Shown here: in pieces, positions 1-64,000 of the stretch
How the letters are laid out: each line of letters starts with the position of its first letter
Position numbering within the stretch: position 1 is the first letter of the stretch
Source of the DNA: an uncultured Porphyromonas sp.
Lineage (GTDB): Bacteria > Bacteroidota > Bacteroidia > Bacteroidales > Porphyromonadaceae
Assembly (NCBI GenBank): GCA_963543315.1
Contig: CAUUAW010000001.1
Coordinates: 79,892-143,891, forward strand
Reading direction: 5' to 3'
DNA: 64,000 bases
The notes under the pieces: model-generated
Seen by the model: the letters and a program-made list of their open reading frames with translations, nothing else
Told to the model about the DNA's origin: nothing
Database searches by the model: none
Program-made: the position numbers and the translations under genes

Positions 1-192
1 GTACCTCAGCATCTAGAGTTGTCAGGCTTTGCAGCTCGTGTGGTGCAGCATGAGTATGACCATCTGGAGGGTAAGCTCTTTGTTGATCATATATCATCTC
101 TACGTAAGCGTCTTATCAAAAAGAAGCTACAGCTGATCTCTATAGGGCGAGTGAGAGTGGGTTATCCTGTAGTACACCCTCCTTTACACTGA
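1..192 (+). CDS. def: peptide deformylase, C-terminal fragment (5' end lies outside the window)
   Basis: Frame +1 is open from base 1 to the TGA at 190-192. The translation ...[17 protein letters not shown]... contains the QHExDH metal-binding motif 3 of peptide deformylases. Confidence 0.75.
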
Positions 193-197
193 TCACA

Positions 198-2171
198 ATG
201 CGCTATTGGCTACGGACTACTAGTGTGGTGCTCTGCATGCTCTGCGTGTGGTGTGGGACGCTGTGGTCTCAGATAGACACAGATCGTGTAATGACGATCG
301 GTCGTAATGCAATAGGTTTTAAAGATTACGTAGTCGCTATAGAGCATTTTAATCATGTAATAGAGGCAATCCCAGCAATTGCAGAGCCGTATTACTATAG
401 AGCTTTTGCCAAACTGATGCTTGGGGATTATGCCGGGGCGGAGCGAGACGCTACACTTTGCATAGAGCGCAACCCCTTCCTCTCGCGGGCTTATATGGTG
501 CGCGGAGCTGCACGACATAATCTCCGAGACTACACAGATGCGTCAGACGACTATGCCCGTGCGCTAAAGATTACACCAGATGACTTTTATCTAGCATTCA
601 ATTTTGCCGGGGCGCTCTATGGTGCAGAGCTGTTCGAGCGTGCTGATTCAGCCGCTAATGCTCTAGTTTCTAGATATCCGAAAGAGTCTCGTGGCTACTT
701 CCTCGCAGCAGAGATCGCCCTCCGTAGGCAAGACACACTTGCTGCGGAAGCGCGAATTGCAGAGGGGCTAATGCTCGACACTCTAAATGCTGCCCCATAT
801 CGTATGTTGTCAGCGATTTCCTACCTCAGGGGAAATTATCCAGAGGCTCTACACTATCATGATCAAAGTATAGAGAGGGAGCCGAATCAAGCCGGAGATT
901 ATATAAACAGAGGTCTAACACGATATAAGCTAAAGGACTATCGCGGAGCTATGGAAGACTATAATCAAGCTCTACTTCTTACACCTCATGATGCTATCGC
1001 TCGGCATAATCGTGCACTACTTCGTATTGAGGTGGGAGATTTTGTGGGAGCTCGCGAAGATCTCCTAGAGGTTGTGCGTCAACAGCCGACGAATCTGACT
1101 GCACACTTTAACCTAGCTCTCGTGCAAACTCAGACGGGGCAGTATAGGGCAGCTATCGAGACGCTGGACTATATATTAGGTCGTCGCCCAGAGTTCCTCT
1201 CGGGCTATTATCAGAGATCAGAGGTAAAACGACTACTCGGAGATGCTGCTGGGGCGGATAGAGACTATTGGCTAGCATATAAATTAGAGAGGGGTCAGAT
1301 TAAAACACCTAAAGCAACAATAGCAGATAGTACAGCCTCGGGAATTACTAACGAAGATCTCTATGCGCTGGAGCATCATGATGAGCCTCGATCAGTGAGA
1401 AGTGAAATAGCTCCTTCGTCCGTGGAGGGTAGCACTAGGTCTCTGCGCGGAGCTATTCAGGAGCAAGGAGCCTCGGAAAATCCATGCGCAGCATATGAGA
1501 TTACCTATTTTGTCCAGAAGAGTCACGATAAACTCTTGCCTCGGTCTTACTATTCTGCAGAGCTAGAGACATACAATCAGCGGACTACCTACCACCCACG
1601 CTTACTATTAACAGTGGGTGCTCAGTCGCTAGATAGTACACAATTACGCATTGTCCTCGACGATATTGCCCACCTTCGCTCTGCAGAGCAGACGGCTGAC
1701 TGGCATCTTCGCATGGGGATCGACCATCTCCTCCTAAGAGATATTGGGGAGGCTATTGCACAGTTTGATGCTTGTCTCGGGCTTTCTCCACAGCAACCAC
1801 TCTGTCTCCTAGCACTTAGCTCTGCTCGTTTAATGCAGGCTAAGATACTTACAGAGCCTCAGCAGCAAGCCCTCATGTATGACTTGGCGATGCGTCACCT
1901 CACAACGGCGATAAGCTTTGCTCCTCAGATGGGCTATCTCTACTATAACCGGGCACACCTATACCAGTTATTAGGGCAGATTGATCAAGCTATTGCAGAC
2001 TATACTAGAGCCATTGAGCTACTTCCTCAGTCTGGAGAAGCTTATTTCAACCGGGCCTTACTGCTAAAGGGGCAGAATAAGTTTGACGAAGCGACAGAAG
2101 ATCTTAGTCGTGCCGGCGAACTAGGCATCTATCAGGCCTATTCTCTCATTCACACTATACAGGGACGCTGA
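198..2171 (+). CDS. tetratricopeptide (TPR) repeat protein with an N-terminal signal-like segment
   Basis: 657-aa ORF with many 34-residue A/Y/G-patterned repeats (e.g. YYYRAFAKLMLGDYAGAERDATLCIERNP, AYFNRALLLKGQNKFDEATEDL). The N-terminus is hydrophobic. Its stop overlaps the next gene's ATG (TGATG). Confidence 0.8.
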   Translation: MRYWLRTTSVVLCMLCVWCGTLWSQIDTDRVMTIGRNAIGFKDYVVAIEHFNHVIEAIPAIAEPYYYRAFAKLMLGDYAGAERDATLCIERNPFLSRAYMVRGAARHNLRDYTDASDDYARALKITPDDFYLAFNFAGALYGAELFERADSAANALVSRYPKESRGYFLAAEIALRRQDTLAAEARIAEGLMLDTLNAAPYRMLSAISYLRGNYPEALHYHDQSIEREPNQAGDYINRGLTRYKLKDYRGAMEDYNQALLLTPHDAIARHNRALLRIEVGDFVGAREDLLEVVRQQPTNLTAHFNLALVQTQTGQYRAAIETLDYILGRRPEFLSGYYQRSEVKRLLGDAAGADRDYWLAYKLERGQIKTPKATIADSTASGITNEDLYALEHHDEPRSVRSEIAPSSVEGSTRSLRGAIQEQGASENPCAAYEITYFVQKSHDKLLPRSYYSAELETYNQRTTYHPRLLLTVGAQSLDSTQLRIVLDDIAHLRSAEQTADWHLRMGIDHLLLRDIGEAIAQFDACLGLSPQQPLCLLALSSARLMQAKILTEPQQQALMYDLAMRHLTTAISFAPQMGYLYYNRAHLYQLLGQIDQAIADYTRAIELLPQSGEAYFNRALLLKGQNKFDEATEDLSRAGELGIYQAYSLIHTIQGR

Positions 2172-4105
2172 TGATTTCAGTTCAAGACCTTACGGTAGAT
2201 TTCGGTAAGCAGCTCCTCTTTGACTCGATAAACTTTGTGATCAGTAAAGGAGAGCGGGTGGCTCTTGTTGGGCATAATGGAGCCGGTAAGTCGACATTGA
2301 TGAAAATTTTAGTAGGTCTTGAGCAGCCAACCAGAGGGGAAGTCTGTTGTCCGCGAGACTTAACCATCGGATATCTACCTCAGGTCAAAGAGCTAGTTAA
2401 TCACACAACTTTACGAGCCGAAGTCGAAGAAGTTTTTAAGGACGTACAGCATCTCAATGAGCAGTACGACAAGCTCAGTACGGAGCTGGCTACACGCACA
2501 GACTACGACTCCCAAGAATACCTAGAACTCATTGAGCGCCACGGACATCTGACTGACTTAATACAGATGCATCATCCCTCACAATATCTGGCAGAGATGG
2601 AGCGGACTCTCCTTGGATTAGGCTTTGAGCGGAGCGACTTTGACCGAGAGACCCGTGAATTTTCTGGAGGATGGCGCATGCGCATTGAGCTAGCCAAGGT
2701 ACTATTGAGTAATCCAGATCTACTACTCCTTGATGAGCCTACAAATCATTTAGACATCGAGTCTATCGATTGGTTAGAGCACTTTCTCATTGCACGGGGC
2801 GTCACACTACTTCTCGTCTCTCACGACCGTACGTTCCTAGATAATGTCACTAACCGGACCATCGAGATTGAGCTGGGACGCATCTACGATTACAAAACAT
2901 CTTATAGCCACTATGTGAGTCTACGAGAGGAGAGACTGGAGCAACAGCGGCGAGCATACGAAAACCAACAAAAGAAAATCCAAGACATAGAGTCATTTGT
3001 CGAGCGGTTTCGCTATAAGCCCACCAAGAGTGCTCAGGTACAGAGTCGTATCAAGCAGCTTGACAAGATCGAGGAGATACAGTTAGATGAGATTGATACG
3101 AGACATATTAATTTCTCTTTTCCTATGTCAGGGCGTAGTGGAGATTATCCCGTCATCATAGATGGGCTAGATAAGAGCTATGGGACACTCCCGGTACTAC
3201 AAGGAGTCTCCATGACGATCAAGCGGGGTGAGAGGGTCGCCTTTGTCGGGAAGAATGGTTCGGGCAAGTCCACCCTCATGCGCTGTATCATGGGACAGGA
3301 GGAGTATCAGGGGAAGTTACAGATAGGACACGGAGTTGAGATCGCATACTTCTCTCAAAATAGAGCACAGGAGCTACCCAGCAATCAGACCATTCGTGAG
3401 GCGGTCGACAGCTTGGCACGAGGCGAGGTACGACTACATATTAATGATATGCTGGGGGCATTTCTCTTTGGAGGCGAAGTCGCTGACAAGCCCATCGGTG
3501 TACTCAGTGGTGGGGAGAGGGCTCGTGTCGCCATCATGCAGATGCTCCTAGAGCCTGCAAACCTAATTATCCTTGATGAGCCAACGAATCACCTCGACAT
3601 TCGCACGAAAGAGATCTTAAAACATGCCATTGCAGCATTCCCAGGGACCGTCATAGTCGTCTCACACGATCGATACTTCCTCTCGGGTCTTGTAGACCGT
3701 ATTTTCTCCTTTAGTCATGGGGCTGTCCGGGAGTGTATGGGCGGACTAGAGGGTTATCTTGCCACATTGCATGATCAATTTGGCGAGACACCCGCGTCCC
3801 TGACAAAAGAGATATCCAGGGACCCTCAACAGTCAGCTCCATCTGCCCCGCAACTAGGTTATCAGCAGCAGAAAGAACAGCAAAAGCATCTGCGCTCGCT
3901 TCGTCGCTCTGCCGAGAGCTTGGGAGAGCAAGTCAGAAAATTACGAGATACACAGACAGCGTTAGAGCAGCAGATAGCAGCTAATCCCTCCCCCCAACTC
4001 ATAGATGAGTACACCTCTGTACGCAACCAACTCAAGAGCATTACAGAGCAGTGGGAGGAAGCTGAGTACGCCCTCCTGGAGTATGAGGAGGAGATAAATC
4101 ATTAG
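2171..4105 (+). CDS. ABC-F family ATPase (two nucleotide-binding domains, no membrane domain)
   Basis: Two Walker A motifs (GHNGAGKST, GKNGSGKST), two ABC signatures (FSGGWRMR, LSGGERARV), an inter-domain linker and a C-terminal coiled-coil tail. This is the ABC-F architecture. Confidence 0.9.
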   Translation: MISVQDLTVDFGKQLLFDSINFVISKGERVALVGHNGAGKSTLMKILVGLEQPTRGEVCCPRDLTIGYLPQVKELVNHTTLRAEVEEVFKDVQHLNEQYDKLSTELATRTDYDSQEYLELIERHGHLTDLIQMHHPSQYLAEMERTLLGLGFERSDFDRETREFSGGWRMRIELAKVLLSNPDLLLLDEPTNHLDIESIDWLEHFLIARGVTLLLVSHDRTFLDNVTNRTIEIELGRIYDYKTSYSHYVSLREERLEQQRRAYENQQKKIQDIESFVERFRYKPTKSAQVQSRIKQLDKIEEIQLDEIDTRHINFSFPMSGRSGDYPVIIDGLDKSYGTLPVLQGVSMTIKRGERVAFVGKNGSGKSTLMRCIMGQEEYQGKLQIGHGVEIAYFSQNRAQELPSNQTIREAVDSLARGEVRLHINDMLGAFLFGGEVADKPIGVLSGGERARVAIMQMLLEPANLIILDEPTNHLDIRTKEILKHAIAAFPGTVIVVSHDRYFLSGLVDRIFSFSHGAVRECMGGLEGYLATLHDQFGETPASLTKEISRDPQQSAPSAPQLGYQQQKEQQKHLRSLRRSAESLGEQVRKLRDTQTALEQQIAANPSPQLIDEYTSVRNQLKSITEQWEEAEYALLEYEEEINH

Positions 4106-4300
4106 AGATTGCTGTATGATGGGAGGTCATTGCGTTGCTATCGGCATTTGGACTCGAGCGTGTGCGAAAGAGTTGCTCCTTTCATTACGGTCTTCCCTCA
4201 CCTTGAGTTTTTGTTATTCGATCAGGTCAAAGCAAGAAGCTTTGCAGCTCTGTCGCTCTTTACCCTATTTATCATCATTTATCCCCCGTATCTGCGCATT

Positions 4301-6160
4301 GTGAGAATCTTCTTCGTACTCTTCGGTAAGTATATACGCCCCTATCGGCACTACATCACAGGAGGTGTCTTTGCGAATATCCTCTCGGCGCTACTCAATC
4401 TGCTAGCCTTCTCTCTCATCATGCCGATCCTGCGCATCCTCTTTGGCATGGAGCAGGCTATTCCTGTCTACCACTCCTTAGAGGGCATCAATTGGTTACG
4501 CCCGGCAGATTGGCCTGCTGCAATTGACCAGATTGTGGGCAACTTTAACTACTACGTCTACCAGCTTATAGAGCAATATGGAGCCTCTCACTCATTGCTC
4601 CTCCTCTGCATCTACCTTGTTGTCATGACACTTATCAAGGTTGCTGTCACTTACGGGGGTATATACATCATGATACCTATCCGTACGGGAGTGGTGCGAG
4701 ACCTGCGTAATGAGTTCGATGACAAGCTACTTCACCTGCCGATCTCCTTTATAAGCGAAGAGCGCAAGGGGGATCTTCTCGCACGCTTCTCCGGAGACAT
4801 CGGAGAGATAGAGAACTCCATTCTCAGCATCTTAGAGAGCCTCATCAAGAATCCTATCCTGATACTCATCTATCTTGTTGCTCTCTGTGCCATCAGTTGG
4901 CAGTTAACCCTCTTCGTCCTACTCGTATTACCCATAGCTGGATATGTAATGGGAGTCTTTGGCAAGCGTCTCAAGCGCGACAGTCTCCAGGGGCAGACAG
5001 AGTGGGGACAGCTCATGAGTATGGTTGAGGAGACACTCTCTGGGCTACGTATCATAAAGGCGTTCAACGCAGAGCGGCAGATCACTCGTCGCTTCCTGCA
5101 GGCGAACAATCATTATCGCCACACCGTCTCACGGGTTCAGGCGCGACAAGGCTTGGCGCACCCAATTAGCGAGTTCCTGGGCACCCTAACCATTGCCATT
5201 ATACTATGGTATGGTGGCAATCTAATCTTTGCAGGCAATAGTCCGATTACGGCAGATGCATTTGTCTACTACTTAGTCATCTTTTACAGTATTATCAATC
5301 CCGCCAAAGAGCTTAGTAGGGTCTCTTACTCAATACAGAAGGGTCTAGCCTCTATGGTACGTATACGAGAGATACTTGACTACCCGGAGCGTATTGTTGA
5401 TCCAGAGCATCCGCTACCCATCACCTTTGTAGATAAGATCTGCTACGACAAGATCTCCTTCCGTTACCAAGAGCCTTGGATCATACGAGACCTTTCGCTC
5501 ACCATATCCAAAGGGCAGATGGTTGCCCTCGTAGGGGCTTCTGGAGCGGGTAAGAGTACCCTCGTGGACCTCTTACCTCGGTTTTATGATGTCACTTCAG
5601 GGTGCATTACCATTGATGGCACAGATATACGGCAGGTATCTCTGAGGGATCTACGTGAGTTAATAGGATATGTCAACCAGACCCCAATTCTCTTTAATGA
5701 TACGATACGAAACAATATAACGTTTGGCATGGAGCGTATGGTGAGCGATAAGGAGGTGCGGACAGCTGCTGAGGCGGCTAATGCGACCGAGTTCATCGAT
5801 CAATTCCCAGAGGGTATGGATTATATTATCGGAGACGGGGGGAGCAAGCTTAGCGGGGGGCAACGACAGCGTATCAGTATAGCGCGAGCCTTGCTCAAAG
5901 ACTCTCCCATCCTCATCCTCGATGAGGCGACCTCGGCTCTGGACAATGTGTCTGAGCAGCTCGTCCAGGAGGCGATTTATCGTCTTGTCTCCGATCGTAC
6001 GACCATTGTTATAGCACATCGTCTCTCGACTATTATGCACGCAGACCTTATCTGTGTAGTCCAAGAGGGGCAAATTGTCGAGCAGGGGACGCACGCAGAG
6101 CTATTGCAGCGTGGGGGACGCTACGCACAGCTCTACCAAATACAGTTTAAAGATAATTAG
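4301..6160 (+). CDS. ABC exporter, fused permease/ATPase (MsbA/lipid A export-like)
   Basis: Six-TM domain followed by an NBD with GASGAGKST, LSGGQRQR and LDEATSALD. The ORF is open from 4109, but residues before the GTG at 4301 do not look like a transporter. VRIFFVLFGKYIRPYRHY resembles the usual N-terminus of this family, so the start is set at 4301 and remains uncertain. Confidence 0.85.
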   Translation: MRIFFVLFGKYIRPYRHYITGGVFANILSALLNLLAFSLIMPILRILFGMEQAIPVYHSLEGINWLRPADWPAAIDQIVGNFNYYVYQLIEQYGASHSLLLLCIYLVVMTLIKVAVTYGGIYIMIPIRTGVVRDLRNEFDDKLLHLPISFISEERKGDLLARFSGDIGEIENSILSILESLIKNPILILIYLVALCAISWQLTLFVLLVLPIAGYVMGVFGKRLKRDSLQGQTEWGQLMSMVEETLSGLRIIKAFNAERQITRRFLQANNHYRHTVSRVQARQGLAHPISEFLGTLTIAIILWYGGNLIFAGNSPITADAFVYYLVIFYSIINPAKELSRVSYSIQKGLASMVRIREILDYPERIVDPEHPLPITFVDKICYDKISFRYQEPWIIRDLSLTISKGQMVALVGASGAGKSTLVDLLPRFYDVTSGCITIDGTDIRQVSLRDLRELIGYVNQTPILFNDTIRNNITFGMERMVSDKEVRTAAEAANATEFIDQFPEGMDYIIGDGGSKLSGGQRQRISIARALLKDSPILILDEATSALDNVSEQLVQEAIYRLVSDRTTIVIAHRLSTIMHADLICVVQEGQIVEQGTHAELLQRGGRYAQLYQIQFKDN

Positions 6161-6298
6161 ATAGAGAGACGTTACTCACCCCGACTTATATAAATCCCTA
6201 CGAACGAGTCCAGAGGCTCAAAACGTGTCTAGTTTGTTATTCATCTAAATCTCTCTGTGCTTTAGGAGCGTTGCGCGAGGGAGCCCCTGATATTTATA

Positions 6299-6412
6299 AC
6301 GGAAAACTTAAATGATTACACCGGAATAGGCGATTGACTATTCCGGTGTAATCAAATATGCATTCCCGAATTATGGTGTGGCGATTAGCTAAAAAATCGT
6401 CAAAGATCTTCG
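6299..6412. repeat. 22-bp-phased palindromic repeat array (about 5 units)
   Basis: Contiguous units ACGGAAAACTTAAATGATTACA / CCGGAATAGGCGATTGACTATT / CCGGTGTAATCAAATATGCATT / CCCGAATTATGGTGTGGCGATT, then decayed units. Lies between convergent genes. Confidence 0.75.
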
Positions 6413-6530
6413 GAGAGAGCAAGTCAACATACTTTAGCTTGTAGACTCTCGATATGGAAAGGTAGAAGGTTTGCTCTCCTCGTGCAGGAGGTAATCAGGG
6501 GTAATAAGCTTGAAAAATTTCGCACACCAC

Positions 6531-7871
6531 TTAAAGGCAAGGAGACTCTAGTTGTCGAATCTCTATGGCAAGCTCTTGCAATGACTCTCGTGCCGTGTCA
6601 ATATCCTGTTCTAGCAATAGGATCCTCTCAGTAAGGTTGAGATCACTCTCCCCTCGTAGATGATACTCTGTACGTAGACGATCTAGTATCTCCTCTTGCT
6701 TTGCTAGGTCTCCTTGCTGAGTGATATACTCATTATATAGGGATGCCGCTTGCGCTGAGTGAAATTGAGTCGCATGAGTATAGGAAACGTTAGGGGCTAC
6801 AACAAAGACTCCCTTTGCTTCACACTCACGAGGAGTCACGGCAGAGTCTTGCAGAGGTGCGAGGAGTGCTGAGTAGTCTACATCTGCCCTCTGCGTAATG
6901 TGGTAAGGACGCAGCATCGCATATTGACGTAATATGGCTGGATCGTTGGAGGGAACCTCTGGCGTATTATTATCGCTGTAGACAAAGCAGTAGACCGTAA
7001 GCATACCTTGGGGTGCATACCGGTCTGAGACGAGATAACCTAGATGATGCTCTGCATTAAAAGCTAGGAGGAGGTCATCGCCGTAGCTGTTGTATGGTAA
7101 TCCCAAGGGTACGGGCTGTAAATATTCCCCCGAAGGGCTCTGTCTGGTCATATAGATGTCCCGCTTACCTATCCCATTCGTATTGATTGCGGAGAAGTAG
7201 AGAGTGATCCCATCTGGTGCAAGTGTGGGATAGGAGGGATCCCTGAGACTGTCGGGGATAGAGGTGATGATAGTTGCATCTGGCGTGAGGCTAGCCGGCG
7301 TACTTTGTCCAGGCTGCATACCGCCATAGGCGAGACGTATAGGCTCGCCTATAGATACCCGTACAGGTCTTATGTATCGATCTCCACGCTCAGTGAGAAA
7401 GCCTAAGCCTAATGAGTCGCACGAGAAGACTTTGACCCCTCGTTTATTTAGATAATTAGCTAGCAGGTCTTGTGCTATGCTAGTACTATCAGCTATTTCT
7501 AGCCATAATACGTGCCCCATGAGACGCCTTAGTAAGTGCAAGCGGTCGATATAATGTGCTGCGCTCGCCTGCGGATGCCGCATTTTACTCTGCTTATCCA
7601 ATGATGTGGATAGCTCACCTAGACGCAACTCTCTCAAGTAACTCTCCCAGAGAGCAGGAAGATACTTGGGACTTTGCTGTGCTAAGTATTCCCAAGCTTG
7701 GGTGGCTAAATCATTGCGCCCATCTTGCTCTGCTGTCTCTGCTAGGAGTATGGCAGAGGTAGCAGAGAGATGGTTGCTAAAGGACTGTAGGAGCGTATCT
7801 AATTGCTGCCCTCTACCAGTAAAAGACCCTATAAATAGTAGGCAAAGAGAGATGAGTAGTAAGCGCTTCAT
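6531..7871 (-). CDS. hypothetical secreted protein (signal peptide, possible PD40/TolB-like segment, C-terminal coiled coil)
   Basis: 446-aa ORF with an N-terminal MKRLLLISLCLLFIGSF signal. DGITLYFSAINTNGIGKRDIYMT resembles a WD40-like beta-propeller (PD40) repeat. The C-terminus is heptad-rich. Function unknown. Confidence 0.65.
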   Translation of the reverse strand: MKRLLLISLCLLFIGSFTGRGQQLDTLLQSFSNHLSATSAILLAETAEQDGRNDLATQAWEYLAQQSPKYLPALWESYLRELRLGELSTSLDKQSKMRHPQASAAHYIDRLHLLRRLMGHVLWLEIADSTSIAQDLLANYLNKRGVKVFSCDSLGLGFLTERGDRYIRPVRVSIGEPIRLAYGGMQPGQSTPASLTPDATIITSIPDSLRDPSYPTLAPDGITLYFSAINTNGIGKRDIYMTRQSPSGEYLQPVPLGLPYNSYGDDLLLAFNAEHHLGYLVSDRYAPQGMLTVYCFVYSDNNTPEVPSNDPAILRQYAMLRPYHITQRADVDYSALLAPLQDSAVTPRECEAKGVFVVAPNVSYTHATQFHSAQAASLYNEYITQQGDLAKQEEILDRLRTEYHLRGESDLNLTERILLLEQDIDTARESLQELAIEIRQLESPCL

Positions 7872-7970
7872 AAGAGAAAAGATACTGAGGCGTTGCTCGG
7901 AAGACTAAAAAAGACCCAGAGCTTTCGGCTCGTCATGCCGTATGACTCCCGGGATTGCCTTGTGCTGATT

Positions 7971-8930
7971 TTATTGACCCATACGCTTTAGAATACCGGC
8001 ATACGCCTCTTCGTAATGAGGAGCGGATAAGCCGAGGCGGTGACTCTCACGGATTACGTATCCGACAAGACTTTCTACCTCGCTCCGATGCCGGCTGCGC
8101 AAGTCACTATTCATGGAAGTAGTCGTAGCTGGAGGCATACGCTCTATACGATGCAGTGCCGAAGCAATGGGATTTGCATCGCTAATAGTCCACCCCTCGG
8201 CATGGTACAGTTGGCATAATTCCTCTGTAAGACCAATGACAAAGGAGCGATGCTCTCCAAGTAGCCCCTCAACAGTGCAGTCGAAGTACCCCGTGGCTGC
8301 AGCGGAGTTAGAGAGCATGAGGAACTTTTTGCGCACCTCCTCCATCGGATCATCGGGTATAATGAGATCAATATTTGCCTCTTGGGAGAGGTGCAAGAGA
8401 GTCTCCTCGGCATGAGTCCGTGCATTACCAATGATACGAGCTAGCGAGCCCATGTAGAGTCTCTCGTTGTCTGAAAGGCTCTCAATGACACCTGGAGCTG
8501 TGCGTCTGGCAGAGACGTAAGCGACTCCCGCCCATCGCTCGATCTCTTCGGGGAGCTCCCGGCGGAGCAGCTCGTGGATGTCTAACCCATTTAATAGGGG
8601 AATGACAGAGCAGCCCCCCGTTAGACAGGGCTTTAAAGGGCGTATGCTACTGATGAGATCGTAGCTCTTAGTAGCCACGACAAGGTAGTCGATGTTGTCA
8701 AGATCTCGAGGATTGCAGGTAACACAACTGGGACGCACGGAGATCTCTCCAAAGCGAGGTGATAAGATGCGCAGACCTCCCGCTCGGACCTTATCATAGT
8801 GTGCCCCCGGGCGCATGAAATAAGAAATGCGCAGGACCTCTGGATGCTCCATCGCATAGCGTGTCCACAGTCCCCCGAAGTAGCCTCCGACGCCGCCCAA
8901 CCCTAAGATGACGATGTGGGGAGTATGCAT
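7971..8930 (-). CDS. panE: 2-dehydropantoate 2-reductase (ketopantoate reductase, ApbA/PanE family)
   Basis: 319 aa with an N-terminal Rossmann motif ILGLGGVGGYFGG. Length and layout fit the ApbA/PanE family. Confidence 0.75.
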   Translation of the reverse strand: MHTPHIVILGLGGVGGYFGGLWTRYAMEHPEVLRISYFMRPGAHYDKVRAGGLRILSPRFGEISVRPSCVTCNPRDLDNIDYLVVATKSYDLISSIRPLKPCLTGGCSVIPLLNGLDIHELLRRELPEEIERWAGVAYVSARRTAPGVIESLSDNERLYMGSLARIIGNARTHAEETLLHLSQEANIDLIIPDDPMEEVRKKFLMLSNSAAATGYFDCTVEGLLGEHRSFVIGLTEELCQLYHAEGWTISDANPIASALHRIERMPPATTTSMNSDLRSRHRSEVESLVGYVIRESHRLGLSAPHYEEAYAGILKRMGQ

Positions 8931-8938
8931 AGATCGCT

Positions 8939-10309
8939 CTAGTGGGTGTGTGGGATGGTCTCTAAGGTCTCCTTGAGGATTTCGGCTACTGATGGGTGTG
9001 GAAAGATGATCTCACTAAGCTCGTGAGCTGTCAGACCTCGCTCGATAGCCAATCCCGCCGTAACGATCAACTCGCTACTAGGATTGCCGAGCATATGCAC
9101 TCCCAGTATCTTATCCTCAGGGTCTACAAGGACTTTGCAGTATCCCGTGCTCATCTCATTCTCTGCGATAAATCGTCCCGAGTAGCTCATAGGTAACATG
9201 AGCTTGGTGTAGGTCTTGCCATCACATTGTAGTGAATCCTCTGTAAAGCCAACACCTGCGATCTCGGGATGTGTGTAAACAACACCTGGGATAGCCCTGT
9301 AACTCATAACCTTTGTCTGACGTCCAAGGATATGATCGATAGCGACCTCTGCCTCTCGGACAGCCGTGTGAGCTAAGAGAGAATGTCCGTTGACGTCTCC
9401 TGCTGCATAGAGATTGGGCAATGAAGTGCGGAGGTACTCGTCTGTTTTAACTCCTCGCCTCTCTAGCTCTAATCCCTGGTCAAGCATCGCCTCAAAGGAG
9501 CTGATCACAGGTCTGCGCCCGACAGAAAGCATAACCTGCTCACCCTCGAGCTTAAAGGTTTTACCCTCATATCCAACCTCTACACCATCAGCATAAATAT
9601 GGGTTACCGTGTGCTGGAGATAGAACTTAACTCCACGCTTGGTATACTCTTCTCGAAGTACTCCTGCTAGCTCACAATCCATCCCATTGACAATCTCGGG
9701 AAGCATCTCTACGACAGAGACGCTCACCCCCATCTCATTATAGTAAGCAGCAAACTCCATCCCGATAACCCCTCCTCCAATTATGATGATGGAGGTAGGG
9801 AGCTCCTTACTATCTAATGCCTCTCGATGGGTAATGTAGTGCCCCTCCTCGACCCCAGGGATCTGAGGAATGACAGTCTCTGATCCTGTGCAGAGCAATA
9901 AATGTCGGGCAATATAAGTCTCTGTACCTGCACTTATAGTATAGCTGTTGTCTTCATTGCGCGCGGAGACAATCGCATGCTCGGAAACAACGGTTACGCC
10001 AGCCTCTTTCATTCGAGCTCGTATCCCAGCAACAAGTTTGCGTACAACTTTGTTTTTCCTTGAGATAACCTTTCCAGGGTCTATTTGTTCAGGGATACAA
10101 GAGACCCCATACTTAGCGGCTGTTTGTACTGTTTGCCATACTTTAGCTGAGTAGAGTAAGGTCTTCGTTGGAATGCATCCTTCATTGAGGCATACGCCTC
10201 CGAGAGCTCGCTCCTCTATGAGTAGAGTGCTAAGCCCACCTCGGGCAGCACGCTCTGCAGCTGTATAGCCTGCAGGACCTCCTCCAATGATAATAAGATC
10301 ATATGTCAT
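8939..10309 (-). CDS. lpdA: dihydrolipoyl dehydrogenase (E3 component)
   Basis: 456 aa with FAD motif IIIGGGPAGY, redox-active disulfide GGVCLNEGCIPTK, and a C-terminal dimerisation region containing HPSVAE. Confidence 0.9.
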   Translation of the reverse strand: MTYDLIIIGGGPAGYTAAERAARGGLSTLLIEERALGGVCLNEGCIPTKTLLYSAKVWQTVQTAAKYGVSCIPEQIDPGKVISRKNKVVRKLVAGIRARMKEAGVTVVSEHAIVSARNEDNSYTISAGTETYIARHLLLCTGSETVIPQIPGVEEGHYITHREALDSKELPTSIIIIGGGVIGMEFAAYYNEMGVSVSVVEMLPEIVNGMDCELAGVLREEYTKRGVKFYLQHTVTHIYADGVEVGYEGKTFKLEGEQVMLSVGRRPVISSFEAMLDQGLELERRGVKTDEYLRTSLPNLYAAGDVNGHSLLAHTAVREAEVAIDHILGRQTKVMSYRAIPGVVYTHPEIAGVGFTEDSLQCDGKTYTKLMLPMSYSGRFIAENEMSTGYCKVLVDPEDKILGVHMLGNPSSELIVTAGLAIERGLTAHELSEIIFPHPSVAEILKETLETIPHTH

Positions 10310-10344
10310 AGTTGTTGATTGTCTGATGAAAGGAGCGACTCCAA

Positions 10345-11091
10345 TTAATTGCTTTTGCCCTGATTGGCTACGGCTGCTTGTAACTTGGAGATTGTCTCAG
10401 GATCGCCGAGGAAGTAATCTCTCTGCAAGTGCATCTTATCGTCAAACTCAAAGACGTAGGGTATCCCTGTGGGTAGATTGAGTGTCGGAATATCTTTATC
10501 AGAAATTTCTTTGAGATGCTTGACGATCCCTCGGAGGCTATTGCCATGGGCTACGACAATAATCTCTCCGCATTGCTCTAGAGATGGTCGAATGTTACTC
10601 TCCCAGTAGGGTAGGATCCTCGCTACAGTATCCTTGAGCGACTCAGTGAGAGGGAGTTCTTCAGGACAGATCGAAGCATATCGAGGATCATATAGGGGAG
10701 CTCGCTCGTCTGTTGGCTCCAGAGGAGCGGGCGGGATATCATAACTACGTCTCCATATGTGCACCTGCTCTTCTCCATACTTTGCTGCGGTATCCGCCTT
10801 GTTGAGTCCTTGGAGCGTGCCGTAATGCTTTTCGTTGAGTCGCCAAGATTTCTCAACAGGGATCCAATCTAGGTCCATCTCGTCTAGAATGATGTTGAGC
10901 GTCTTGATAGCTCGCTTGAGGTAAGAGGTATATGCTTTGACAAAGCGAAAACCTGCCTTACGGAGCTGCCGTCCAGCTTCATGAGCCTCCTCAATCCCTA
11001 GCTCCGTAAGGTCTACATCAGTCCAACCTGTGAATTGATTGGTTTTATTCCACTCACTCTGCCCGTGGCGTACTAATACAAGTCTTTTCAT
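10345..11091 (-). CDS. gpmA: 2,3-bisphosphoglycerate-dependent phosphoglycerate mutase
   Basis: 248 aa with the catalytic [10 protein letters not shown] motif and the later histidine motif (VVAHGNSLR). Confidence 0.92.
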
Positions 11092-11114
11092 AAATGTGAG
11101 GTAAAAAGGTCTCC

Positions 11115-14100
11115 TTAAGGGTTACTATCCTTTTGGGTCATATCTGTAGATATGATCTGCTGAGTTATGACCTCCCTGAGGGCTCTAAAGGATCCTCCAA
11201 AGGTCGGTAACGCTTGGTCTAGCATCGTTTCGTACTCTGCAGATAGACCACGCTGATATATTAAATCTATGCGTACGAGCTCCATCAATGTAGCAAGAGC
11301 ATAGCGCACCATCGAGTCATTCAATAGAGAGATCTGATGTCGAGGACTTTGCTGGCTGACCCAATAGAGGAGCTGTGCCGTATCTCTGTAGAGAGCTCGG
11401 ATGATCTCGTCACCCTGCTCATCCATTTGTAGGCGATAGTAAGCGTCTGCTAGCGAGATATCCGTCATGGTGTATGGGACTGCCTTGGGAGAGATCACCT
11501 GAGCACATTTCAATAATACCTCCTTGGCCCGTTGGCGGTCTCCTCGCTGTAGGAGAGCTTGCCCCAGTGTTGCAAAGAGGCGAGAGCGATAATAATAAGA
11601 GATGTTGCGACGAATGTTATCATCAAAGTAGATATTTGGGTTATCGGCATTGAAGTAACGATATTTATTCATCACTAAATCATACATTCGCTCTACTTCT
11701 ATTTCATAAGGTGTCCCAGCAACAGCAACAGGATTGAAGCGTTGTGACATTCCCACCTGAGACATATACAGACGTTGGTTGGAGAAAACATCTTGAGGAG
11801 CAGATGTAACCCACATGATAGGTCGCTGCCACTGTGAGGCGCCCAACATGTCTAGAACAAAGAGAACATCCCTTGTCGCAGCAATTTTACCTTGTAAAGA
11901 AAGCAGTGTAGACTCTTGTTTAGGTAGCCCACTAAGCTGTGGAAAGTTTTGTGAAACAACAACCGTATCAACTGGTAGTGTGATTTGGTCTGCCGGTATT
12001 TGTGCTTGACCATAGGCGACAATCCTAGTAGCCTCCCTCATTGCTTGGTCAAAAGGCATTGGAGCTGCACTTATCGGACGGACCAATGCATGGGAATTGG
12101 AGACAAAGAACTCAGGACTCATATATTTGTTAGGTATGGGCTCTGCCTCATAAGTCTGGCGGAGCATATGTTTGCCATACCATTCTGATTGGAGATAGCT
12201 AAGGTTACTTACCTTAACATCCGTACGTACTCCCTCTACTTCTTGAGCATACCATAGAGGGAAGGTGTCATTGTCCCCAAAGCATAGCAGCACTGCATTG
12301 GGATCACAACTAATAAGGTAATTATATCCAAAGTCACTAGCCAAGACTCGTCCTGAGCGATCATGGTCATTCCAGTTCTCCGACGCCATCTGTATCGGTA
12401 CGAGTAGACCAACAACTGAGGCAAGCGATGCTGTCAGTATTGGCTTAAGCTTGGCGCGGCTCAGTAGCTCATACAGTCCTGCAACACCAAATCCTATCCA
12501 TATCGCAAAGGCATAGAAAGATCCTGCATAAGCGTAGTCTCGCTCACGAGGTTGTCCTGGTGTCTGATTAATGTAGAGGATAATCGCCAAGCCCGTCATG
12601 AAAAAGAGGGATAATGTAATCCAAAAGGCTTGCATCCCCTTCCTCCGTCTCGACACTTGGTAGGCAATCCCTAGGAAACCTAAGAGGAGAGGTAGTAGAT
12701 AATAGGTATTGCGCCCCTTATTATTGAGGAATTGGTCGGGTAGATCTTTAGTCTTACCCAGAGCTATTTGGTCGATAAATGAGTAACCCGTAAGGACCCC
12801 ACCTTTGAGCATGCCTCCATCTCCTTGTAGATCATTCTGACGCCCGATAAAGTTCCATCCGAAATATCTCCAGTACATATAGTTGATTTGGTAACGGATG
12901 AAGTATTTCAAGTTATCTGACATAGAAGGCTTGGATAAATCATTTAAATCGCGGTTTATCCATAAGTTGTAAGCTCTTTGATGTTCCGGCTGTGAGGAGT
13001 ACATACGTGGGAAGAGCATCTTGCTTCCCTTGGCATACTTAACCTCAGGTTGATTGTAGATTTTTACATATTCATCTGGTTCATCAGAGCTTCTCTTGAC
13101 TTTGGGGGCGTACACAGGTTTACCCTCCTCCATTGCAATGGGTCGAGCTACGTAGGTTGCGCTGTATAGGTGAGGGATGGCCCCGTACTGTTCTCTGTTT
13201 ATGTAGCTCTTGATCGCAAGAGCTGTATTAGGTTCATTTTGATTCATTGGAGTCCCTGCCAGAGAGCGTACGAGGATCACACCATAGGAGCTAAAACCTA
13301 TCATGATTACTAGCATGCACATTTGTGCTGTGTGCAGATATTGAAGTGGCAGCTTCTTGTTTTGAAAGAGGTATACAGCCAGGGCTATTGTAATAATCAC
13401 TCCTAGCCAAGTGGCTCCTCCGAAGTAAGGAATCCCGATAAGACACCATGAAAGGATAAAAGAACTTACTATTAGGTTGCGAGATCGCTCTCCACGTTGG
13501 TAGAGGATGAGTGAACCAACAAGGACAAATGTCAGGAGAAGGAGATAAATATAGAAGCCTCTATTGTATGGCATCTTCAGTCCATTTACTACCCAGCGAT
13601 CTACAGTTCCTCCAATAGCTACGACACCTTGCATAATGCCAAACATAATAACTGCGATCAATAAGAAAGAGATGAGTAGTGCCGTAACGACACCCTTAAA
13701 TGATAAATTGTCGTGTTTGCGGAAATAGTAAATTAGAGCCATTGCAGGGATACAAAGTAGATTCAAGAGATGTACTCCTATACTAAGACCCATTACATAA
13801 GCGATCAGTACGATCCATCGATCTGATCGCTTATTATCAGCACGATCACTCCACTTAAGCATCAGCCAAAAGACCAGAGCCGTCAGAAATGAGCTAAAGG
13901 CATATACTTCACTCTCTACAGCACTATACCAAAAGGTGTCAGTAAAGGTATAGAGCAAAGCCCCCACAAGACCAGCCCCCATGATAAGGATGGTCTGTGC
14001 CAATGTCGGTATAGGCTCAGTACCCTCAGGAATCAAACACTTGGTACAGGGGGAGGCTCCTGGTAATACGACACGACGCACCAAATGAGTAATACTCCAG

Positions 14101-14393
14101 AAGAGGAGTAAGATCGTCCCTGCGCTCAGTAGACCACTGAGTGCATTAGTATATAAACCTGCTTGTTCAGGTGTGGGTGCAAGATGAGCAGCAATATTGT
14201 ACACCAACATGTAAATAGGTGCACCAGGAGGATGACCCACCTCCAGCTTAAAAGCTGATAAGATAAATTCGGGACAATCCCATAGACTTGCTGAGGGTCC
14301 AATGGTCATCAAGTAGACCACTGCTGCAATGACAAAAGTCATCCAGCCCACTACGTTGTTAAGCAGATTGTACAGTCGCCAGTTCTGTTGCAT
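11115..14393 (-). CDS. large polytopic membrane protein, DUF2723 / GT-C-like glycosyltransferase family
   Basis: 1092 aa. N-terminal ...[30 protein letters not shown]... is typical of DUF2723. About 12 TM segments are followed by a large soluble C-terminal region. Confidence 0.8.
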
Positions 14394-14420
14394 ATATAAT
14401 TAATGTATCGTCTATGAAAG

Positions 14421-14428
14421 CAAAGGTA
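14421..14428 (-). promoter_or_regulatory. Bacteroidota -7 promoter box (TACCTTTG)
   Basis: Exact match to TAnnTTTG on the minus strand, 27 nt upstream of the DUF2723 gene ATG (14393). Confidence 0.5.
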
Positions 14429-14500
14429 CGAAATAGACCGAAAGAGACTATCTATAAGTCTACTCGGTCGAAAGCGCCAGAGCTGTTCCTCAAAAACGTT

Positions 14501-15856
14501 TTAGGAAAAGGCAAGGGCATGTACTATCGGTCGATTAAGTACTTGTCCATCACGATAGGCTATTTGCCCATTTACCCATGTTGCAACAATGCGATGCGAG
14601 AAAGTATACCCCTCCAGAGGCGACCAGCCACATTTACTCAGGATACTGTCATGTGTTACCGTTGTTGCTTGATTTGGGTCTACAAGTACTAGGTCCGCAT
14701 AGTAGCCCGAGCGTATATACCCTCGTTCGGTAATGCTAAAGAGCGTTGCTGGGGCATGGGACATTTTCTCGACAACTAGTTCAGGGGTCCAAAGGTTTTC
14801 ACGAGACATCTCTAGCATCATGAGGAGACTGTGCTGTACGAGAGGACCTCCAGAAGCTGCCGTCAGAGCATCCCCATCTTTTTCTGCAAGAGTGTGTGGC
14901 GCGTGATCTGTAGCGACGACATCTAGTCGTCCCTCGACAAGGGCTTTGCGTAGTGCATCTCGATCGTGCTTTGTCTTGATGGCCGGATTCCACTTGATAC
15001 GATTCCCTAGACGACTATAATCTTCATCTGTAAACCATAAGTGATGTACACAGACCTCTGCCGTGATATGCTTTTTAGGGCTCAGAGGTTCTGCCGAAAA
15101 GAGTTGCATCTCCTCCGCTGTCGATAGGTGTAGCACATGCAGTCGAGTGCCAAGACGCTTAGCTCGTTCTATAGCACTACGGGAGGACTCGTAGCAAGCT
15201 TCACGAGAACGAATGTATTGATGAGTCTGAATGGGTGGATGCCCGTCAAAACGCTGACGGTACAAGTCTTTGTTGTGAGCAATAATCTCCTCTTTCTCGC
15301 AGTGTGTGGCAATAATCTTGGGTGCGTGAGCAAAAAAATCGTCTAGAGCCTCCTCTCGATCCACAAGCATATTTCCCGTAGAGGCTCCGAGGAAAAGTTT
15401 GTACCCTGGTATTAGCGAAGGATCAATCGCGCATGCTTCCGATGCGTTGTCATTAGTTCCTCCGAAGTAAAAGGCATAATTTGCCCAACTCGTGTCACTA
15501 GCACGCTGCCTCTTATTCATGAGAGCTTCTAGGGTCGTCGTAGGGGGATTCACATTCGGCATATCCATGTATGACGTTACGCCGCCCGCTATTGCAGCTC
15601 GACTCTCGTGCTCTATGTCTCCCTTATGGGTCAGTCCAGGCTCACGAAAGTGTACCTGATCATCGATGCAGCCCGGTAATAACCACTTACCCTTAGCATC
15701 AAAGACTGATGCTCCTTGAGTCGCTTCGTCAGGCAATTCGGATAAGTAAGATATACCCACATGTATAGATTCGATACGCTCTCCGGATAGGATTACCGTC
15801 CCTACGGCTTGTTTACCCTCATTGATTAGGGTTGCGCCAAGTATGATTTGTCGCAT
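14501..15856 (-). CDS. pyrC: dihydroorotase (cyclic amidohydrolase superfamily)
   Basis: 451 aa with metal-ligand motifs DDQVHFREPG and VATDHAPH. Length is typical of Bacteroidota PyrC. Confidence 0.8.
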   Translation of the reverse strand: MRQIILGATLINEGKQAVGTVILSGERIESIHVGISYLSELPDEATQGASVFDAKGKWLLPGCIDDQVHFREPGLTHKGDIEHESRAAIAGGVTSYMDMPNVNPPTTTLEALMNKRQRASDTSWANYAFYFGGTNDNASEACAIDPSLIPGYKLFLGASTGNMLVDREEALDDFFAHAPKIIATHCEKEEIIAHNKDLYRQRFDGHPPIQTHQYIRSREACYESSRSAIERAKRLGTRLHVLHLSTAEEMQLFSAEPLSPKKHITAEVCVHHLWFTDEDYSRLGNRIKWNPAIKTKHDRDALRKALVEGRLDVVATDHAPHTLAEKDGDALTAASGGPLVQHSLLMMLEMSRENLWTPELVVEKMSHAPATLFSITERGYIRSGYYADLVLVDPNQATTVTHDSILSKCGWSPLEGYTFSHRIVATWVNGQIAYRDGQVLNRPIVHALAFS

Positions 15857-15873
15857 AGCTACAGTCTACTTTT

Positions 15874-16620
15874 TTAATTCGGGCGTTTGGGAAAGCCTTT
15901 AAAGAGTCGCCAATATCGCAGCTTGAGGACTCCGACAAAGGCCTCTCCAAAGATTGACCCATTCATTTTCGAGCTTCCTAGTTTGCGATTAACAAAAGTG
16001 ATCGGCACCTCCTTGATCTTAAATCCCAGACAGTAGGCGGTGTACTTCATTTCTATTTGGAATGCATAACCCTTGAAATGTATATCATCCAGCGCCATAG
16101 CTTGGAGCACCTCACGCCGATAGCATACGAAGCCGGCTGTTGTATCGCTGACTGGGATCCATGTGACGAGACGCACATAGAGTGATGCTAGATAACTCAT
16201 CAAGATACGTCCCAGAGGCCAGTCCTTCACACCACCACCTCGTACATACCGAGATCCTATAGCAACATCATACCCCTCACTAGAGACAGCTCTCAGCAGG
16301 TGTGGTAGAGCGGAGATAGGGTGACTAAAATCACAGTCCATCTCAAAGATATAGTCATATCCATGAGTCAAGGCCCACTTGAAGCCTGTTATATAGGCAG
16401 TGCCTAGCCCGAGCTTTCCGGGGCGTACAATGAGGTGTAGTCGATCTGCTAACGACTCCTCTTGCTGCAAAGTGCGGACAATCTCGGATGTCCCATCAGG
16501 GGAATTATCATCAAGTATCAGTATATCAAGTGCTTCAGGCAGTGATAGTACGGCACGAATCATGTTTGCAACATTTTCACGCTCGTTATAAGTGGGTATG
16601 ATGACAAGGCTGGAGTGCAT
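15874..16620 (-). CDS. GT2 polyprenol/dolichyl-phosphate mannosyltransferase-like glycosyltransferase
   Basis: 248 aa with IIPTYNEREN, DDNSPDGT and DCDFSH motifs of the Dpm1-type GT2 family. Confidence 0.85.
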   Translation of the reverse strand: MHSSLVIIPTYNERENVANMIRAVLSLPEALDILILDDNSPDGTSEIVRTLQQEESLADRLHLIVRPGKLGLGTAYITGFKWALTHGYDYIFEMDCDFSHPISALPHLLRAVSSEGYDVAIGSRYVRGGGVKDWPLGRILMSYLASLYVRLVTWIPVSDTTAGFVCYRREVLQAMALDDIHFKGYAFQIEMKYTAYCLGFKIKEVPITFVNRKLGSSKMNGSIFGEAFVGVLKLRYWRLFKGFPKRPN

Positions 16621-16698
16621 GTCCTGTATAGTCTCTTGTAGATGATCTTAGAGTAGACCTACCGGGTACACTGTAATGCTCAGGTAAGGTCCCTAGAG

Positions 16699-16706
16699 CA
16701 AAGGTA
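16699..16706 (-). promoter_or_regulatory. Bacteroidota -7 promoter box (TACCTTTG)
   Basis: Exact TAnnTTTG on the minus strand, about 79 nt upstream of the GT2 gene start (16620). Confidence 0.45.
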
Positions 16707-16761
16707 GTAAAAAAGGGGCTTCTAAGATTTTTTAGTCTCGACAATCCCTTGTTTAGCTCAG

Positions 16762-16807
16762 TGCAAAAAGGATAGTAACACAACCATCGCGATAATTGTG
16801 TTACTAT
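16762..16807 (-). terminator. putative intrinsic terminator of the DUF438/DUF1858 operon
   Basis: 12-bp perfect stem (16772-16783 ATAGTAACACAA / 16796-16807 TTGTGTTACTAT) with a 12-nt loop. On the minus strand it is followed by CTTTTTG. It lies 75 nt downstream of the stop at 16882. Confidence 0.5.
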
Positions 16808-16881
16808 TGCTCTCTTATTGACTCTAGCCTTAGAGAATCGCAAAAAGTGAATGTCAGACCCCTTCGCCTCAAGATCTAGAT

Positions 16882-17124
16882 CTATGCGGGCGGTTGTCCT
16901 GCAGCACGACGCAAGGCATTAATCATCTCAGTAATCTCTAGTCCTCCCATCTGAGCTGCAACCTTTAGAGGAGTGCGTGGTGCTACCGTTTTGCGCAAGA
17001 TAGGGTTCTTTAGGTTTTTATACCTGTCAGACAGCGAGATTAGTGTATCCAGTAATTCTGGATAGCAGTCTAGCATATCCCCGACCTTAGTCTCTGGGGT
17101 GATGAGTAAGGGAGTGTCAGTCAT
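16882..17124 (-). CDS. DUF1858 domain protein
   Basis: 80-aa ORF overlapping the upstream DUF438 gene by 8 nt. ITPETKVGDMLDCYPELLDTL matches the DUF1858 pattern, and this domain is usually paired with DUF438. Confidence 0.65.
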   Translation of the reverse strand: MTDTPLLITPETKVGDMLDCYPELLDTLISLSDRYKNLKNPILRKTVAPRTPLKVAAQMGGLEITEMINALRRAAGQPPA

Positions 17125-18355
17125 AGTTTAGGAGTGTTCTAGATCCTTCTAGACTACGTAGATCGGTAATATCTTGAGAGCATTCTACCACGCCTAAATA
17201 GTTTCCCTCGGGGTCACGAACGGCTGTATACTCTATGTAGATGAAGCGCCCCCGGAAATTCCCAATCCAGAACTTTGCACAGCTTTGTCGTCCGCTCTTA
17301 AAGTCTGCGAGGATTGTCTCGACGACATGCACACTCTCAGGTGGATGACACATGCGCACATCTCTTCCAATGATCGATCTATTACGGGCGAATATTCGCT
17401 TAGGGCTATGCGAATAAAAGCGCACCTTGTCATCCTTATCGACAAAGGTGATATCTATCGGCAGATGGATAAAGAGAGCTTCGAGCTCATCTACATTAAA
17501 GGCTCCCGTAGAGAGTCTTATGGCATCATGTGTCTCGTACTTAAAGTGCATACTGTCCGGCTCCACCTCTGGTTGCCAGATGGTCTGAGGATCATATAAA
17601 CAATAGCCAAACTCTGGGGTCTCCTGATAGATATTGTACCACTCAGCCTCTGAGAGTAGATCTAATGTCATGGGGAAGAGTATCATCTCCTCCTTGGTGA
17701 TCATACTATCGAGCATTTCGACGGCTGGGTCAAAAATCTGAGAGATAACCTCTTGCAGCTGCTCTATCGTCGTAATCTCTCCAGATAATGCCTCAAAGAC
17801 CTTCTTGAGTAATCCTCTGATCTCATCATGTTTACCCCACATTACTACAGGGGGCCCCGTCACACCATGCTGCTCTAGATAGGGAAAGAGCAAATACTCC
17901 TTACGCAGATAATGCTTGTCGACATCCATCAATTGATTGAAGATGGTTCGGAACTTCAGTAGGGCAGCTGGGATATCTATCGCTGCAGGCGTCTCTTTGA
18001 CCTCTTTTGTCAAGGCGTGATACTCTGAGATAACTTGCCCAAGAGCTGCATTCTCAGCCCTAAAAGTGTCTATCGGATGTCCTGACGGGACACTCTTTGC
18101 AGAGCTAATATCGATAGCGCCTTCGAGTATCTGGGAGTGGTGATCGCAAAATAATTGTATTTCGTTTGTCGTTAGCAGTCCGCGAGCTATGAGCTCCTCC
18201 TCGACAGCTACCACCTCTTGATAAGGGATTGCATGTAGGAGTGCAGAGAGTTGTTGCTTGAGAGCTTCGGGTTGCTCTCCCTGATGTAGGCGCAAGAGGA
18301 TCTCCTTGAGCATCGCCTTGCGCTCGTCGGAGCTTTTATGTAGGAATTCACTCAT
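17117..18355 (-). CDS. DUF438 / hemerythrin-like plus PAS domain protein
   Basis: 412 aa. The N-terminal helical DUF438 region is followed by a hemerythrin-like region with His/Glu pairs (FCDHHSQ, MWGKHDEIR) and a C-terminal PAS-like fold (ITFVDKDDKVRFYS...GRDVRMCHPPES). Confidence 0.7.
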   Translation of the reverse strand: MSEFLHKSSDERKAMLKEILLRLHQGEQPEALKQQLSALLHAIPYQEVVAVEEELIARGLLTTNEIQLFCDHHSQILEGAIDISSAKSVPSGHPIDTFRAENAALGQVISEYHALTKEVKETPAAIDIPAALLKFRTIFNQLMDVDKHYLRKEYLLFPYLEQHGVTGPPVVMWGKHDEIRGLLKKVFEALSGEITTIEQLQEVISQIFDPAVEMLDSMITKEEMILFPMTLDLLSEAEWYNIYQETPEFGYCLYDPQTIWQPEVEPDSMHFKYETHDAIRLSTGAFNVDELEALFIHLPIDITFVDKDDKVRFYSHSPKRIFARNRSIIGRDVRMCHPPESVHVVETILADFKSGRQSCAKFWIGNFRGRFIYIEYTAVRDPEGNYLGVVECSQDITDLRSLEGSRTLLNYD

Positions 18356-18735
18356 ATCTTCTGTTGTTTTGGATGGATTAAAAGAGTATAAGGTCAGCCG
18401 AGCCAGAAGTATCTTCTTCCTGATTCTCTAGGGAATGTGTGACTTATGGTAAGTTATGTATTGAAGTCTAATCTGTCGTATCGATCCATTTAGAGTAAAG
18501 GATTAGGATAGTAAATGGCTTTGCAAAAATACGCTCATGCATCCCACATGAAAATACCTAGCTCTAGGTATTTTTATGTTGACGCTGTACCTGAAACGCG
18601 CGATCCGTTTGACATGACCATATGGAAGATGCGATCATGCAATAGAGCACTCAGCAGAGATCGAGTATACGGAGAGTCTCTAGTCTTTATTACAGAGATA
18701 TTGACAAACGATGACGAGATAAACAGAGATTTCTT

Positions 18736-18890
18736 ACGGAGATTTCAGATGGAGATTAGCTAATAGTCGATCGACCATTCCGGAGATATCAATTGACAAT
18801 TCAGGAATTATCGAGCTGTCAGCCCGGAGGAAATCGCTAAATATTCCGTAAGGATTCTCAAGCCTCTGATATGACTCTCTAGAGCGATTC
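18736..18890. repeat. 22-bp-phased palindromic repeat array (about 7 units)
   Basis: Units ACGGAGATTTCAGATGGAGATT / AGCTAATAGTCGATCGACCATT / CCGGAGATATCAATTGACAATT / CAGGAATTATCGAGCTGTCAGC / CCGGAGGAAATCGCTAAATATT / CCGTAAGGATTCTCAAGCCTCT and further units. Lies in a divergent promoter region. Confidence 0.75.
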
Positions 18891-19131
18891 TGGCTTCCTA
18901 TATACCCTTTCAATATTATTTCGTACATTTACGGAGTCTAAAATGCCGGGGTGTGGCGTTACCGCAGGTCATGCATACAGTCTTGTTGGCGTAATAGACT
19001 AATAATGAGCTTTAAATGCATTTGTCTTTTGACACCTTTATGTAGAGGATCTGTAGGCAGGTTTAGGCTGTCTACCCCCAGCTCTTGTACTAATCTCCCC
19101 CCTCCTATGACAAAAAAAAATAAACAATATA

Positions 19132-20913
19132 ATGACGAACGAATGGCATTACACACCCTTTACCCAAGAGGAGGAGAAGGGTGGCTCGCGGTTGGCTCGA
19201 GCCTTGAGAATCCCCTCTGTGGCGGGACGCCTACTCTATCGTCGTGGTATCCGTACGGAAATAGACGCTCAGAAGTTCTTTCATCCCACGCTAGAGGATT
19301 TGCACGACCCCTTTCTGATGCGAGATATGGATTTAGCGGTCAAGCGTCTCAACGAAGCTCTGGGACACAAGGAGCATATATTGATATACGGAGACTACGA
19401 TGTCGACGGCACGACAGCAGTATCCCTTATCTACAAGTACCTCAGATCCGCTGGATGTAGTGAGCATCAACTGAGCTATTATATACCAGGACGAGATGAC
19501 GAGGGGTATGGCGTTTCCTTCCGTGGTGTAGACTATGCCCATGAGATCGGGGCTACGCTAATTATCGTCGTAGACTGTGGTATCAAGGCTATCAATGAGA
19601 TTGCCTACGCCAAGACTCTTGGGATCGACTTTATCATCTGTGATCATCACCATCCCGACGAGCAGCTGCCAGATGCTGTCGCTGTCTTAGATCCTAAGCG
19701 ACCTGACTGTAACTATCCCTTTGAGGAGTTGTGCGGGTGCGGTGTCGCGTTTAAGTTTATGCAGGCTTTTGGGCAAAATAATGGCTTCCCATCGGCTCCA
19801 CTCTATAAACTATTAGACCTTGTCGTGGTAAGCATCGCTGCAGATCTAGTGTCAGTACTGGATGAGAACCGGATACTTGCTCACTACGGTCTAAGACAGC
19901 TCAATCGGAACCCGTCTATGGGTCTCAAGGGAATTATCAAGACCTGCGGTCTGGAGGGCCGGAGGATTACAATGTCAGACATTATCTATAAGATAGGTCC
20001 GAGGATCAATGCCTCGGGACGGATGATGAATGGTCGTGAGGCTGTGGATCTCTTATTGAGTAATGACGCCCAGACGGCTGCCCGCATGAGCGATCTGATC
20101 GATGAGTATAACGTGCGCCGCCGCGAGCTAGATCGCTCGACGACAGACGAAGCTATGCAGCTACTACAAGTCAACCCAGAGTTAGCTCACCAACCGATTG
20201 TCGTCCTTTACCAGCCAGACTGGCACAAGGGAGTGATAGGAATTGTCGCCTCTCGCGTAGCAGAGTATACGAATAGACCCACCATTGTCCTGACGGGTAC
20301 AAGTGAGCGTATCGTTGGCTCGGCACGGAGTGTCGGAGGGATAGATATATATAGTATCATTGAGGAGGCACGCTCTTTGCTCCTTAACTTCGGCGGGCAT
20401 ACATATGCCGCGGGGATGACGCTATTGCCTGGCAAATTGCCGGCATTCAGAGAGTACATCAAGGAGGTAAATGCAGTAGCAGATGGAAATCGGGCTCACT
20501 CGGCACCCATAGAGATTGACGCGGAGATCGAACTCCGAGAAGTCACACAACGACTAAGTACGACAATACAACGCTTTGCTCCTTTTGGACCAGATAACTA
20601 CAAACCCACCTTTGTTACACAACAATTATATGATGGGGGAGGGAGTAAACCCGTAGGGCGTAATGGCGAGCACTTTAAGGTAGATGTTGTATCTGGCATT
20701 GGTTCGACAAAGCATTGTCCTGGGATCGCATTTAACCAGGCAAAAGACTTCCGCTTCGTCAAGAAGACTGCGGGAGGACACGCCAGTAAACCGTTTGCTT
20801 TAGTCTATCAAGTAGATGAAAACCACTTCAACGGCACCGTATCGCTACAGCTACTTGTAAAGGATGTCAAGGTACAACAACCAGGAGAAAACCTATTTGC
20901 AGACCAACGATAA
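19132..20913 (+). CDS. recJ: single-stranded-DNA-specific exonuclease RecJ
   Basis: 593 aa with DHH-family motifs (IYGDYDVDGTT, VVDCG, ICDHHHP) and a DHHA1 region (GGHTYAAG). Confidence 0.9.
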   Translation: MTNEWHYTPFTQEEEKGGSRLARALRIPSVAGRLLYRRGIRTEIDAQKFFHPTLEDLHDPFLMRDMDLAVKRLNEALGHKEHILIYGDYDVDGTTAVSLIYKYLRSAGCSEHQLSYYIPGRDDEGYGVSFRGVDYAHEIGATLIIVVDCGIKAINEIAYAKTLGIDFIICDHHHPDEQLPDAVAVLDPKRPDCNYPFEELCGCGVAFKFMQAFGQNNGFPSAPLYKLLDLVVVSIAADLVSVLDENRILAHYGLRQLNRNPSMGLKGIIKTCGLEGRRITMSDIIYKIGPRINASGRMMNGREAVDLLLSNDAQTAARMSDLIDEYNVRRRELDRSTTDEAMQLLQVNPELAHQPIVVLYQPDWHKGVIGIVASRVAEYTNRPTIVLTGTSERIVGSARSVGGIDIYSIIEEARSLLLNFGGHTYAAGMTLLPGKLPAFREYIKEVNAVADGNRAHSAPIEIDAEIELREVTQRLSTTIQRFAPFGPDNYKPTFVTQQLYDGGGSKPVGRNGEHFKVDVVSGIGSTKHCPGIAFNQAKDFRFVKKTAGGHASKPFALVYQVDENHFNGTVSLQLLVKDVKVQQPGENLFADQR

Positions 20914-23014
20914 GGTGATCTCTACAAGTAAACCGTCCGAGATAGACTGGGATCGCCTCCTAGAAGATCAAGAAGCTCTCCGAGACAGACAAATCTCTCG
21001 TCTAGAAGCTGGGGAGGAGCATGAGGGGCTAGGTGGGGAATACCCTCTAGGGAGCTCCAAATCTCTAAGTCTAAAACACGAGCAATCGTTGTCTGCACGA
21101 CCAAGCTCTCCGCAGGAAGTCTTGAGACATTACTGGGGATACTCGGATTTTCGCCTGAAGCAAGCTGAGATTATCGAGAGTGTTTTGGCGAGGCAAGATA
21201 CGCTCGGCCTACTGCCGACAGGTGGTGGAAAGAGTATTACCTTCCAAGTCCCAACAATGCTGCACAAGGGTCTTACACTTGTTATTACACCTCTGATCGC
21301 ACTGATCAAGGACCAAGTGGACGGGCTTAATAGGAGAGGCATACTCGCTACAGCGCTTCATTCGGGAATGGAGTACAAAGAAATACAGCGAGCTCTGGAC
21401 AACTGTCTGTACGGAGGGTACAAGTTTCTCTATGTATCTCCGGAGCGTCTTGCATCGCCACTCTTTCTGGCTTGTCTACCATCCCTACCGATAGAGCTGA
21501 TTGTCGTAGACGAGTGTCATTGTATCTCACAGTGGGGATATGACTTTCGACCGAGCTATCTAAAGATAGCACACATACGACAGTATTATCCAGAAGTTCC
21601 GATCCTAGCGCTTACGGCAACAGCTACACCAGAGGTTGTAGAGGATATCATGGCACGTCTAGCCTTTCGTGAGCCGCATGTGATTAATAGCTCCTTTGCT
21701 AGAGATAATCTCCAGTATATAGTACGTCAGACATCTGACAAGACCACTGAGCTCTTGCACATCCTCTCGTCAACAACGGGCAGTGCTATTGTCTACTGCC
21801 GTAATCGTAAGAGGACTCAAGAGCTAGCGAAGATGCTCCAAGAGACAGGCTTTTCGGCACACTTTTATCACGCCGGACTACCACACGCAGAGCGCGAGAT
21901 CAAGCAAAATGCCTGGATGGCGGGGGATGTACGAGTGATGGTCTGTACAAATGCTTTTGGTATGGGCATCGATAAGCCGGATGTACGCCTTGTCGTCCAT
22001 TGGAGCATGCCGATAGCTCTAGAGGAGTACTTCCAAGAAGCTGGTCGTGCAGGTCGTGATGGGCAGCGCTCCTATGCTGTTGTCATGTATGAGCGCCGAG
22101 ACAGGGCTATGCTCTTACGCCGTGTACAAGACGCATTTCCTGATAAGACCTATATCCGTAACATCTATGATACCCTCTATAGTTATCTACGCATCGGAAT
22201 CGGCGAAGGGTTAGGACGAAGCTATGAAATAGACTTAGAGAAGTTCATTAGAACGCAACATCTCCACCCAATACAGAGCCTGAGTGCCATGCATATCTTA
22301 GAGCTTGCCGGAGCTTGGGAGTTACTCCTTGACGAGAGTCGGTCACGTCTCTTTGTGGAAGTGTCGAGAGAGGAGCTTTACTATGTCCGTGGTATCTCAG
22401 AGATAGACGATAGAGTACTCCGATCTGTGTTAAGGAATTATACGGGTCTCTTCGCCGATTACGTTTTTATTGATGAGCGCACGATAGCCATTCAGACGCA
22501 TTTGACAGGGCAAGAGGTATACGAAGCCTTGGTCAGGCTGAGTCATAGAGGTATCATACACTATGTCCCGAAAAAGCATTTGCCTCGCATCCTCTTTTAC
22601 ACCCGTCGGGAGCGCAAGAATCACTTTCTCATACCTCAAGAGGTTTACGAGCACCGTAAAGAAGCTATGATAAAGCGTCTGCAGGCTACGGTTGCTTACC
22701 TTGATAACAATCAGGAGTGTAGGCAGAGTCAGCTCTTACGTTACTTTGGCGAGGAGCATAGAGAACCCTGTGGGCGATGCGACTGTTGTCTCGCACGAAA
22801 AGCCCAAACCCCACAGCATGTCTCCCTTATGTTGAGCCGTCTTAGGGGATTTGTAGAGCAGATAGACTGGAGCCAACAAGCTGAGCAGCCCACCCTACAG
22901 AGTATCGCGGATGAAATGGGGATACAATTAAAGCAGTTATTGCCTCTCATACAGACCTTGATGGATCAAGACGATCACTACAGTTCGGATGGAGTACACC
23001 TTTTCAAAATTTGA
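20864..23014 (+). CDS. recQ: ATP-dependent DNA helicase RecQ
   Basis: Helicase motifs LPTGGGKS and VVDECHCISQWGYDFRPSY, the RecQ zinc-binding cluster CRQSQLLRYFGEEHREPCGRCDCC, and an HRDC-like tail. The ATG at 20864 overlaps recJ by 50 nt. An in-frame GTG at 20915, directly after the recJ stop, is an alternative start. Confidence 0.88.
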   Translation: MSRYNNQEKTYLQTNDKVISTSKPSEIDWDRLLEDQEALRDRQISRLEAGEEHEGLGGEYPLGSSKSLSLKHEQSLSARPSSPQEVLRHYWGYSDFRLKQAEIIESVLARQDTLGLLPTGGGKSITFQVPTMLHKGLTLVITPLIALIKDQVDGLNRRGILATALHSGMEYKEIQRALDNCLYGGYKFLYVSPERLASPLFLACLPSLPIELIVVDECHCISQWGYDFRPSYLKIAHIRQYYPEVPILALTATATPEVVEDIMARLAFREPHVINSSFARDNLQYIVRQTSDKTTELLHILSSTTGSAIVYCRNRKRTQELAKMLQETGFSAHFYHAGLPHAEREIKQNAWMAGDVRVMVCTNAFGMGIDKPDVRLVVHWSMPIALEEYFQEAGRAGRDGQRSYAVVMYERRDRAMLLRRVQDAFPDKTYIRNIYDTLYSYLRIGIGEGLGRSYEIDLEKFIRTQHLHPIQSLSAMHILELAGAWELLLDESRSRLFVEVSREELYYVRGISEIDDRVLRSVLRNYTGLFADYVFIDERTIAIQTHLTGQEVYEALVRLSHRGIIHYVPKKHLPRILFYTRRERKNHFLIPQEVYEHRKEAMIKRLQATVAYLDNNQECRQSQLLRYFGEEHREPCGRCDCCLARKAQTPQHVSLMLSRLRGFVEQIDWSQQAEQPTLQSIADEMGIQLKQLLPLIQTLMDQDDHYSSDGVHLFKI

Positions 23015-23041
23015 TCACTCGGACTAAGACCGGTTCATAAC

Positions 23042-23944
23042 ATGATTGTATATCCTCACGCTAAGATAAATCTCGGTCTACGCATCCTGCATCGTCGTCC
23101 CGATGGTTACCATGATATAGAGAGCCTTATGCTTCCGATTGGATGGTCAGACTCTCTCTCTGTCAAGATACTTCCATCTCGCGAATCCATTGGGTATGTG
23201 AGAGATAGCTATCAAGTCAGGGGCTTCCCCGAAGTTCCTCCCTTAGAGGGGAATTTGGTCTACAAGGCGATGCAATTACTGCGGCAGCATCATCTCGAGA
23301 TCCCCTCGCTATCCCTTACTCTAGATAAACGTATCCCGACACAAGCAGGGCTGGGAGGAGGATCTGCGGACGCTGCCTACACTCTAATTGCTGTCAATGA
23401 GCTGTGTCACCTAAAGCTAACGGTAGAGCAATTAGAGGGGATGGCAGGATTGCTCGGTAGTGACTGTCCTTTTTTCATCCGGGGTTACCCTGCTCTAGCC
23501 ACAGGTCGAGGTGAGGTGCTTACACCCATTCCAATGCCTGAGGTACTCCGTGGGGTGTGGCTTTTTGTCATCAAGCCTCCGCACGGGGTTCGCACGGCAG
23601 AGGCTTACAGTCAAGTCTCACGTCATCCAGAGACCGAGGGTACATTACTCTCATTGCTGCAAAAGCCTATAGAGCATTGGCGAGACACCATCGTCAATGA
23701 CTTTGAGCAGGTCGTCTTCTCCCAATATCCGCTATTGGAGCATCTGCGAGATGTACTATACCAAGAGGGGGCTTACTATGCAGCTATGTCAGGATCTGGG
23801 ACTGCCATCTACGGGCTTTTTGCTAGTAATCCGCTAAAGGATCGCTCCACCCCCCTAGGAGAACTACAGACAAAATACGCAACATGGCTAGAGCGTTTGG
23901 GATCGGGTAAAAATAATTCCCGAGTGGTAAAATATTCCTCCTAG
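23042..23944 (+). CDS. ispE: 4-(cytidine 5'-diphospho)-2-C-methyl-D-erythritol kinase
   Basis: 300 aa with N-terminal AKINLGLRIL and the GHMP kinase motif PTQAGLGGGSADAA. Confidence 0.85.
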   Translation: MIVYPHAKINLGLRILHRRPDGYHDIESLMLPIGWSDSLSVKILPSRESIGYVRDSYQVRGFPEVPPLEGNLVYKAMQLLRQHHLEIPSLSLTLDKRIPTQAGLGGGSADAAYTLIAVNELCHLKLTVEQLEGMAGLLGSDCPFFIRGYPALATGRGEVLTPIPMPEVLRGVWLFVIKPPHGVRTAEAYSQVSRHPETEGTLLSLLQKPIEHWRDTIVNDFEQVVFSQYPLLEHLRDVLYQEGAYYAAMSGSGTAIYGLFASNPLKDRSTPLGELQTKYATWLERLGSGKNNSRVVKYSS

Positions 23945-24075
23945 AATACTTGATTGACAATTCCCGAAAGAGCGATTGGGTATTCCGGAATCCTTCCTTT
24001 GTCACGACGGAGTCTTTGGCTAAGCATACGGGAGAGGATGCGCTCCTCAATCGAAGAGGTCTTCAGAAAATCACT
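23941..24075. repeat. 22-bp-phased palindromic repeat array (about 6 units)
   Basis: Units CTAGAATACTTGATTGACAATT / CCCGAAAGAGCGATTGGGTATT / CCGGAATCCTTCCTTTGTCACG / ACGGAGTCTTTGGCTAAGCAT / ACGGGAGAGG... Lies between the convergent ispE and mfd genes. Confidence 0.7.
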
Positions 24076-24092
24076 ACGAAGCCCGCGGTCAG

Positions 24093-27000
24093 TTAGGCGG
24101 ACGCCTTTGATGTAAATAGTTTTTTATAAAGCTCCGATAGGATCTTATTTGCCTGATATACAGATGTTACATTGCTCCATCTCACACTACGGCGCCCCTC
24201 ACGACTCTCTCGCACCTCACACGATTTGCCATAACTGGGGATGCTCTCCAGAAGGATGCCAAAGGCTCTCCCCTGATAGTAGGTCGATCCACTGGGCGGC
24301 AGATACAGAACCATCTGACCTCGACGGAGGGAGAGTTTGTCGATACCGAGATGACTCGCCAGACGACGCAGACGTGGCACCATGAGGAGCCCTTTGGTCT
24401 GTGTGGGGAGTTGACCGAATCGATCCTTGAGGTTGTCAGCAAATCGCTGTAGCTCCAGGTCACTCTCCAGCTCGTCTAGCTCGCGATAGAGTAGGATGCG
24501 CTCACTGTCTTGTGGTATATACTCATGAGGGAGGGAGAGATCCAAATCAGTGTCAATGGTCGTGTCTGTGAGTGTATTGCCTAGCTCTGCCTGCTGCTCT
24601 GTCTGGGCGGCAAATAGCTCTGCGTAGTCCTCTTGCTTGACCTCTCGGACTGCCTCTTCAAAGACTTTGCGATAAGTCTCAAAGCCTAAGTCAGCGATAA
24701 ATCCACTTTGCTCTGTACCTAGTATATTTCCTGCTCCGCGGATGTCCAGATCTTGCAGAGCTATGCGCATACCACTCCCAAGATCAGAGAGGCTCTCTAT
24801 AGCTTTGACACGGCGAGCTGCAGACTCTGTCAGCGTGGCTATAGGAGGAGTAATGAGATAACAGTAGGCATGAGCACCACCTCGCCCCACACGCCCTCGC
24901 AATTGATGCAGGTCACTCAAGCCGTAGCGATGGGCGGAATTGATCAAGATCGTATTGACGTTTGGCATGTCAATACCGTTCTCAATGATCGATGTCGCTA
25001 GGAGCAGGTCAAACTCCTGTTGGGCAAAGCGTAAGAGTATATCCTCTGTCTCACTGGGGGTCATACGTCCGTGCGCGATCGCTATACGTATACCCGGTAC
25101 ACAATCTTGTATCTGCCCTGCAACGGCATGGATAGACTCAATGCGATTATGCACGAAAAAGACTTGACCATGCCGTGCTAATTCATATCCTATTGCGTCG
25201 GCAATGGTCTCACGAGACCAGCGAATGAGCCTCGTCGTTACGGGACGACGGTTGCGTGGAGGCGTATTGATATTAGAGAGATCTCGGGCACCCATCAGGG
25301 AGAACTGCAACGTACGTGGGATCGGCGTCGCAGAGAGTGTCAGAGTATCTACGTTTACTTGTAGCTTACGAAGCTGTTCCTTTGCTTTTACTCCGAACTT
25401 CTGCTCCTCATCTATAATGAGTAGTCCAAGAGATTTAAAGGCAACCCCCTTGCCGAGTAGACGGTGTGTACCAATCAATACATCCACTCTTCCCTCCGCA
25501 AGATCCATAAGGATCTCCTTAGTTTGTTTGGGACTCTTGGCTCGTGATAGGTACTCGATGCGACAAGGAAGCCCCTCCAGCCGTTTGGTAAATGTCTGAT
25601 AATGCTGATATGCTAAGATAGTCGTGGGGACGAGCACAGCGACTTGCTTGCTATCGGCTACAGCTTTGAAGGCTGCTCGTATGGCAACCTCTGTCTTGCC
25701 AAAGCCGACATCTCCACAGATTAATCTGTCCATGGGGCGGGCGCTCTCCATATCTGCCTTGATTTGACTTATAGCCTTTAGTTGATCAGGAGTCTCTTCG
25801 TAGGCAAAGGATGCCTCCATCTCGTGCTGCAGATAACTGTCGGGAGAAAAGGTAAAGCCCGGCTGCTCCTTACGGGCTGCATAAAGGGCGATCAGATCTC
25901 GTGCTATAGATTTGATCTTGGTCTTGGCTCGCTCTTTGAGGCGTGTCCAAGCCCCAGTCCCTAATCTACTAAGTTGTGGGGCGTCTCCCTCTTGCGCTTG
26001 ATACTTGGATAGCTTATGCAGACTATGGATACTGACGAGTAGTACATCCTTGTTTTGATAAACAAGCTTGACAACTTCTCGGGGTTTGCCATCTACCTCC
26101 GTAGTAAGCAATCCATCAAACTGAGCCACGCCATGATCACTATGGACAATGTAATCTCCTGGAGAGATCATATGCAACTCTTTTAGCGAAAGGGCTGCAT
26201 CGGCATTTCGTATGCGCTCGCTCTTGAGCTGGTAATGATGATAGCGATCGAAGACTTGGTGATCTGTCAATAGCAGGATATCCAGATCTTTGTCCTCAAA
26301 TCCCTCATGAATAACCAGAGGGACCCATTCGGGGAGTAGCTCTTGCGCATCGCGCTCTAGGAGTATTTCCTCAAGACGTTGTGCTTGTACCGAAGAGTCT
26401 GAGAGGAAGAAACTCTTAAAAAATCCGCGCTTGCGGACTTGCAACTCCTCTACCAATAGATCAAAATGTCTGTGAATGAGTAGTTGCGGCTTGGTAGCAA
26501 AGGAGATGCGATCCGCTATAATGGGTAATCCCTCTGTGGGGGTAGCGATGATCTTCTTCCGGCTTTCAATGTCTAACTCTAGTGAGGGAGGCTCAACGAG
26601 TAGCGAGCGCATCTCTCTTTGTATCGTAAAGGCTCCCTCATTATCCACTGCAAGCTCAGCATTGTATAGGAGTCTCCATCGCTCTATTAGGGTATCATAG
26701 CGACTGATCCATAGGTTATATGCCGGTGATAAGATAGATAAAAGAGAGGAGCGCTCTTGCGTCTTATCCCCGTCTCGTATACTAAGAGCTGGAGCTATCT
26801 GAGCCTGCTCGCAAGATCCTACAGATAGCTGGCTCTCTATATCGAAAAGGCGGATACTCTCTATCTGATCATCAAAAAAGTCTATACGATACGGGTAAGT
26901 ACTTCCATAGGAAAAGATGTCGACCAAACTGCCCCTATAGACCACTTGTCCCGGACTATATACATAATCAACCTCCTCAAAGCCATCCTTCATTAGCCGC

Positions 27001-27446
27001 TCTCTGAGCACATCACGTCGGATCTCCTCTCCGACTCTTAGTGTAAAGCAACTCTCCGCGACCTCTCTCTCTGAGGGGATTGCCTCAGCAAGAGCTTCGG
27101 GATAGGAAACTATGAGAGGTGTTGCCCCAGAAGCTATACGTGTGAGTAGCTCAGCACGGAGCACCTCTTGGGAAGGCTCTCGCTGACCATACTTGATATG
27201 TCTGTGGAAGGCTGAGGGATAATAGCATGCCTCGACGCCTAATGCCTCCAAATCTCCTAGTATATATCCTGCGCTATCTGCATCCTCCGCAATTACTACA
27301 TAGGGATGCTCACGAGCTATTGTCGCAAGGATAAAAGCTGGTGCAGAAGCTGTCACCCCCTCGAGCTCTACACAACGACCTCCTTGTAGGGCTGCACGCA
27401 GCTCTACAATGCGAGGATGGTCCTGCCAAAGGTCGAGGAGGGACAT
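24093..27446 (-). CDS. mfd: transcription-repair coupling factor
   Basis: 1117 aa with a UvrB-homology N-terminus, a CarD-like domain, superfamily-2 helicase motifs (GDVGFGKTEVA, IIDEEQKFGV) and a TRG region. Confidence 0.93.
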   Translation of the reverse strand: MSLLDLWQDHPRIVELRAALQGGRCVELEGVTASAPAFILATIAREHPYVVIAEDADSAGYILGDLEALGVEACYYPSAFHRHIKYGQREPSQEVLRAELLTRIASGATPLIVSYPEALAEAIPSEREVAESCFTLRVGEEIRRDVLRERLMKDGFEEVDYVYSPGQVVYRGSLVDIFSYGSTYPYRIDFFDDQIESIRLFDIESQLSVGSCEQAQIAPALSIRDGDKTQERSSLLSILSPAYNLWISRYDTLIERWRLLYNAELAVDNEGAFTIQREMRSLLVEPPSLELDIESRKKIIATPTEGLPIIADRISFATKPQLLIHRHFDLLVEELQVRKRGFFKSFFLSDSSVQAQRLEEILLERDAQELLPEWVPLVIHEGFEDKDLDILLLTDHQVFDRYHHYQLKSERIRNADAALSLKELHMISPGDYIVHSDHGVAQFDGLLTTEVDGKPREVVKLVYQNKDVLLVSIHSLHKLSKYQAQEGDAPQLSRLGTGAWTRLKERAKTKIKSIARDLIALYAARKEQPGFTFSPDSYLQHEMEASFAYEETPDQLKAISQIKADMESARPMDRLICGDVGFGKTEVAIRAAFKAVADSKQVAVLVPTTILAYQHYQTFTKRLEGLPCRIEYLSRAKSPKQTKEILMDLAEGRVDVLIGTHRLLGKGVAFKSLGLLIIDEEQKFGVKAKEQLRKLQVNVDTLTLSATPIPRTLQFSLMGARDLSNINTPPRNRRPVTTRLIRWSRETIADAIGYELARHGQVFFVHNRIESIHAVAGQIQDCVPGIRIAIAHGRMTPSETEDILLRFAQQEFDLLLATSIIENGIDMPNVNTILINSAHRYGLSDLHQLRGRVGRGGAHAYCYLITPPIATLTESAARRVKAIESLSDLGSGMRIALQDLDIRGAGNILGTEQSGFIADLGFETYRKVFEEAVREVKQEDYAELFAAQTEQQAELGNTLTDTTIDTDLDLSLPHEYIPQDSERILLYRELDELESDLELQRFADNLKDRFGQLPTQTKGLLMVPRLRRLASHLGIDKLSLRRGQMVLYLPPSGSTYYQGRAFGILLESIPSYGKSCEVRESREGRRSVRWSNVTSVYQANKILSELYKKLFTSKASA

Positions 27447-27488
27447 CTTAAATGGGGAAAAACTTCTTATTCCTCTAGTCCCCCCTCA

Positions 27489-28376
27489 CTACTGCTGGTG
27501 ACGTGCCAAGAGCGTATTTTGCATCAAACTGATGATCGTCATCGGTCCTACGCCACCAGGGACTGGCGTTATATACGAGCAGTGAGGTGCTACTGCATCG
27601 AAGTCTACGTCACCAGCTATGCGAAATCCACTCTTCTTCGTCTCGTCTGGTATGCGTGTGATACCGACATCGATGACAATAGCCCCATCCTTGACCATAT
27701 CTCCTTTGACGAAGTAAGGGATACCAATAGCTGCTACGATGATATCTGCTTGACGGCATACCGCTGCAATGTCCTTTGTCTTACTATGGCAGATCGTGAC
27801 AGTGGCGTCACCCTGTGCACCTTTTTGGAGGAAGAGCTGAGCAATAGGCTTACCCACAATATTGCTACGCCCGAGGATTACGACATGTTTGCCCTGAGTG
27901 TTAATGTCATACCTTTTGAGCAGCTCGATGATCCCCTTTGGAGTTGCAGGGACAAAACTCGCCTCTCCAAGACTGAGCAGCCCGACATTGATCGGATGAA
28001 AGCCGTCTACATCCTTTCGATAGTCCACGGCATGGATTACGGCTTGCTCATCAATGTGTTTCGGAAGCGGTAATTGGATGATAAAGCCATCCACATCGGG
28101 ATCATTGTTGAGCAGTTCTATCTCTCCGATAAGCTCTTGTTGTGTAATGCTCTCGTCGAAGCGCTTTGTCAGGGATACGAAACCGACCTCTTCGCAAGCC
28201 TTAATCTTGCTCGCTATGTAGGTCTCGCTTGCACCATCATGCCCTACGATAATTGCTCCCAAACAGGGAGGGCGCTGCCCCTTGGCAACCATTTCCCTGA
28301 CCTCCTCGGCAATCTCTTGCTTCATCTGTGCAGATGTCGCCTTGCCGTCTAGACAGATGTATGATCGTTGTGTCAT
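27489..28376 (-). CDS. folD: bifunctional methylenetetrahydrofolate dehydrogenase / methenyl-THF cyclohydrolase
   Basis: 295 aa with [12 protein letters not shown] and [10 protein letters not shown] motifs, typical of FolD. Confidence 0.93.
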
Positions 28377-28457
28377 AAAGTATGATATATAGATTGATAG
28401 TTATCGTGCTATTATTAGAGATAGGTACTCCTCGCTCTCGTCTCAAATATAGTGGCA

Positions 28458-28465
28458 CAAAGGTA
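28458..28465 (-). promoter_or_regulatory. Bacteroidota -7 promoter box (TACCTTTG)
   Basis: Exact TAnnTTTG on the minus strand, about 82 nt upstream of the folD ATG (28376). Confidence 0.45.
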
Positions 28466-28548
28466 ACGAAAATAAGAGAGCCCCTCTGAATCTTAAAGCA
28501 CTACTCAGAGAGGAGGTGCAATATAAATTGGAGCCTATAGCACATGGC

Positions 28549-28750
28549 TTTGGATGAAATCATCGATATTACCAGAGCTCTTTTTCATTTCTTACGGGAG
28601 GCTCGAATCTGCATTCCGGAAAGATGAAATGACATTTACAGAGTAGTCAAACGATCTCTCCGGTAATATTAAAACCGTGTTTTGGAGTAAAAAACCAATG
28701 GACCCCGAACTCTTTTTTCAAATAATCCCGTGGTAGGAATTTCACCTCCC
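28549..28750. repeat. 22-bp-phased palindromic repeat array (about 8-9 units, decaying), immediately downstream of cas2
   Basis: Units ...ACCAGAGCTCTTTTTCATTTCTT / ACGGGAGGCTCGAATCTGCATT / CCGGAAAGATGAAATGACATTT / ACAGAGTAGTCAAACGATCTCT / CCGGTAATATTAAAACCGTGTTTT / ... / CCGAACTCTTTTTTCAAATAATC / CCGTGGTAGGAATTTC... Confidence 0.7.
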
Positions 28751-28818
28751 AGCTTTCACAGGTTGCAGAGCCATGAAGCAGTCCTGAGAGCTTTCATGAA
28801 AATCCCTGGGGACTTCAA

Positions 28819-29109
28819 TCATATGAGTAACACGCCTTCGGGGTCTACGCCCTTTGTTTTGCCAATGGTAGTTATCTTAGTCTGATAGTTAGAGCCAAGA
28901 TGGTAAATGCGTAGGGAGTCGCTCTCTAAGTCTATAGTCTCTGCAAGTGATATCTCTAGCTCTACTCTTTGGGCTGGAGACACAAGGCACTCGAAGACAG
29001 AGTTTTGGACACGCTGACCATAGTCTTGGCATATCTTAGCGACTTGGCGTAGTCTCCTAACCCCATCGGGGGAGGCCGTGTTGACATCGTAGGCAATTAG
29101 CAAGTACAT
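28819..29109 (-). CDS. cas2: CRISPR-associated endoribonuclease Cas2
   Basis: 96 aa. MYLLIAYDVNT...RVQNSVFEC is the canonical Cas2 N-terminus. Overlaps cas1 by 1 nt. Confidence 0.93.
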   Translation of the reverse strand: MYLLIAYDVNTASPDGVRRLRQVAKICQDYGQRVQNSVFECLVSPAQRVELEISLAETIDLESDSLRIYHLGSNYQTKITTIGKTKGVDPEGVLLI

Positions 29110-30140
29110 TAGCTCTGGTTTAGAAAGGCGGGATAGTCATCGAGGTCTCCTCTGAAACATCGTGCGAGGAGCTGCGCTTGGACATAAGGTAAAAGTCCTA
29201 TGGGAATATGCTCTTTGAGGAATGGATGTGTGATCTCCTCTCGCTTACGTTGCTGCCATGCAGCGAGAAGAGTCTTGCGAGCTGCTTCTTTAAGTAGGTA
29301 CCCGTCTTCCCCTTGAGCAATAAAGTCTGATGGAGTAATCTGTCTCTTGTTAATTACGGTCAGGACAAAACGGTCTACGACATAGGCTCTTAGCTCCTCC
29401 ATAAGATCTAACGCAAGACTCGCCCTACCAGGTCTATCGACATGGAAAAAGCCAACGTATGGATCCAGTCCTACGGCCTCTAGAGCTGCGGAAACGTCAT
29501 GTGCTAGGATGGTGTAGAAGAATGAGAGGAGGGCATTCGTCTCATCTTTGGGAGGTCGTCTCGATCTTCCCTCAAAGGCAAACTCTCGGCGCCGGATGAG
29601 GTGATGAAAGAGTGCAAAGTATTGCTGTGCGGCTAAACCCTCTATTCCCAAGACACCCATACGATCCCTCTTATATATCAGACTTTTCTGTAGGATCTTG
29701 AGTTGATTGAGAACCTCTTGAAAGGCTTCTTGAACCGCACCTATTGGGTGATAATCACGTAGATATCGACTGAGTACAGCTCGCTGATTGATTATCTTAC
29801 CTGAGATAAATAGTGTAGCGAAATGGGTTGCCGCCGGCTCATCGTCTGCAATACGATACTGAGTACGTCTCAGTAGCACATTGCCCCTAGTAGGACCCTC
29901 TAGCGATCCAATGTAATGCCCTGTCGGAGTGAGGAAGGTTAGCTTGACACCTTGCTGTACACATAGCTGCATGAGCCCCGGCGAAGCTCCCATGTAGGAG
30001 AACGAGATAATCCCCTCTAGATTGTGTATTGGTATGCGAAAGGTCTCCTCGCCATCTACTCGAGCGACTACATTAGTCCCATCTTTAAGTAGATAGACGT
30101 TGGGAGTGAGGATATAGAGAGTGTTGAGAAGCTTTCTCAT
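29109..30140 (-). CDS. cas1: CRISPR-associated integrase Cas1 (type I-C)
   Basis: 343 aa with a Cas1 fold pattern (LNTLYI...LLKDG; C-terminal alpha-helical domain with E/H/D residues). Sits between cas4 and cas2. Confidence 0.93.
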   Translation of the reverse strand: MRKLLNTLYILTPNVYLLKDGTNVVARVDGEETFRIPIHNLEGIISFSYMGASPGLMQLCVQQGVKLTFLTPTGHYIGSLEGPTRGNVLLRRTQYRIADDEPAATHFATLFISGKIINQRAVLSRYLRDYHPIGAVQEAFQEVLNQLKILQKSLIYKRDRMGVLGIEGLAAQQYFALFHHLIRRREFAFEGRSRRPPKDETNALLSFFYTILAHDVSAALEAVGLDPYVGFFHVDRPGRASLALDLMEELRAYVVDRFVLTVINKRQITPSDFIAQGEDGYLLKEAARKTLLAAWQQRKREEITHPFLKEHIPIGLLPYVQAQLLARCFRGDLDDYPAFLNQS

Positions 30141-30814
30141 GAGATCAGTATATCGTGATGCCTCAGGTAACTCTTTGCAGATCGATGCGAGGCAATCCGT
30201 GGTAAACAGTCATCCAAGAGAGAGCATGAGCGACACTGACGAGTATAGTGAGACGGGATAGGAGCTCGCCGTGAGAAGGCCTCGTGCATCTTACGAGCTA
30301 CAGACCGGCATTCAGCTCGTAAAGAGTCCTCCATCTCAACGAGTAGGCGATGTCGCATCTCCCCATAGTAGAGATATCCCTCTGAAATAGATACCTGATA
30401 CATCTCTTCTAGAGCTATAACTTGAGCACACAGCTGCAATTTGTCAGCAAGATGATACTTGGGCTTGCCACGCTTATACTCGACTGGGGCTGCCCGCCAC
30501 TCTCCTGGATACTTAGAATGCCGAAATGGTCTCAGATTTCGATCCTGCTGGGGTGTTAGCTCAACAGCATCGGATAGCCCATAGAGACCTAGAGTATAAG
30601 AGATCAGAGGTACACGCCTCATGGTGATCGTATCACCGACTCTAGCACTCAGCTCAGGCTGATCAACACGCCTGTGGAGTATCTGCCCCAGAGCAGTGAG
30701 GTGGTTATCATGCCATATCTGCTCTAGGGTGATCAGCTGCCACTGTCGAGGGCAGAAGCAGTAGTGCTGTATCTCGGAGATAGTCAATAGCTCCTCCTCT
30801 CTGTAGTGTCTCAT
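30137..30814 (-). CDS. cas4: CRISPR-associated exonuclease Cas4 (RecB-like, Fe-S)
   Basis: 225 aa with an N-terminal Cys (YCFCPRQW), a C-terminal CRSCSLLDDC cluster and a RecB nuclease core (DAVEL...EYKRGKPK). Overlaps cas1 by 4 nt. Confidence 0.9.
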   Translation of the reverse strand: MRHYREEELLTISEIQHYCFCPRQWQLITLEQIWHDNHLTALGQILHRRVDQPELSARVGDTITMRRVPLISYTLGLYGLSDAVELTPQQDRNLRPFRHSKYPGEWRAAPVEYKRGKPKYHLADKLQLCAQVIALEEMYQVSISEGYLYYGEMRHRLLVEMEDSLRAECRSVARKMHEAFSRRAPIPSHYTRQCRSCSLLDDCLPRIASHRSAKSYLRHHDILIS

Positions 30815-30885
30815 AGGGAGAGGACTGAGAATAAGTCCCAGTCGCAGTGCTTGTACTACGATTGGGACTCTTATACCAGTGAGGA

Positions 30886-31767
30886 CTACACGAGCTCGAT
30901 AATCTTGACACCGTCCAATCCGTCTCGATCTATCTTAACATCATAGTCAGAGAAAGTGCGAGCAGGAGTCGCGGGGTCTCGCCGAGCTACGGAGACACGC
31001 TCGAAGAGCTTGTGCGCAGGCTCATTGCCTAGAAGAGAGTCGTGCTTGAAGAGGATCAACTTTTGCAGGCTCATGAGTCCACGGGCTGCCGAGTGATCTA
31101 GGTCAAACATCCTCTCTAGAGCCTCCCAAAAGAGCTGTAGGTCATCCTCTGTGAAGCCCGTGTCCTCAGCAAAGTGTGGTGTCACAAAGCCATACATCTT
31201 GTATAGTCCGTAGGGCACAGTCGCTTTGCGACCCATGGTTCGGTTTTCACCACTGGACTCAGCGTTTTCATTAGCCTTCTGCTCCTTATAGTCGGTAGCA
31301 GCCATGCGTGTAATGGTATGCTCATGAGGAAAAATCGGGTCGATAGAACGTCCGAATGTGAGTTGTATAGGACCTCGTACCTGACCAGCGTTGTTACCTG
31401 TAGAGAGGACGGCTCCGAATGCTCGTATGTCATAGTATTTCTGACACATGTGTGAGCGCACACGACCTCGATTAGTCGTTGTCGTCTTAGCGTCCTTACC
31501 GGTAACTTCTTGAACAGCTTCGTTGATAGAGTCGTTAAGGATAGAGTTCTCTCTGACAAAGATGCCTTGGTCAGTCGCCATCTGCACATAGTTGCGCACC
31601 TTGCGCTTGATACATACGTCTGTGACGAGACCCTCTCCCGTCTCGGGATCTACACGGGGCAAGTTACCGCCATCGGGATCCCCATTGGGATTGCCATCCT
31701 TGACATCAAAGAGCAGGATAAAGTCGTAGCGATTCTGTACGATCTGTGGGTTGGGTTGCATTTCCAT
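30886..31767 (-). CDS. cas7: Cas7 backbone subunit, type I-C (Csd2)
   Basis: 293 aa. The N-terminus NRYDFILLFDVKDGNPNGDPDGGNLPRVDPETGEGLVTDVCIKRKVRNY is the Csd2/Cas7c signature. Confidence 0.92.
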   Translation of the reverse strand: MEMQPNPQIVQNRYDFILLFDVKDGNPNGDPDGGNLPRVDPETGEGLVTDVCIKRKVRNYVQMATDQGIFVRENSILNDSINEAVQEVTGKDAKTTTTNRGRVRSHMCQKYYDIRAFGAVLSTGNNAGQVRGPIQLTFGRSIDPIFPHEHTITRMAATDYKEQKANENAESSGENRTMGRKATVPYGLYKMYGFVTPHFAEDTGFTEDDLQLFWEALERMFDLDHSAARGLMSLQKLILFKHDSLLGNEPAHKLFERVSVARRDPATPARTFSDYDVKIDRDGLDGVKIIELV

Positions 31768-31778
31768 GGTTGTATGGT

Positions 31779-33623
31779 TTATTGTTCTGATTCTTCTATT
31801 GAGCTGTCTATGTCTTCTTTCTTGTATGTATCGACTTTCTGATGATAGTAGCCTACTGCGAAGAGGCTCTGCTCATCTAGCGAGAGAGTTGCGGGGAATG
31901 CGGGGACCTCTGTAGGGATAAGTGCAAAGATCTCCTCAAGAAGCTTCTCAAAGTTGACGGCTAATCCAGGCTTCTCCTTGCGTAGCTTACTCAGGTGGTG
32001 GTTGGACAGTGCGATGAGTCGACCCATCACCATGTTAGGGCGTGTGGAGGCACTCACATAAAACCGATCTCTAATGGTTGCATTGACCCCTCTGCCTAGT
32101 GAGGCCTGCTGGATCTGCTCCAAGACGGCGAAAATGCGCCCTGCGAGATAGGCGATGTTGTTATTCTGCTTGTCTAAAGCCATAGGTAGTGTGATTAGAT
32201 TATTATATAGTCTTGCTTTTCGATTAATACATCCCTTGAGGATCGCAGCACGTAGCTCAGACACCTTACGCTCTTGTATGATACGATTAATACACGCTTG
32301 TTGTAGTGTCATCGGATAAGGAGTACCATCAAGGATACTCTCGACGATACTCTGCACAAGATTTGTGGCAAGGGGATTAGACTTGGAGGGCGTAGAGACA
32401 GACTTTACGATCCCATACAGCGACCGTAGGGGAGGATTCTCCTCGTCCACATTGCCATCCCAGCGAATGATGTCCATATCAACGAGATGCTGATAGACTC
32501 TGTCGAAAATCTCTGATACAGATCCCTGTTGCCAATACTTGATGGAGATGCGTCCGCCAGCAGTAAATCCAAGGATATAAAACTGCCTTTTGTCATCCCA
32601 ATGCTGTCCTTGACCTCGGTTACCTCGGATAGCCTTAAATTGCTCGAGTACTTTGTAGGTCTCTTGTGTTGGGTCTGGAGTTTTCTTTTTACTCCGATCT
32701 CTCCGCTTGGGTCTGTCATCCTCTAGGTTGGACTCTTCATCGCTATCTCTCTTGACAGCTCTAAAGGTTATGAAACTAAAGGCTTCGTTAATCTCAGCTC
32801 GGTTTATATCCGAATTCCAAAAGACGTAGGTAATGTCTCCGAGCTTATAGTGTGTTTGCTCATTTCTCAATAACTCATTGAGTGCAGTAGTATGGGCAAA
32901 GGAGGCACCCTTAGAGATGGGAGCATTCTCTCCTTGCTTCTTTCCATAAGACAAGTAAGCCGAATCATTAAAGCTCGCTATAGTAGCTCCCGCTTTAGAG
33001 CCTGGAGCAATAATACGAGCATGAATTTCCGCTAGAGGTCCTCTCTCTCCTGTTATTAGGCATCGTCCTAAATTTCCCTCTACCTGATACTTGTGAGACG
33101 CGAAGTCGTACGCATCCTCTTGTGTAGCTAGGAGCTCTGTATCACCTTGTAGCTGGAAAGTAATCCAATCTCCTGATAAAATTCTTTCGGTGTGTACGTC
33201 TTCTGGTAAAGGAGTCTCAAGACCTCGATAGCTTTCGTAGAAGCGACAAACCGCCTTAAAGCTAGCATTGCCTGGATACTGTTCGGATATTTTGAACATT
33301 AACCACTTAAAAGACTCAAGTCGATCCTCAGAAGGCGTTATACACTCTCCACCCTCTTCGTATCCTAATATATACTTACGATTATCCCAAAACGGTTGAG
33401 CTGGAGGATATTTTCCACTACGTTTCAATCCAGCTGGGACGAGATAATCCTGTACTTTACTCTTCTTATCGTCTGGATCTTTAAGATCTTTTAGCCGGAC
33501 AAAAGAGCCATCCTCCCGAATAACTATCACCCAGCGAATGGGCTTTACCTCTAGTCCAGGGGTAGCTATGCGATGAGCCTTGCGCATCGCTTCATAGTAG
33601 TTGTATAGTGCTTGTAGGATCAT
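31779..33623 (-). CDS. cas8c: Cas8c large subunit, type I-C (Csd1)
   Basis: 614 aa. MILQALYNYYE is the characteristic Csd1 N-terminus. Positioned between cas5 and cas7. Confidence 0.9.
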   Translation of the reverse strand: MILQALYNYYEAMRKAHRIATPGLEVKPIRWVIVIREDGSFVRLKDLKDPDDKKSKVQDYLVPAGLKRSGKYPPAQPFWDNRKYILGYEEGGECITPSEDRLESFKWLMFKISEQYPGNASFKAVCRFYESYRGLETPLPEDVHTERILSGDWITFQLQGDTELLATQEDAYDFASHKYQVEGNLGRCLITGERGPLAEIHARIIAPGSKAGATIASFNDSAYLSYGKKQGENAPISKGASFAHTTALNELLRNEQTHYKLGDITYVFWNSDINRAEINEAFSFITFRAVKRDSDEESNLEDDRPKRRDRSKKKTPDPTQETYKVLEQFKAIRGNRGQGQHWDDKRQFYILGFTAGGRISIKYWQQGSVSEIFDRVYQHLVDMDIIRWDGNVDEENPPLRSLYGIVKSVSTPSKSNPLATNLVQSIVESILDGTPYPMTLQQACINRIIQERKVSELRAAILKGCINRKARLYNNLITLPMALDKQNNNIAYLAGRIFAVLEQIQQASLGRGVNATIRDRFYVSASTRPNMVMGRLIALSNHHLSKLRKEKPGLAVNFEKLLEEIFALIPTEVPAFPATLSLDEQSLFAVGYYHQKVDTYKKEDIDSSIEESEQ

Positions 33624-34345
33624 CTCAGTATTTCATTACTATCTATTGGTGGCACGAGGATAACACCTTCGATCATCTGCGGATGATAAAACATAGCTGG
33701 AGGACTCTTTTTATCACTCTCAAAGTCCATGTCATAAAGCATTATACTCAGATCCCGACTCTCATTTATAGGTTCTGGGAATATAACGTCCTCTTTGTTA
33801 TCTAAGTCTACATATTCAAATGCGCAGGTAAACTCGCGGCACCCTAGATAAGGCATAGTAAAGCATTGCCCCGCTCTCGCTCTCCGCTCGAAGATTGCTT
33901 GGTACTTCGCTGGATTTTCCGCCTCCCGCTCAGCATCTGTATAGACTTCTTTGTAATGCTTCTGACAGTCAGCAGTACGCTCTCTAAGGGGGATGTAGAC
34001 CATCTTGGCATAGATCCGGTAATCAACGTCTCGCAAAAGGTAGGAAGCTCGCTGTCTCCGATCCTCCGAGATATCTACTCCTTTGCTCCCTCTGCTCATA
34101 ATAGAAGCTAGCTCATTTCGCTTGATAGTAAACCGCTTGATTGGAGCCAGTACCTCTATCTTCGTGATCTCCCAGCGTATAGCAGGTTTCCAAAAAATTG
34201 CTTGAAAGATAGCTCTCGCGGCACTCGGCGTGATCACATCATAGCTAACACGCTCAACCTTCATCTCGGGACGTGTGAAGCAAGCAAAAGGACCTCGCAC
34301 ACGCAGACAGTACTCCTTATCTACATACTCTCTCTTGTCATCCAT
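33620..34345 (-). CDS. cas5: Cas5 (Cas5d/Cas5c pre-crRNA endoribonuclease), type I-C
   Basis: 241 aa. YCLRVRGPFACFTRPEMKVERVSYDVITPSAARAIFQAIFWKP is typical of Cas5d. Overlaps cas8c by 4 nt. Confidence 0.92.
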   Translation of the reverse strand: MDDKREYVDKEYCLRVRGPFACFTRPEMKVERVSYDVITPSAARAIFQAIFWKPAIRWEITKIEVLAPIKRFTIKRNELASIMSRGSKGVDISEDRRQRASYLLRDVDYRIYAKMVYIPLRERTADCQKHYKEVYTDAEREAENPAKYQAIFERRARAGQCFTMPYLGCREFTCAFEYVDLDNKEDVIFPEPINESRDLSIMLYDMDFESDKKSPPAMFYHPQMIEGVILVPPIDSNEILR

Positions 34346-34349
34346 ATGT

Positions 34350-36674
34350 CTATAGTATCAGAGGTTCTATTGTTAAGTTTAGTTGTATACCGGTTTCCTC
34401 ATCATACAACCTTCCGTTGGTTAAGTAAGCAAAGCCACTCTCGTTTATCGAAATGCTTCCTCCCAAAGTTAAACAATCTTTTTCACAAATACCTACAGAA
34501 TTTCTATGAAGTTGCCTATAATCTTGTCGTGTGAGCGGGATCTTGTGCTGAAGTTTTCTGATGAGCGATTTACCCACCTCGCCATAAGGCACAACGATCG
34601 AGATACTTTTATCCTCTATATACTTAAATCGTTCGCTCGCCTCCTCGTAATCAAAGCGCAAACCCTCACATCGATCGTTATCATCTCCCCATAATAAGGA
34701 GCTTATCTTCTGCTTATCAAAGCTACCAATCTCGTGATAATAGGCTCTGTAATAACGCTCAATATCTGCTCGCTCTGGAGTCTCTCGACTAGCTAGCCGG
34801 TCTAATAAATCCTCCAATGCTCCCTGCGCCCAGCTCATCTCACCCGACACTTGAGAGCCATCCGTAAGACGGAAAATATATACCTTTCCAGGCGACATCA
34901 TATGTCCCTCACGGTTGCATCGTCCTGCCGCCTGCATGACAGAGTCTAGTCCGGCAATCGCGCGGTATACTACGGGGAAGTCGAGATCCACACCTGCCTC
35001 TACTAGCTGTGTACTAACGACTCGCACGGGAAGTCCTCCGCTCAAACGCTCCCTGATCTCCTGAATGCGCTTCTGAATGTGCGCCGAGCACATTCTCCGC
35101 GAGAGGTGTATCAGCCCCTTGCTCTTCTTATCCCGACTTTGTAATGCTCTATATAGCTGAGCAGCATCGTTGCGACTATTCACAATACAGAGGAAGCTCT
35201 CGTACTGGGATAACCGCTCTGCCAGCTCATCTGTAGAGAGCTTGAGAAGATTCCAGTCATAAGTAACCTTATTAAATGGAGTAAAACTCTCGGCGTCATA
35301 AGGTACGACCTCTTTGATAGGCTCTTCAAATGAAAAATAGTTATGCCCGATTCTCTTGCTATCCGATAATATATCCTGGTCAAAGATTGGCAGCGTAGCG
35401 GTACAGAAGAGAGGCTCTACACGGAAGGCATAGTGGAGACTCTCCAATACCCGAAGCATAGGATTGAGAAACTTAGGCGGAAACATCTGCACCTCGTCAA
35501 AGACAACGACCGAATTGCATACGTTATGTAGCTTGCGACAGCGACTCACACGATGGGAGAAGAGAGACTCGAAGAACTGCACATTGGTCGTCACGACGAG
35601 TGGCACGTCCCAGTTTTCCGTCGATAGCTTACTGTACTCCAAGGCCTCATCCTCCCGCTCCTTAACATCCAGATCCGAGTGATGCTCCAGCACATTGTCC
35701 GCGCCAAAAACCTCTCTAAAGGTCTCTGCCGTCTGAGTAATTATAGAGGTATATGGGATAACGTAGATAATCCGATCGCATCCATTTGTCAGCGCATGCT
35801 CTATTGCCCACATCATGGAGGAAATAGTCTTGCCCGCACCTGTGGGGAGCGTGAGCGAATAAATACCCCTTTTCGATATCCTACCATGATTGCGACATTG
35901 GTCGAGGAAGACAGCTCGCGCCTCATTGATCTGCCCCTCTCGATTAAAATGCGATACATACGCCTCCAATTGCTCTTGCATCTGCTCTAGCGAAGCCTTA
36001 GCACTCTGACGGATAATGCTTTTGTCCGGAGACATAAACCGCTCCGTGTCGAGGAAGTCTGCGTCGACCAAGCAAGAGAAGAGCATACGAATCAGCAGGG
36101 GATAGTCCTCTTTGTCTAGATCATCCCACGCATTTCCGATCTCCTCGAGAGAGACCTTGTCGAGATATGACTCAAGCTGATGAGAGTCGGCAGCAAGTCC
36201 CTTGAGAAGGGGATCTACAAGCCTTTTTTTACTTGAATTATCAAACAGAGAACGAAATGCCGCATCATCGTACAATCCCCGATGGTGGCTTGCGATACAA
36301 AGGGAGAGTATCTTGTGCAGAGCTTCTCCCCACCCCGCTCTCTCCAATTGATTTACATAGAGAGCTCCAGTAGGACTATGCGGAGTATGCCAAGCTGTCA
36401 AGGAAGTGTCTAGCCCAGACTCCCGACGTATATATCTCTGGAAACCCTCTTGGTACTTGCCCACATCGTGAAGGAGTCCCAGCAGGTAACCAATCTCGCC
36501 AAACTCTCGGCAAGCGGTGATGCGCTCAGCATAGCTTTGCGCCAACTCAGCTACGCCGAGTAAATGCTCTAGTAGCGGCTGTGTCTCAAAGGAGCCATCA
36601 GCAAGTACTCTCACGTGAGCAATATTCTCTTCATAACTCATAGGTACAGTAAACTTTTTAACGGTAGAGCTCAA
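34350..36674 (-). CDS. cas3: Cas3 HD nuclease / SF2 helicase
   Basis: 774 aa with an N-terminal HD domain (LLGLLHDVGKY, ASHH), helicase motifs (LPTGAGKT, VVFDEVQ) and a Cas3 C-terminal domain. First gene of the I-C operon. Confidence 0.93.
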   Translation of the reverse strand: MSSTVKKFTVPMSYEENIAHVRVLADGSFETQPLLEHLLGVAELAQSYAERITACREFGEIGYLLGLLHDVGKYQEGFQRYIRRESGLDTSLTAWHTPHSPTGALYVNQLERAGWGEALHKILSLCIASHHRGLYDDAAFRSLFDNSSKKRLVDPLLKGLAADSHQLESYLDKVSLEEIGNAWDDLDKEDYPLLIRMLFSCLVDADFLDTERFMSPDKSIIRQSAKASLEQMQEQLEAYVSHFNREGQINEARAVFLDQCRNHGRISKRGIYSLTLPTGAGKTISSMMWAIEHALTNGCDRIIYVIPYTSIITQTAETFREVFGADNVLEHHSDLDVKEREDEALEYSKLSTENWDVPLVVTTNVQFFESLFSHRVSRCRKLHNVCNSVVVFDEVQMFPPKFLNPMLRVLESLHYAFRVEPLFCTATLPIFDQDILSDSKRIGHNYFSFEEPIKEVVPYDAESFTPFNKVTYDWNLLKLSTDELAERLSQYESFLCIVNSRNDAAQLYRALQSRDKKSKGLIHLSRRMCSAHIQKRIQEIRERLSGGLPVRVVSTQLVEAGVDLDFPVVYRAIAGLDSVMQAAGRCNREGHMMSPGKVYIFRLTDGSQVSGEMSWAQGALEDLLDRLASRETPERADIERYYRAYYHEIGSFDKQKISSLLWGDDNDRCEGLRFDYEEASERFKYIEDKSISIVVPYGEVGKSLIRKLQHKIPLTRQDYRQLHRNSVGICEKDCLTLGGSISINESGFAYLTNGRLYDEETGIQLNLTIEPLIL

Positions 36675-36728
36675 TTATATCCTACTATTTCACTTTATTG
36701 ACGAAGATAACACTATTCGCTTGGAGTC

Positions 36729-36882
36729 CCCACTGTTTTTCTCAATAATTACGGGATAAAGAGTCGGTAATTACAGAATAATCGATAGACGATTACGGAA
36801 TAGTCATCCCACCATTCCGGATTTGTCAGAGATTGCCTCCGGAGCAAAATTCAGATAATTTCGAGAGCGAAAATTCTCTTTC
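36729..36882. repeat. 22-bp-phased palindromic repeat array (about 7 units), immediately upstream of cas3
   Basis: Units ACGGGATAAAGAGTCGGTAATT / ACAGAATAATCGATAGACGATT / ACGGAATAGTCATCCCACCATT / CCGGATTTGTCAGAGATTGCCT / CCGGAGCAAAATTCAGATAATT / TCGAGAGCGAAAATTCTCTTTC. Confidence 0.78.
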
Positions 36883-37005
36883 TGGTAGATCCCGAGACTT
36901 AAGGCGGTAACCCTTGCCCGAAAAGTACTGGAAATGAAGCGACTACCTACAGAAACAGAATGATATATTGCGATATAAAAGCCCGAGCCTTACTGTTGCC
37001 GTAGA

Positions 37006-38121
37006 CTACGAACGCTTGCGATAAGTGAGGATGGCAACAGTACAATTAACCGATGCAAAGACCGAGAGAGCCGTCAATTCACGCCACATCTCTGTAAAAC
37101 CGACTTCTTTGAGATAATAATTGCGCATCACAATACTGTAATGTGTAAAGGGATGAGAGACTGCGAGTACACGAGCCCACGTGGGCATCCCCTCAATAGG
37201 GGTGAATAATCCTCCTAAGAGGATGAAAAACATCATAACAAAGAAAAAGGAAAACATGGCCTGCTGCTGCGTCTGAGCGAAATTCGTAATGACTAGTCCC
37301 AATCCACTCATAGCAAGTACGTAGAGCATTGATGCAACCAACATCATGCCGAAATTCCCCACAGGCCATAACTGGTACATTACCCCGACTATCGGCAACG
37401 ATATGAGCACCATGCCAACGGCTATGACTAGGTATGGTAATGCCTTAGAGAGCATAAAAATAAGAGGATGGATGGGAGTTACATTCATCTGCTCGATAGT
37501 ACCCATCTCCTTTTCTTGTACCATGTTGAGAGCTGGCAGGATGAAAGCCGTTAGCGTTATGAGCATAGCAACAAGCCCTGGGATGATATAATCCTTATAA
37601 TTCGCCTGGGGATTATAGCAATTCACCTCAACAATTTGCAGAGGCATAGAGAGACTCTGCTCGTAGCCTGCACTTTGATTGATCTCTGCGACAAAACGCT
37701 GTACAACCTGCTGCGTATACCCCCCTGCAACAGCACCCTTAGTTGCATTAAAAGCGTTGATACGAGCCTCTACTTGAGCAGCCTTATTACTCATCAATTG
37801 CTCCTCAAAGTGTGGCGGTATGGTAATTATCAGGTCGGCTTTACCGTCTTCTATACGCTTCATACCACCGGGTAATGTGGGTGGTACCCTTTCGTCCCAA
37901 GCATTGACAAAGTATCCAGAACTAAAAAACTGTTGCTGGAGCCGCTGCGAGAGGGAAGAATGGTCGTGATCTATGACAATCGTCTGTAGATCTTTAATAT
38001 CTGTCGTTGTGGCAAAGGGTAATAGCATTAATACCACAATGGGGTACATAACAACCATACCCAAGAGCATCCGATTGCGTAATAGATTATATATCTCTTT
38101 ATGTATGAGAGCTAGTAGCAT
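37006..38121 (-). CDS. ABC-2 type transporter permease
   Basis: 371 aa with an N-terminal TM helix, a large periplasmic loop, then 5 TM helices. This is the YbhS/YbhR-like ABC-2 layout. Confidence 0.8.
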   Translation of the reverse strand: MLLALIHKEIYNLLRNRMLLGMVVMYPIVVLMLLPFATTTDIKDLQTIVIDHDHSSLSQRLQQQFFSSGYFVNAWDERVPPTLPGGMKRIEDGKADLIITIPPHFEEQLMSNKAAQVEARINAFNATKGAVAGGYTQQVVQRFVAEINQSAGYEQSLSMPLQIVEVNCYNPQANYKDYIIPGLVAMLITLTAFILPALNMVQEKEMGTIEQMNVTPIHPLIFMLSKALPYLVIAVGMVLISLPIVGVMYQLWPVGNFGMMLVASMLYVLAMSGLGLVITNFAQTQQQAMFSFFFVMMFFILLGGLFTPIEGMPTWARVLAVSHPFTHYSIVMRNYYLKEVGFTEMWRELTALSVFASVNCTVAILTYRKRS

Positions 38122-38156
38122 TTGGACTGTGCCCTATGTAGTTTTTATAGAGTGAT

Positions 38157-39293
38157 TTACTCTAACTTTTGCTTGAAGTTTAGCAATGCAAGGAGTATCA
38201 AAAGGAGAGTCATACCCGTCATAATCACTGACTCCCATATAATGGACGACCAGCCCAGCCCCTGTATCATCAACTTTTTAATGGCAATAGAATACCAGGT
38301 AGCAGGGATAGCTCGAGCTATATATTGTAACCATATAGGCATACTCTCTATAGGAAAAAACATACCTGAGAGCATCGAGACTGGGAGTAACAGCCCCGCT
38401 CCACTAACAAGCATAGCGACCGTTTGATTACTAGTCATTGTGCTGATAAGCATTCCCAAAAGGAGTGAGACCAGAATGAAGAGAAGTGAAACGAAAAAAA
38501 TCGCTGTAACCGATCCCAATATGGGGACACCCAATACAAATCGCGCAAGCATCAATATCGACACGACATTAAAAATACTCAGCGTAAAGTAAGGTGCCGT
38601 CTTGGACAACAGGATCGTTATCGGATGAACAGGAGAAGTGAGTAGGACCTCCATGGATCCAAATTCTTTTTCTCGAACAATCGAAACGGAGGTCATCAGA
38701 GCACAGATAATCATCAAGACGAGACTCATAATCCCTGGGACGAAATAGTAAGGTGCCCTCATCTCAGGATTGTAGAGTAATGTCGTAAGGGTCTCTATCT
38801 GATATGGTCTTCTAGTAGCTGTACGCATGGTAATGAGCGCACTAAACTGGTCTAGATACTCTCTTACTGTCGTATAAATAATCCCTTGTATCTGACTACT
38901 TATGAGTGCTGACGTATTAGGATCACTCGCATCTAGACGTAACTGAATCATCGGTTGCGTGCCAGAAAGGATATCTTTATCTAGATTACTGGGCAAAACG
39001 ACAACAACATGTGCTCGCCCCACACGAAGATATTCATCAAGGTCCGCATGTGGTGCGACCATCTGGACAGATCCCACAGCATCACACACTCTCAAATGGG
39101 TATAAAGGCTCTCAACAAAGGGCGTACGCATCGGGGTAACCAAAACGACTTTTATCTGTTTGACCTCAGAGGAGAGAGCGAAGCCAAAGGCAAGAACTAA
39201 GATAATCGGTAATCCTATCAAGAGCATCAACGTGAGCCTATCTCTGAAAATGTGGATAAACTCCTTGCGGACAAATTTAAAGAAGACTCTCAT
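38157..39293 (-). CDS. ABC-2 type transporter permease (paralog of the downstream gene)
   Basis: 378 aa with the same topology as the 37006-38121 product. Confidence 0.8.
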   Translation of the reverse strand: MRVFFKFVRKEFIHIFRDRLTLMLLIGLPIILVLAFGFALSSEVKQIKVVLVTPMRTPFVESLYTHLRVCDAVGSVQMVAPHADLDEYLRVGRAHVVVVLPSNLDKDILSGTQPMIQLRLDASDPNTSALISSQIQGIIYTTVREYLDQFSALITMRTATRRPYQIETLTTLLYNPEMRAPYYFVPGIMSLVLMIICALMTSVSIVREKEFGSMEVLLTSPVHPITILLSKTAPYFTLSIFNVVSILMLARFVLGVPILGSVTAIFFVSLLFILVSLLLGMLISTMTSNQTVAMLVSGAGLLLPVSMLSGMFFPIESMPIWLQYIARAIPATWYSIAIKKLMIQGLGWSSIIWESVIMTGMTLLLILLALLNFKQKLE

Positions 39294-39354
39294 CAGATGC
39301 TCTCGAAGATTATGAAATTAGCTACAAATCTCGTGTAGCAAAACACCCGAATGC

Positions 39355-39921
39355 TTAGAGCTTGTAGAGGAACCCCTGAGCAACCTCTTCGGCAATAGCC
39401 CGCCCTGCTAGCTGCTCTAGCAACTTAAAGGCAAAAGGTAACGCCAATGCCGGTCCACGACCTGTGATAATATGCCCGCAAACTTCGACATCAGCACCCG
39501 TCATTGTGAAGCCTGTTACCTGCTCTTCAAAGCTCGGATAGCACGTAGCTCGCATCTTGCCGTCGCCTATTCCGGCAGCTCCTAGCACGCGAGGTGCTGC
39601 ACAAATTGCCGCTATCACACGATTAGCCTCATGTTGTTTACGTATTAAGTCGAGAAGGGGCTCACATACATTAAGCTTAGTTAGACCACCTGGCAGTACG
39701 ATCGCCCTAGGAAGCTCCTCAGTACTCAGATGCTCTAGGAGCATATCGGCCTCGATCGTTACCGAATGTCCTGCTATCACCGCACGAGACTCCGTAATAG
39801 AGACTGTCTTAACTGGCAAATTCCCTCGCCTTAGTATGTCAATCACGGCAAGAGCCTCGACCTCTTCGAAACCCTCTGCGAGAAATACTAGTATATCATT
39901 TCTGGTATTCATATCATTCAT
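39355..39921 (-). CDS. DJ-1/PfpI/ThiJ family protein
   Basis: 188 aa with the nucleophile-elbow Cys motif AAICAAP and a conserved GRGP segment. Confidence 0.85.
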   Translation of the reverse strand: MNDMNTRNDILVFLAEGFEEVEALAVIDILRRGNLPVKTVSITESRAVIAGHSVTIEADMLLEHLSTEELPRAIVLPGGLTKLNVCEPLLDLIRKQHEANRVIAAICAAPRVLGAAGIGDGKMRATCYPSFEEQVTGFTMTGADVEVCGHIITGRGPALALPFAFKLLEQLAGRAIAEEVAQGFLYKL

Positions 39922-39968
39922 TTATAAGTCGTTTTTCCTTATTATAGATTCATCGAACTGTCCCTCTC

Positions 39969-40757
39969 CTAACCCTTGACATCAAAGTGGTAAGTAATTG
40001 TTCCTTTCTGGTCGGGAACTCCTCCAAGAGCATTGAATCGCGTCTTGCGAGCTGCCTGAAGGGCCGCTGATTGAAGAGTGTTATCAACGACATTGGTCCC
40101 TCTTAGACGCACCTTAGCTTCCGTTACCATACCCGCCGCATTGACTGTAATCTCCACGACTACTGTACCTCGGATGTCTGGTACTCGAGAGGGCATTACC
40201 GGTCTCCCTCCATTACCTACAATCGATCGCCCCTCCAACGACCACCCAGCAGAGGATCCTGCAGCGCCCTTGTCAGCAACACCAGATCCCGACTGACTAG
40301 TACCTGCAGCAGACTCCGTACTTGCAGGTCTCTTACGATCGAATAATCCTGCGACTTTGTCTGCCACCTCCCGCTCGGAAGGTCCTGTTGGTTGTCGGAC
40401 GGGTTCGGATGGTTTTTCCGTCAATTGCGTACGACTTGGTATTGATGTAGAGCGTGGTGTAGGGATCGCTTCTGGAGCTTTAGGTTGTGGCAATGTAGAT
40501 GTCGTTGCAGGATGTTTTGAGGATGAAACCTCAGAAGGCTGTGCAGCTGTAGATGCTATGGCAAGGGGGTCTCCTTGCATATCACTCTTACTACCCCAAT
40601 CTGGGTCTACACCGACAGAGATCCACAGCTCTTTTGTCGTCGTGTGTGTATGTTTTGAATTACTCATATGGCACAACACGAGCAACCCCACGAGCAATAG
40701 GTGTAGGATTATCGCTACACCAATGGCAATCCATCTGTCAGAGAGCTTCTGATCCAT
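39969..40757 (-). CDS. tonB: TonB family energy transducer
   Basis: 262 aa with an N-terminal TM anchor, a Pro/Ser/Thr-rich linker and a C-terminal TonB domain (GTVVVEITVNAAGMVTEAKV). Follows exbB-exbD. Confidence 0.8.
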   Translation of the reverse strand: MDQKLSDRWIAIGVAIILHLLLVGLLVLCHMSNSKHTHTTTKELWISVGVDPDWGSKSDMQGDPLAIASTAAQPSEVSSSKHPATTSTLPQPKAPEAIPTPRSTSIPSRTQLTEKPSEPVRQPTGPSEREVADKVAGLFDRKRPASTESAAGTSQSGSGVADKGAAGSSAGWSLEGRSIVGNGGRPVMPSRVPDIRGTVVVEITVNAAGMVTEAKVRLRGTNVVDNTLQSAALQAARKTRFNALGGVPDQKGTITYHFDVKG

Positions 40758-41208
40758 TGGTTATTGCTTCATTTACCGATGTGGATTGCAATGCTTGGGT
40801 CGCTAATACCATGCGCAAACCCGCCGTTGCAGATGCGTTAAGTACCTTAACGATTTCTCCATAAGATATGGATCGATCGGCATAGAGCACCACATAAGGA
40901 TCTTCTTCATCCGCGAGTGCAACTCCCAACTCATAGAGACGGTTCTCTAGCTCCTCGACGGGTAGTAGGGTCATCTCAGGCATAGCCTCTGTAGAGAGGT
41001 AGTAATACCCATCAGCGTCTATCGTAATACGAGCTGCCGGCTCTTGCGTTGTAGCTGTAGACTGAGAGGAGGGTAAATTAACCTTGATCGCATTCGGTAC
41101 CACAAGTGTACTAACCACCATAAAGAAAATCAATAGCAGAAATATGACATCCGTCATAGAGGCCATACTAAATATAGATATATGCTTACTGCGTCTCTTA
41201 ATGCTCAT
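40738..41208 (-). CDS. exbD: biopolymer transport protein ExbD/TolR
   Basis: 156 aa with a single TM helix (MTDVIFLLLIFFMV) and a periplasmic domain. Confidence 0.85.
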   Translation of the reverse strand: MSIKRRSKHISIFSMASMTDVIFLLLIFFMVVSTLVVPNAIKVNLPSSQSTATTQEPAARITIDADGYYYLSTEAMPEMTLLPVEELENRLYELGVALADEEDPYVVLYADRSISYGEIVKVLNASATAGLRMVLATQALQSTSVNEAITNGSEAL

Positions 41209-41245
41209 GACCTAAGTGAAGATAAATCTATAGCTCTAGACAACC

Positions 41246-41923
41246 TTATAATTCGTTGATAACATCCATAAAGTCTAGCGTGTTTGCCTCTAGACGATTG
41301 ACGATACGGTTGATCTGCCCGACAAGATAGTTGTATAAAAAGAGAGATATAATACCGACAATCAATCCGCCTACCGTCGTAATCAAAGCTTGGTATATAC
41401 CATTTGAGAGGAGAGATACGTCAATACCACCAGGTGCATTCGCTAGATCAAAAAAAGCCTGCACCATCCCTGTGACAGTCCCCAGAAATCCAATCATGGG
41501 GGCTCCTGCAGCAATTGTTGCTAGGAGGGGTAGTCCCCGTTCTAGACGACCCACCTCGTAAGATGCCACATTCTCGATAGCTGGCAACACTTCAGACGCT
41601 GGCTGTCCGAGACGCTTAAGACCCTTTTCGATCATGTGAGACTCTGGGGTGTTTTTTTCCTTACAAAGGGCTATAGCACTATCCTTACGTCCCATCTGGA
41701 GGTAGTCCTTGATGCGCGCTATAAACGAATCGTCACGGCAATTTGCCTTGCGCAGCTCGAGGTATTTGACTACAAAAAGGTATATAACAATCAGAGAGAG
41801 GAGTAGGAGGACTATCATAATCCATCCACCAGCACAGGCCAGCTCCCAGAGAGACATGGAGTCACTCGTCATCGTATTAGCTGCGTCAACCGTAGGTGTG
41901 GCAATCTGAAGTATAGGATACAT
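41246..41923 (-). CDS. exbB: MotA/TolQ/ExbB proton channel protein
   Basis: 225 aa with 3 TM helices and the conserved PMIGFLGTVTGM segment. Confidence 0.88.
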   Translation of the reverse strand: MYPILQIATPTVDAANTMTSDSMSLWELACAGGWIMIVLLLLSLIVIYLFVVKYLELRKANCRDDSFIARIKDYLQMGRKDSAIALCKEKNTPESHMIEKGLKRLGQPASEVLPAIENVASYEVGRLERGLPLLATIAAGAPMIGFLGTVTGMVQAFFDLANAPGGIDVSLLSNGIYQALITTVGGLIVGIISLFLYNYLVGQINRIVNRLEANTLDFMDVINEL

Positions 41924-41947
41924 AATTTGTTACAAAAAAGTCTTTGA

Positions 41948-42676
41948 TTAAATGGTTACATGTGTTTGAGATAAATATCGAGCAATAGTCTCTTCTAAAC
42001 CTAGATATAGAGCATCGCTAATGAGTGCATGCCCTATTGATACCTCATCGAGTGGGAATACGTGCCGGACAAAGTAGGCTAGATTGTCCAAGTTAAGGTC
42101 ATGACCTGCGTTAACTCCCAGACCAACGCTTTGGGCGACTGATGCAGCTTGAGCAAATGGTGCTACAATCGTCTTTGGATCACCGCTGTGTGCCATTGCA
42201 GATGCGTAAGGCTCTGTGTAGAGCTCTACACGATTAGCTCCGATCTCCGCCGCGGCCTTTATATGTCTCATATCCGTACCTACGAAGAGTGAGACTCGTA
42301 TACCCTCCTCTTTGAGACGATCTATGATAGGTGCCAGAAACTCTCTATGATCCGCTACGAGCCATCCGCTATTGGAGGTAAGAGCATCAGGTTTATCAGG
42401 TACAAGAGTCACCTGCTCAGGATGCACCGAGCAGACTAAATCTAGAAAAGACTCGGAGGGATAGCCCTCTATATTAAACTCCGTAGTAACTACCTCTCGT
42501 AGATCTCTCACATCCTGATAAGTAATATGTCGCTCATCAGGTCTAGGATGCACGGTGATCCCCTCAGCACCATACTGCTGACATCTCCTAGCCGCTAGCA
42601 CTACATTGGGCGTATCTCCACCGCGCGCATTACGGAGGGTCGCTATCTTATTGATATTAACACTGAGCCTCGTCAT
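41948..42676 (-). CDS. pdxJ: pyridoxine 5'-phosphate synthase
   Basis: [16 protein letters not shown] and [13 protein letters not shown] motifs. The ORF is open to 42706. The ATG at 42676 ([10 protein letters not shown]) fits the family N-terminus and lies 27 nt downstream of a -7 box located inside the longer ORF. Confidence 0.88.
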
Positions 42677-42703
42677 TGGTATCGGTATATATTTCCAATG
42701 GGG

Positions 42704-42711
42704 CAAATATA
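42704..42711 (-). promoter_or_regulatory. Bacteroidota -7 promoter box (TATATTTG)
   Basis: Exact TAnnTTTG on the minus strand, 27 nt upstream of the preferred pdxJ ATG. Confidence 0.5.
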
Positions 42712-42780
42712 TAGCTTTCTGATGAAATGGGGCAGTAAATATGAGAGTAAGCCCATTTGAACATTAACCGCATAGCTTGA

Positions 42781-42950
42781 TCGGAGTAGACAATCCAGGA
42801 GTCGGGAAACAAAAGTCTTATATCTCTGAAAAATAGTTCCCGAATAGTCAAATGAGATCTCCCGAATAGCCAAATGACGATTCCGGAATAATTAAGCACG
42901 CCTTCCGGAGCTATCTTATCTTTATTCTCGGAGAGAATAGATGACTCTGT
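42781..42950. repeat. 22-bp-phased palindromic repeat array (about 7 units)
   Basis: Units TCGGAGTAGACAATCCAGGAGT / CGGGAAACAAAAGTCTTATATCT / ... / CCCGAATAGTCAAATGAGATCT / CCCGAATAGCCAAATGACGATT / CCGGAATAATTAAGCACGCCTT / CCGGAGCTATCTTATCTTTATTCT / CGGAGAGAATAG... Lies between the divergent pdxJ and rbfA genes. Confidence 0.78.
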
Positions 42951-43032
42951 CGTACACACATTCCCCCCTTTTGCCGAGCGATACCTATATCAATAAAGAA
43001 GAGGGAGATCCCTACGACAGATCTAAAATTGC

Positions 43033-43040
43033 TATCTTTG
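43033..43040 (+). promoter_or_regulatory. Bacteroidota -7 promoter box (TATCTTTG)
   Basis: Exact TAnnTTTG, 20 nt upstream of the preferred rbfA ATG at 43061. Confidence 0.5.
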
Positions 43041-43060
43041 TATCTATAATTTTGATTACT

Positions 43061-43396
43061 ATGGATACACGGCGACAAAATAAGATAGCACGATTGATAC
43101 AAAAGGAGATGAGTGAGATTTTTCGCCTCCAGACGCAGCAACTACGAGGAGTACTGGTCAGTGTCACGATAGTGCGCGTCACATCAGACCTGAGCAAAGC
43201 GTATCTTTACCTTAGTATATTCCCCTCAGATCGTGCTAATGAGATCCTAGAGTATATAAAGGAAAATGCCAGTAATTATCGCTATGAGCTAGGACAGCGT
43301 ACAGGTAAACAACTTCGCATCATACCTGAGATGGAGTACCATATCGATGATTCGTTAGATTATCTGGAGCGTATCGATGCCCTTTTGGAGCAATAA
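43061..43396 (+). CDS. rbfA: ribosome-binding factor A
   Basis: MDTRRQNKIARLIQKEMSEIF... is a typical RbfA N-terminus (111 aa). The longer ORF from 42941 would run through the repeat array and the promoter box. Confidence 0.85.
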   Translation: MDTRRQNKIARLIQKEMSEIFRLQTQQLRGVLVSVTIVRVTSDLSKAYLYLSIFPSDRANEILEYIKENASNYRYELGQRTGKQLRIIPEMEYHIDDSLDYLERIDALLEQ

Positions 43397-43407
43397 GCGA
43401 TATCCCC

Positions 43408-44625
43408 ATGCGCTTACCGTTGTTTATTGCTTGGCGGTATCTCTTTGCCCCTAAGAGATGGGGTGCCATCAATATCGTCACACACGTGAGTATACTAGCC
43501 ATTGCCGTGGTATCAATGACTATGATCTGCGTATTGTCTATATACAATGGCTATGAGCAGATGATACTAAACAAAGTCGTCGGACTAGACCCACAACTAC
43601 TGATTACAAAGGCTCACGAAACCCCTTTTGATCAGAGAGAGGTTCGCAAGAAGATTCGGCTGATCCGAGGTATAGACTCTATGGCTCCACTTGTATGGGG
43701 CGAGGGTGTGGTAAATAGCGGCGAGGGAAGTACCTTCTCTGCAGCACGTCTCTACGGCATCGACAGCTCTTACCTACAAATGTCTGACATAGATCGTTAC
43801 CTACTCAGTGGTGAGATGTCTGTACATCCCGGGCAATATAATTTAGGAGCCTCTATCGCCGTTAATCTAAACGCCATAGCCTACGACACGACACCACTGG
43901 TGGTTACTCTTCCTAAGCGTAAAGGGTATATAAACCCCATCATGCCGATCACCTCTCTAAGGAGATCTCAAGGGATCCCCGTGTCTGTACTTTATACAGA
44001 CAATGTAGTCTATGACAACACGCTCTTCATACCGCTATCTGAATTACAGTCGCTCTTGATGCTTGAGAGGTATCAAGTCCATGGACTTGCCCTACAGCTA
44101 AGCCCCACAGCTCATGAGTCTGAAACAAAAAAACTCCTAGAGCAGATCTTAGGTGACCAATACCGCATACTCGGTCGTCCCGGACAACAGCCACATTTGA
44201 TGCATCTTGTAGCTATTGAAAAGTGGATTACCTCTCTTATCTTCGCCTTTATACTCCTATTAGCCGCATACAATGTGATGGCAAGCATCTCGATGCTATT
44301 GATCTCTAAGCAGGAGGATGTACAAATACTATATGCTCTAGGTTTGTCACCTAGAGAGGTTAGACGGACATTTCAACTGGAGGGACTGATGGTGACTATC
44401 GTAGGTGCTATCAGCGGTATGGCTATCGGTATCATACTATGTCTGCTACAGATCCGTTACGGTTGGCTTACGCTCGATCTAGCTGCCGAGTTACAGCCCT
44501 ATCCCGTTACTATTAAAGCAACAGATGTTGCAGTCGTGATACTCTTAGTATTAGCTGTAGGCTATCTAGCAGCTGTCTATCCTGTACGAAAACTTATCTC
44601 AGCACATGAGACTACGAGCAAGTAG
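43408..44625 (+). CDS. FtsX-like ABC transporter permease (LolC/E-like)
   Basis: 405 aa with an N-terminal TM helix, a large extracytoplasmic MacB-like domain and a C-terminal 3-TM FtsX domain. Confidence 0.8.
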   Translation: MRLPLFIAWRYLFAPKRWGAINIVTHVSILAIAVVSMTMICVLSIYNGYEQMILNKVVGLDPQLLITKAHETPFDQREVRKKIRLIRGIDSMAPLVWGEGVVNSGEGSTFSAARLYGIDSSYLQMSDIDRYLLSGEMSVHPGQYNLGASIAVNLNAIAYDTTPLVVTLPKRKGYINPIMPITSLRRSQGIPVSVLYTDNVVYDNTLFIPLSELQSLLMLERYQVHGLALQLSPTAHESETKKLLEQILGDQYRILGRPGQQPHLMHLVAIEKWITSLIFAFILLLAAYNVMASISMLLISKQEDVQILYALGLSPREVRRTFQLEGLMVTIVGAISGMAIGIILCLLQIRYGWLTLDLAAELQPYPVTIKATDVAVVILLVLAVGYLAAVYPVRKLISAHETTSK

Positions 44626-44651
44626 CTCCAGGTGACTATTCCCCAATAAAT

Positions 44652-45209
44652 ATGACGAACAATGCTAATACCCCAGGATTACTACCTGATGTACCCGAGT
44701 ACACTGCTCAAATAATACATCTATGGGTGGCAGAGGAGAGCGTACGCATCTTGTCTCAACAAAAAAAACCTCTGGAGATGCTTCGCCAACATCTGATGCA
44801 ATCGGATGAGCATCGCAAGCATTTGATAGATGAGTTACTGAGCAAAGAGTCTATAACCATTATATTACAAGGAGAGCACGCCCCCATAGCGAAGCAATTG
44901 CTTGCAGAGTGCGAAAGAATACATCAAGTAGTCAGTAAAAATGAGCAGAATATCGTCTATCAAGGTTGCTACATGCTACTCCTACCACTCATAGTAGCCT
45001 ACAGAGCTAAAGGGAAAAAAGCTAAGGAGATGGGGGAAATAGAGATACTCTGCACGATACTATACAATGCTATGATGCAGAGTTTAGATAAGGAACAAGA
45101 GCAATACTGTCCAACAGATAGCAATACTATCCGACAGATAGGAGCTCTCTTTGCTCTATTGGACCAAGAGTATCACAAGATACACCACAATGCTTTCGAT
45201 CATGAATAG
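44652..45209 (+). CDS. hypothetical protein
   Basis: 185-aa ORF, helical and charged, with no motif I recognise. Its stop overlaps the rfbD start (ATGAATAG). Confidence 0.5.
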   Translation: MTNNANTPGLLPDVPEYTAQIIHLWVAEESVRILSQQKKPLEMLRQHLMQSDEHRKHLIDELLSKESITIILQGEHAPIAKQLLAECERIHQVVSKNEQNIVYQGCYMLLLPLIVAYRAKGKKAKEMGEIEILCTILYNAMMQSLDKEQEQYCPTDSNTIRQIGALFALLDQEYHKIHHNAFDHE

Positions 45210-46116
45210 AGATCCTAAAGGACGTATTATAGTACTAGGAGCTACAGGTCAGCTGGGGCGTAGCTTATGTTTAGAATTAAAACGTCTGGGCGATCCATAT
45301 CATTTACTAACCTATACGCACAAAGCATTAGACTGTACAGATACAGAAGCAGTAAGAGAATCCATAATCCAATGGGAGCAAGAAAGCATTTCATACCCAT
45401 GGAGTATAATTATTAATTGTGTAGCCTTTACACAAGTAGATCGTGCTGAGGAAACGGATCGGTATCATGACCTACTAGCTCTCAACGCTCTCCTACCAGC
45501 ACAACTAGCAGAGAGTAAATTACCAATCATTCATATCAGTACAGACTACGTCTTTGACGGACTAAAAGGATCTCCTTATCGTGAGGATGATAAAACTAAT
45601 CCAACTTGTCTCTACGGGCGTACGAAAAGGCAAGGAGAGTTAGCCATCTTACTCCATCCTCTTCACCAGACAAATCAACATTTAATCATACGTACTCAGT
45701 GGCTTTGGTCCCCATGGGGTAAGAACTTCGTACGTACTATGCTCCATCTAGCACGTGAGGGGAAAGCAATTAATGTCGTAAACGATCAGATCGGCTCACC
45801 GACCTCTGCTCCTTCACTAGCTAAAACTATTTGCGAAATTGTCACATGCTATGACGAGGAAATGGCTTTTCGCACCCCATTATTACACTATGCCAATAGA
45901 GGTATCTGCTCATGGTATGACTTCGCTTACGAAACGATCTCTACACATTGTCCTAATTACGATCTATCGCAGCTCACACCGATAACTACTGCTGACTACT
46001 CAACGACTGCACAGCGCCCTCCCTATAGTGTGCTATCTACCGAGAGACTCACTGCTTGCTACGACATTATACCACCCCGATGGCAAGATGAATTAGCAGA
46101 GATTCCTATTAATTGA
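45202..46116 (+). CDS. rfbD: dTDP-4-dehydrorhamnose reductase
   Basis: VLGATGQLG Rossmann motif, STDYVFDG and YGRTK catalytic motifs. The ATG at 45202 (MNRDPKGRIIVLGATG) is preferred over the ORF start at 45151. Confidence 0.85.
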   Translation: MNRDPKGRIIVLGATGQLGRSLCLELKRLGDPYHLLTYTHKALDCTDTEAVRESIIQWEQESISYPWSIIINCVAFTQVDRAEETDRYHDLLALNALLPAQLAESKLPIIHISTDYVFDGLKGSPYREDDKTNPTCLYGRTKRQGELAILLHPLHQTNQHLIIRTQWLWSPWGKNFVRTMLHLAREGKAINVVNDQIGSPTSAPSLAKTICEIVTCYDEEMAFRTPLLHYANRGICSWYDFAYETISTHCPNYDLSQLTPITTADYSTTAQRPPYSVLSTERLTACYDIIPPRWQDELAEIPIN

Positions 46117-47441
46117 AAATGCACAAAGAGCTACATCGCCTCATACTAAGACTTGCGATCCCTAATATTATCTCCAACATCACCATACCACTCCTATCTA
46201 TTATTGATGTAGTATTGGCAGGACACATGTCTCATACTGAGGCTATCGGATCAGTTACAGTAGCAGTTACAATTACCAATACGATATACTGGCTCTTTGG
46301 TTTCATAAGATTAGGTACGACTGGTCTAGTAGCTCAAGCTTATGGTCGTCAAGATCTATCAGACATTAATAGACAATTGGCACGTAGTATAACTATGGCG
46401 CTACTATGTAGCGTAATAGTTATACTCTGCTCTCCCTTTGCCACACTGCTAAGTGGAGCAGTGACTGGTGGGGTATCCAGTCGATTAAGTGTAGAAGCTG
46501 ACAGATACATTATTATTATCTTCCGTGCAGCCCCTGCTGTTTTAGCTATATACGCACTCAATGGCTGGTTTATCGGTATGCAAAATACTCGTGTGCCTAT
46601 GGGAGCATCTATGGGAGCTTTGGTGATTAATTATATAGTCTCTTATACTCTCGTAGTACATTATCAGATGGGTGTCGAGGGATTGGCCATAGGTACTTGT
46701 GTAGCTCAGTACTGTCAGGCGGTAATCCTTATCAGTACCTTACTGATAAAATATAGATATGTAGTAAGACATCTACTACTTAAACACTTTACCGATTTCG
46801 ATGGTTACAAACGCTATCTTATCATCGGTAGAGATCTCATGCTACGCTCCCTACTACTAAGTAGTATAACTATCTTTTTTACCTATGCAGGAGTACGTGA
46901 AAGTGCGATAGCAGTAGCAGCCAATACTCTTTTACTTCAGTTTTTCAGCATCTTCAGTTACTTCATGGACGGCTTTGCTTACGCTGGTGAATCTCTCTCC
47001 GGACGCTATCTCGGCGAGCAACGTATGGATTTACTTAAAGCAGTAGTAGGTCAGCTCTTCGTCATCGGTACTGTCTTAGCCCTCATTGCCGCTAGCCTCT
47101 TCGCATGCTACCCAAGGATGCTATTGAATCTCCTCAGCAACCATGAGGAGATCATTACTCATGCTATAAAATACCATTTCTGGGCAGCTTTGATACCATT
47201 AGCAGGCTTTGGGGCCTTTTTATGGGATGGAATTTATGCAGGTCTCACGCAATCATCTAGTCTCAAGTGGTCTATGTTGGTATCCAGTATTGTATTCTTC
47301 TCATTGTACTACCTACTCTACAATCACTTAGATATGTCTGCTCTATGGCTTGCTTTCGATAGTTATCTCTTAGCACGTACTCTATACCTGACGATCGTAT
47401 GGTATCGTAGGAATAAGATTTTACCGAAATCATGTTCATAA
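46113..47441 (+). CDS. MATE family efflux transporter (DinF-like)
   Basis: 442 aa with 12 predicted TM helices and a MATE-like N-terminus (LAIPNIISNITIPLLSIIDVVLAGH). Confidence 0.85.
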   Translation: MKMHKELHRLILRLAIPNIISNITIPLLSIIDVVLAGHMSHTEAIGSVTVAVTITNTIYWLFGFIRLGTTGLVAQAYGRQDLSDINRQLARSITMALLCSVIVILCSPFATLLSGAVTGGVSSRLSVEADRYIIIIFRAAPAVLAIYALNGWFIGMQNTRVPMGASMGALVINYIVSYTLVVHYQMGVEGLAIGTCVAQYCQAVILISTLLIKYRYVVRHLLLKHFTDFDGYKRYLIIGRDLMLRSLLLSSITIFFTYAGVRESAIAVAANTLLLQFFSIFSYFMDGFAYAGESLSGRYLGEQRMDLLKAVVGQLFVIGTVLALIAASLFACYPRMLLNLLSNHEEIITHAIKYHFWAALIPLAGFGAFLWDGIYAGLTQSSSLKWSMLVSSIVFFSLYYLLYNHLDMSALWLAFDSYLLARTLYLTIVWYRRNKILPKSCS

Positions 47442-47469
47442 CCCTATAATTTCTGTCGAAAAAGTTGTC

Positions 47470-47584
47470 GAAAACTCATTGATAACTTCATGCTAACTTA
47501 TTTGCCTATCTCGGGAAATTATATAGTTACAATAAAGATCCTAACCTCACAAATAAGTTAGCATGAAGTTATCAATGAGTTTTC
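47470..47584. repeat. perfect 35-bp inverted repeat with a 45-bp spacer
   Basis: 47470-47504 GAAAACTCATTGATAACTTCATGCTAACTTATTTG is the exact reverse complement of 47550-47584. Lies between the convergent MATE and porin genes. Confidence 0.9.
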
Positions 47585-47850
47585 ATCAAGATATTAACAG
47601 GTACAGCAGGTGGGGAGACGACCATAAACGATTGTGAGCATCTCATTATTTACTGTACTCTATGTAGCTTCCAGAGACGATTAGAGAGGAGTCTTATAGA
47701 GATACATTAAGTGTTGCACAGGGATAGTTATAGACATATTCAACCGACTATTATCAACATCATAGATATGTAAGTATATATTCTTACTCTATAATATACT
47801 GATGATGTAAAGAGATCTGTCAGTAACCTCTCGTAAAGAGTTTGTACAAT

Positions 47851-49086
47851 CTAAAACTTATACTGTGCTCCCACCGTGAGCATATGGATAGGATCGTTTA
47901 CTATGTGTGTATCTGTCGTCACCTGTCTATCTAATTGCTGACGTAAATAGCAGTCATAATGTAGTGACAAACGTACATGATCATGATATAGGAAGTAGTT
48001 AATACCTCCAGAGAGTTGGTGTGAATGGCCTTCTGTACGCAGTGTCAAACCATCGATCTTACCATCTTGCTTTGTCGTCGTATCGAAATACCTATTTCGA
48101 TTGTAGTAAGTATATCTACCGAAAATCTCTACATCGATAGACTTGATACGCTCTACGACCTGTGTCATACTAGCTGTGAAGTGACGTTGTACTAAAGTAT
48201 TATCCTCAACTATAGCTGGTGATTTAGATCCTACTGCATAATTAGCATCTTTCCATCCGGGTTGTACTCCCATGATACCCTCAGCCGTTAGTATTAATTG
48301 TCCATGAGGATGCTCTAGTGTTGTATTAATAAAAGCAGCACCATAAGTGCGTAGCATATTGCCTCTCCTAAATATTGCTTTATCACTATCAAAGGCATAG
48401 TACCCACTAGCTGTAGGTAAATAACCTCCATAACAAGATAGTCCGACAGCTATCTGATGATGCCTATCTCTTCGTGTCAGAGCTAGACGTAGAGCTAGGT
48501 CAGGGATATTCTTGATCATTCCTTTATCTCCATTGCCTGCTAGGATAGAGAGTGTAGACTCTAGCCACCAATGTCTTTGCTTATCTAGCATACCTTTATA
48601 ACCTATGACTAGACCCATATCTATAACCCCAGGAAATAGGTCAAACATATAGTGCGAACGATCAAAAGCTGCACGCTTACTCGAGCTATAAGGTAGCTCA
48701 TAACCAAAATCTATTGTCGTAAGCCCCCCTTTGATATAGAGACCCTGAGTCCAGTGTGGTTGATAAGTAGTATGGATATTAAAGATAGAGAGTTTGGACT
48801 CTGTAGCATTAAGCTCGATTCTTGCCGTAAAATCCCGATAAGTAGCCTGTGTGGCAAGACGTCCTCGACGTATTCCTATCCGTGTAGTTGGTTGATTATA
48901 CGTAGGAGTTATCTTACCCACTTTTATATAATCACCCCTTGTATCACTCTGTATCAAAGTTTGTATATAGCCGCTTATGGAGAAGTGTGGCTGTTCCTGT
49001 CCAAGTAATTGTATATCCATGCTAGAGAGAAGTAGGAGTAATGACGCGATCCTTACAATCAGTAGCATTGGAGTTTTGTAATTCAT
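47851..49086 (-). CDS. outer-membrane beta-barrel porin-like protein
   Basis: 411 aa with a signal peptide, alternating hydrophobic beta-strand pattern throughout, and a C-terminal ...VGAQYKF aromatic terminus typical of OM barrels. Confidence 0.65.
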   Translation of the reverse strand: MNYKTPMLLIVRIASLLLLLSSMDIQLLGQEQPHFSISGYIQTLIQSDTRGDYIKVGKITPTYNQPTTRIGIRRGRLATQATYRDFTARIELNATESKLSIFNIHTTYQPHWTQGLYIKGGLTTIDFGYELPYSSSKRAAFDRSHYMFDLFPGVIDMGLVIGYKGMLDKQRHWWLESTLSILAGNGDKGMIKNIPDLALRLALTRRDRHHQIAVGLSCYGGYLPTASGYYAFDSDKAIFRRGNMLRTYGAAFINTTLEHPHGQLILTAEGIMGVQPGWKDANYAVGSKSPAIVEDNTLVQRHFTASMTQVVERIKSIDVEIFGRYTYYNRNRYFDTTTKQDGKIDGLTLRTEGHSHQLSGGINYFLYHDHVRLSLHYDCYLRQQLDRQVTTDTHIVNDPIHMLTVGAQYKF

Positions 49087-49177
49087 AGGAGTAAGAGCTT
49101 TATACTATTTAGTTATAAGTTGATTAGGATAATCCTTGAGATAGAGTGATTATAATACATCCAATTCAATAGATGTA

Positions 49178-49185
49178 CAAAGGTA
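49178..49185 (-). promoter_or_regulatory. Bacteroidota -7 promoter box (TACCTTTG)
   Basis: Exact TAnnTTTG on the minus strand, about 92 nt upstream of the porin ATG (49086). Confidence 0.45.
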
Positions 49186-49285
49186 GGGATATTCATCTCC
49201 ATAGAGCTTAACCAAACAATATGTCGATCTGTAGAGCTGTCTCTGTACTACAGTTCGTTTTGTTTTGTGATAGATGAGTTTTTAT

Positions 49286-49374
49286 ACGGGAATGCCTATT
49301 TGGTTATTCCGGAATAATTATTTCCGTACTCCGGAATAGTTAATTGGTTATTTCGGAATTATTTGTCTTAGAGT
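49286..49374. repeat. 22-bp-phased palindromic repeat array (4 units, close to consensus)
   Basis: Units ACGGGAATGCCTATTTGGTTATT / CCGGAATAATTATTTCCGTACT / CCGGAATAGTTAATTGGTTATT / TCGGAATTATTTGTCTTAGAGT. Confidence 0.8.
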
Positions 49375-49395
49375 ACTGTGTAAACTCTTTTTTTG

Positions 49396-49403
49396 TACAT
49401 TTG
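49396..49403 (+). promoter_or_regulatory. Bacteroidota -7 promoter box (TACATTTG)
   Basis: Exact TAnnTTTG on the plus strand, about 305 nt upstream of the corA ATG and about 22 nt downstream of the repeat array. Confidence 0.35.
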
Positions 49404-49707
49404 CCGCTGTGTATACCTTCGTGTATGAGGTTGGCTCGTTGCGTATTATATGTATTTGGTAGCGAGTAATGTGTACTATTTTATTAACCCATAATATATC
49501 ATTGCGTTATGGACGATTCTTTACCGCCGAGTATTCTCGATAGCATCTTTTGTAGATCTTCTCTACAGCGGAGTCTGCGTCCTAATGATAGTTTTGGGCG
49601 ATCTTTATCTAGGATGTAGCTATACCGCATAGCCTTACCGTGGGAGGAGAGGGTCTCTTAAGCTTACCTTTTTTACTGATCTTGATACCTTAAGAGTTAC
49701 AGACATT

Positions 49708-50634
49708 ATGCGGAAGTTTTACCTCCCAAAGCAACAATTTATTCAAGTCGATGCACTCCAGCCACATTGCTGGATCAAAGTGGTGCAACCTACCTCAGAG
49801 GATATTGATTATCTCAGTGATGAGATTGGTGTACCTGACTCTTTTATTGGCGATACAGCCGATAGTGATGAGCGCCCTCGTACTGAAGAGGAGGATGGCT
49901 GGCGTCTGACTATCATACGTATACCTATTGAGACTCCCGAGGGGACATCTCCTTATAGTACTATCCCAATAGGTATCATCACACATCTTGAGAAGCAACT
50001 GATTATTACTATTTGTTATCATCGTACGGATTTAATTCCGGATTTCATAGCACACAATCAGCGAAAGGGAATATCTGTGGATACAGATATAGACTTTATC
50101 TTGAGGCTTATATTGAGTTCATCGGTATGGTTCCTCAAATACCTCAAGCAGATAAGTTTTCTTGTATTGGAAGCTGAGGAGGCATTGGAGAAAAGCATCC
50201 GCAACGAAGACCTACTCCAGATGATGAGATTACAGAAATGTCTTGTGTACTTTAATACTTCCATACGAGGTAATGAGTCGGTTATTGGACGATTTAAGAT
50301 AAGTCATTACGATCAGTATGACGTAGAGCTTGCAGAGGATGTCGCCATCGAGCTAAATCAAGCATATAATATGGTCAACGTATACAGTGATATTATGACG
50401 GGAACGATGGATGCTTTCGGGGGGATTATCAACAATAATATCAATACGATCATGCGCCGCATGACCAGTATATCGATGATACTTATGTTACCTACGCTAG
50501 TAGCCTCTCTCTATGGTATGAATGTGCATCTACCTATGTCCGACCATCCATTGGCTTTTATGGGGATTATGGTTATTTGCTTAGTATTCTCTGTAATAGC
50601 TTTTTGGATATTCAAGCGCATTCATTGGTTTTAG
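49708..50634 (+). CDS. corA: CorA family magnesium/cobalt transporter
   Basis: 308 aa with a cytoplasmic N-domain and two C-terminal TM helices. The YGMNV signature (SLYGMNVHLP) is present. Confidence 0.85.
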   Translation: MRKFYLPKQQFIQVDALQPHCWIKVVQPTSEDIDYLSDEIGVPDSFIGDTADSDERPRTEEEDGWRLTIIRIPIETPEGTSPYSTIPIGIITHLEKQLIITICYHRTDLIPDFIAHNQRKGISVDTDIDFILRLILSSSVWFLKYLKQISFLVLEAEEALEKSIRNEDLLQMMRLQKCLVYFNTSIRGNESVIGRFKISHYDQYDVELAEDVAIELNQAYNMVNVYSDIMTGTMDAFGGIINNNINTIMRRMTSISMILMLPTLVASLYGMNVHLPMSDHPLAFMGIMVICLVFSVIAFWIFKRIHWF

Positions 50635-50681
50635 TCCATTTTGATAGGTGTATACTGCTTTTGTATAGTTGAGTTAGTAAG

Positions 50682-51524
50682 ATGCTACTAAACACGGGCA
50701 ATACGCATGTCTTTTATGCTTTCCTAATCACCCTTTGGGCAGGTTTGTCTACAGGAATAGGGAGTGCCTTAGTATTTTTTACTAAGAGTACTAATCGGAT
50801 TTTCCTCTCTATCTCATTAGGTTTCTCAGCAGGGGTAATGATTTACGTATCCTTTGTAGAGCTTTTTAGCTCAGCACAGGTGTGTATGTCGCCATTTTAT
50901 GGTAATAAGTTAGCGACAGTCTATGCGACGATTGCCTTCTTTTCAGGCGTTGCTTTGATAGGAATTATAGATCGATTGATACCAGAAGCAGAGAATCCTC
51001 ACGAACTCCCCGATAAGATAGCCATACAAAGTATAGAAAAGTGTGATACGCCGCCTAACGATATACCACGTAGTGGGAGCCTTTTGCGTACGGGTATGGT
51101 AACAGCTATTGTGCTTGCTATACATAACTTCCCCGAGGGAATGGTCACCTTTATGTCTGCTTTAGGAGATCTTTCCTTAGCACTTCCTATTGCGATAGCT
51201 ATTGCACTACACAATATTCCCGAAGGTATTTCAGTAGCTATACCAATCTACCATGCTACAGGTAGGAGAAAAAAAGCATTCTTACTATCTTTTGCTTCGG
51301 GGCTTGCAGAGCCCATAGGAGGGTTGATAGGTTTCTTACTCTTACGTCCCTTCTTAAATGATACAGTATTGGGTTGTTGCTTTGCAGCAATTGCGGGAAT
51401 TATGGTTTACATATCATTTGACGAGTTACTCCCCGCCGCCGAGAAATTTGGACACCATCACACAGCTCTCTATGGTCTTGTCGGGGGAATGGCTTTTATG
51501 GCACTTAGCCTTATCTTATTATAG
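50682..51524 (+). CDS. zupT: ZIP family zinc transporter ZupT
   Basis: 280 aa with 8 TM helices and the metal-binding motifs HNFPEG and HNIPEG. Confidence 0.88.
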   Translation: MLLNTGNTHVFYAFLITLWAGLSTGIGSALVFFTKSTNRIFLSISLGFSAGVMIYVSFVELFSSAQVCMSPFYGNKLATVYATIAFFSGVALIGIIDRLIPEAENPHELPDKIAIQSIEKCDTPPNDIPRSGSLLRTGMVTAIVLAIHNFPEGMVTFMSALGDLSLALPIAIAIALHNIPEGISVAIPIYHATGRRKKAFLLSFASGLAEPIGGLIGFLLLRPFLNDTVLGCCFAAIAGIMVYISFDELLPAAEKFGHHHTALYGLVGGMAFMALSLILL

Positions 51525-51551
51525 TCCCAATATAAAGAGACTACAATTCGC

Positions 51552-52334
51552 CTACTCAAAGCAAAAAGTTAACATAATCATTCTGCCAGTACCGCGACGT
51601 ATTGCATCGGTATAACGCATACTCACACCATCATCCAGATCAGGACGATTGTGCCGTATCAGATCTGTCACTCCAAAGTCAAAGCGAAGCTCAGGTGAGA
51701 GCTTGAAGTAACGCAAATAGATATCGCACCCTACGCCGATAGTCCACCCTGCAGAGAGTGGAGTGAATTGGAGTGGAGCACCTTTTTTCTGCCCCATATT
51801 GAGTAGACCATATGCCCCAGTTACGATATAGGGTCTGGTATCATTAAAACGTACGGAGCTATATTTGACTAAAAGAGGTACTTCTATTTGACTGGTGCGC
51901 ATGGAAATTGTCTCAAAGCTCTCCCCCCCAGTGTGAAAAAATATTTGTTGCTCTCCAAAGTGTAGTGTGGGAAGCGTTCGAATACTCCAGTCGATGTGTG
52001 GGTTGTAATTGGCAATGACACCCACACTAAAACCGGGACTATAGTGTGGTACTGCCGCATACAATGCTTGAGATTTACCATCTTTTGGACCCAAGTTATC
52101 TATAATCAGATCCTCAACATGCAGACCAACGTGAAAGCCCCAGTTGAATCGTCGATGATCTGCATAGGGACGAGTCATAGGGCGAGCCGTCTGAGCTGTC
52201 GTTTGTATAGTGAACCCTGAGGCGAGGAATAAGAGCATTAATCCCCCTATCAAGGGTATAAAGCTTGGCGAATAGGTGCCATATGTATCTCTAGATTGCT
52301 CCAAAATTACTTTTAAATACGACATAACCTGCAC
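51552..52334 (-). CDS. outer-membrane beta-barrel protein, PorT-family-like
   Basis: 260 aa with a signal/anchor segment. RFNWGFHVGLHV and the beta-strand pattern resemble PorT-type barrels (from recollection of the family, not verified). The start is either GTG 52334 or ATG 52325. Confidence 0.6.
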   Translation of the reverse strand: MQVMSYLKVILEQSRDTYGTYSPSFIPLIGGLMLLFLASGFTIQTTAQTARPMTRPYADHRRFNWGFHVGLHVEDLIIDNLGPKDGKSQALYAAVPHYSPGFSVGVIANYNPHIDWSIRTLPTLHFGEQQIFFHTGGESFETISMRTSQIEVPLLVKYSSVRFNDTRPYIVTGAYGLLNMGQKKGAPLQFTPLSAGWTIGVGCDIYLRYFKLSPELRFDFGVTDLIRHNRPDLDDGVSMRYTDAIRRGTGRMIMLTFCFE

Positions 52335-52353
52335 AGATTGAACGTCTATCCGA

Positions 52354-52361
52354 CAAAGATA
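52354..52361 (-). promoter_or_regulatory. Bacteroidota -7 promoter box (TATCTTTG)
   Basis: Exact TAnnTTTG on the minus strand, 20-29 nt upstream of the PorT-like gene start. Confidence 0.45.
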
Positions 52362-52364
52362 TTG

Positions 52365-52372
52365 TATATTTG
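52365..52372 (+). promoter_or_regulatory. Bacteroidota -7 promoter box (TATATTTG)
   Basis: Exact TAnnTTTG on the plus strand, 38 nt upstream of the upp ATG (52410). It sits back to back with the minus-strand box. Confidence 0.45.
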
Positions 52373-52409
52373 CTCAATTTAAGCACTCAAATAAATTGTC
52401 AGGAAGCTT

Positions 52410-53069
52410 ATGCAAGTACATAATCTATCCGAAAATCCATCACTTCTTACACATTTCCTTTCAGAGATTCGCGATAAGGAAATACAAAAAGATCCTCTAC
52501 GCTTTCGGGTAAATATAGAGCGTATAGGACACATTATGGCGTATGAATTGAGCAAGCATTTGGACTATAAGACTCGCTCAGTAGAGACTCCTCTGGGTAC
52601 AGCTCCTACAAGCGTACTAGATAATTCGCTTGTCGTGGCAACCATCTTGCGTGCAGGACTACCCCTTCATCATGGATTCTTAGACTTTTTCGATCGAGCA
52701 GAAAATGCATTTATTTCAGCTTATCGCAAAGTTGTCGACGATGATAATTTTGATATACACGTAGAGTATGTCGCAGCTCCTGACTTAACAAACAAAGAGC
52801 TTCTGCTTGTTGATCCAATGCTTGCTACAGGAGGATCAATGCATTTGTCGTGGCAAGCTTTGCTTAACAGCTGTGGGACACCTCGTCATACCCATATGGT
52901 TGCTGTAGTGGCTAGTCAGCAAGCGATAGATTTCCTGAAAGATCAGTTCACCGCAGACGATTCTGTGACACTATGGGTCGCAGTAATTGATCCTGCACTC
53001 AATGAGCATGCTTATATAGTACCCGGGCTAGGAGATGCTGGCGATCTAGCCTTTGGGGCTAAACTCTGA
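52410..53069 (+). CDS. upp: uracil phosphoribosyltransferase
   Basis: 219 aa with the PRPP-binding motif LLLVDPMLATGGS and a C-terminal YIVPGLGDAGD. Confidence 0.9.
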   Translation: MQVHNLSENPSLLTHFLSEIRDKEIQKDPLRFRVNIERIGHIMAYELSKHLDYKTRSVETPLGTAPTSVLDNSLVVATILRAGLPLHHGFLDFFDRAENAFISAYRKVVDDDNFDIHVEYVAAPDLTNKELLLVDPMLATGGSMHLSWQALLNSCGTPRHTHMVAVVASQQAIDFLKDQFTADDSVTLWVAVIDPALNEHAYIVPGLGDAGDLAFGAKL

Positions 53070-53084
53070 TAATTCTTTTTTTTC

Positions 53085-55007
53085 TTGCTTGGACAGCGTG
53101 ATATAGAGCTTCTAGCTCCTGCGTCCTCTTTGGAGGGAGGTCTTGTGGCTCTCTCAGCAGGAGCCGACGCTATATACGTTGGAGCCCCTCAGTATGGAGC
53201 AAGAAGTGCTGCGGGTGTTTCGATAGGAGAGATTAGATCTCTCTGTACCGCAGCTCACGATTACGCAGCGCGAGTTTATGTAGCTCTAAATACTATCCTT
53301 ACAGATAGTCAATTGTCTCATGCAGTCACACTAGCACACCAGCTGTATGAGGTAGGGGCTGATGCGCTTATCATACAAGATCTAGGCTTACTCACGCAGG
53401 AGCTGCCTCCTATTCCATTACATGCCAGTACGCAGTGTCATAATAATTCGTTAGGACAACTGCGGATGCTATCTGAGTTAGGCTTCGAGCAGGTAGTATT
53501 ACCACGAGAGTGGAGTCTGAGGGATATTGAGTCAGTAAGGGATAAGGTCCCAGTACGGCTGGAAGCTTTTATCCATGGGGCTCTTTGCGTTTCGTATAGT
53601 GGACGCTGTTTTATCTCCGAAGCCTTATCACATCGCAGTGCCAATAGGGGGCAATGTGCGCAGTACTGCCGTATGACTTACGATCTTGTAGATGCTCAAG
53701 GGCGTAAACTCCGACAGGGAGAGCATCTATTATCTTTGCGAGATCTCAATAGGACGGAGATCGTCGAGCGGATGATCGATGCAGGTATTACTTCATTTAA
53801 GATAGAGGGTCGTCTCAAAGCAATCTCCTATATACGTAATGTGACTGCTCACTATAGGAAAGTCTTGGATGAGATTCTAGAGCATCGTGGCAATCAGTTC
53901 CGCCGACCCTCGTGGGGGACTAGTGTATACACTTTCACTCCGCAGCCTGAGGCGACCTTTGCTCGCCCCTTTACTAGCTACAATACTCCTCTAGGTACTC
54001 CAATAGCTACGGATAGTATTACACCGTGTAGCAACAAAAGCCTTGGGCAACCTATAGGTAATGTCTTCCGCTGCAAAGAGAGAGAACTAGAGATTGATTT
54101 ACTGAGCAATGATGTAGAATTAGCTAATGGTGATGGCATTGTTGGGTATTCGGCCGTAAAAGAACTACAAGGAGCTCAGATCAATCAAGTAATCTCTGAT
54201 GGGCTGTCTCGTCGTCGCTTGCGACTCTCCCAGCCTCTTGACATACCTCAGGGTAATACCTTGTGGCGCAATCACAATCATCAGCTTGAGAGTCTGCTCT
54301 CGCGATCTGACGCCTCCGTGCGCACCATGCCAGTACGACTGTATCTAAAGGCAACAACAGATAGATTAACGCTACAGATAACTCTCATTGATGATCCTGA
54401 TCTATCTATTAGTATAGGGAAGGTCATTACACTACAGCATGCTCAAAAGGACAATACGTCCCACCTAGAGCATACTCTTGCGAAACTGGGGGAGACACCC
54501 TATCGAGCTGCAGAGGTAACTATGGATTTGGGAGGACTATTTGTCCCACCATCTATCCTTACTGAGCTACGACGAGAAGCCTGTGCAGAGCTACAAGCTC
54601 TCTGTCAGTCGGCAGTATTACAGCGTAGATCTGAGATAGGAGCAGAGCTACAAGAGCTGCGGGTACGTACACTGTCTCAGCAAACGACTAGCTCGACACG
54701 TGAGCGATATGAGCTCCCAGAGCAACTAGACTTCACCTACAATGTGGCAAATAAGTCGGCTCTACGACTCTACCGACAGCTAGGAGTCTCCGGACCTATA
54801 GCTCCTGCTCTCGAGATTAAACGCCCAGAGGGATCCATTCCTGTCATGTTTACACGCCACTGTCTACGTCATCAGCTAGGATACTGTACTCGTGGGCACC
54901 GTCAGCCTCCATTTACGCTTCCCCTTTACCTCGTCCGAGGATCTCAAAGATTACGTGTAGAGACCGACTGCAAGCACTGTATGATGACCCTTTGGTTAGA
55001 CAAGTAG
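53085..55007 (+). CDS. peptidase U32 family protein (long form with C-terminal extension)
   Basis: 640 aa with the U32 signature EAFIHGALCVSYSGRCFIS. The start is a TTG at 53085. Confidence 0.85.
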   Translation: MLGQRDIELLAPASSLEGGLVALSAGADAIYVGAPQYGARSAAGVSIGEIRSLCTAAHDYAARVYVALNTILTDSQLSHAVTLAHQLYEVGADALIIQDLGLLTQELPPIPLHASTQCHNNSLGQLRMLSELGFEQVVLPREWSLRDIESVRDKVPVRLEAFIHGALCVSYSGRCFISEALSHRSANRGQCAQYCRMTYDLVDAQGRKLRQGEHLLSLRDLNRTEIVERMIDAGITSFKIEGRLKAISYIRNVTAHYRKVLDEILEHRGNQFRRPSWGTSVYTFTPQPEATFARPFTSYNTPLGTPIATDSITPCSNKSLGQPIGNVFRCKERELEIDLLSNDVELANGDGIVGYSAVKELQGAQINQVISDGLSRRRLRLSQPLDIPQGNTLWRNHNHQLESLLSRSDASVRTMPVRLYLKATTDRLTLQITLIDDPDLSISIGKVITLQHAQKDNTSHLEHTLAKLGETPYRAAEVTMDLGGLFVPPSILTELRREACAELQALCQSAVLQRRSEIGAELQELRVRTLSQQTTSSTRERYELPEQLDFTYNVANKSALRLYRQLGVSGPIAPALEIKRPEGSIPVMFTRHCLRHQLGYCTRGHRQPPFTLPLYLVRGSQRLRVETDCKHCMMTLWLDK

Positions 55008-55019
55008 GGAGAGCTGTCC

Positions 55020-55172
55020 ACGAAATAAGTCGATAATAAGGAGTAATGGGCTCCAAATAATTACGGAATAAGGAGTTAATTCTCCGGGAATGCTCGATCC
55101 ATTATTTCGTAATACTCGTTTGGATATTCTGGAATTATGAAATCATTATCCCGAGATAAGGCGTAAGATAGC
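55020..55172. repeat. 22-bp-phased palindromic repeat array (about 7 units)
   Basis: Units ACGAAATAAGTCGATAATAAGG / AGTAATGGGCTCCAAATAATT / ACGGAATAAGGAGTTAATTCTC / CGGGAATGCTCGATCCATTATTT / CGTAATACTCGTTTGGATATT / CTGGAATTATGAAATCATTATC / CCGAGATAAGG... Confidence 0.78.
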
Positions 55173-55211
55173 TGTCCGATAGTTGTATGACATGTGGTAG
55201 ATTACTGCGTA

Positions 55212-56387
55212 TTACAGAGAGAAGGTACGAGCACCAAGACCGGATACATAGAGTAGATAAAGCCCATGCATCCACCCCATTGTGGAGATCGTTAGTTGAG
55301 TACTATGATCCTCTCTATGCTGGTAGCAGGTAGCGCCCGAAGGATTATATATAGTTATGCTTGCTCCAAGAGGTAATGGATCTATTGTTAATTCCGTCGC
55401 ATTTAGGAAGATCCGAGGCCAATCTTGCTCAGTAGCCATGCATCCTATGGCGTTATCTTGTGATCCCTCGTAGGGGACTCCAAAACCATTGTTTGCACCC
55501 CCTTGAGAGTCCATCGCATTCCATCCCTTTTGCTTTAGGAGGGCTACTTGACTGACTGTACAGATATTAGTATCCTCAGGCTCTTTCGTATCGACTACCA
55601 TAAAGATACCCTTAAGGTCCTCATCCGTCCTGTCGGGGAGAGTCTTGCAGATAGCTGTCAGGGTAGCTCCTCGTAGATTGTTTCCCTGACAAGCGACCTC
55701 GTCAAGAGCTGAGTTTTTTGAGAAGTCCAGAGATGATATTTGATTGTATTCGCAGAGCACCTTAATCAAGAGAGGGCATGGAGATGTATCAATACTTTTG
55801 AGTCGATTCTTGAAGCAATAAAGCCAACGTAGGTTATTAAGCCCCGTTAGGTCCATTTCTGTCAATCGATTTTGGTAGCATGATATCTCGAAGAGCTTGC
55901 TACATCCAGACATGATTAGCTCTTCGAGTGCGCATTGTACACAGTTAAGGCGACCAAGTTTAGGGCAGTGCGAAACATCTAGACGCTTGAGCGGATTGCC
56001 CTCGCAGAAGAGCTGTGCGAGCGACTCGCAAGAGCTCAAGTCGAGAGTTGTGATTTGGTTACCTTGACATCCTAAACCCTCGAGCTTAGGACAGTCAGAC
56101 AGATCTAAGGATGTAATATTACATAGATAGCAATACACCTGAGCTATGTTGCCCTCTATAGAAAATGTCTGAGCTGTTACCTCGTAGCTTGCTTCCTGAT
56201 CATAGGCTATCGAGCCCTTGAGACCTGTGAGAGTGAGATTGGATCCGCAGAGCGTCATCTTTATTTTACTCCCGATAGGAGTAGTTGTAGTAGCAACAAA
56301 ACGGTCTGCTCTAGCTCCCTGTGCCATGATGGATAGTAAAAGGAGCAATAATATGTGGCGAGATCCTTTCATGTGATGTAAAGTCAT
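55212..56387 (-). CDS. leucine-rich repeat (Cys-containing, InlJ-like) secreted protein with a T9SS C-terminal sorting domain
   Basis: 391 aa with a signal peptide and about 8 units of about 22 residues (LDLSxCxxLxxLxCxxNxLxx). A post-LRR module follows (KGWNAMDSQGGANNGFGVPYEG), then a CTD-like tail (ITIYNPSGAT...GLYLLYV...). Confidence 0.8.
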   Translation of the reverse strand: MTLHHMKGSRHILLLLLLSIMAQGARADRFVATTTTPIGSKIKMTLCGSNLTLTGLKGSIAYDQEASYEVTAQTFSIEGNIAQVYCYLCNITSLDLSDCPKLEGLGCQGNQITTLDLSSCESLAQLFCEGNPLKRLDVSHCPKLGRLNCVQCALEELIMSGCSKLFEISCYQNRLTEMDLTGLNNLRWLYCFKNRLKSIDTSPCPLLIKVLCEYNQISSLDFSKNSALDEVACQGNNLRGATLTAICKTLPDRTDEDLKGIFMVVDTKEPEDTNICTVSQVALLKQKGWNAMDSQGGANNGFGVPYEGSQDNAIGCMATEQDWPRIFLNATELTIDPLPLGASITIYNPSGATCYQHREDHSTQLTISTMGWMHGLYLLYVSGLGARTFSL

Positions 56388-56394
56388 TTATTGC

Positions 56395-57366
56395 CTATTC
56401 CGCATCTTTAAATGGGCGTATGCCAAACTTAAATAGATTGGGGTTGTAGCTTATATAGGCCATTTTAGGAATGTAAGCGATGGTCCATACGAAGCCTGTC
56501 TGAGATTCATGTGTACTACTCGTCCAATAATAAGCATCAGCTCCGAAGAGATCCATGTGTTTCTGCGGATGGTAATAGACGGATGAGGGTAGTATACGCA
56601 CTACATCGTTTTGGTTGTTCTCCCTCCAAAATTCTTCCGTTGCCACATCATCTATCGAGCCCGTGAAGTCATTACCGAGATAGCGTACGGTAATCTTCAG
56701 ATGCGAGTCCATACTACCTATGGTATGCTGACCGATGATCTCGTAGCGATAAGCTGCTTGTAGATTATTATCATTAGCGATAGGAAAGTCTGCCTGCACC
56801 TCCTTTGTTCCCCTCTTAAAGCGTAAAGCGTAACACACCTTACTCCCCTGGAGAGACTTGTAGTCCGATAGATAAGAAGCCTTATGAGCCCCCACTTGTA
56901 TAGCCTCTGGGATATCTTTAAAGGACTTATTGTCGTCAAATATCACATAGATCTCATAATTAGGACCGAACGAAGGCATTAAAACAGCCGCTTCGTACCG
57001 AGAGGGTGTATGATAGCCAGCGGGGCATACAGAGCCTATCTCGTCAAAAGTAAAGCAGCCAGACGCATCATTGTTGTGACTTGTGGCAAATGTGCCAAGC
57101 TCTTTACCCACATTGTATTCAGCGACGTACTCTATACCCATCGTAGGATGAGCGGGAGGCTCTTTGATCTGCTCGAAGCAAATGCTGTCGATCTGCTCGA
57201 GAGGGATCTCAGAGATTTTATCTCGCTGATAGATCCTCAAGAGAGTGGGAGTATCGGTTTGCTGCCCCCAAGTTAGTTGCACTCCGTAGAGCAAAGCTAA
57301 TAGTGCAAAAAGTGACAAGTAGTACTGTCTCATAATATATGTAGGGTATATGAATGATTTGTCCAC
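56395..57366 (-). CDS. hypothetical secreted protein
   Basis: 323-aa ORF immediately upstream of the LRR gene (7-nt gap). The signal peptide is best seen from the internal ATG at 57333 (MRQYYLSLFALLALLYG). CPAGYHTPSRYE and YYWTSST are vaguely reminiscent of FISUMP/DUF1566-type domains, which is weak evidence. Confidence 0.6.
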   Translation of the reverse strand: MDKSFIYPTYIMRQYYLSLFALLALLYGVQLTWGQQTDTPTLLRIYQRDKISEIPLEQIDSICFEQIKEPPAHPTMGIEYVAEYNVGKELGTFATSHNNDASGCFTFDEIGSVCPAGYHTPSRYEAAVLMPSFGPNYEIYVIFDDNKSFKDIPEAIQVGAHKASYLSDYKSLQGSKVCYALRFKRGTKEVQADFPIANDNNLQAAYRYEIIGQHTIGSMDSHLKITVRYLGNDFTGSIDDVATEEFWRENNQNDVVRILPSSVYYHPQKHMDLFGADAYYWTSSTHESQTGFVWTIAYIPKMAYISYNPNLFKFGIRPFKDAE

Positions 57367-57480
57367 CTCCAGTGGGGAAGGGCGGGGGCATATCCCAGAT
57401 ACAGCATTATCGCTCCTCGACTCTCCTTCTAGTAGCTAAGGTAGTAAAATATTTTTTCTAAATAAGTAGCTGGGCTTTTT

Positions 57481-57612
57481 ACTCGTCGTAACGAAATTTT
57501 TTACGGGATTATCTGGAAGTATTCACGGGATTAATCTTCGGTAATTACGGAGTCGTAGATCTGTTATCCCGTAATTGTTGATTGGTTATTCGGGAATGAA
57601 TTTTTTCTTCTG
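57481..57612. repeat. 22-bp-phased palindromic repeat array (about 5-6 units)
   Basis: Units ACGGGATTATCTGGAAGTATTC / ACGGGATTAATCTTCGGTAATT / ACGGAGTCGTAGATCTGTTATC / CCGTAATTGTTGATTGGTTATT / CGGGAATGAATTTTTTC... Confidence 0.8.
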
Positions 57613-57876
57613 AGCTTGTTGTCTTTTGCCTTTATTTGTATTTTAGCGCATGTGTTTGGGATTAGAGGTTTATCTCTAGTGTCTCTCGGCAACATAAATC
57701 ACTAATCACAAATTCATATGAGAAAGGCAAACACACTCCGTCTGGAGAGCTCTTTATTGGCTCTTTAGCTCTACGATCCTCCTTCCTGAGTGGGAGATCT
57801 ATCCAGTACGAGTAGGTAATAAGCGCGTAATTATAGCTCTATAAAAAGGAATCCCATAATCATTTCTAAAATATTT

Positions 57877-59337
57877 ATGAAAAGACCATTACTCCTAAGG
57901 GTTACAGCCATTCTCCTCTTAGGTCTTGTAAGCCTGTTCACCACGACCCCACTTTTGTTGGGGCAGGATGTTCCTGACAAAGCTTTAGTCATCTATTCGC
58001 ACGATGCTAACCAGCAGGTGACGAAGCGTTACTTTACCATCTCTGAGGTGGATAGTATACTCTTTGTCTCAAAGACATTGAAACAGCCAATTACATTTGA
58101 GGTAAGTGACGTCATAGCCACCTCATCTTCGCTCTCCATCTCCGTAGTCCCATCTGATGATACTACGACCTATTACATCGGAGTCGATAATAAGGAGCAT
58201 TATGACCAGCACTTTACCTCAGACAAAGCTTATCTGGATAATAAGCTCAAGGTATTGAATGCGATGGCTGGTGCGCATGGTCAGACGCTTTCGGAGTATT
58301 TGCAGACCATTCTTAAGAGGGGTGCTGCGACTCATAAGGAGGATGATCTTTACAGCGATACAGAGTACTACATCTGTATCTTCGGGCTCAGCACTTCAGG
58401 AGAGGTTACAAGCCCGTTGTATAAACAGGAAGTGAAGACTTTACCATTCACACCGACGGGAGACACGACTTTTGAATTACAGCTTACGGCACAGACAGCT
58501 AGTTCGCTCACGGTACAAGTAACCCCTTCGGATGTAAGTACGAACTACTTTTACGGGATCCTAACTAAGGAGCAATATGCTACTTATAAATCACCCGAAG
58601 AGGCAGTATCTGATCTCATCTTTAATGCCGAATTGACAACTGACGTAGACTGGAGTGATCCTCAGAACACACTCCGAGGAGCGCAGACGATTACACTCTC
58701 TAATCTCAAGTCCGAGACAGAGTACGTCTTACTTGTCTTTGGGATCTCTGCAGAGGGAGAGCAAACGACAACCGCTGCTATCTTGCAGGCGAAGACGTCT
58801 GGAGACGCGCTATTCTTGGAGAGCCCAATACCGTTTGGATCTAAGTACGAAGCCATTGCAGCTTATGAGGCGTCTAAGGGCAGTATGCTGGATAGTGATT
58901 TATCGGGTTCCCAGGGGATGGAGTATATGTATGTGTATAGAGTGCAGGAAGCTCCGTCATTGATGCGGATATACTTTGTCTCACAGGACGGTGCTGGTGA
59001 GCTCAATGAGTACTGGGCTGTGGAGGATCGTTACAGCTCTGTATTTGAGATGATGGATGGTCAGTTAATCCTCTCCAAGAGCTTTGTAGCAACCTTGACA
59101 CAGGCTGGTTATACGGCTCCAGTTTTGGGGGAGGGTAGCAACTATTTGTCTAGCAAGGGAGATCAATACGACCTGATGATTATGCCGACAAAGGGAGGTG
59201 ACCTAGGTATCTCGCAAGAGAAGATCGTTGTCCTAGACTTCGCTCCTCGTGGTGAGCTCCTCCCAAAGAGTACTGGCTTTCTTGCTTTACAGAGAATTAA
59301 CTCTCGGAGCCGTGATAGGCGATTACCAGATAACTGA
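57877..59337 (+). CDS. hypothetical secreted protein with an internally duplicated domain
   Basis: 486 aa with a signal peptide. Two similar segments are present (SSLSISVVPSDDTTTYYIGVDNKEHYDQHF versus SSLTVQVTPSDVSTNYFYGILTKEQYATYKS; each is followed by ...TEYYICIFGLSTSGEVTSP / TEYVLLVFGISAEGEQTT). Confidence 0.7.
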   Translation: MKRPLLLRVTAILLLGLVSLFTTTPLLLGQDVPDKALVIYSHDANQQVTKRYFTISEVDSILFVSKTLKQPITFEVSDVIATSSSLSISVVPSDDTTTYYIGVDNKEHYDQHFTSDKAYLDNKLKVLNAMAGAHGQTLSEYLQTILKRGAATHKEDDLYSDTEYYICIFGLSTSGEVTSPLYKQEVKTLPFTPTGDTTFELQLTAQTASSLTVQVTPSDVSTNYFYGILTKEQYATYKSPEEAVSDLIFNAELTTDVDWSDPQNTLRGAQTITLSNLKSETEYVLLVFGISAEGEQTTTAAILQAKTSGDALFLESPIPFGSKYEAIAAYEASKGSMLDSDLSGSQGMEYMYVYRVQEAPSLMRIYFVSQDGAGELNEYWAVEDRYSSVFEMMDGQLILSKSFVATLTQAGYTAPVLGEGSNYLSSKGDQYDLMIMPTKGGDLGISQEKIVVLDFAPRGELLPKSTGFLALQRINSRSRDRRLPDN

Positions 59338-59458
59338 TAATTTGCTCGGGAATAGTCAATCGATATTTACGGAATACGCAGAAGACTATTCCCGAGTGAT
59401 CATTTTACAATTACGGAGTAAAATATCGAGGTTTCTCGGATAAGTACACGTATAATCT
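59324..59458. repeat. 22-bp-phased palindromic repeat array (about 6 units)
   Basis: Units TCGGGAATAGTCAATCGATATTT / ACGGAATACGCAGAAGACTATT / CCCGAGTGATCATTTTACAATT / ACGGAGTAAAATATCGAGGTTTCT / CGGATAAGTACACG... The first, weaker unit overlaps the stop of the upstream gene. Confidence 0.78.
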
Positions 59459-59535
59459 CTAGGATTAAAAGCTAATAGAAGGGAAACTTGCCAGACGGCA
59501 ACGACCCATCTGAGCAATATCAAAGTATAAACGAA

Positions 59536-61185
59536 ATGAAATATACATGGTACATGCTTCTCCTCTTGCTCCTCTCTACACTGGCTCTTGCCGCACAGAG
59601 TGATAAGAGGCAAGAGATACTGACGCTACACACTACACTCCCCGAGGGGAGCGCCTTTACACTAGGCATGCATAGTCGTAGCCCCTTCTCAATTGATTGG
59701 GGTGATGGGGTCTTGGTCTCATACGAATCAGGGAATTATGGTGTGGACGGGATCTCTGGCACTGTACATGGTGACGGATGGATCTCCGTATGCGGAGAGA
59801 ATGCAAGTGGTATCTTATCGCTTTACATAGGACGAGATGAGATCAATCAGCAGGTGGATAGTCTTGACTTATCGCGGACGAAGGGGTTGAAATTCCTCTA
59901 CTGCCAGAATAATCGTCTGAAACGTCTAGACATATCTCAATGCTTTCGGCTGATGGAGCTGGATGTAGCAGACAATTATTTGTCACACCTAGATCTAAAA
60001 AATGCACCCCTCCTAGACATGCTCGTCTGTCAAAATAATCAGCTTCGGGAGTTAAACTTGACACCTGTACAGGGGCTTGTCGCACTGCGCTGTGAGTATA
60101 ATGAGATTAGCTCTTTAGACCTCCGACACTTCAAGGGGCTTACCGTACTACGCTGCCAGGGTAATCCAATCGAAGAGCTGGACATATCGCGCAATAGGGC
60201 TCTCCAGCAACTTTTTGCTGGTGGTACGCAGCTTGCAGCATTGGACTTAACACCGCATATCGATTTGCGTGTGCTAGATCTATCAGACCTACCTGGAGTT
60301 TCTGTCACTTGGGGGGATAAAGAGGAGTTGCGCCAGATCTTCTTAAACCGTTGCGACCTCTCGACACTGGCATTCCCTCAACTACCTCTATTGGACCGAT
60401 TGGAGGTACAGGGCAATCGGTTGACTAAGCTAGAGCTCTCGGGGATGCCTCTGCTAAAGGATCTGCGTTGCAATGATAATCAGCTGGAGAGCCTAGACCT
60501 TAGTCTTGTGAAGCACCTTAACTATCTCTTTGCTGAGGGTAATCGACTCACACAGATTGACCTATCTGCACTACGAGAGATTAGGGAGTTGCTCCTATCT
60601 TATAATCAGCTTTCCAGCCTCGATCTCTCGTCTAATCCTGACCTGTATCTCTTGTGGCTCTCGAAAAACCCTATCAAGGTGCTAGACATACATACTACAC
60701 CTAAGCTCTTTTCACTCTTTCTAGACGAGTGTAAACTATCAGAGAGTAGCGTACGGGCTATTATCTCATCCCTACCCGATATCACCGATATTAAGACAAA
60801 TGAGCGCACAGCTTGGTGGAAAAAGTGGCTCCTCCTCAAAGGTAATCCCATATCCCAACAGCTCAATCTCCAAAAAGTTACAGAGAGGGGTTGGCAAGTA
60901 GACCTTATAGATGCATGGCCCGGTAGGGATAATGCGATCGTACTGCCTGCAGCGACCTCGCCCCTTCGCGTGATCCGTGTGGGCGAGCACCTACAGCTTT
61001 ATAGTGCAGATGGGGTATCCAACACTCCTAGACAGCTATCTGTATGGCTTTACAGCCTGTCTGGAGAATTGATATTTACAGCCCAAACTCTAGCACAACT
61101 CTCGGAGATTTCTCTGGAAAACAGTGATAGTAGATACGTTTGTGTCTCGATCATCGATGGATATGTACACCGTACATTGTTGTAG
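59536..61185 (+). CDS. leucine-rich repeat secreted protein (long paralog) with a T9SS C-terminal domain
   Basis: The ATG at 59536 gives MKYTWYMLLLLLLSTLALAAQS, a signal peptide. The ORF is open from a TTG at 59488. About 15 LRR units (LDxSxxxxLxxLxCxxNxLxx) are followed by a CTD-like tail (LSVWLYSLSGELIF...). Confidence 0.8.
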   Translation: MKYTWYMLLLLLLSTLALAAQSDKRQEILTLHTTLPEGSAFTLGMHSRSPFSIDWGDGVLVSYESGNYGVDGISGTVHGDGWISVCGENASGILSLYIGRDEINQQVDSLDLSRTKGLKFLYCQNNRLKRLDISQCFRLMELDVADNYLSHLDLKNAPLLDMLVCQNNQLRELNLTPVQGLVALRCEYNEISSLDLRHFKGLTVLRCQGNPIEELDISRNRALQQLFAGGTQLAALDLTPHIDLRVLDLSDLPGVSVTWGDKEELRQIFLNRCDLSTLAFPQLPLLDRLEVQGNRLTKLELSGMPLLKDLRCNDNQLESLDLSLVKHLNYLFAEGNRLTQIDLSALREIRELLLSYNQLSSLDLSSNPDLYLLWLSKNPIKVLDIHTTPKLFSLFLDECKLSESSVRAIISSLPDITDIKTNERTAWWKKWLLLKGNPISQQLNLQKVTERGWQVDLIDAWPGRDNAIVLPAATSPLRVIRVGEHLQLYSADGVSNTPRQLSVWLYSLSGELIFTAQTLAQLSEISLENSDSRYVCVSIIDGYVHRTLL

Positions 61186-61222
61186 TCTTCTCTAAATCCG
61201 ATAACATTTAACAAACAAAAGT

Positions 61223-62770
61223 ATGAGAACTCCTCTTACTGTAGTACGTATACTCGTATCTATATTGCTCCTCTACCTCGTATCGCTTTGTGCTTTAGCT
61301 AGTCCCGGCAACTTGACAATGGGATGTGCGGAGATTAATTCTTACAAAGGGTATCACAAGATGCGTTTGAGCTCTCCCGGAGCAGAGACAAAAACGCATG
61401 CCTCCATCCTTAAAAATTCAAAGGCTCTCTGTGCCGAGACTGAGACTCCTTGGGAGCTCCAGAATATTACTGAGGAGCCTACGACAGAGAAAGCCAGAGT
61501 AACGCTTGAGACATCACTGCCTGCTGGATCGAAGATTAAGTTAACCCTCTGGTATAATGGTGAGTTAACTATATCGGGAATTGAAGAAACACCAAAAAAT
61601 GGAGTAGAAAAAGAGTACACACTGACGGGGCAGTCTGTCCTCCTCGAGGGTAATCTGACCGAGCTATACTGTGCAGGGGCTCAGATTACGACCCTTACGC
61701 TATCTAAGTGTGACGAACTAGTCGTGCTGGATTGCAGCAGTAATCAGATAAAAGCCCTAGACCTTTCCGAGGCTCCTCACTTAGAGATCCTAGTTTGTTC
61801 TGACAATGAGCTCTCTTCTCTAGACATTCCTGAGACGCCCGATCTCATGAAGCTATGGTGTAGTAACAATGAAGAAATCCAATCTCTCGACTTAGCTCAT
61901 TGTGGTAATCTGATAGCTCTATGGTGTTATGGCTGCAATCTCTCGGAGCTTGACCTATCTGCTTGTACATCTCTCACGGGAGTTGATTGCATGAAGAATA
62001 AACTAACGAAGCTTAATCTTGGGAATTTAGATGGTCTTACAAGGATAGCCTGTGCTAATAATCGTTTGAGACAGATAGATCTCTCGGGTGTCCCAAACGT
62101 TGAGGAGTTACTTTGTGGAGACAATCAGCTAACCTCCTTGGAGCTTACACCGACACCCTATTTAGTAACACTTAAGTGTCCGAACAATCAGCTGGGTACA
62201 CTAGACCTTTCGCACCTTACACTCTTGGAGACTGTACACTGTCAGCGAAACCAGCTAAAGACATTAGATTTGAGCAAAAACGAAGCTCTCGAAGAGTTAT
62301 ACTGCTATGAAAATCAGATCAAAGGCGATGCGATGAGAACTTTTGTGACTTCTCTTCGCAAGATCCCTCAGGATGGTTATGAGAGCCTCATGATTATTAA
62401 TAGCACGGCACCCGAGGAGCAAAACCGCCCCATGGAGAGCGACATTGCTCTTGCTAGGGCAAAAGGGTGGACGCCTAAGGATTACCGAGGGGGGATCAAC
62501 GATGGCTCCGGAGTACCCTTTGATGGTTTTAATGGAATTACTCCGATCGCCCAGGTAAACGATCTGCAAATCTCACTCCTAGATGATAGGACATTGATTG
62601 TAAGGTGCGGTGACGATCAGCTACTGACTCTGTATGCCGTCGATGGCTCTATCATATATCGTGCGGAGAATACTGGTAGAGACAGGCATTACATCCGGTT
62701 ACCACATACTACAAGTGGTACAATCATCGTGCGTCTAGGCGACGCTGTCTGGAAAATTCTTCTCCCCTAA
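61223..62770 (+). CDS. leucine-rich repeat (Cys-containing, InlJ-like) secreted protein with a T9SS C-terminal domain
   Basis: 515 aa with a signal peptide, about 10 LRR units, a post-LRR module (KGWTPKDYRGGINDGSGVPFDG) and a CTD-like tail (LTLYAVDGSIIYRAEN...IIVRLGDAVWKILL). Confidence 0.82.
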   Translation: MRTPLTVVRILVSILLLYLVSLCALASPGNLTMGCAEINSYKGYHKMRLSSPGAETKTHASILKNSKALCAETETPWELQNITEEPTTEKARVTLETSLPAGSKIKLTLWYNGELTISGIEETPKNGVEKEYTLTGQSVLLEGNLTELYCAGAQITTLTLSKCDELVVLDCSSNQIKALDLSEAPHLEILVCSDNELSSLDIPETPDLMKLWCSNNEEIQSLDLAHCGNLIALWCYGCNLSELDLSACTSLTGVDCMKNKLTKLNLGNLDGLTRIACANNRLRQIDLSGVPNVEELLCGDNQLTSLELTPTPYLVTLKCPNNQLGTLDLSHLTLLETVHCQRNQLKTLDLSKNEALEELYCYENQIKGDAMRTFVTSLRKIPQDGYESLMIINSTAPEEQNRPMESDIALARAKGWTPKDYRGGINDGSGVPFDGFNGITPIAQVNDLQISLLDDRTLIVRCGDDQLLTLYAVDGSIIYRAENTGRDRHYIRLPHTTSGTIIVRLGDAVWKILLP

Positions 62771-62774
62771 TCTG

Positions 62775-64000
62775 ATGACAACACTATATAGATCCATACT
62801 CTCCCGATATTTTGTAGCTTTTCTATTACTAGGAGGTTGCGAGCTCTCAGCGCAGACGATATCCTTTACGACACTTAATGAGCCAGAATCTACGATATCT
62901 CTTACCCTCTCTTACGAGGGGGAGCTTGCTCTCTCTGGTGTCAAGGAGCATTACGCCTCAAGCGATGAGCCCCACACTTACACACTCTTAGGTCAAGAGG
63001 TCGTTATCACCGGTGCTATCCAGACGATGAGGGTGTCGAAGGCCGGGCTTACTACGCTCACGCTCTCCGAGTGTGCAGCACTTATTGAGCTAGATTGTTC
63101 GCAAAATAATCTTACAACGCTAGACGTATCACAAGCCCCAGCATTGCAAAAGCTCTCTTGCTTTGCCAATAGGTTGACACAAATTACTTTCCCCCGCCAG
63201 TCTTCTCTGACACAGCTCAAGTGTACGAATAACCAGCTTACGGTACTCGACATCTCTTCTCTTACAGAGTTAAACGAGCTTACTTGTTCTAACAATGAGC
63301 TTACACAGCTAGATGTCACCACACTGACACACTTGAAGGTGCTCAAGTGCTACCAAAACAAACTGGAGGCTCTAGACCTTAGCTCTTGCACTCTCCTGGA
63401 GAAACTGTGGTGTAGTGGCAATGACCTTCACGGCTTGGACCTTTCTACCAATCCACAGCTACAGGTCGTATGGTGCTATGACAATCAGATAAGCCGTCTC
63501 CTATCGGCAGATCTCTCTAAACTGCTTTGGCTATACTGTGAGGGAAACGATATAGAGTCGCTCGACTGTAGTCGTATGCCTCGGCTATCGAAGTTGTCTA
63601 TCTATGGAAATAAGATCCGAGACAACGCAATGGCGGCTCTTGTCGCTTCACTCCCTGAGAGAGAGGCGCCTCTGGGTAATTTGATTGTGGTGAATACACG
63701 AGATACTGAGGAGGAGAATGTCTGCACCAAGGCTTGTGCAGCTCAAGCTACTGCAAAAGGTTGGCAAGTCCTGGATTATTATGGCGGAGCTAATGGACAT
63801 CAAGGGGTCAGTTACGGAGGGTGCGATACTGCTATCGAAGCGGTTGATCCATCTTCTGATATACAGGTGCATTGGGTTGGAGATGATTTACTCCTCTCTA
63901 ACCTATCTGTGGATAGTGTGGTGGTTATCTACAATATTTTGGGGCAGCAGCTCCACACGGCACTATCGCCACACCTCGGAGAGCTCCTCATAGAGATCTT
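62775..64000 (+). CDS. leucine-rich repeat (InlJ-like) secreted protein, 3' end outside the window
   Basis: This gene is not in the supplied ORF track because it runs off the window. The ATG at 62775 gives MTTLYRSILSRYFVAFLLLGGCELSAQ. It is followed by LRR units (LDCSQNNLTTLDVSQAPALQKLSCFANRLTQ...), a KGWQVLDYYGGANGHQGVSYGG module and the start of a CTD (VVVIYNILGQQL...). The frame is open to base 64000. Confidence 0.8.
   Translation, partial: MTTLYRSILSRYFVAFLLLGGCELSAQTISFTTLNEPESTISLTLSYEGELALSGVKEHYASSDEPHTYTLLGQEVVITGAIQTMRVSKAGLTTLTLSECAALIELDCSQNNLTTLDVSQAPALQKLSCFANRLTQITFPRQSSLTQLKCTNNQLTVLDISSLTELNELTCSNNELTQLDVTTLTHLKVLKCYQNKLEALDLSSCTLLEKLWCSGNDLHGLDLSTNPQLQVVWCYDNQISRLLSADLSKLLWLYCEGNDIESLDCSRMPRLSKLSIYGNKIRDNAMAALVASLPEREAPLGNLIVVNTRDTEEENVCTKACAAQATAKGWQVLDYYGGANGHQGVSYGGCDTAIEAVDPSSDIQVHWVGDDLLLSNLSVDSVVVIYNILGQQLHTALSPHLGELLIEI

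Follow-up and report, generated by a model that had tools for sequence, protein, structure and literature searches.

Dispersed arrays of phased 10-bp palindromes in the intergenic DNA of an uncultured Porphyromonas

What kind of element occupies the large intergenic spacers of an uncultured Porphyromonas, and what would hold it to a 22-bp phase? The question is raised by a single 64-kb stretch of contig (the window), in which an original prediction had placed ten arrays of contiguous, degenerate 22-bp units and had offered four explanations for them: a REP-like element mobilised by a RAYT-type transposase, phased binding sites for a dimeric protein, mRNA 3'-end hairpins, or a DNA-uptake signal.

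A discrete class of phased arrays

Chains of units in 22-bp phase were sought with a weight matrix in 82.6 kb, made up of the 64-kb window and 18.6 kb of flanks taken from conspecific contigs, with Markov-shuffled DNA as control. The search returned 14 chains of 56–82 bits, four in the flanks and ten in the window, the latter being exactly the ten loci proposed. Scored with leave-one-array-out matrices, the 14 arrays still reach 47–75 bits, against a shuffle maximum of about 20–23 bits and 16.8 bits for the next-best chain in real DNA. No chain falls between 17 and 47 bits, so the arrays form a discrete class. Base-identity autocorrelation in the window's intergenic DNA is 0.303 at lag 22, 0.288 at lag 44 and 0.282 at lag 66 over a background of about 0.25, whereas the window's coding DNA has no peak at these lags, and masking the 14 arrays removes nearly all of the lag-22 signal. 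The motif ATTCCGGAAT, with at most one mismatch, occurs 15 times against 1.67 expected, and core pairs 22 bp apart, with at most three mismatches, occur 19 times against 0.08 expected, all 19 within nine of the ten loci. The density of CGGAAT is about 20-fold higher in intergenic DNA than in coding DNA. The original observation is thus confirmed. Nothing found speaks for chance, compositional bias or an assembly artefact; the excess of phased core pairs, the leave-one-out scores and the presence of the same array sequences in more than 15 independent assemblies already refute that reading, whose probability is negligible.

The consensus unit is CGGAATAATCAATTGATTATTC, with a 10-bp palindrome, ATTCC|GGAAT, as its core. 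In interior units the core keeps the consensus at 78.5% of positions and the spacer at 51.4% (Fisher p = 8e-20), with implied divergences of 0.34 and 1.13 substitutions per site, retention being scored against the within-genome consensus and not between orthologous arrays. Four further arrays on other contigs, partly ascertained on their cores, give 76% and 47%. The 12-bp spacer between cores is AT-rich and near random. The strict phase that had been claimed holds in 55 of 61 unit steps, which are exactly 22 bp, the other six being out of phase. The matrix is palindromic (r = 0.95 against its own reverse complement), and nearly all of its information lies in the CCGG-centred dyad. That dyad stands as predicted; the second one, TCAATTGA, is a weak tendency of 0.07–0.34 bit per column. 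The description as alternating 11-bp half-sites is likewise right about dyad symmetry but overstates the inner half, and a 10-bp palindrome every 22 bp is the better wording. Arrays have 5–8 units, rather than the 4–9 first counted, and span about 110–175 bp.

The arrays are organised as wholes, in both the order of core quality and the variants at their edges. From left to right core quality runs 6.3, 7.5, 8.1, 8.1 and 5.9 out of 10, highest in the central units and lower at the edges, where the cores bear an outward-facing GTAAT variant: TTAC|GG occurs 22 times left of the array centre against three times right of it, and its mirror CC|GTAA six times right against twice left (p = 0.0017). 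Spacers are as similar within an array as between arrays (identity 0.333 and 0.335). Aligned in pairs, the arrays score 24 and shuffles 16, a difference that the shared cores explain, and the signal of common unit order is faint. Flank alignments (left with left, right with right, left with the reverse complement of right) give 12.4–13.0 against 12.1–12.4 when shuffled, and no terminal inverted repeats, conserved leader or tail, or shared flanks were found at the arrays. Since units are no more alike within than between arrays and the flanks are unrelated, neither recent tandem amplification nor copying of a single master explains the pattern.

Positions and gene contexts

Arrays occur one per spacer, at one per 5.9 kb, and account for 22% of the intergenic DNA. 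The claim that they fill the large spacers is upheld: among spacers of 190 bp or more, arrays occupy 10 of about 13 within the window and 14 of 17 over the full 82.6 kb. All 14 are intergenic, but the statement that none enters coding sequence needs amending, as two cover the final 35–47 bp of a gene, ispE in one case and in the other the gene that ends at 59337. Convergent, divergent and tandem settings are all represented, as had been noted; divergent promoter regions hold half of the arrays, three begin 13–63 bp from convergent stop codons, and no fixed distance to promoters or stop codons was found. By Pfam, most flank housekeeping genes, and several flank LRR surface-protein genes at 55–63 kb.

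The ten arrays of the window, none assigned a strand, are given here with chain scores followed by leave-one-out scores. Array 1 (6300–6432; six 22-bp units; 74 and 69 bits) lies between a convergent ABC transporter gene (+, ending at 6160) and an unknown-protein gene (−, ending at 6531). It holds a 29-nt inverted repeat, has an RNA folding z of −7 and, alone among the arrays, shows a terminator-like hairpin and T-run. The divergent spacer between a DUF438/hemerythrin gene (−) and recJ (+) contains array 2 (18671–18846; 7–8 units; 82 and 74 bits), on the upstream side of a recJ leader showing cross-species conservation; a counterpart sits at the same relative place in L135 and is absent from L009 and L134. 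Between convergent ispE (+) and mfd (−) is array 3 (23898–24029; six units; 63 and 57 bits), whose first two units form the final 47 bp of ispE, and a 1-bp indel in an A-run at 23909 alters the IspE C-terminus in some strains. The weakest array, array 4 (28551–28704, trimmed core region 28595–28660; three good and four weak units; 56 and 47 bits), lies between cas2 (3' end 28819) and the folD start (28376), upstream of the folD TAnnTTTG boxes at 28444 and 28458. A type I-C cas operon separates it from array 5 (36752–36861; five units; 64 and 59 bits), which has cas3 (−, start at 36674) on one side and an ABC-2 permease gene (−, end at 37006) on the other.

Tandem Repeats Finder reports a period of 22 for arrays 6 and 7, with 85% matches for the former. 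Array 6 (42840–42950; five units; 66.5 and 62.5 bits) is in the divergent spacer of pdxJ (−) and rbfA (+); the RbfA Pfam match begins at residue 45, so the true start codon of rbfA is probably beyond the array. Array 7 (49266–49375; five units; 68 and 63 bits) separates a divergent unknown gene (−) from corA (+), and a TAnnTTTG box (49396) follows 20 bp downstream of its end. Starting 13 bp past a stop codon, array 8 (55021–55151; six units; 69 and 63 bits) has a U32 peptidase gene (+) and an LRR protein gene (−) converging on it. The last two are array 9 (57504–57613; five units; 58 and 52 bits), in a divergent spacer, and array 10 (59304–59457; 74 and 66 bits), which sits between tandem + strand genes and has four strong units at 59348–59435 with weak units at its edges.

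Known repeat systems and relatives in the genus

The arrays are an apparently undescribed, lineage-specific repeat family of this uncultured Porphyromonas. The original prediction had not recognised a described Bacteroidota family in it; no Rfam family matches the unit, the BrickBuilt unit of P. gingivalis differs, and no description was found in the literature. In kind the family is akin to REP/BIME, Neisseria dRS3/NIME and BrickBuilt. Like the RAYT-mobilised REP/BIME (REPIN) elements of enterobacteria and pseudomonads, the arrays (14 per 82.6 kb, with a palindromic matrix) are extragenic, palindromic, clustered in alternating orientation, high in copy number and present in every gene-orientation context. 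REPs, however, are 20–40-bp stem-loops with variable spacing, compensatory stem maintenance, a linked RAYT and a GTAG/CGTC tag that is part of their definition (PMC3733652), none of which was found here: the tag appears in no column of the matrix or consensus, and neither the 64-kb window (by Pfam) nor the called flank genes contain a RAYT or other transposase gene. Complementarity of mirrored columns is at shuffle expectation (z = −1.10 and −0.37 for the two dyads), so compensatory changes are lacking as well, and the proposed RAYT-mobilised REP-like element fits poorly.

The Neisseria repeat dRS3 (ATTCCCNNNNNNNNGGGAAT; ATTCCC-N8-GGGAAT) is a 20-bp unit in intergenic arrays, proposed as a recombinase site (PMC1797815). 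It shares with the present family conserved inverted ends with an unconstrained centre (here, core against spacer retention), intergenic clustering, hundreds of copies, G+C peaks at the cores with A+T-rich DNA between, proposed binding of a protein (the recombinase), and nearly the same half-site, ATTCC/GGAAT. Its halves are separated by N8, whereas here they abut and 12 bp lie between cores. NIME arrays interpose RS elements of 19–214 bp without fixed phase, vary in length between strains, lie near variable surface genes and belong to a different phylum; here there are no RS families and the period is fixed at 22 bp. The likeness is probably convergence rather than homology.

BrickBuilt, a MITE/minisatellite of P. 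gingivalis with the 23-nt unit AGAYCATARTATCCTCTCRTRTG (PMC4596501), resembles the arrays in genus, in spacerless tandem repeats of about 22–23 nt and in its strictly intergenic, dispersed loci. Its unit is non-palindromic, its 19 copies consist of near-perfect repeats of variable number, and its leader and tail carry terminal inverted repeats matching IS elements; the present arrays are palindromic, degenerate outside the core, about ten times denser and without such flanks. A MITE of this type was rejected on these grounds and because the copies do not align to a shared master. A MIRU-like minisatellite was rejected on the equal spacer identities and on unit number, which is constant in 15 conspecific loci, and a CRISPR array because the 22-bp units are contiguous and the window has no 28–37-bp repeat family despite the nearby cas operon. 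Plasmid centromeres, iterons and multi-operator arrays, such as R1 parC and the 22-bp iterons of R6K, offer contiguous repeats at integral helical turns and rows of dimers bound cooperatively on one face; the arrays, too, have dyads at integral turns and a site conserved independently of its spacer, and in a gut bacterium a dual ATTCCGGAAT operator with 22-bp spacing is present. Those systems, however, are single loci beside the gene for their binding protein, whereas the present arrays are dispersed, by extrapolation in hundreds, with no linked protein gene.

Across 15 conspecific assemblies unit number is invariant and the sole array variant is a 1-bp indel; length and position are identical in all strains examined, and SNP density is low (2 in 1,319 bp of array DNA). 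In the databases searched, even the nearest sister species reaches no more than about 67% identity in IspE. Analogous 21–23-bp arrays occur in sister Porphyromonas species, built on other palindromic cores, and some of them have clearly been copied recently. Genomes of the P. uenonis clade have a composite element made of 21–23-bp units with palindromic cores, its copies near-identical between loci and species and variably present at orthologous spacers; P. somerae has ATTCCG-N8-CGGAAT units at a 22-bp period; and in L135 an IS3-family element sits inside a related array.

Binding platform, inert repeat or hairpin

Among the four explanations first offered, phased binding sites for a dimeric protein fit best, because core and phase persist amid near-random spacers; strictly intergenic, tandem, phased arrays are at odds with a DNA-uptake signal. 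Tentatively, the arrays are read as a lineage-specific interspersed element that may serve as platforms on which a dimeric protein binds cooperatively along one face of the helix. We infer protein binding, its cooperativity and the mobile origin of the family alike, the last with support from the near-identical and variably present P. uenonis-clade element. Each core would bind one dimer; a centre-to-centre distance of 22 bp is two helical turns, which puts all dyads on one side of the helix, and adjacent dimers would touch across the 12-bp spacer, so that an array could nucleate a short cooperative protein filament. The likeliest partner would be either the enzyme, a recombinase or transposase, by which the family once spread, or a nucleoid-associated protein of the host that now uses the arrays as architectural marks at transcription-unit boundaries. 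REP/BIME elements serve as binding sites for gyrase, IHF and Pol I, and it is to enterobacterial BIMEs, which bind gyrase and IHF, that the host-protein option is likened. The discrete score class, the invariant unit number and the three perfect cores amid unrelated spacers at 6433–6498 of L186 are also credited to a platform.

Could the arrays instead be structure-forming palindromes, either REP-like hairpins moved by an IS200/IS605-type RAYT or RNA hairpins for termination or mRNA 3'-end stability? The consensus is self-complementary, a perfect six-unit array would fold at −92 kcal/mol, and folding z is −3 or lower in five arrays; array 1 has its hairpin and T-run, three arrays start close to convergent stops, and four contain, in phase, a symmetric variant core, ATTAGCTAAT. 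Folding is not generally maintained, however: mean z is about −2, on the + strand |z| stays below 1.6 in 8 of the 14 arrays, no better than shuffles, and terminator-like sites number 17 against 12.6 ± 3.5 expected, with no overall enrichment. No transcript ends in divergent promoter regions, the setting of half of the arrays; the REP tag is missing, and no RAYT was seen among the genes of the window or the called flank genes. Because complementarity does not exceed that expected from column composition, each half-site matches the consensus independently, which is how protein sites behave and stems do not. Hairpins are an unlikely explanation, the 3'-end option of the original prediction included.

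The main rival, possible if somewhat doubtful, is a selfish interspersed repeat without present function, a relic of a non-autonomous REP/BIME-, NIME- or MITE-like element that spread in the species ancestor, with core and 22-bp spacing reflecting a past need of the mobilising enzyme and copies now inert. Strictly intergenic placement, one per spacer in every gene context and at no fixed distance from promoters or stops, agrees with it, as do the lineage-specific units, BrickBuilt and the recently copied relatives in sister species, gain and loss at orthologous spacers, the IS3-family insertion in L135, the faint unit-order signal and an arm symmetry like that of paired transposon ends. Against it, terminal repeats, leader, tail and flank similarity are lacking, no two arrays share spacers, no transposase occurs in the 82.6 kb and there is no continuum of older, weaker arrays. 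Neutral decay from one master also predicts equal divergence of core and spacer, and several indels per array, indels being about 5–10% of substitutions in bacterial non-coding DNA; only six steps are out of phase. As retention was scored within the genome, selection on cores and copying of core plus spacing alone both fit. Recombination substrates of the kind proposed for dRS3/NIME, serving a site-specific recombinase or phage/IS integration and exchanging neighbouring genes, are improbable. The dRS3-like half-site and the P. somerae units speak for them, with the L135 insertion and the LRR surface-protein neighbours; most arrays, however, flank housekeeping genes, no recombinase or prophage is nearby, and length and position are the same in all strains, unlike the dynamic NIME arrays (PMC1797815).

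The reading as binding platforms has its own difficulties. Within 82.6 kb the arrays have no linked gene for a DNA-binding protein or a transposase. In relaxed B-DNA 22 bp is 2.1 turns, so that each site is turned by about 34 degrees from the last unless the twist is adjusted by the protein or by supercoiling. Sister species have different core sequences, so a platform needs protein-site co-evolution or repeated replacement of the family. A precedent for the geometry is a gut-bacterium promoter in which two ACATATTCCGGAATATGT operators lie exactly 22 bp apart.

Delimitation and anatomy of the arrays

The original prediction of a family of 22-bp arrays, drawn from ten intergenic loci with the palindromic core ATTCCGGAAT, is borne out by phased chain search, autocorrelation, word counts and shuffles, all of which agree. 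Base identity in the intergenic DNA of the window peaks at lags 22, 44 and 66 (0.303, 0.288 and 0.282 against a background of about 0.25), peaks that are absent from its coding DNA. The core at no more than one mismatch occurs 15 times where 1.67 matches are expected, and core pairs spaced 22 bp, at up to three mismatches, number 19 against 0.08 expected, every one within the ten loci. Tandem Repeats Finder by itself detects only the two best arrays. Through exact-protein look-ups, parts of the window were recovered in 15 conspecific copies, along with 18.6 kb of additional flanking genome, and window and flanks were joined into an extended piece of 82,573 bp. A chain search combining a weight matrix with dynamic programming, in which steps of 20-24 bp were allowed and departures from 22 penalized, found 14 chains of 56-82 bits in these 82.6 kb: the ten loci and four more at window coordinates -5238, -2694, 64119 and 70294. 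After these, the highest-scoring chain anywhere, coding DNA included, has 16.8 bits, the best Markov shuffles give 20-23 bits, and a leave-one-out matrix trained on the other 13 arrays still gives every array 47-75 bits. The arrays are a discrete class and not the upper end of a continuum, because the lag-22 signal left in intergenic DNA once all 14 are masked (0.271 vs 0.258 +/- 0.0075) barely exceeds background. They sum to 1,870 bp, or 22% of intergenic DNA, at 39% G+C; the window stands at 46.5%. A metagenome scan for two perfect cores added arrays of the same family, of 56-74 bits, on three further contigs (L177, L186 with two arrays, and L216), which are other parts of the window genome or of a very close genome.

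Each array holds 5-8 units, and 55 of 61 steps between units are exactly 22 bp. The position matrix correlates with its own reverse complement at r = 0.95, and its information is held by the ten columns ATTC|CGGAAT, at 0.6-1.0 bit per column. Of the two dyads originally proposed, the second, TCAATTGA, is real but faint, because the columns of the 12-bp spacer are weak compared with the core: they show only a slight A+T-rich palindromic tendency, AATCAATTGATT, at 0.07-0.34 bit per column, and interior units match the consensus at 51.4% of spacer against 78.5% of core positions (Fisher p = 8e-20). One of the contigs fetched from databases carries three perfect cores with unrelated spacers between them. 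Units within one array are no more similar than units from different arrays, and local alignments between arrays found nothing beyond the shared cores. Positional homology between arrays was likewise rejected, local alignment and spacer-register tests of spacer order giving a faint signal at most. The 70-bp flanks on each side of the arrays show no similarity to one another, and no terminal inverted repeats of the arrays were found.

Core quality peaks in mid-array, with mean matches out of ten of 6.3, 7.5, 8.1, 8.1 and 5.9 over five position bins. Edge cores carry an outward-facing variant, TTAC|GG lying on the left in 22 cases and on the right in 3, and its mirror CC|GTAA on the right in 6 and on the left in 2 (p = 0.0017), so the whole array is roughly two-fold symmetric. 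Word counts had hinted at a replication-linked strand polarity (TACGG 13 vs CCGTA 5), which was rejected when a leave-one-out strand test favoured the plus strand in no more than 9 of 14 arrays, by 3 bits on average; left/right differentiation within arrays, not a shared orientation, explains the bias. A minor symmetric core, ATTAGCTAAT, in which AGCT replaces CCGG, stands in phase in four different arrays (window 6384, where it reads ATTAGCTAAA, and 18755; extended piece 64160; L186 469). Across the whole window it is not enriched, with 3 matches vs 3.6 expected; either a further type of site or a remnant of unit order in an ancestral element may explain it.

Could the palindromes act as hairpins at mRNA 3' ends, as had been suggested? 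A perfect six-unit array would fold at -92 kcal/mol, and the actual arrays surpass shuffles by only a modest margin (mean z about -2), with |z| < 1.6 for 8 of the 14 on the plus strand. Only array 1 (6300-6432) looks like a terminator. At neither dyad is there any excess complementarity of mirrored positions over column composition (z = -1.1 and -0.4), and because covariation is missing, selection for hairpins is excluded.

Host genome and genomic setting

A protein encoded on metagenome scaffolds as long as 528 kb is 100% identical to the IspE of the window; of named relatives, P. uenonis and uncultured Porphyromonas species come closest. Since these reach only 62-67% identity, the window species is a rather isolated Porphyromonas. 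Several LRR surface proteins and a type I-C cas operon accompany ordinary Bacteroidales housekeeping genes in the window, where a scan found no tRNA. Changes in unit number between strains, one of the comparisons named with the original prediction, were seen in no array: the number is invariant across 15 conspecific assemblies, and within arrays 1,319 bp show 2 SNPs, the A-run of an edge unit having a single 1-bp indel.

In the extended piece there is one array per spacer; of 17 spacers measuring 190 bp or more, 14 are occupied, and shorter spacers are without any. The flanking genes are convergent for 3 arrays, divergent for 5 and tandem for 6. Overlap with the Bacteroidota -7 box (TAnnTTTG) was never seen, nor was a constant spacing from arrays to -7 boxes or stop codons found. 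Two arrays enter the 3' ends of genes. At ispE, the first units of array 3 (23898-24029, between ispE and mfd) encode the last 15 residues of the protein (23898-23944), which has 300 aa where relatives have 281-289 aa, these units supplying the added residues at the C-terminus. Several strains have a 1-bp deletion in the A-run at 23909, giving a 295-aa IspE with a shifted tail that ends in IIPEW.

Other features lie among the arrays. The only long convergent spacer without an array, between matE and a gene of unknown product, holds a 40-nt inverted repeat (47465-47589; 95% complementary, 45-nt loop) that yields a spurious sub-threshold Rfam match to a plant miRNA precursor (E = 1.3e-5) and may terminate transcription in both directions or be some other small element. 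A leader of about 230 bp 5' of recJ (ATTATTTCGTACATTTACGGAG.CTAAAATGC...TATGACAAAAAAAATAAAACAATATA; window 18895-19131) is kept in species whose IspE is only 62-67% identical to that of the window (L135 320-535, L134 5885-6105 and L009 5890-6104, all contigs of the P. uenonis clade), and its conservation suggests a conserved promoter and 5' UTR element. The minus strand at 28819-36674 carries a complete type I-C cas operon (cas3, cas5d, cas8c/csd1, cas7, cas4, cas1 and cas2), and no CRISPR repeat-spacer array was found anywhere in the 64-kb window. The neighbouring arrays 4 and 5 (28551-28704 and 36752-36861) were ruled out as CRISPRs, having no repeat-spacer structure. In the strain of contig L004 a 1,022-bp deletion (window 31695-32716) joins csd1 and cas7, and in that of L005 the called cas4 product has 228 aa, not 225, lacks a Pfam match and adjoins a 1-bp indel at 30667. 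Decay of the system is one possibility, a CRISPR array situated elsewhere another.

Related arrays and known repeat families

Four P. uenonis-clade contigs of 51-54% G+C (L009, L010, L134 and L135) also show an intergenic autocorrelation peak, at 21-22 bp. Their composite element of about 200 bp is built of 21-23-bp units with the palindromic cores CTTCGGAAG, CTCCGTGGAG or CCACGTGG. Its centre is near-identical across loci and species, the outer units retaining only the cores, and because of this near-identity the family was evidently copied or homogenised recently. In the spacer 5' of recJ, the window species and L135 have an array and L009 and L134 have none, so arrays are gained and lost. 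In L135 an IS3-family element with HTH_Tnp_1 and rve ORFs (10469-12320) is inserted within an array of this type, with units on both sides, which hints that palindromic-core arrays serve as insertion targets. The clade also has separate arrays based on heptamers (TTAGAGA / ATCTAAT), whose higher-order periods are 14 and 21 (L009 11148-11294, beside 21-bp arrays; L134 781-825).

A wider contig scan with the pattern CGGAAT-N16-CGGAAT-N16-CGGAAT was biased by that pattern, and the matches listed, which do not extend to the window species, are mostly unrelated 22-bp tandem repeats from many phyla. Among the matches listed are spacerless 22-bp arrays in P. somerae (CGGAATGCATTCCGCAYGCRTA) and in other Bacteroidales. 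The matches listed also include near-perfect spacerless arrays of Leyella stercorea and Prevotella spp., with 4-7 copies of the 22-mer CGGAATCYGATYGGRCGGCGRA, which includes the palindrome TCCGATCGGA (L033, L054, L056, L062, L072, L108, L114 and L121). They occur at several loci per genome in several species, with flanks not conserved by eye, and may be a separate undescribed Bacteroidales repeat family. A further set among the matches listed consists of degenerate 22-bp-phased arrays with kept CGGAAT and CGTAAAT (or CCGTCYGATT) blocks separated by variable positions (L012, L029, L042, L075, L094, L102, L104; L015, L037, L086, L116; L164, L188), from Burkholderiales, Pseudomonadales, Acidobacteriota and other phyla. 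They resemble the window family in style, with conserved blocks and free spacer at 22 bp.

Closest in architecture among known systems are the dRS3/NIME arrays of Neisseria, which share conserved inverted penta- or hexamer ends, ATTCC(C)/(G)GGAAT, a centre free of constraint, an intergenic array setting and a proposed binding of recombinase. Unlike the window arrays, they keep no fixed phase, have RS elements between their units and are dynamic. REP/BIME elements are an analogue in distribution alone. What defines REP families is a tag, GTAG or CGTC, together with a maintained stem (PMC3733652); the arrays possess neither, and the suggestion of a REP-like element moved by a RAYT-type transposase finds no transposase or RAYT among the window genes. 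BrickBuilt of P. gingivalis, in the same genus, has a similar period and a different build, and identity with it was rejected on unit sequence and period (a 23-mer with leader, tail and TIRs). Rfam gave nothing on the arrays at gathering or E-value thresholds, in keeping with the initial failure to recognise a catalogued family. By the tests run, the window family is a member of none of these three.

Proposed binding platform or possible relic of spread

The family is one of the bacterial interspersed extragenic repeats; its probable origin, as suggested by the sister families, is a non-coding element that spread. Do its arrays have a present function? If core and spacer both began as consensus, their implied divergence is 0.34 vs 1.13 substitutions per site, a difference in retention that is hard to explain by neutral decay of copies. 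Hard to explain in the same way is the 22-bp phase, kept amid near-random spacers: bacterial non-coding indels generally arise at 5-10% of the rate of substitutions, so several phase breaks per array would be expected, and 6 are seen in 61 steps. Nor does neutral decay easily account for the missing tail of weaker, older arrays, of which the chain search of the extended piece found none. Because cores and phase are kept, a weak tail is missing and hairpin selection is excluded, the most economical account is that a protein dimer would recognise each dyad core, adjacent dimers touching along one face of the helix. That the arrays are binding platforms for a dimeric protein is a tentative prediction, to which we give somewhat less than an even chance.

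However, the retention was scored against a within-genome consensus, and a copying process that specified only core and spacing would give the same picture. Such copying, with no present function, seems to be the case for Neisseria dRS3, with its conserved ends and free centre (PMC1797815). Arrays that are functionless relics would still have to account for cores kept far better than spacers, a kept phase and the missing weak tail, and we regard this reading as possible and only a little less likely than the platform. The two are weighted in this way because retention rests on the within-genome consensus and because the databases searched hold no sister species near enough for an orthologous rate test, the conspecific contigs all being about 99.8% identical and the next relative having 67% IspE identity.

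A broader proposal, which we consider unlikely, is that phased arrays punctuate most Porphyromonas transcription-unit boundaries as predicted platforms for a lineage-specific dimeric protein, with core switching between species. The putative protein would be a nucleoid-organising factor or a domesticated recombinase, with the arrays as its loading or binding platforms, and the recognition core would have switched among ATTCCGGAAT in the window species, TTCGGAA, CTCCGTGGAG and CCACGTGG in the P. uenonis clade and GGAAT-N2-ATTCC in P. somerae. If the arrays are such platforms, they would form a co-evolving protein-site system over about a fifth of intergenic DNA.

Few parts of bacterial genomes are as poorly understood as REP, NIME and MITE repeats, and apart from BrickBuilt we know of almost nothing described for interspersed repeats of Bacteroidota. 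The present family is unusually clean, with a single array to a spacer, an exact two-turn phase, a 10-bp dyad core free of hairpin covariation, and spacers that provide an internal neutral control for the cores; the choice between selfish relic and binding platform is therefore directly testable. If a binding protein exists, this clinically relevant genus of anaerobes would have a new factor for chromosome organisation or recombination, and the core switch between species would be a natural system for protein-DNA co-evolution. In practical terms, the arrays mark operon boundaries, they lengthen ispE at the least among ORFs, and predictions of promoters, terminators and sRNAs in Porphyromonas genomes of this kind could be confounded by them.

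A further observation bears on the geometry of the platform reading. Contig L144 (4760-4815) and about 30 near-identical human-gut metagenome contigs carry a sigma-70-type promoter, TTGACA-N17-TATAAT, 5' of a small gene. Two 18-bp palindromes, ACATATTCCGGAATATGT, lie there exactly 22 bp apart, one of them in the stretch that separates the -35 box from the -10 box. The arrangement has the look of a classic dual operator, its host an unrelated gut bacterium or a mobile element, and shows that a geometry of this kind is in use elsewhere.
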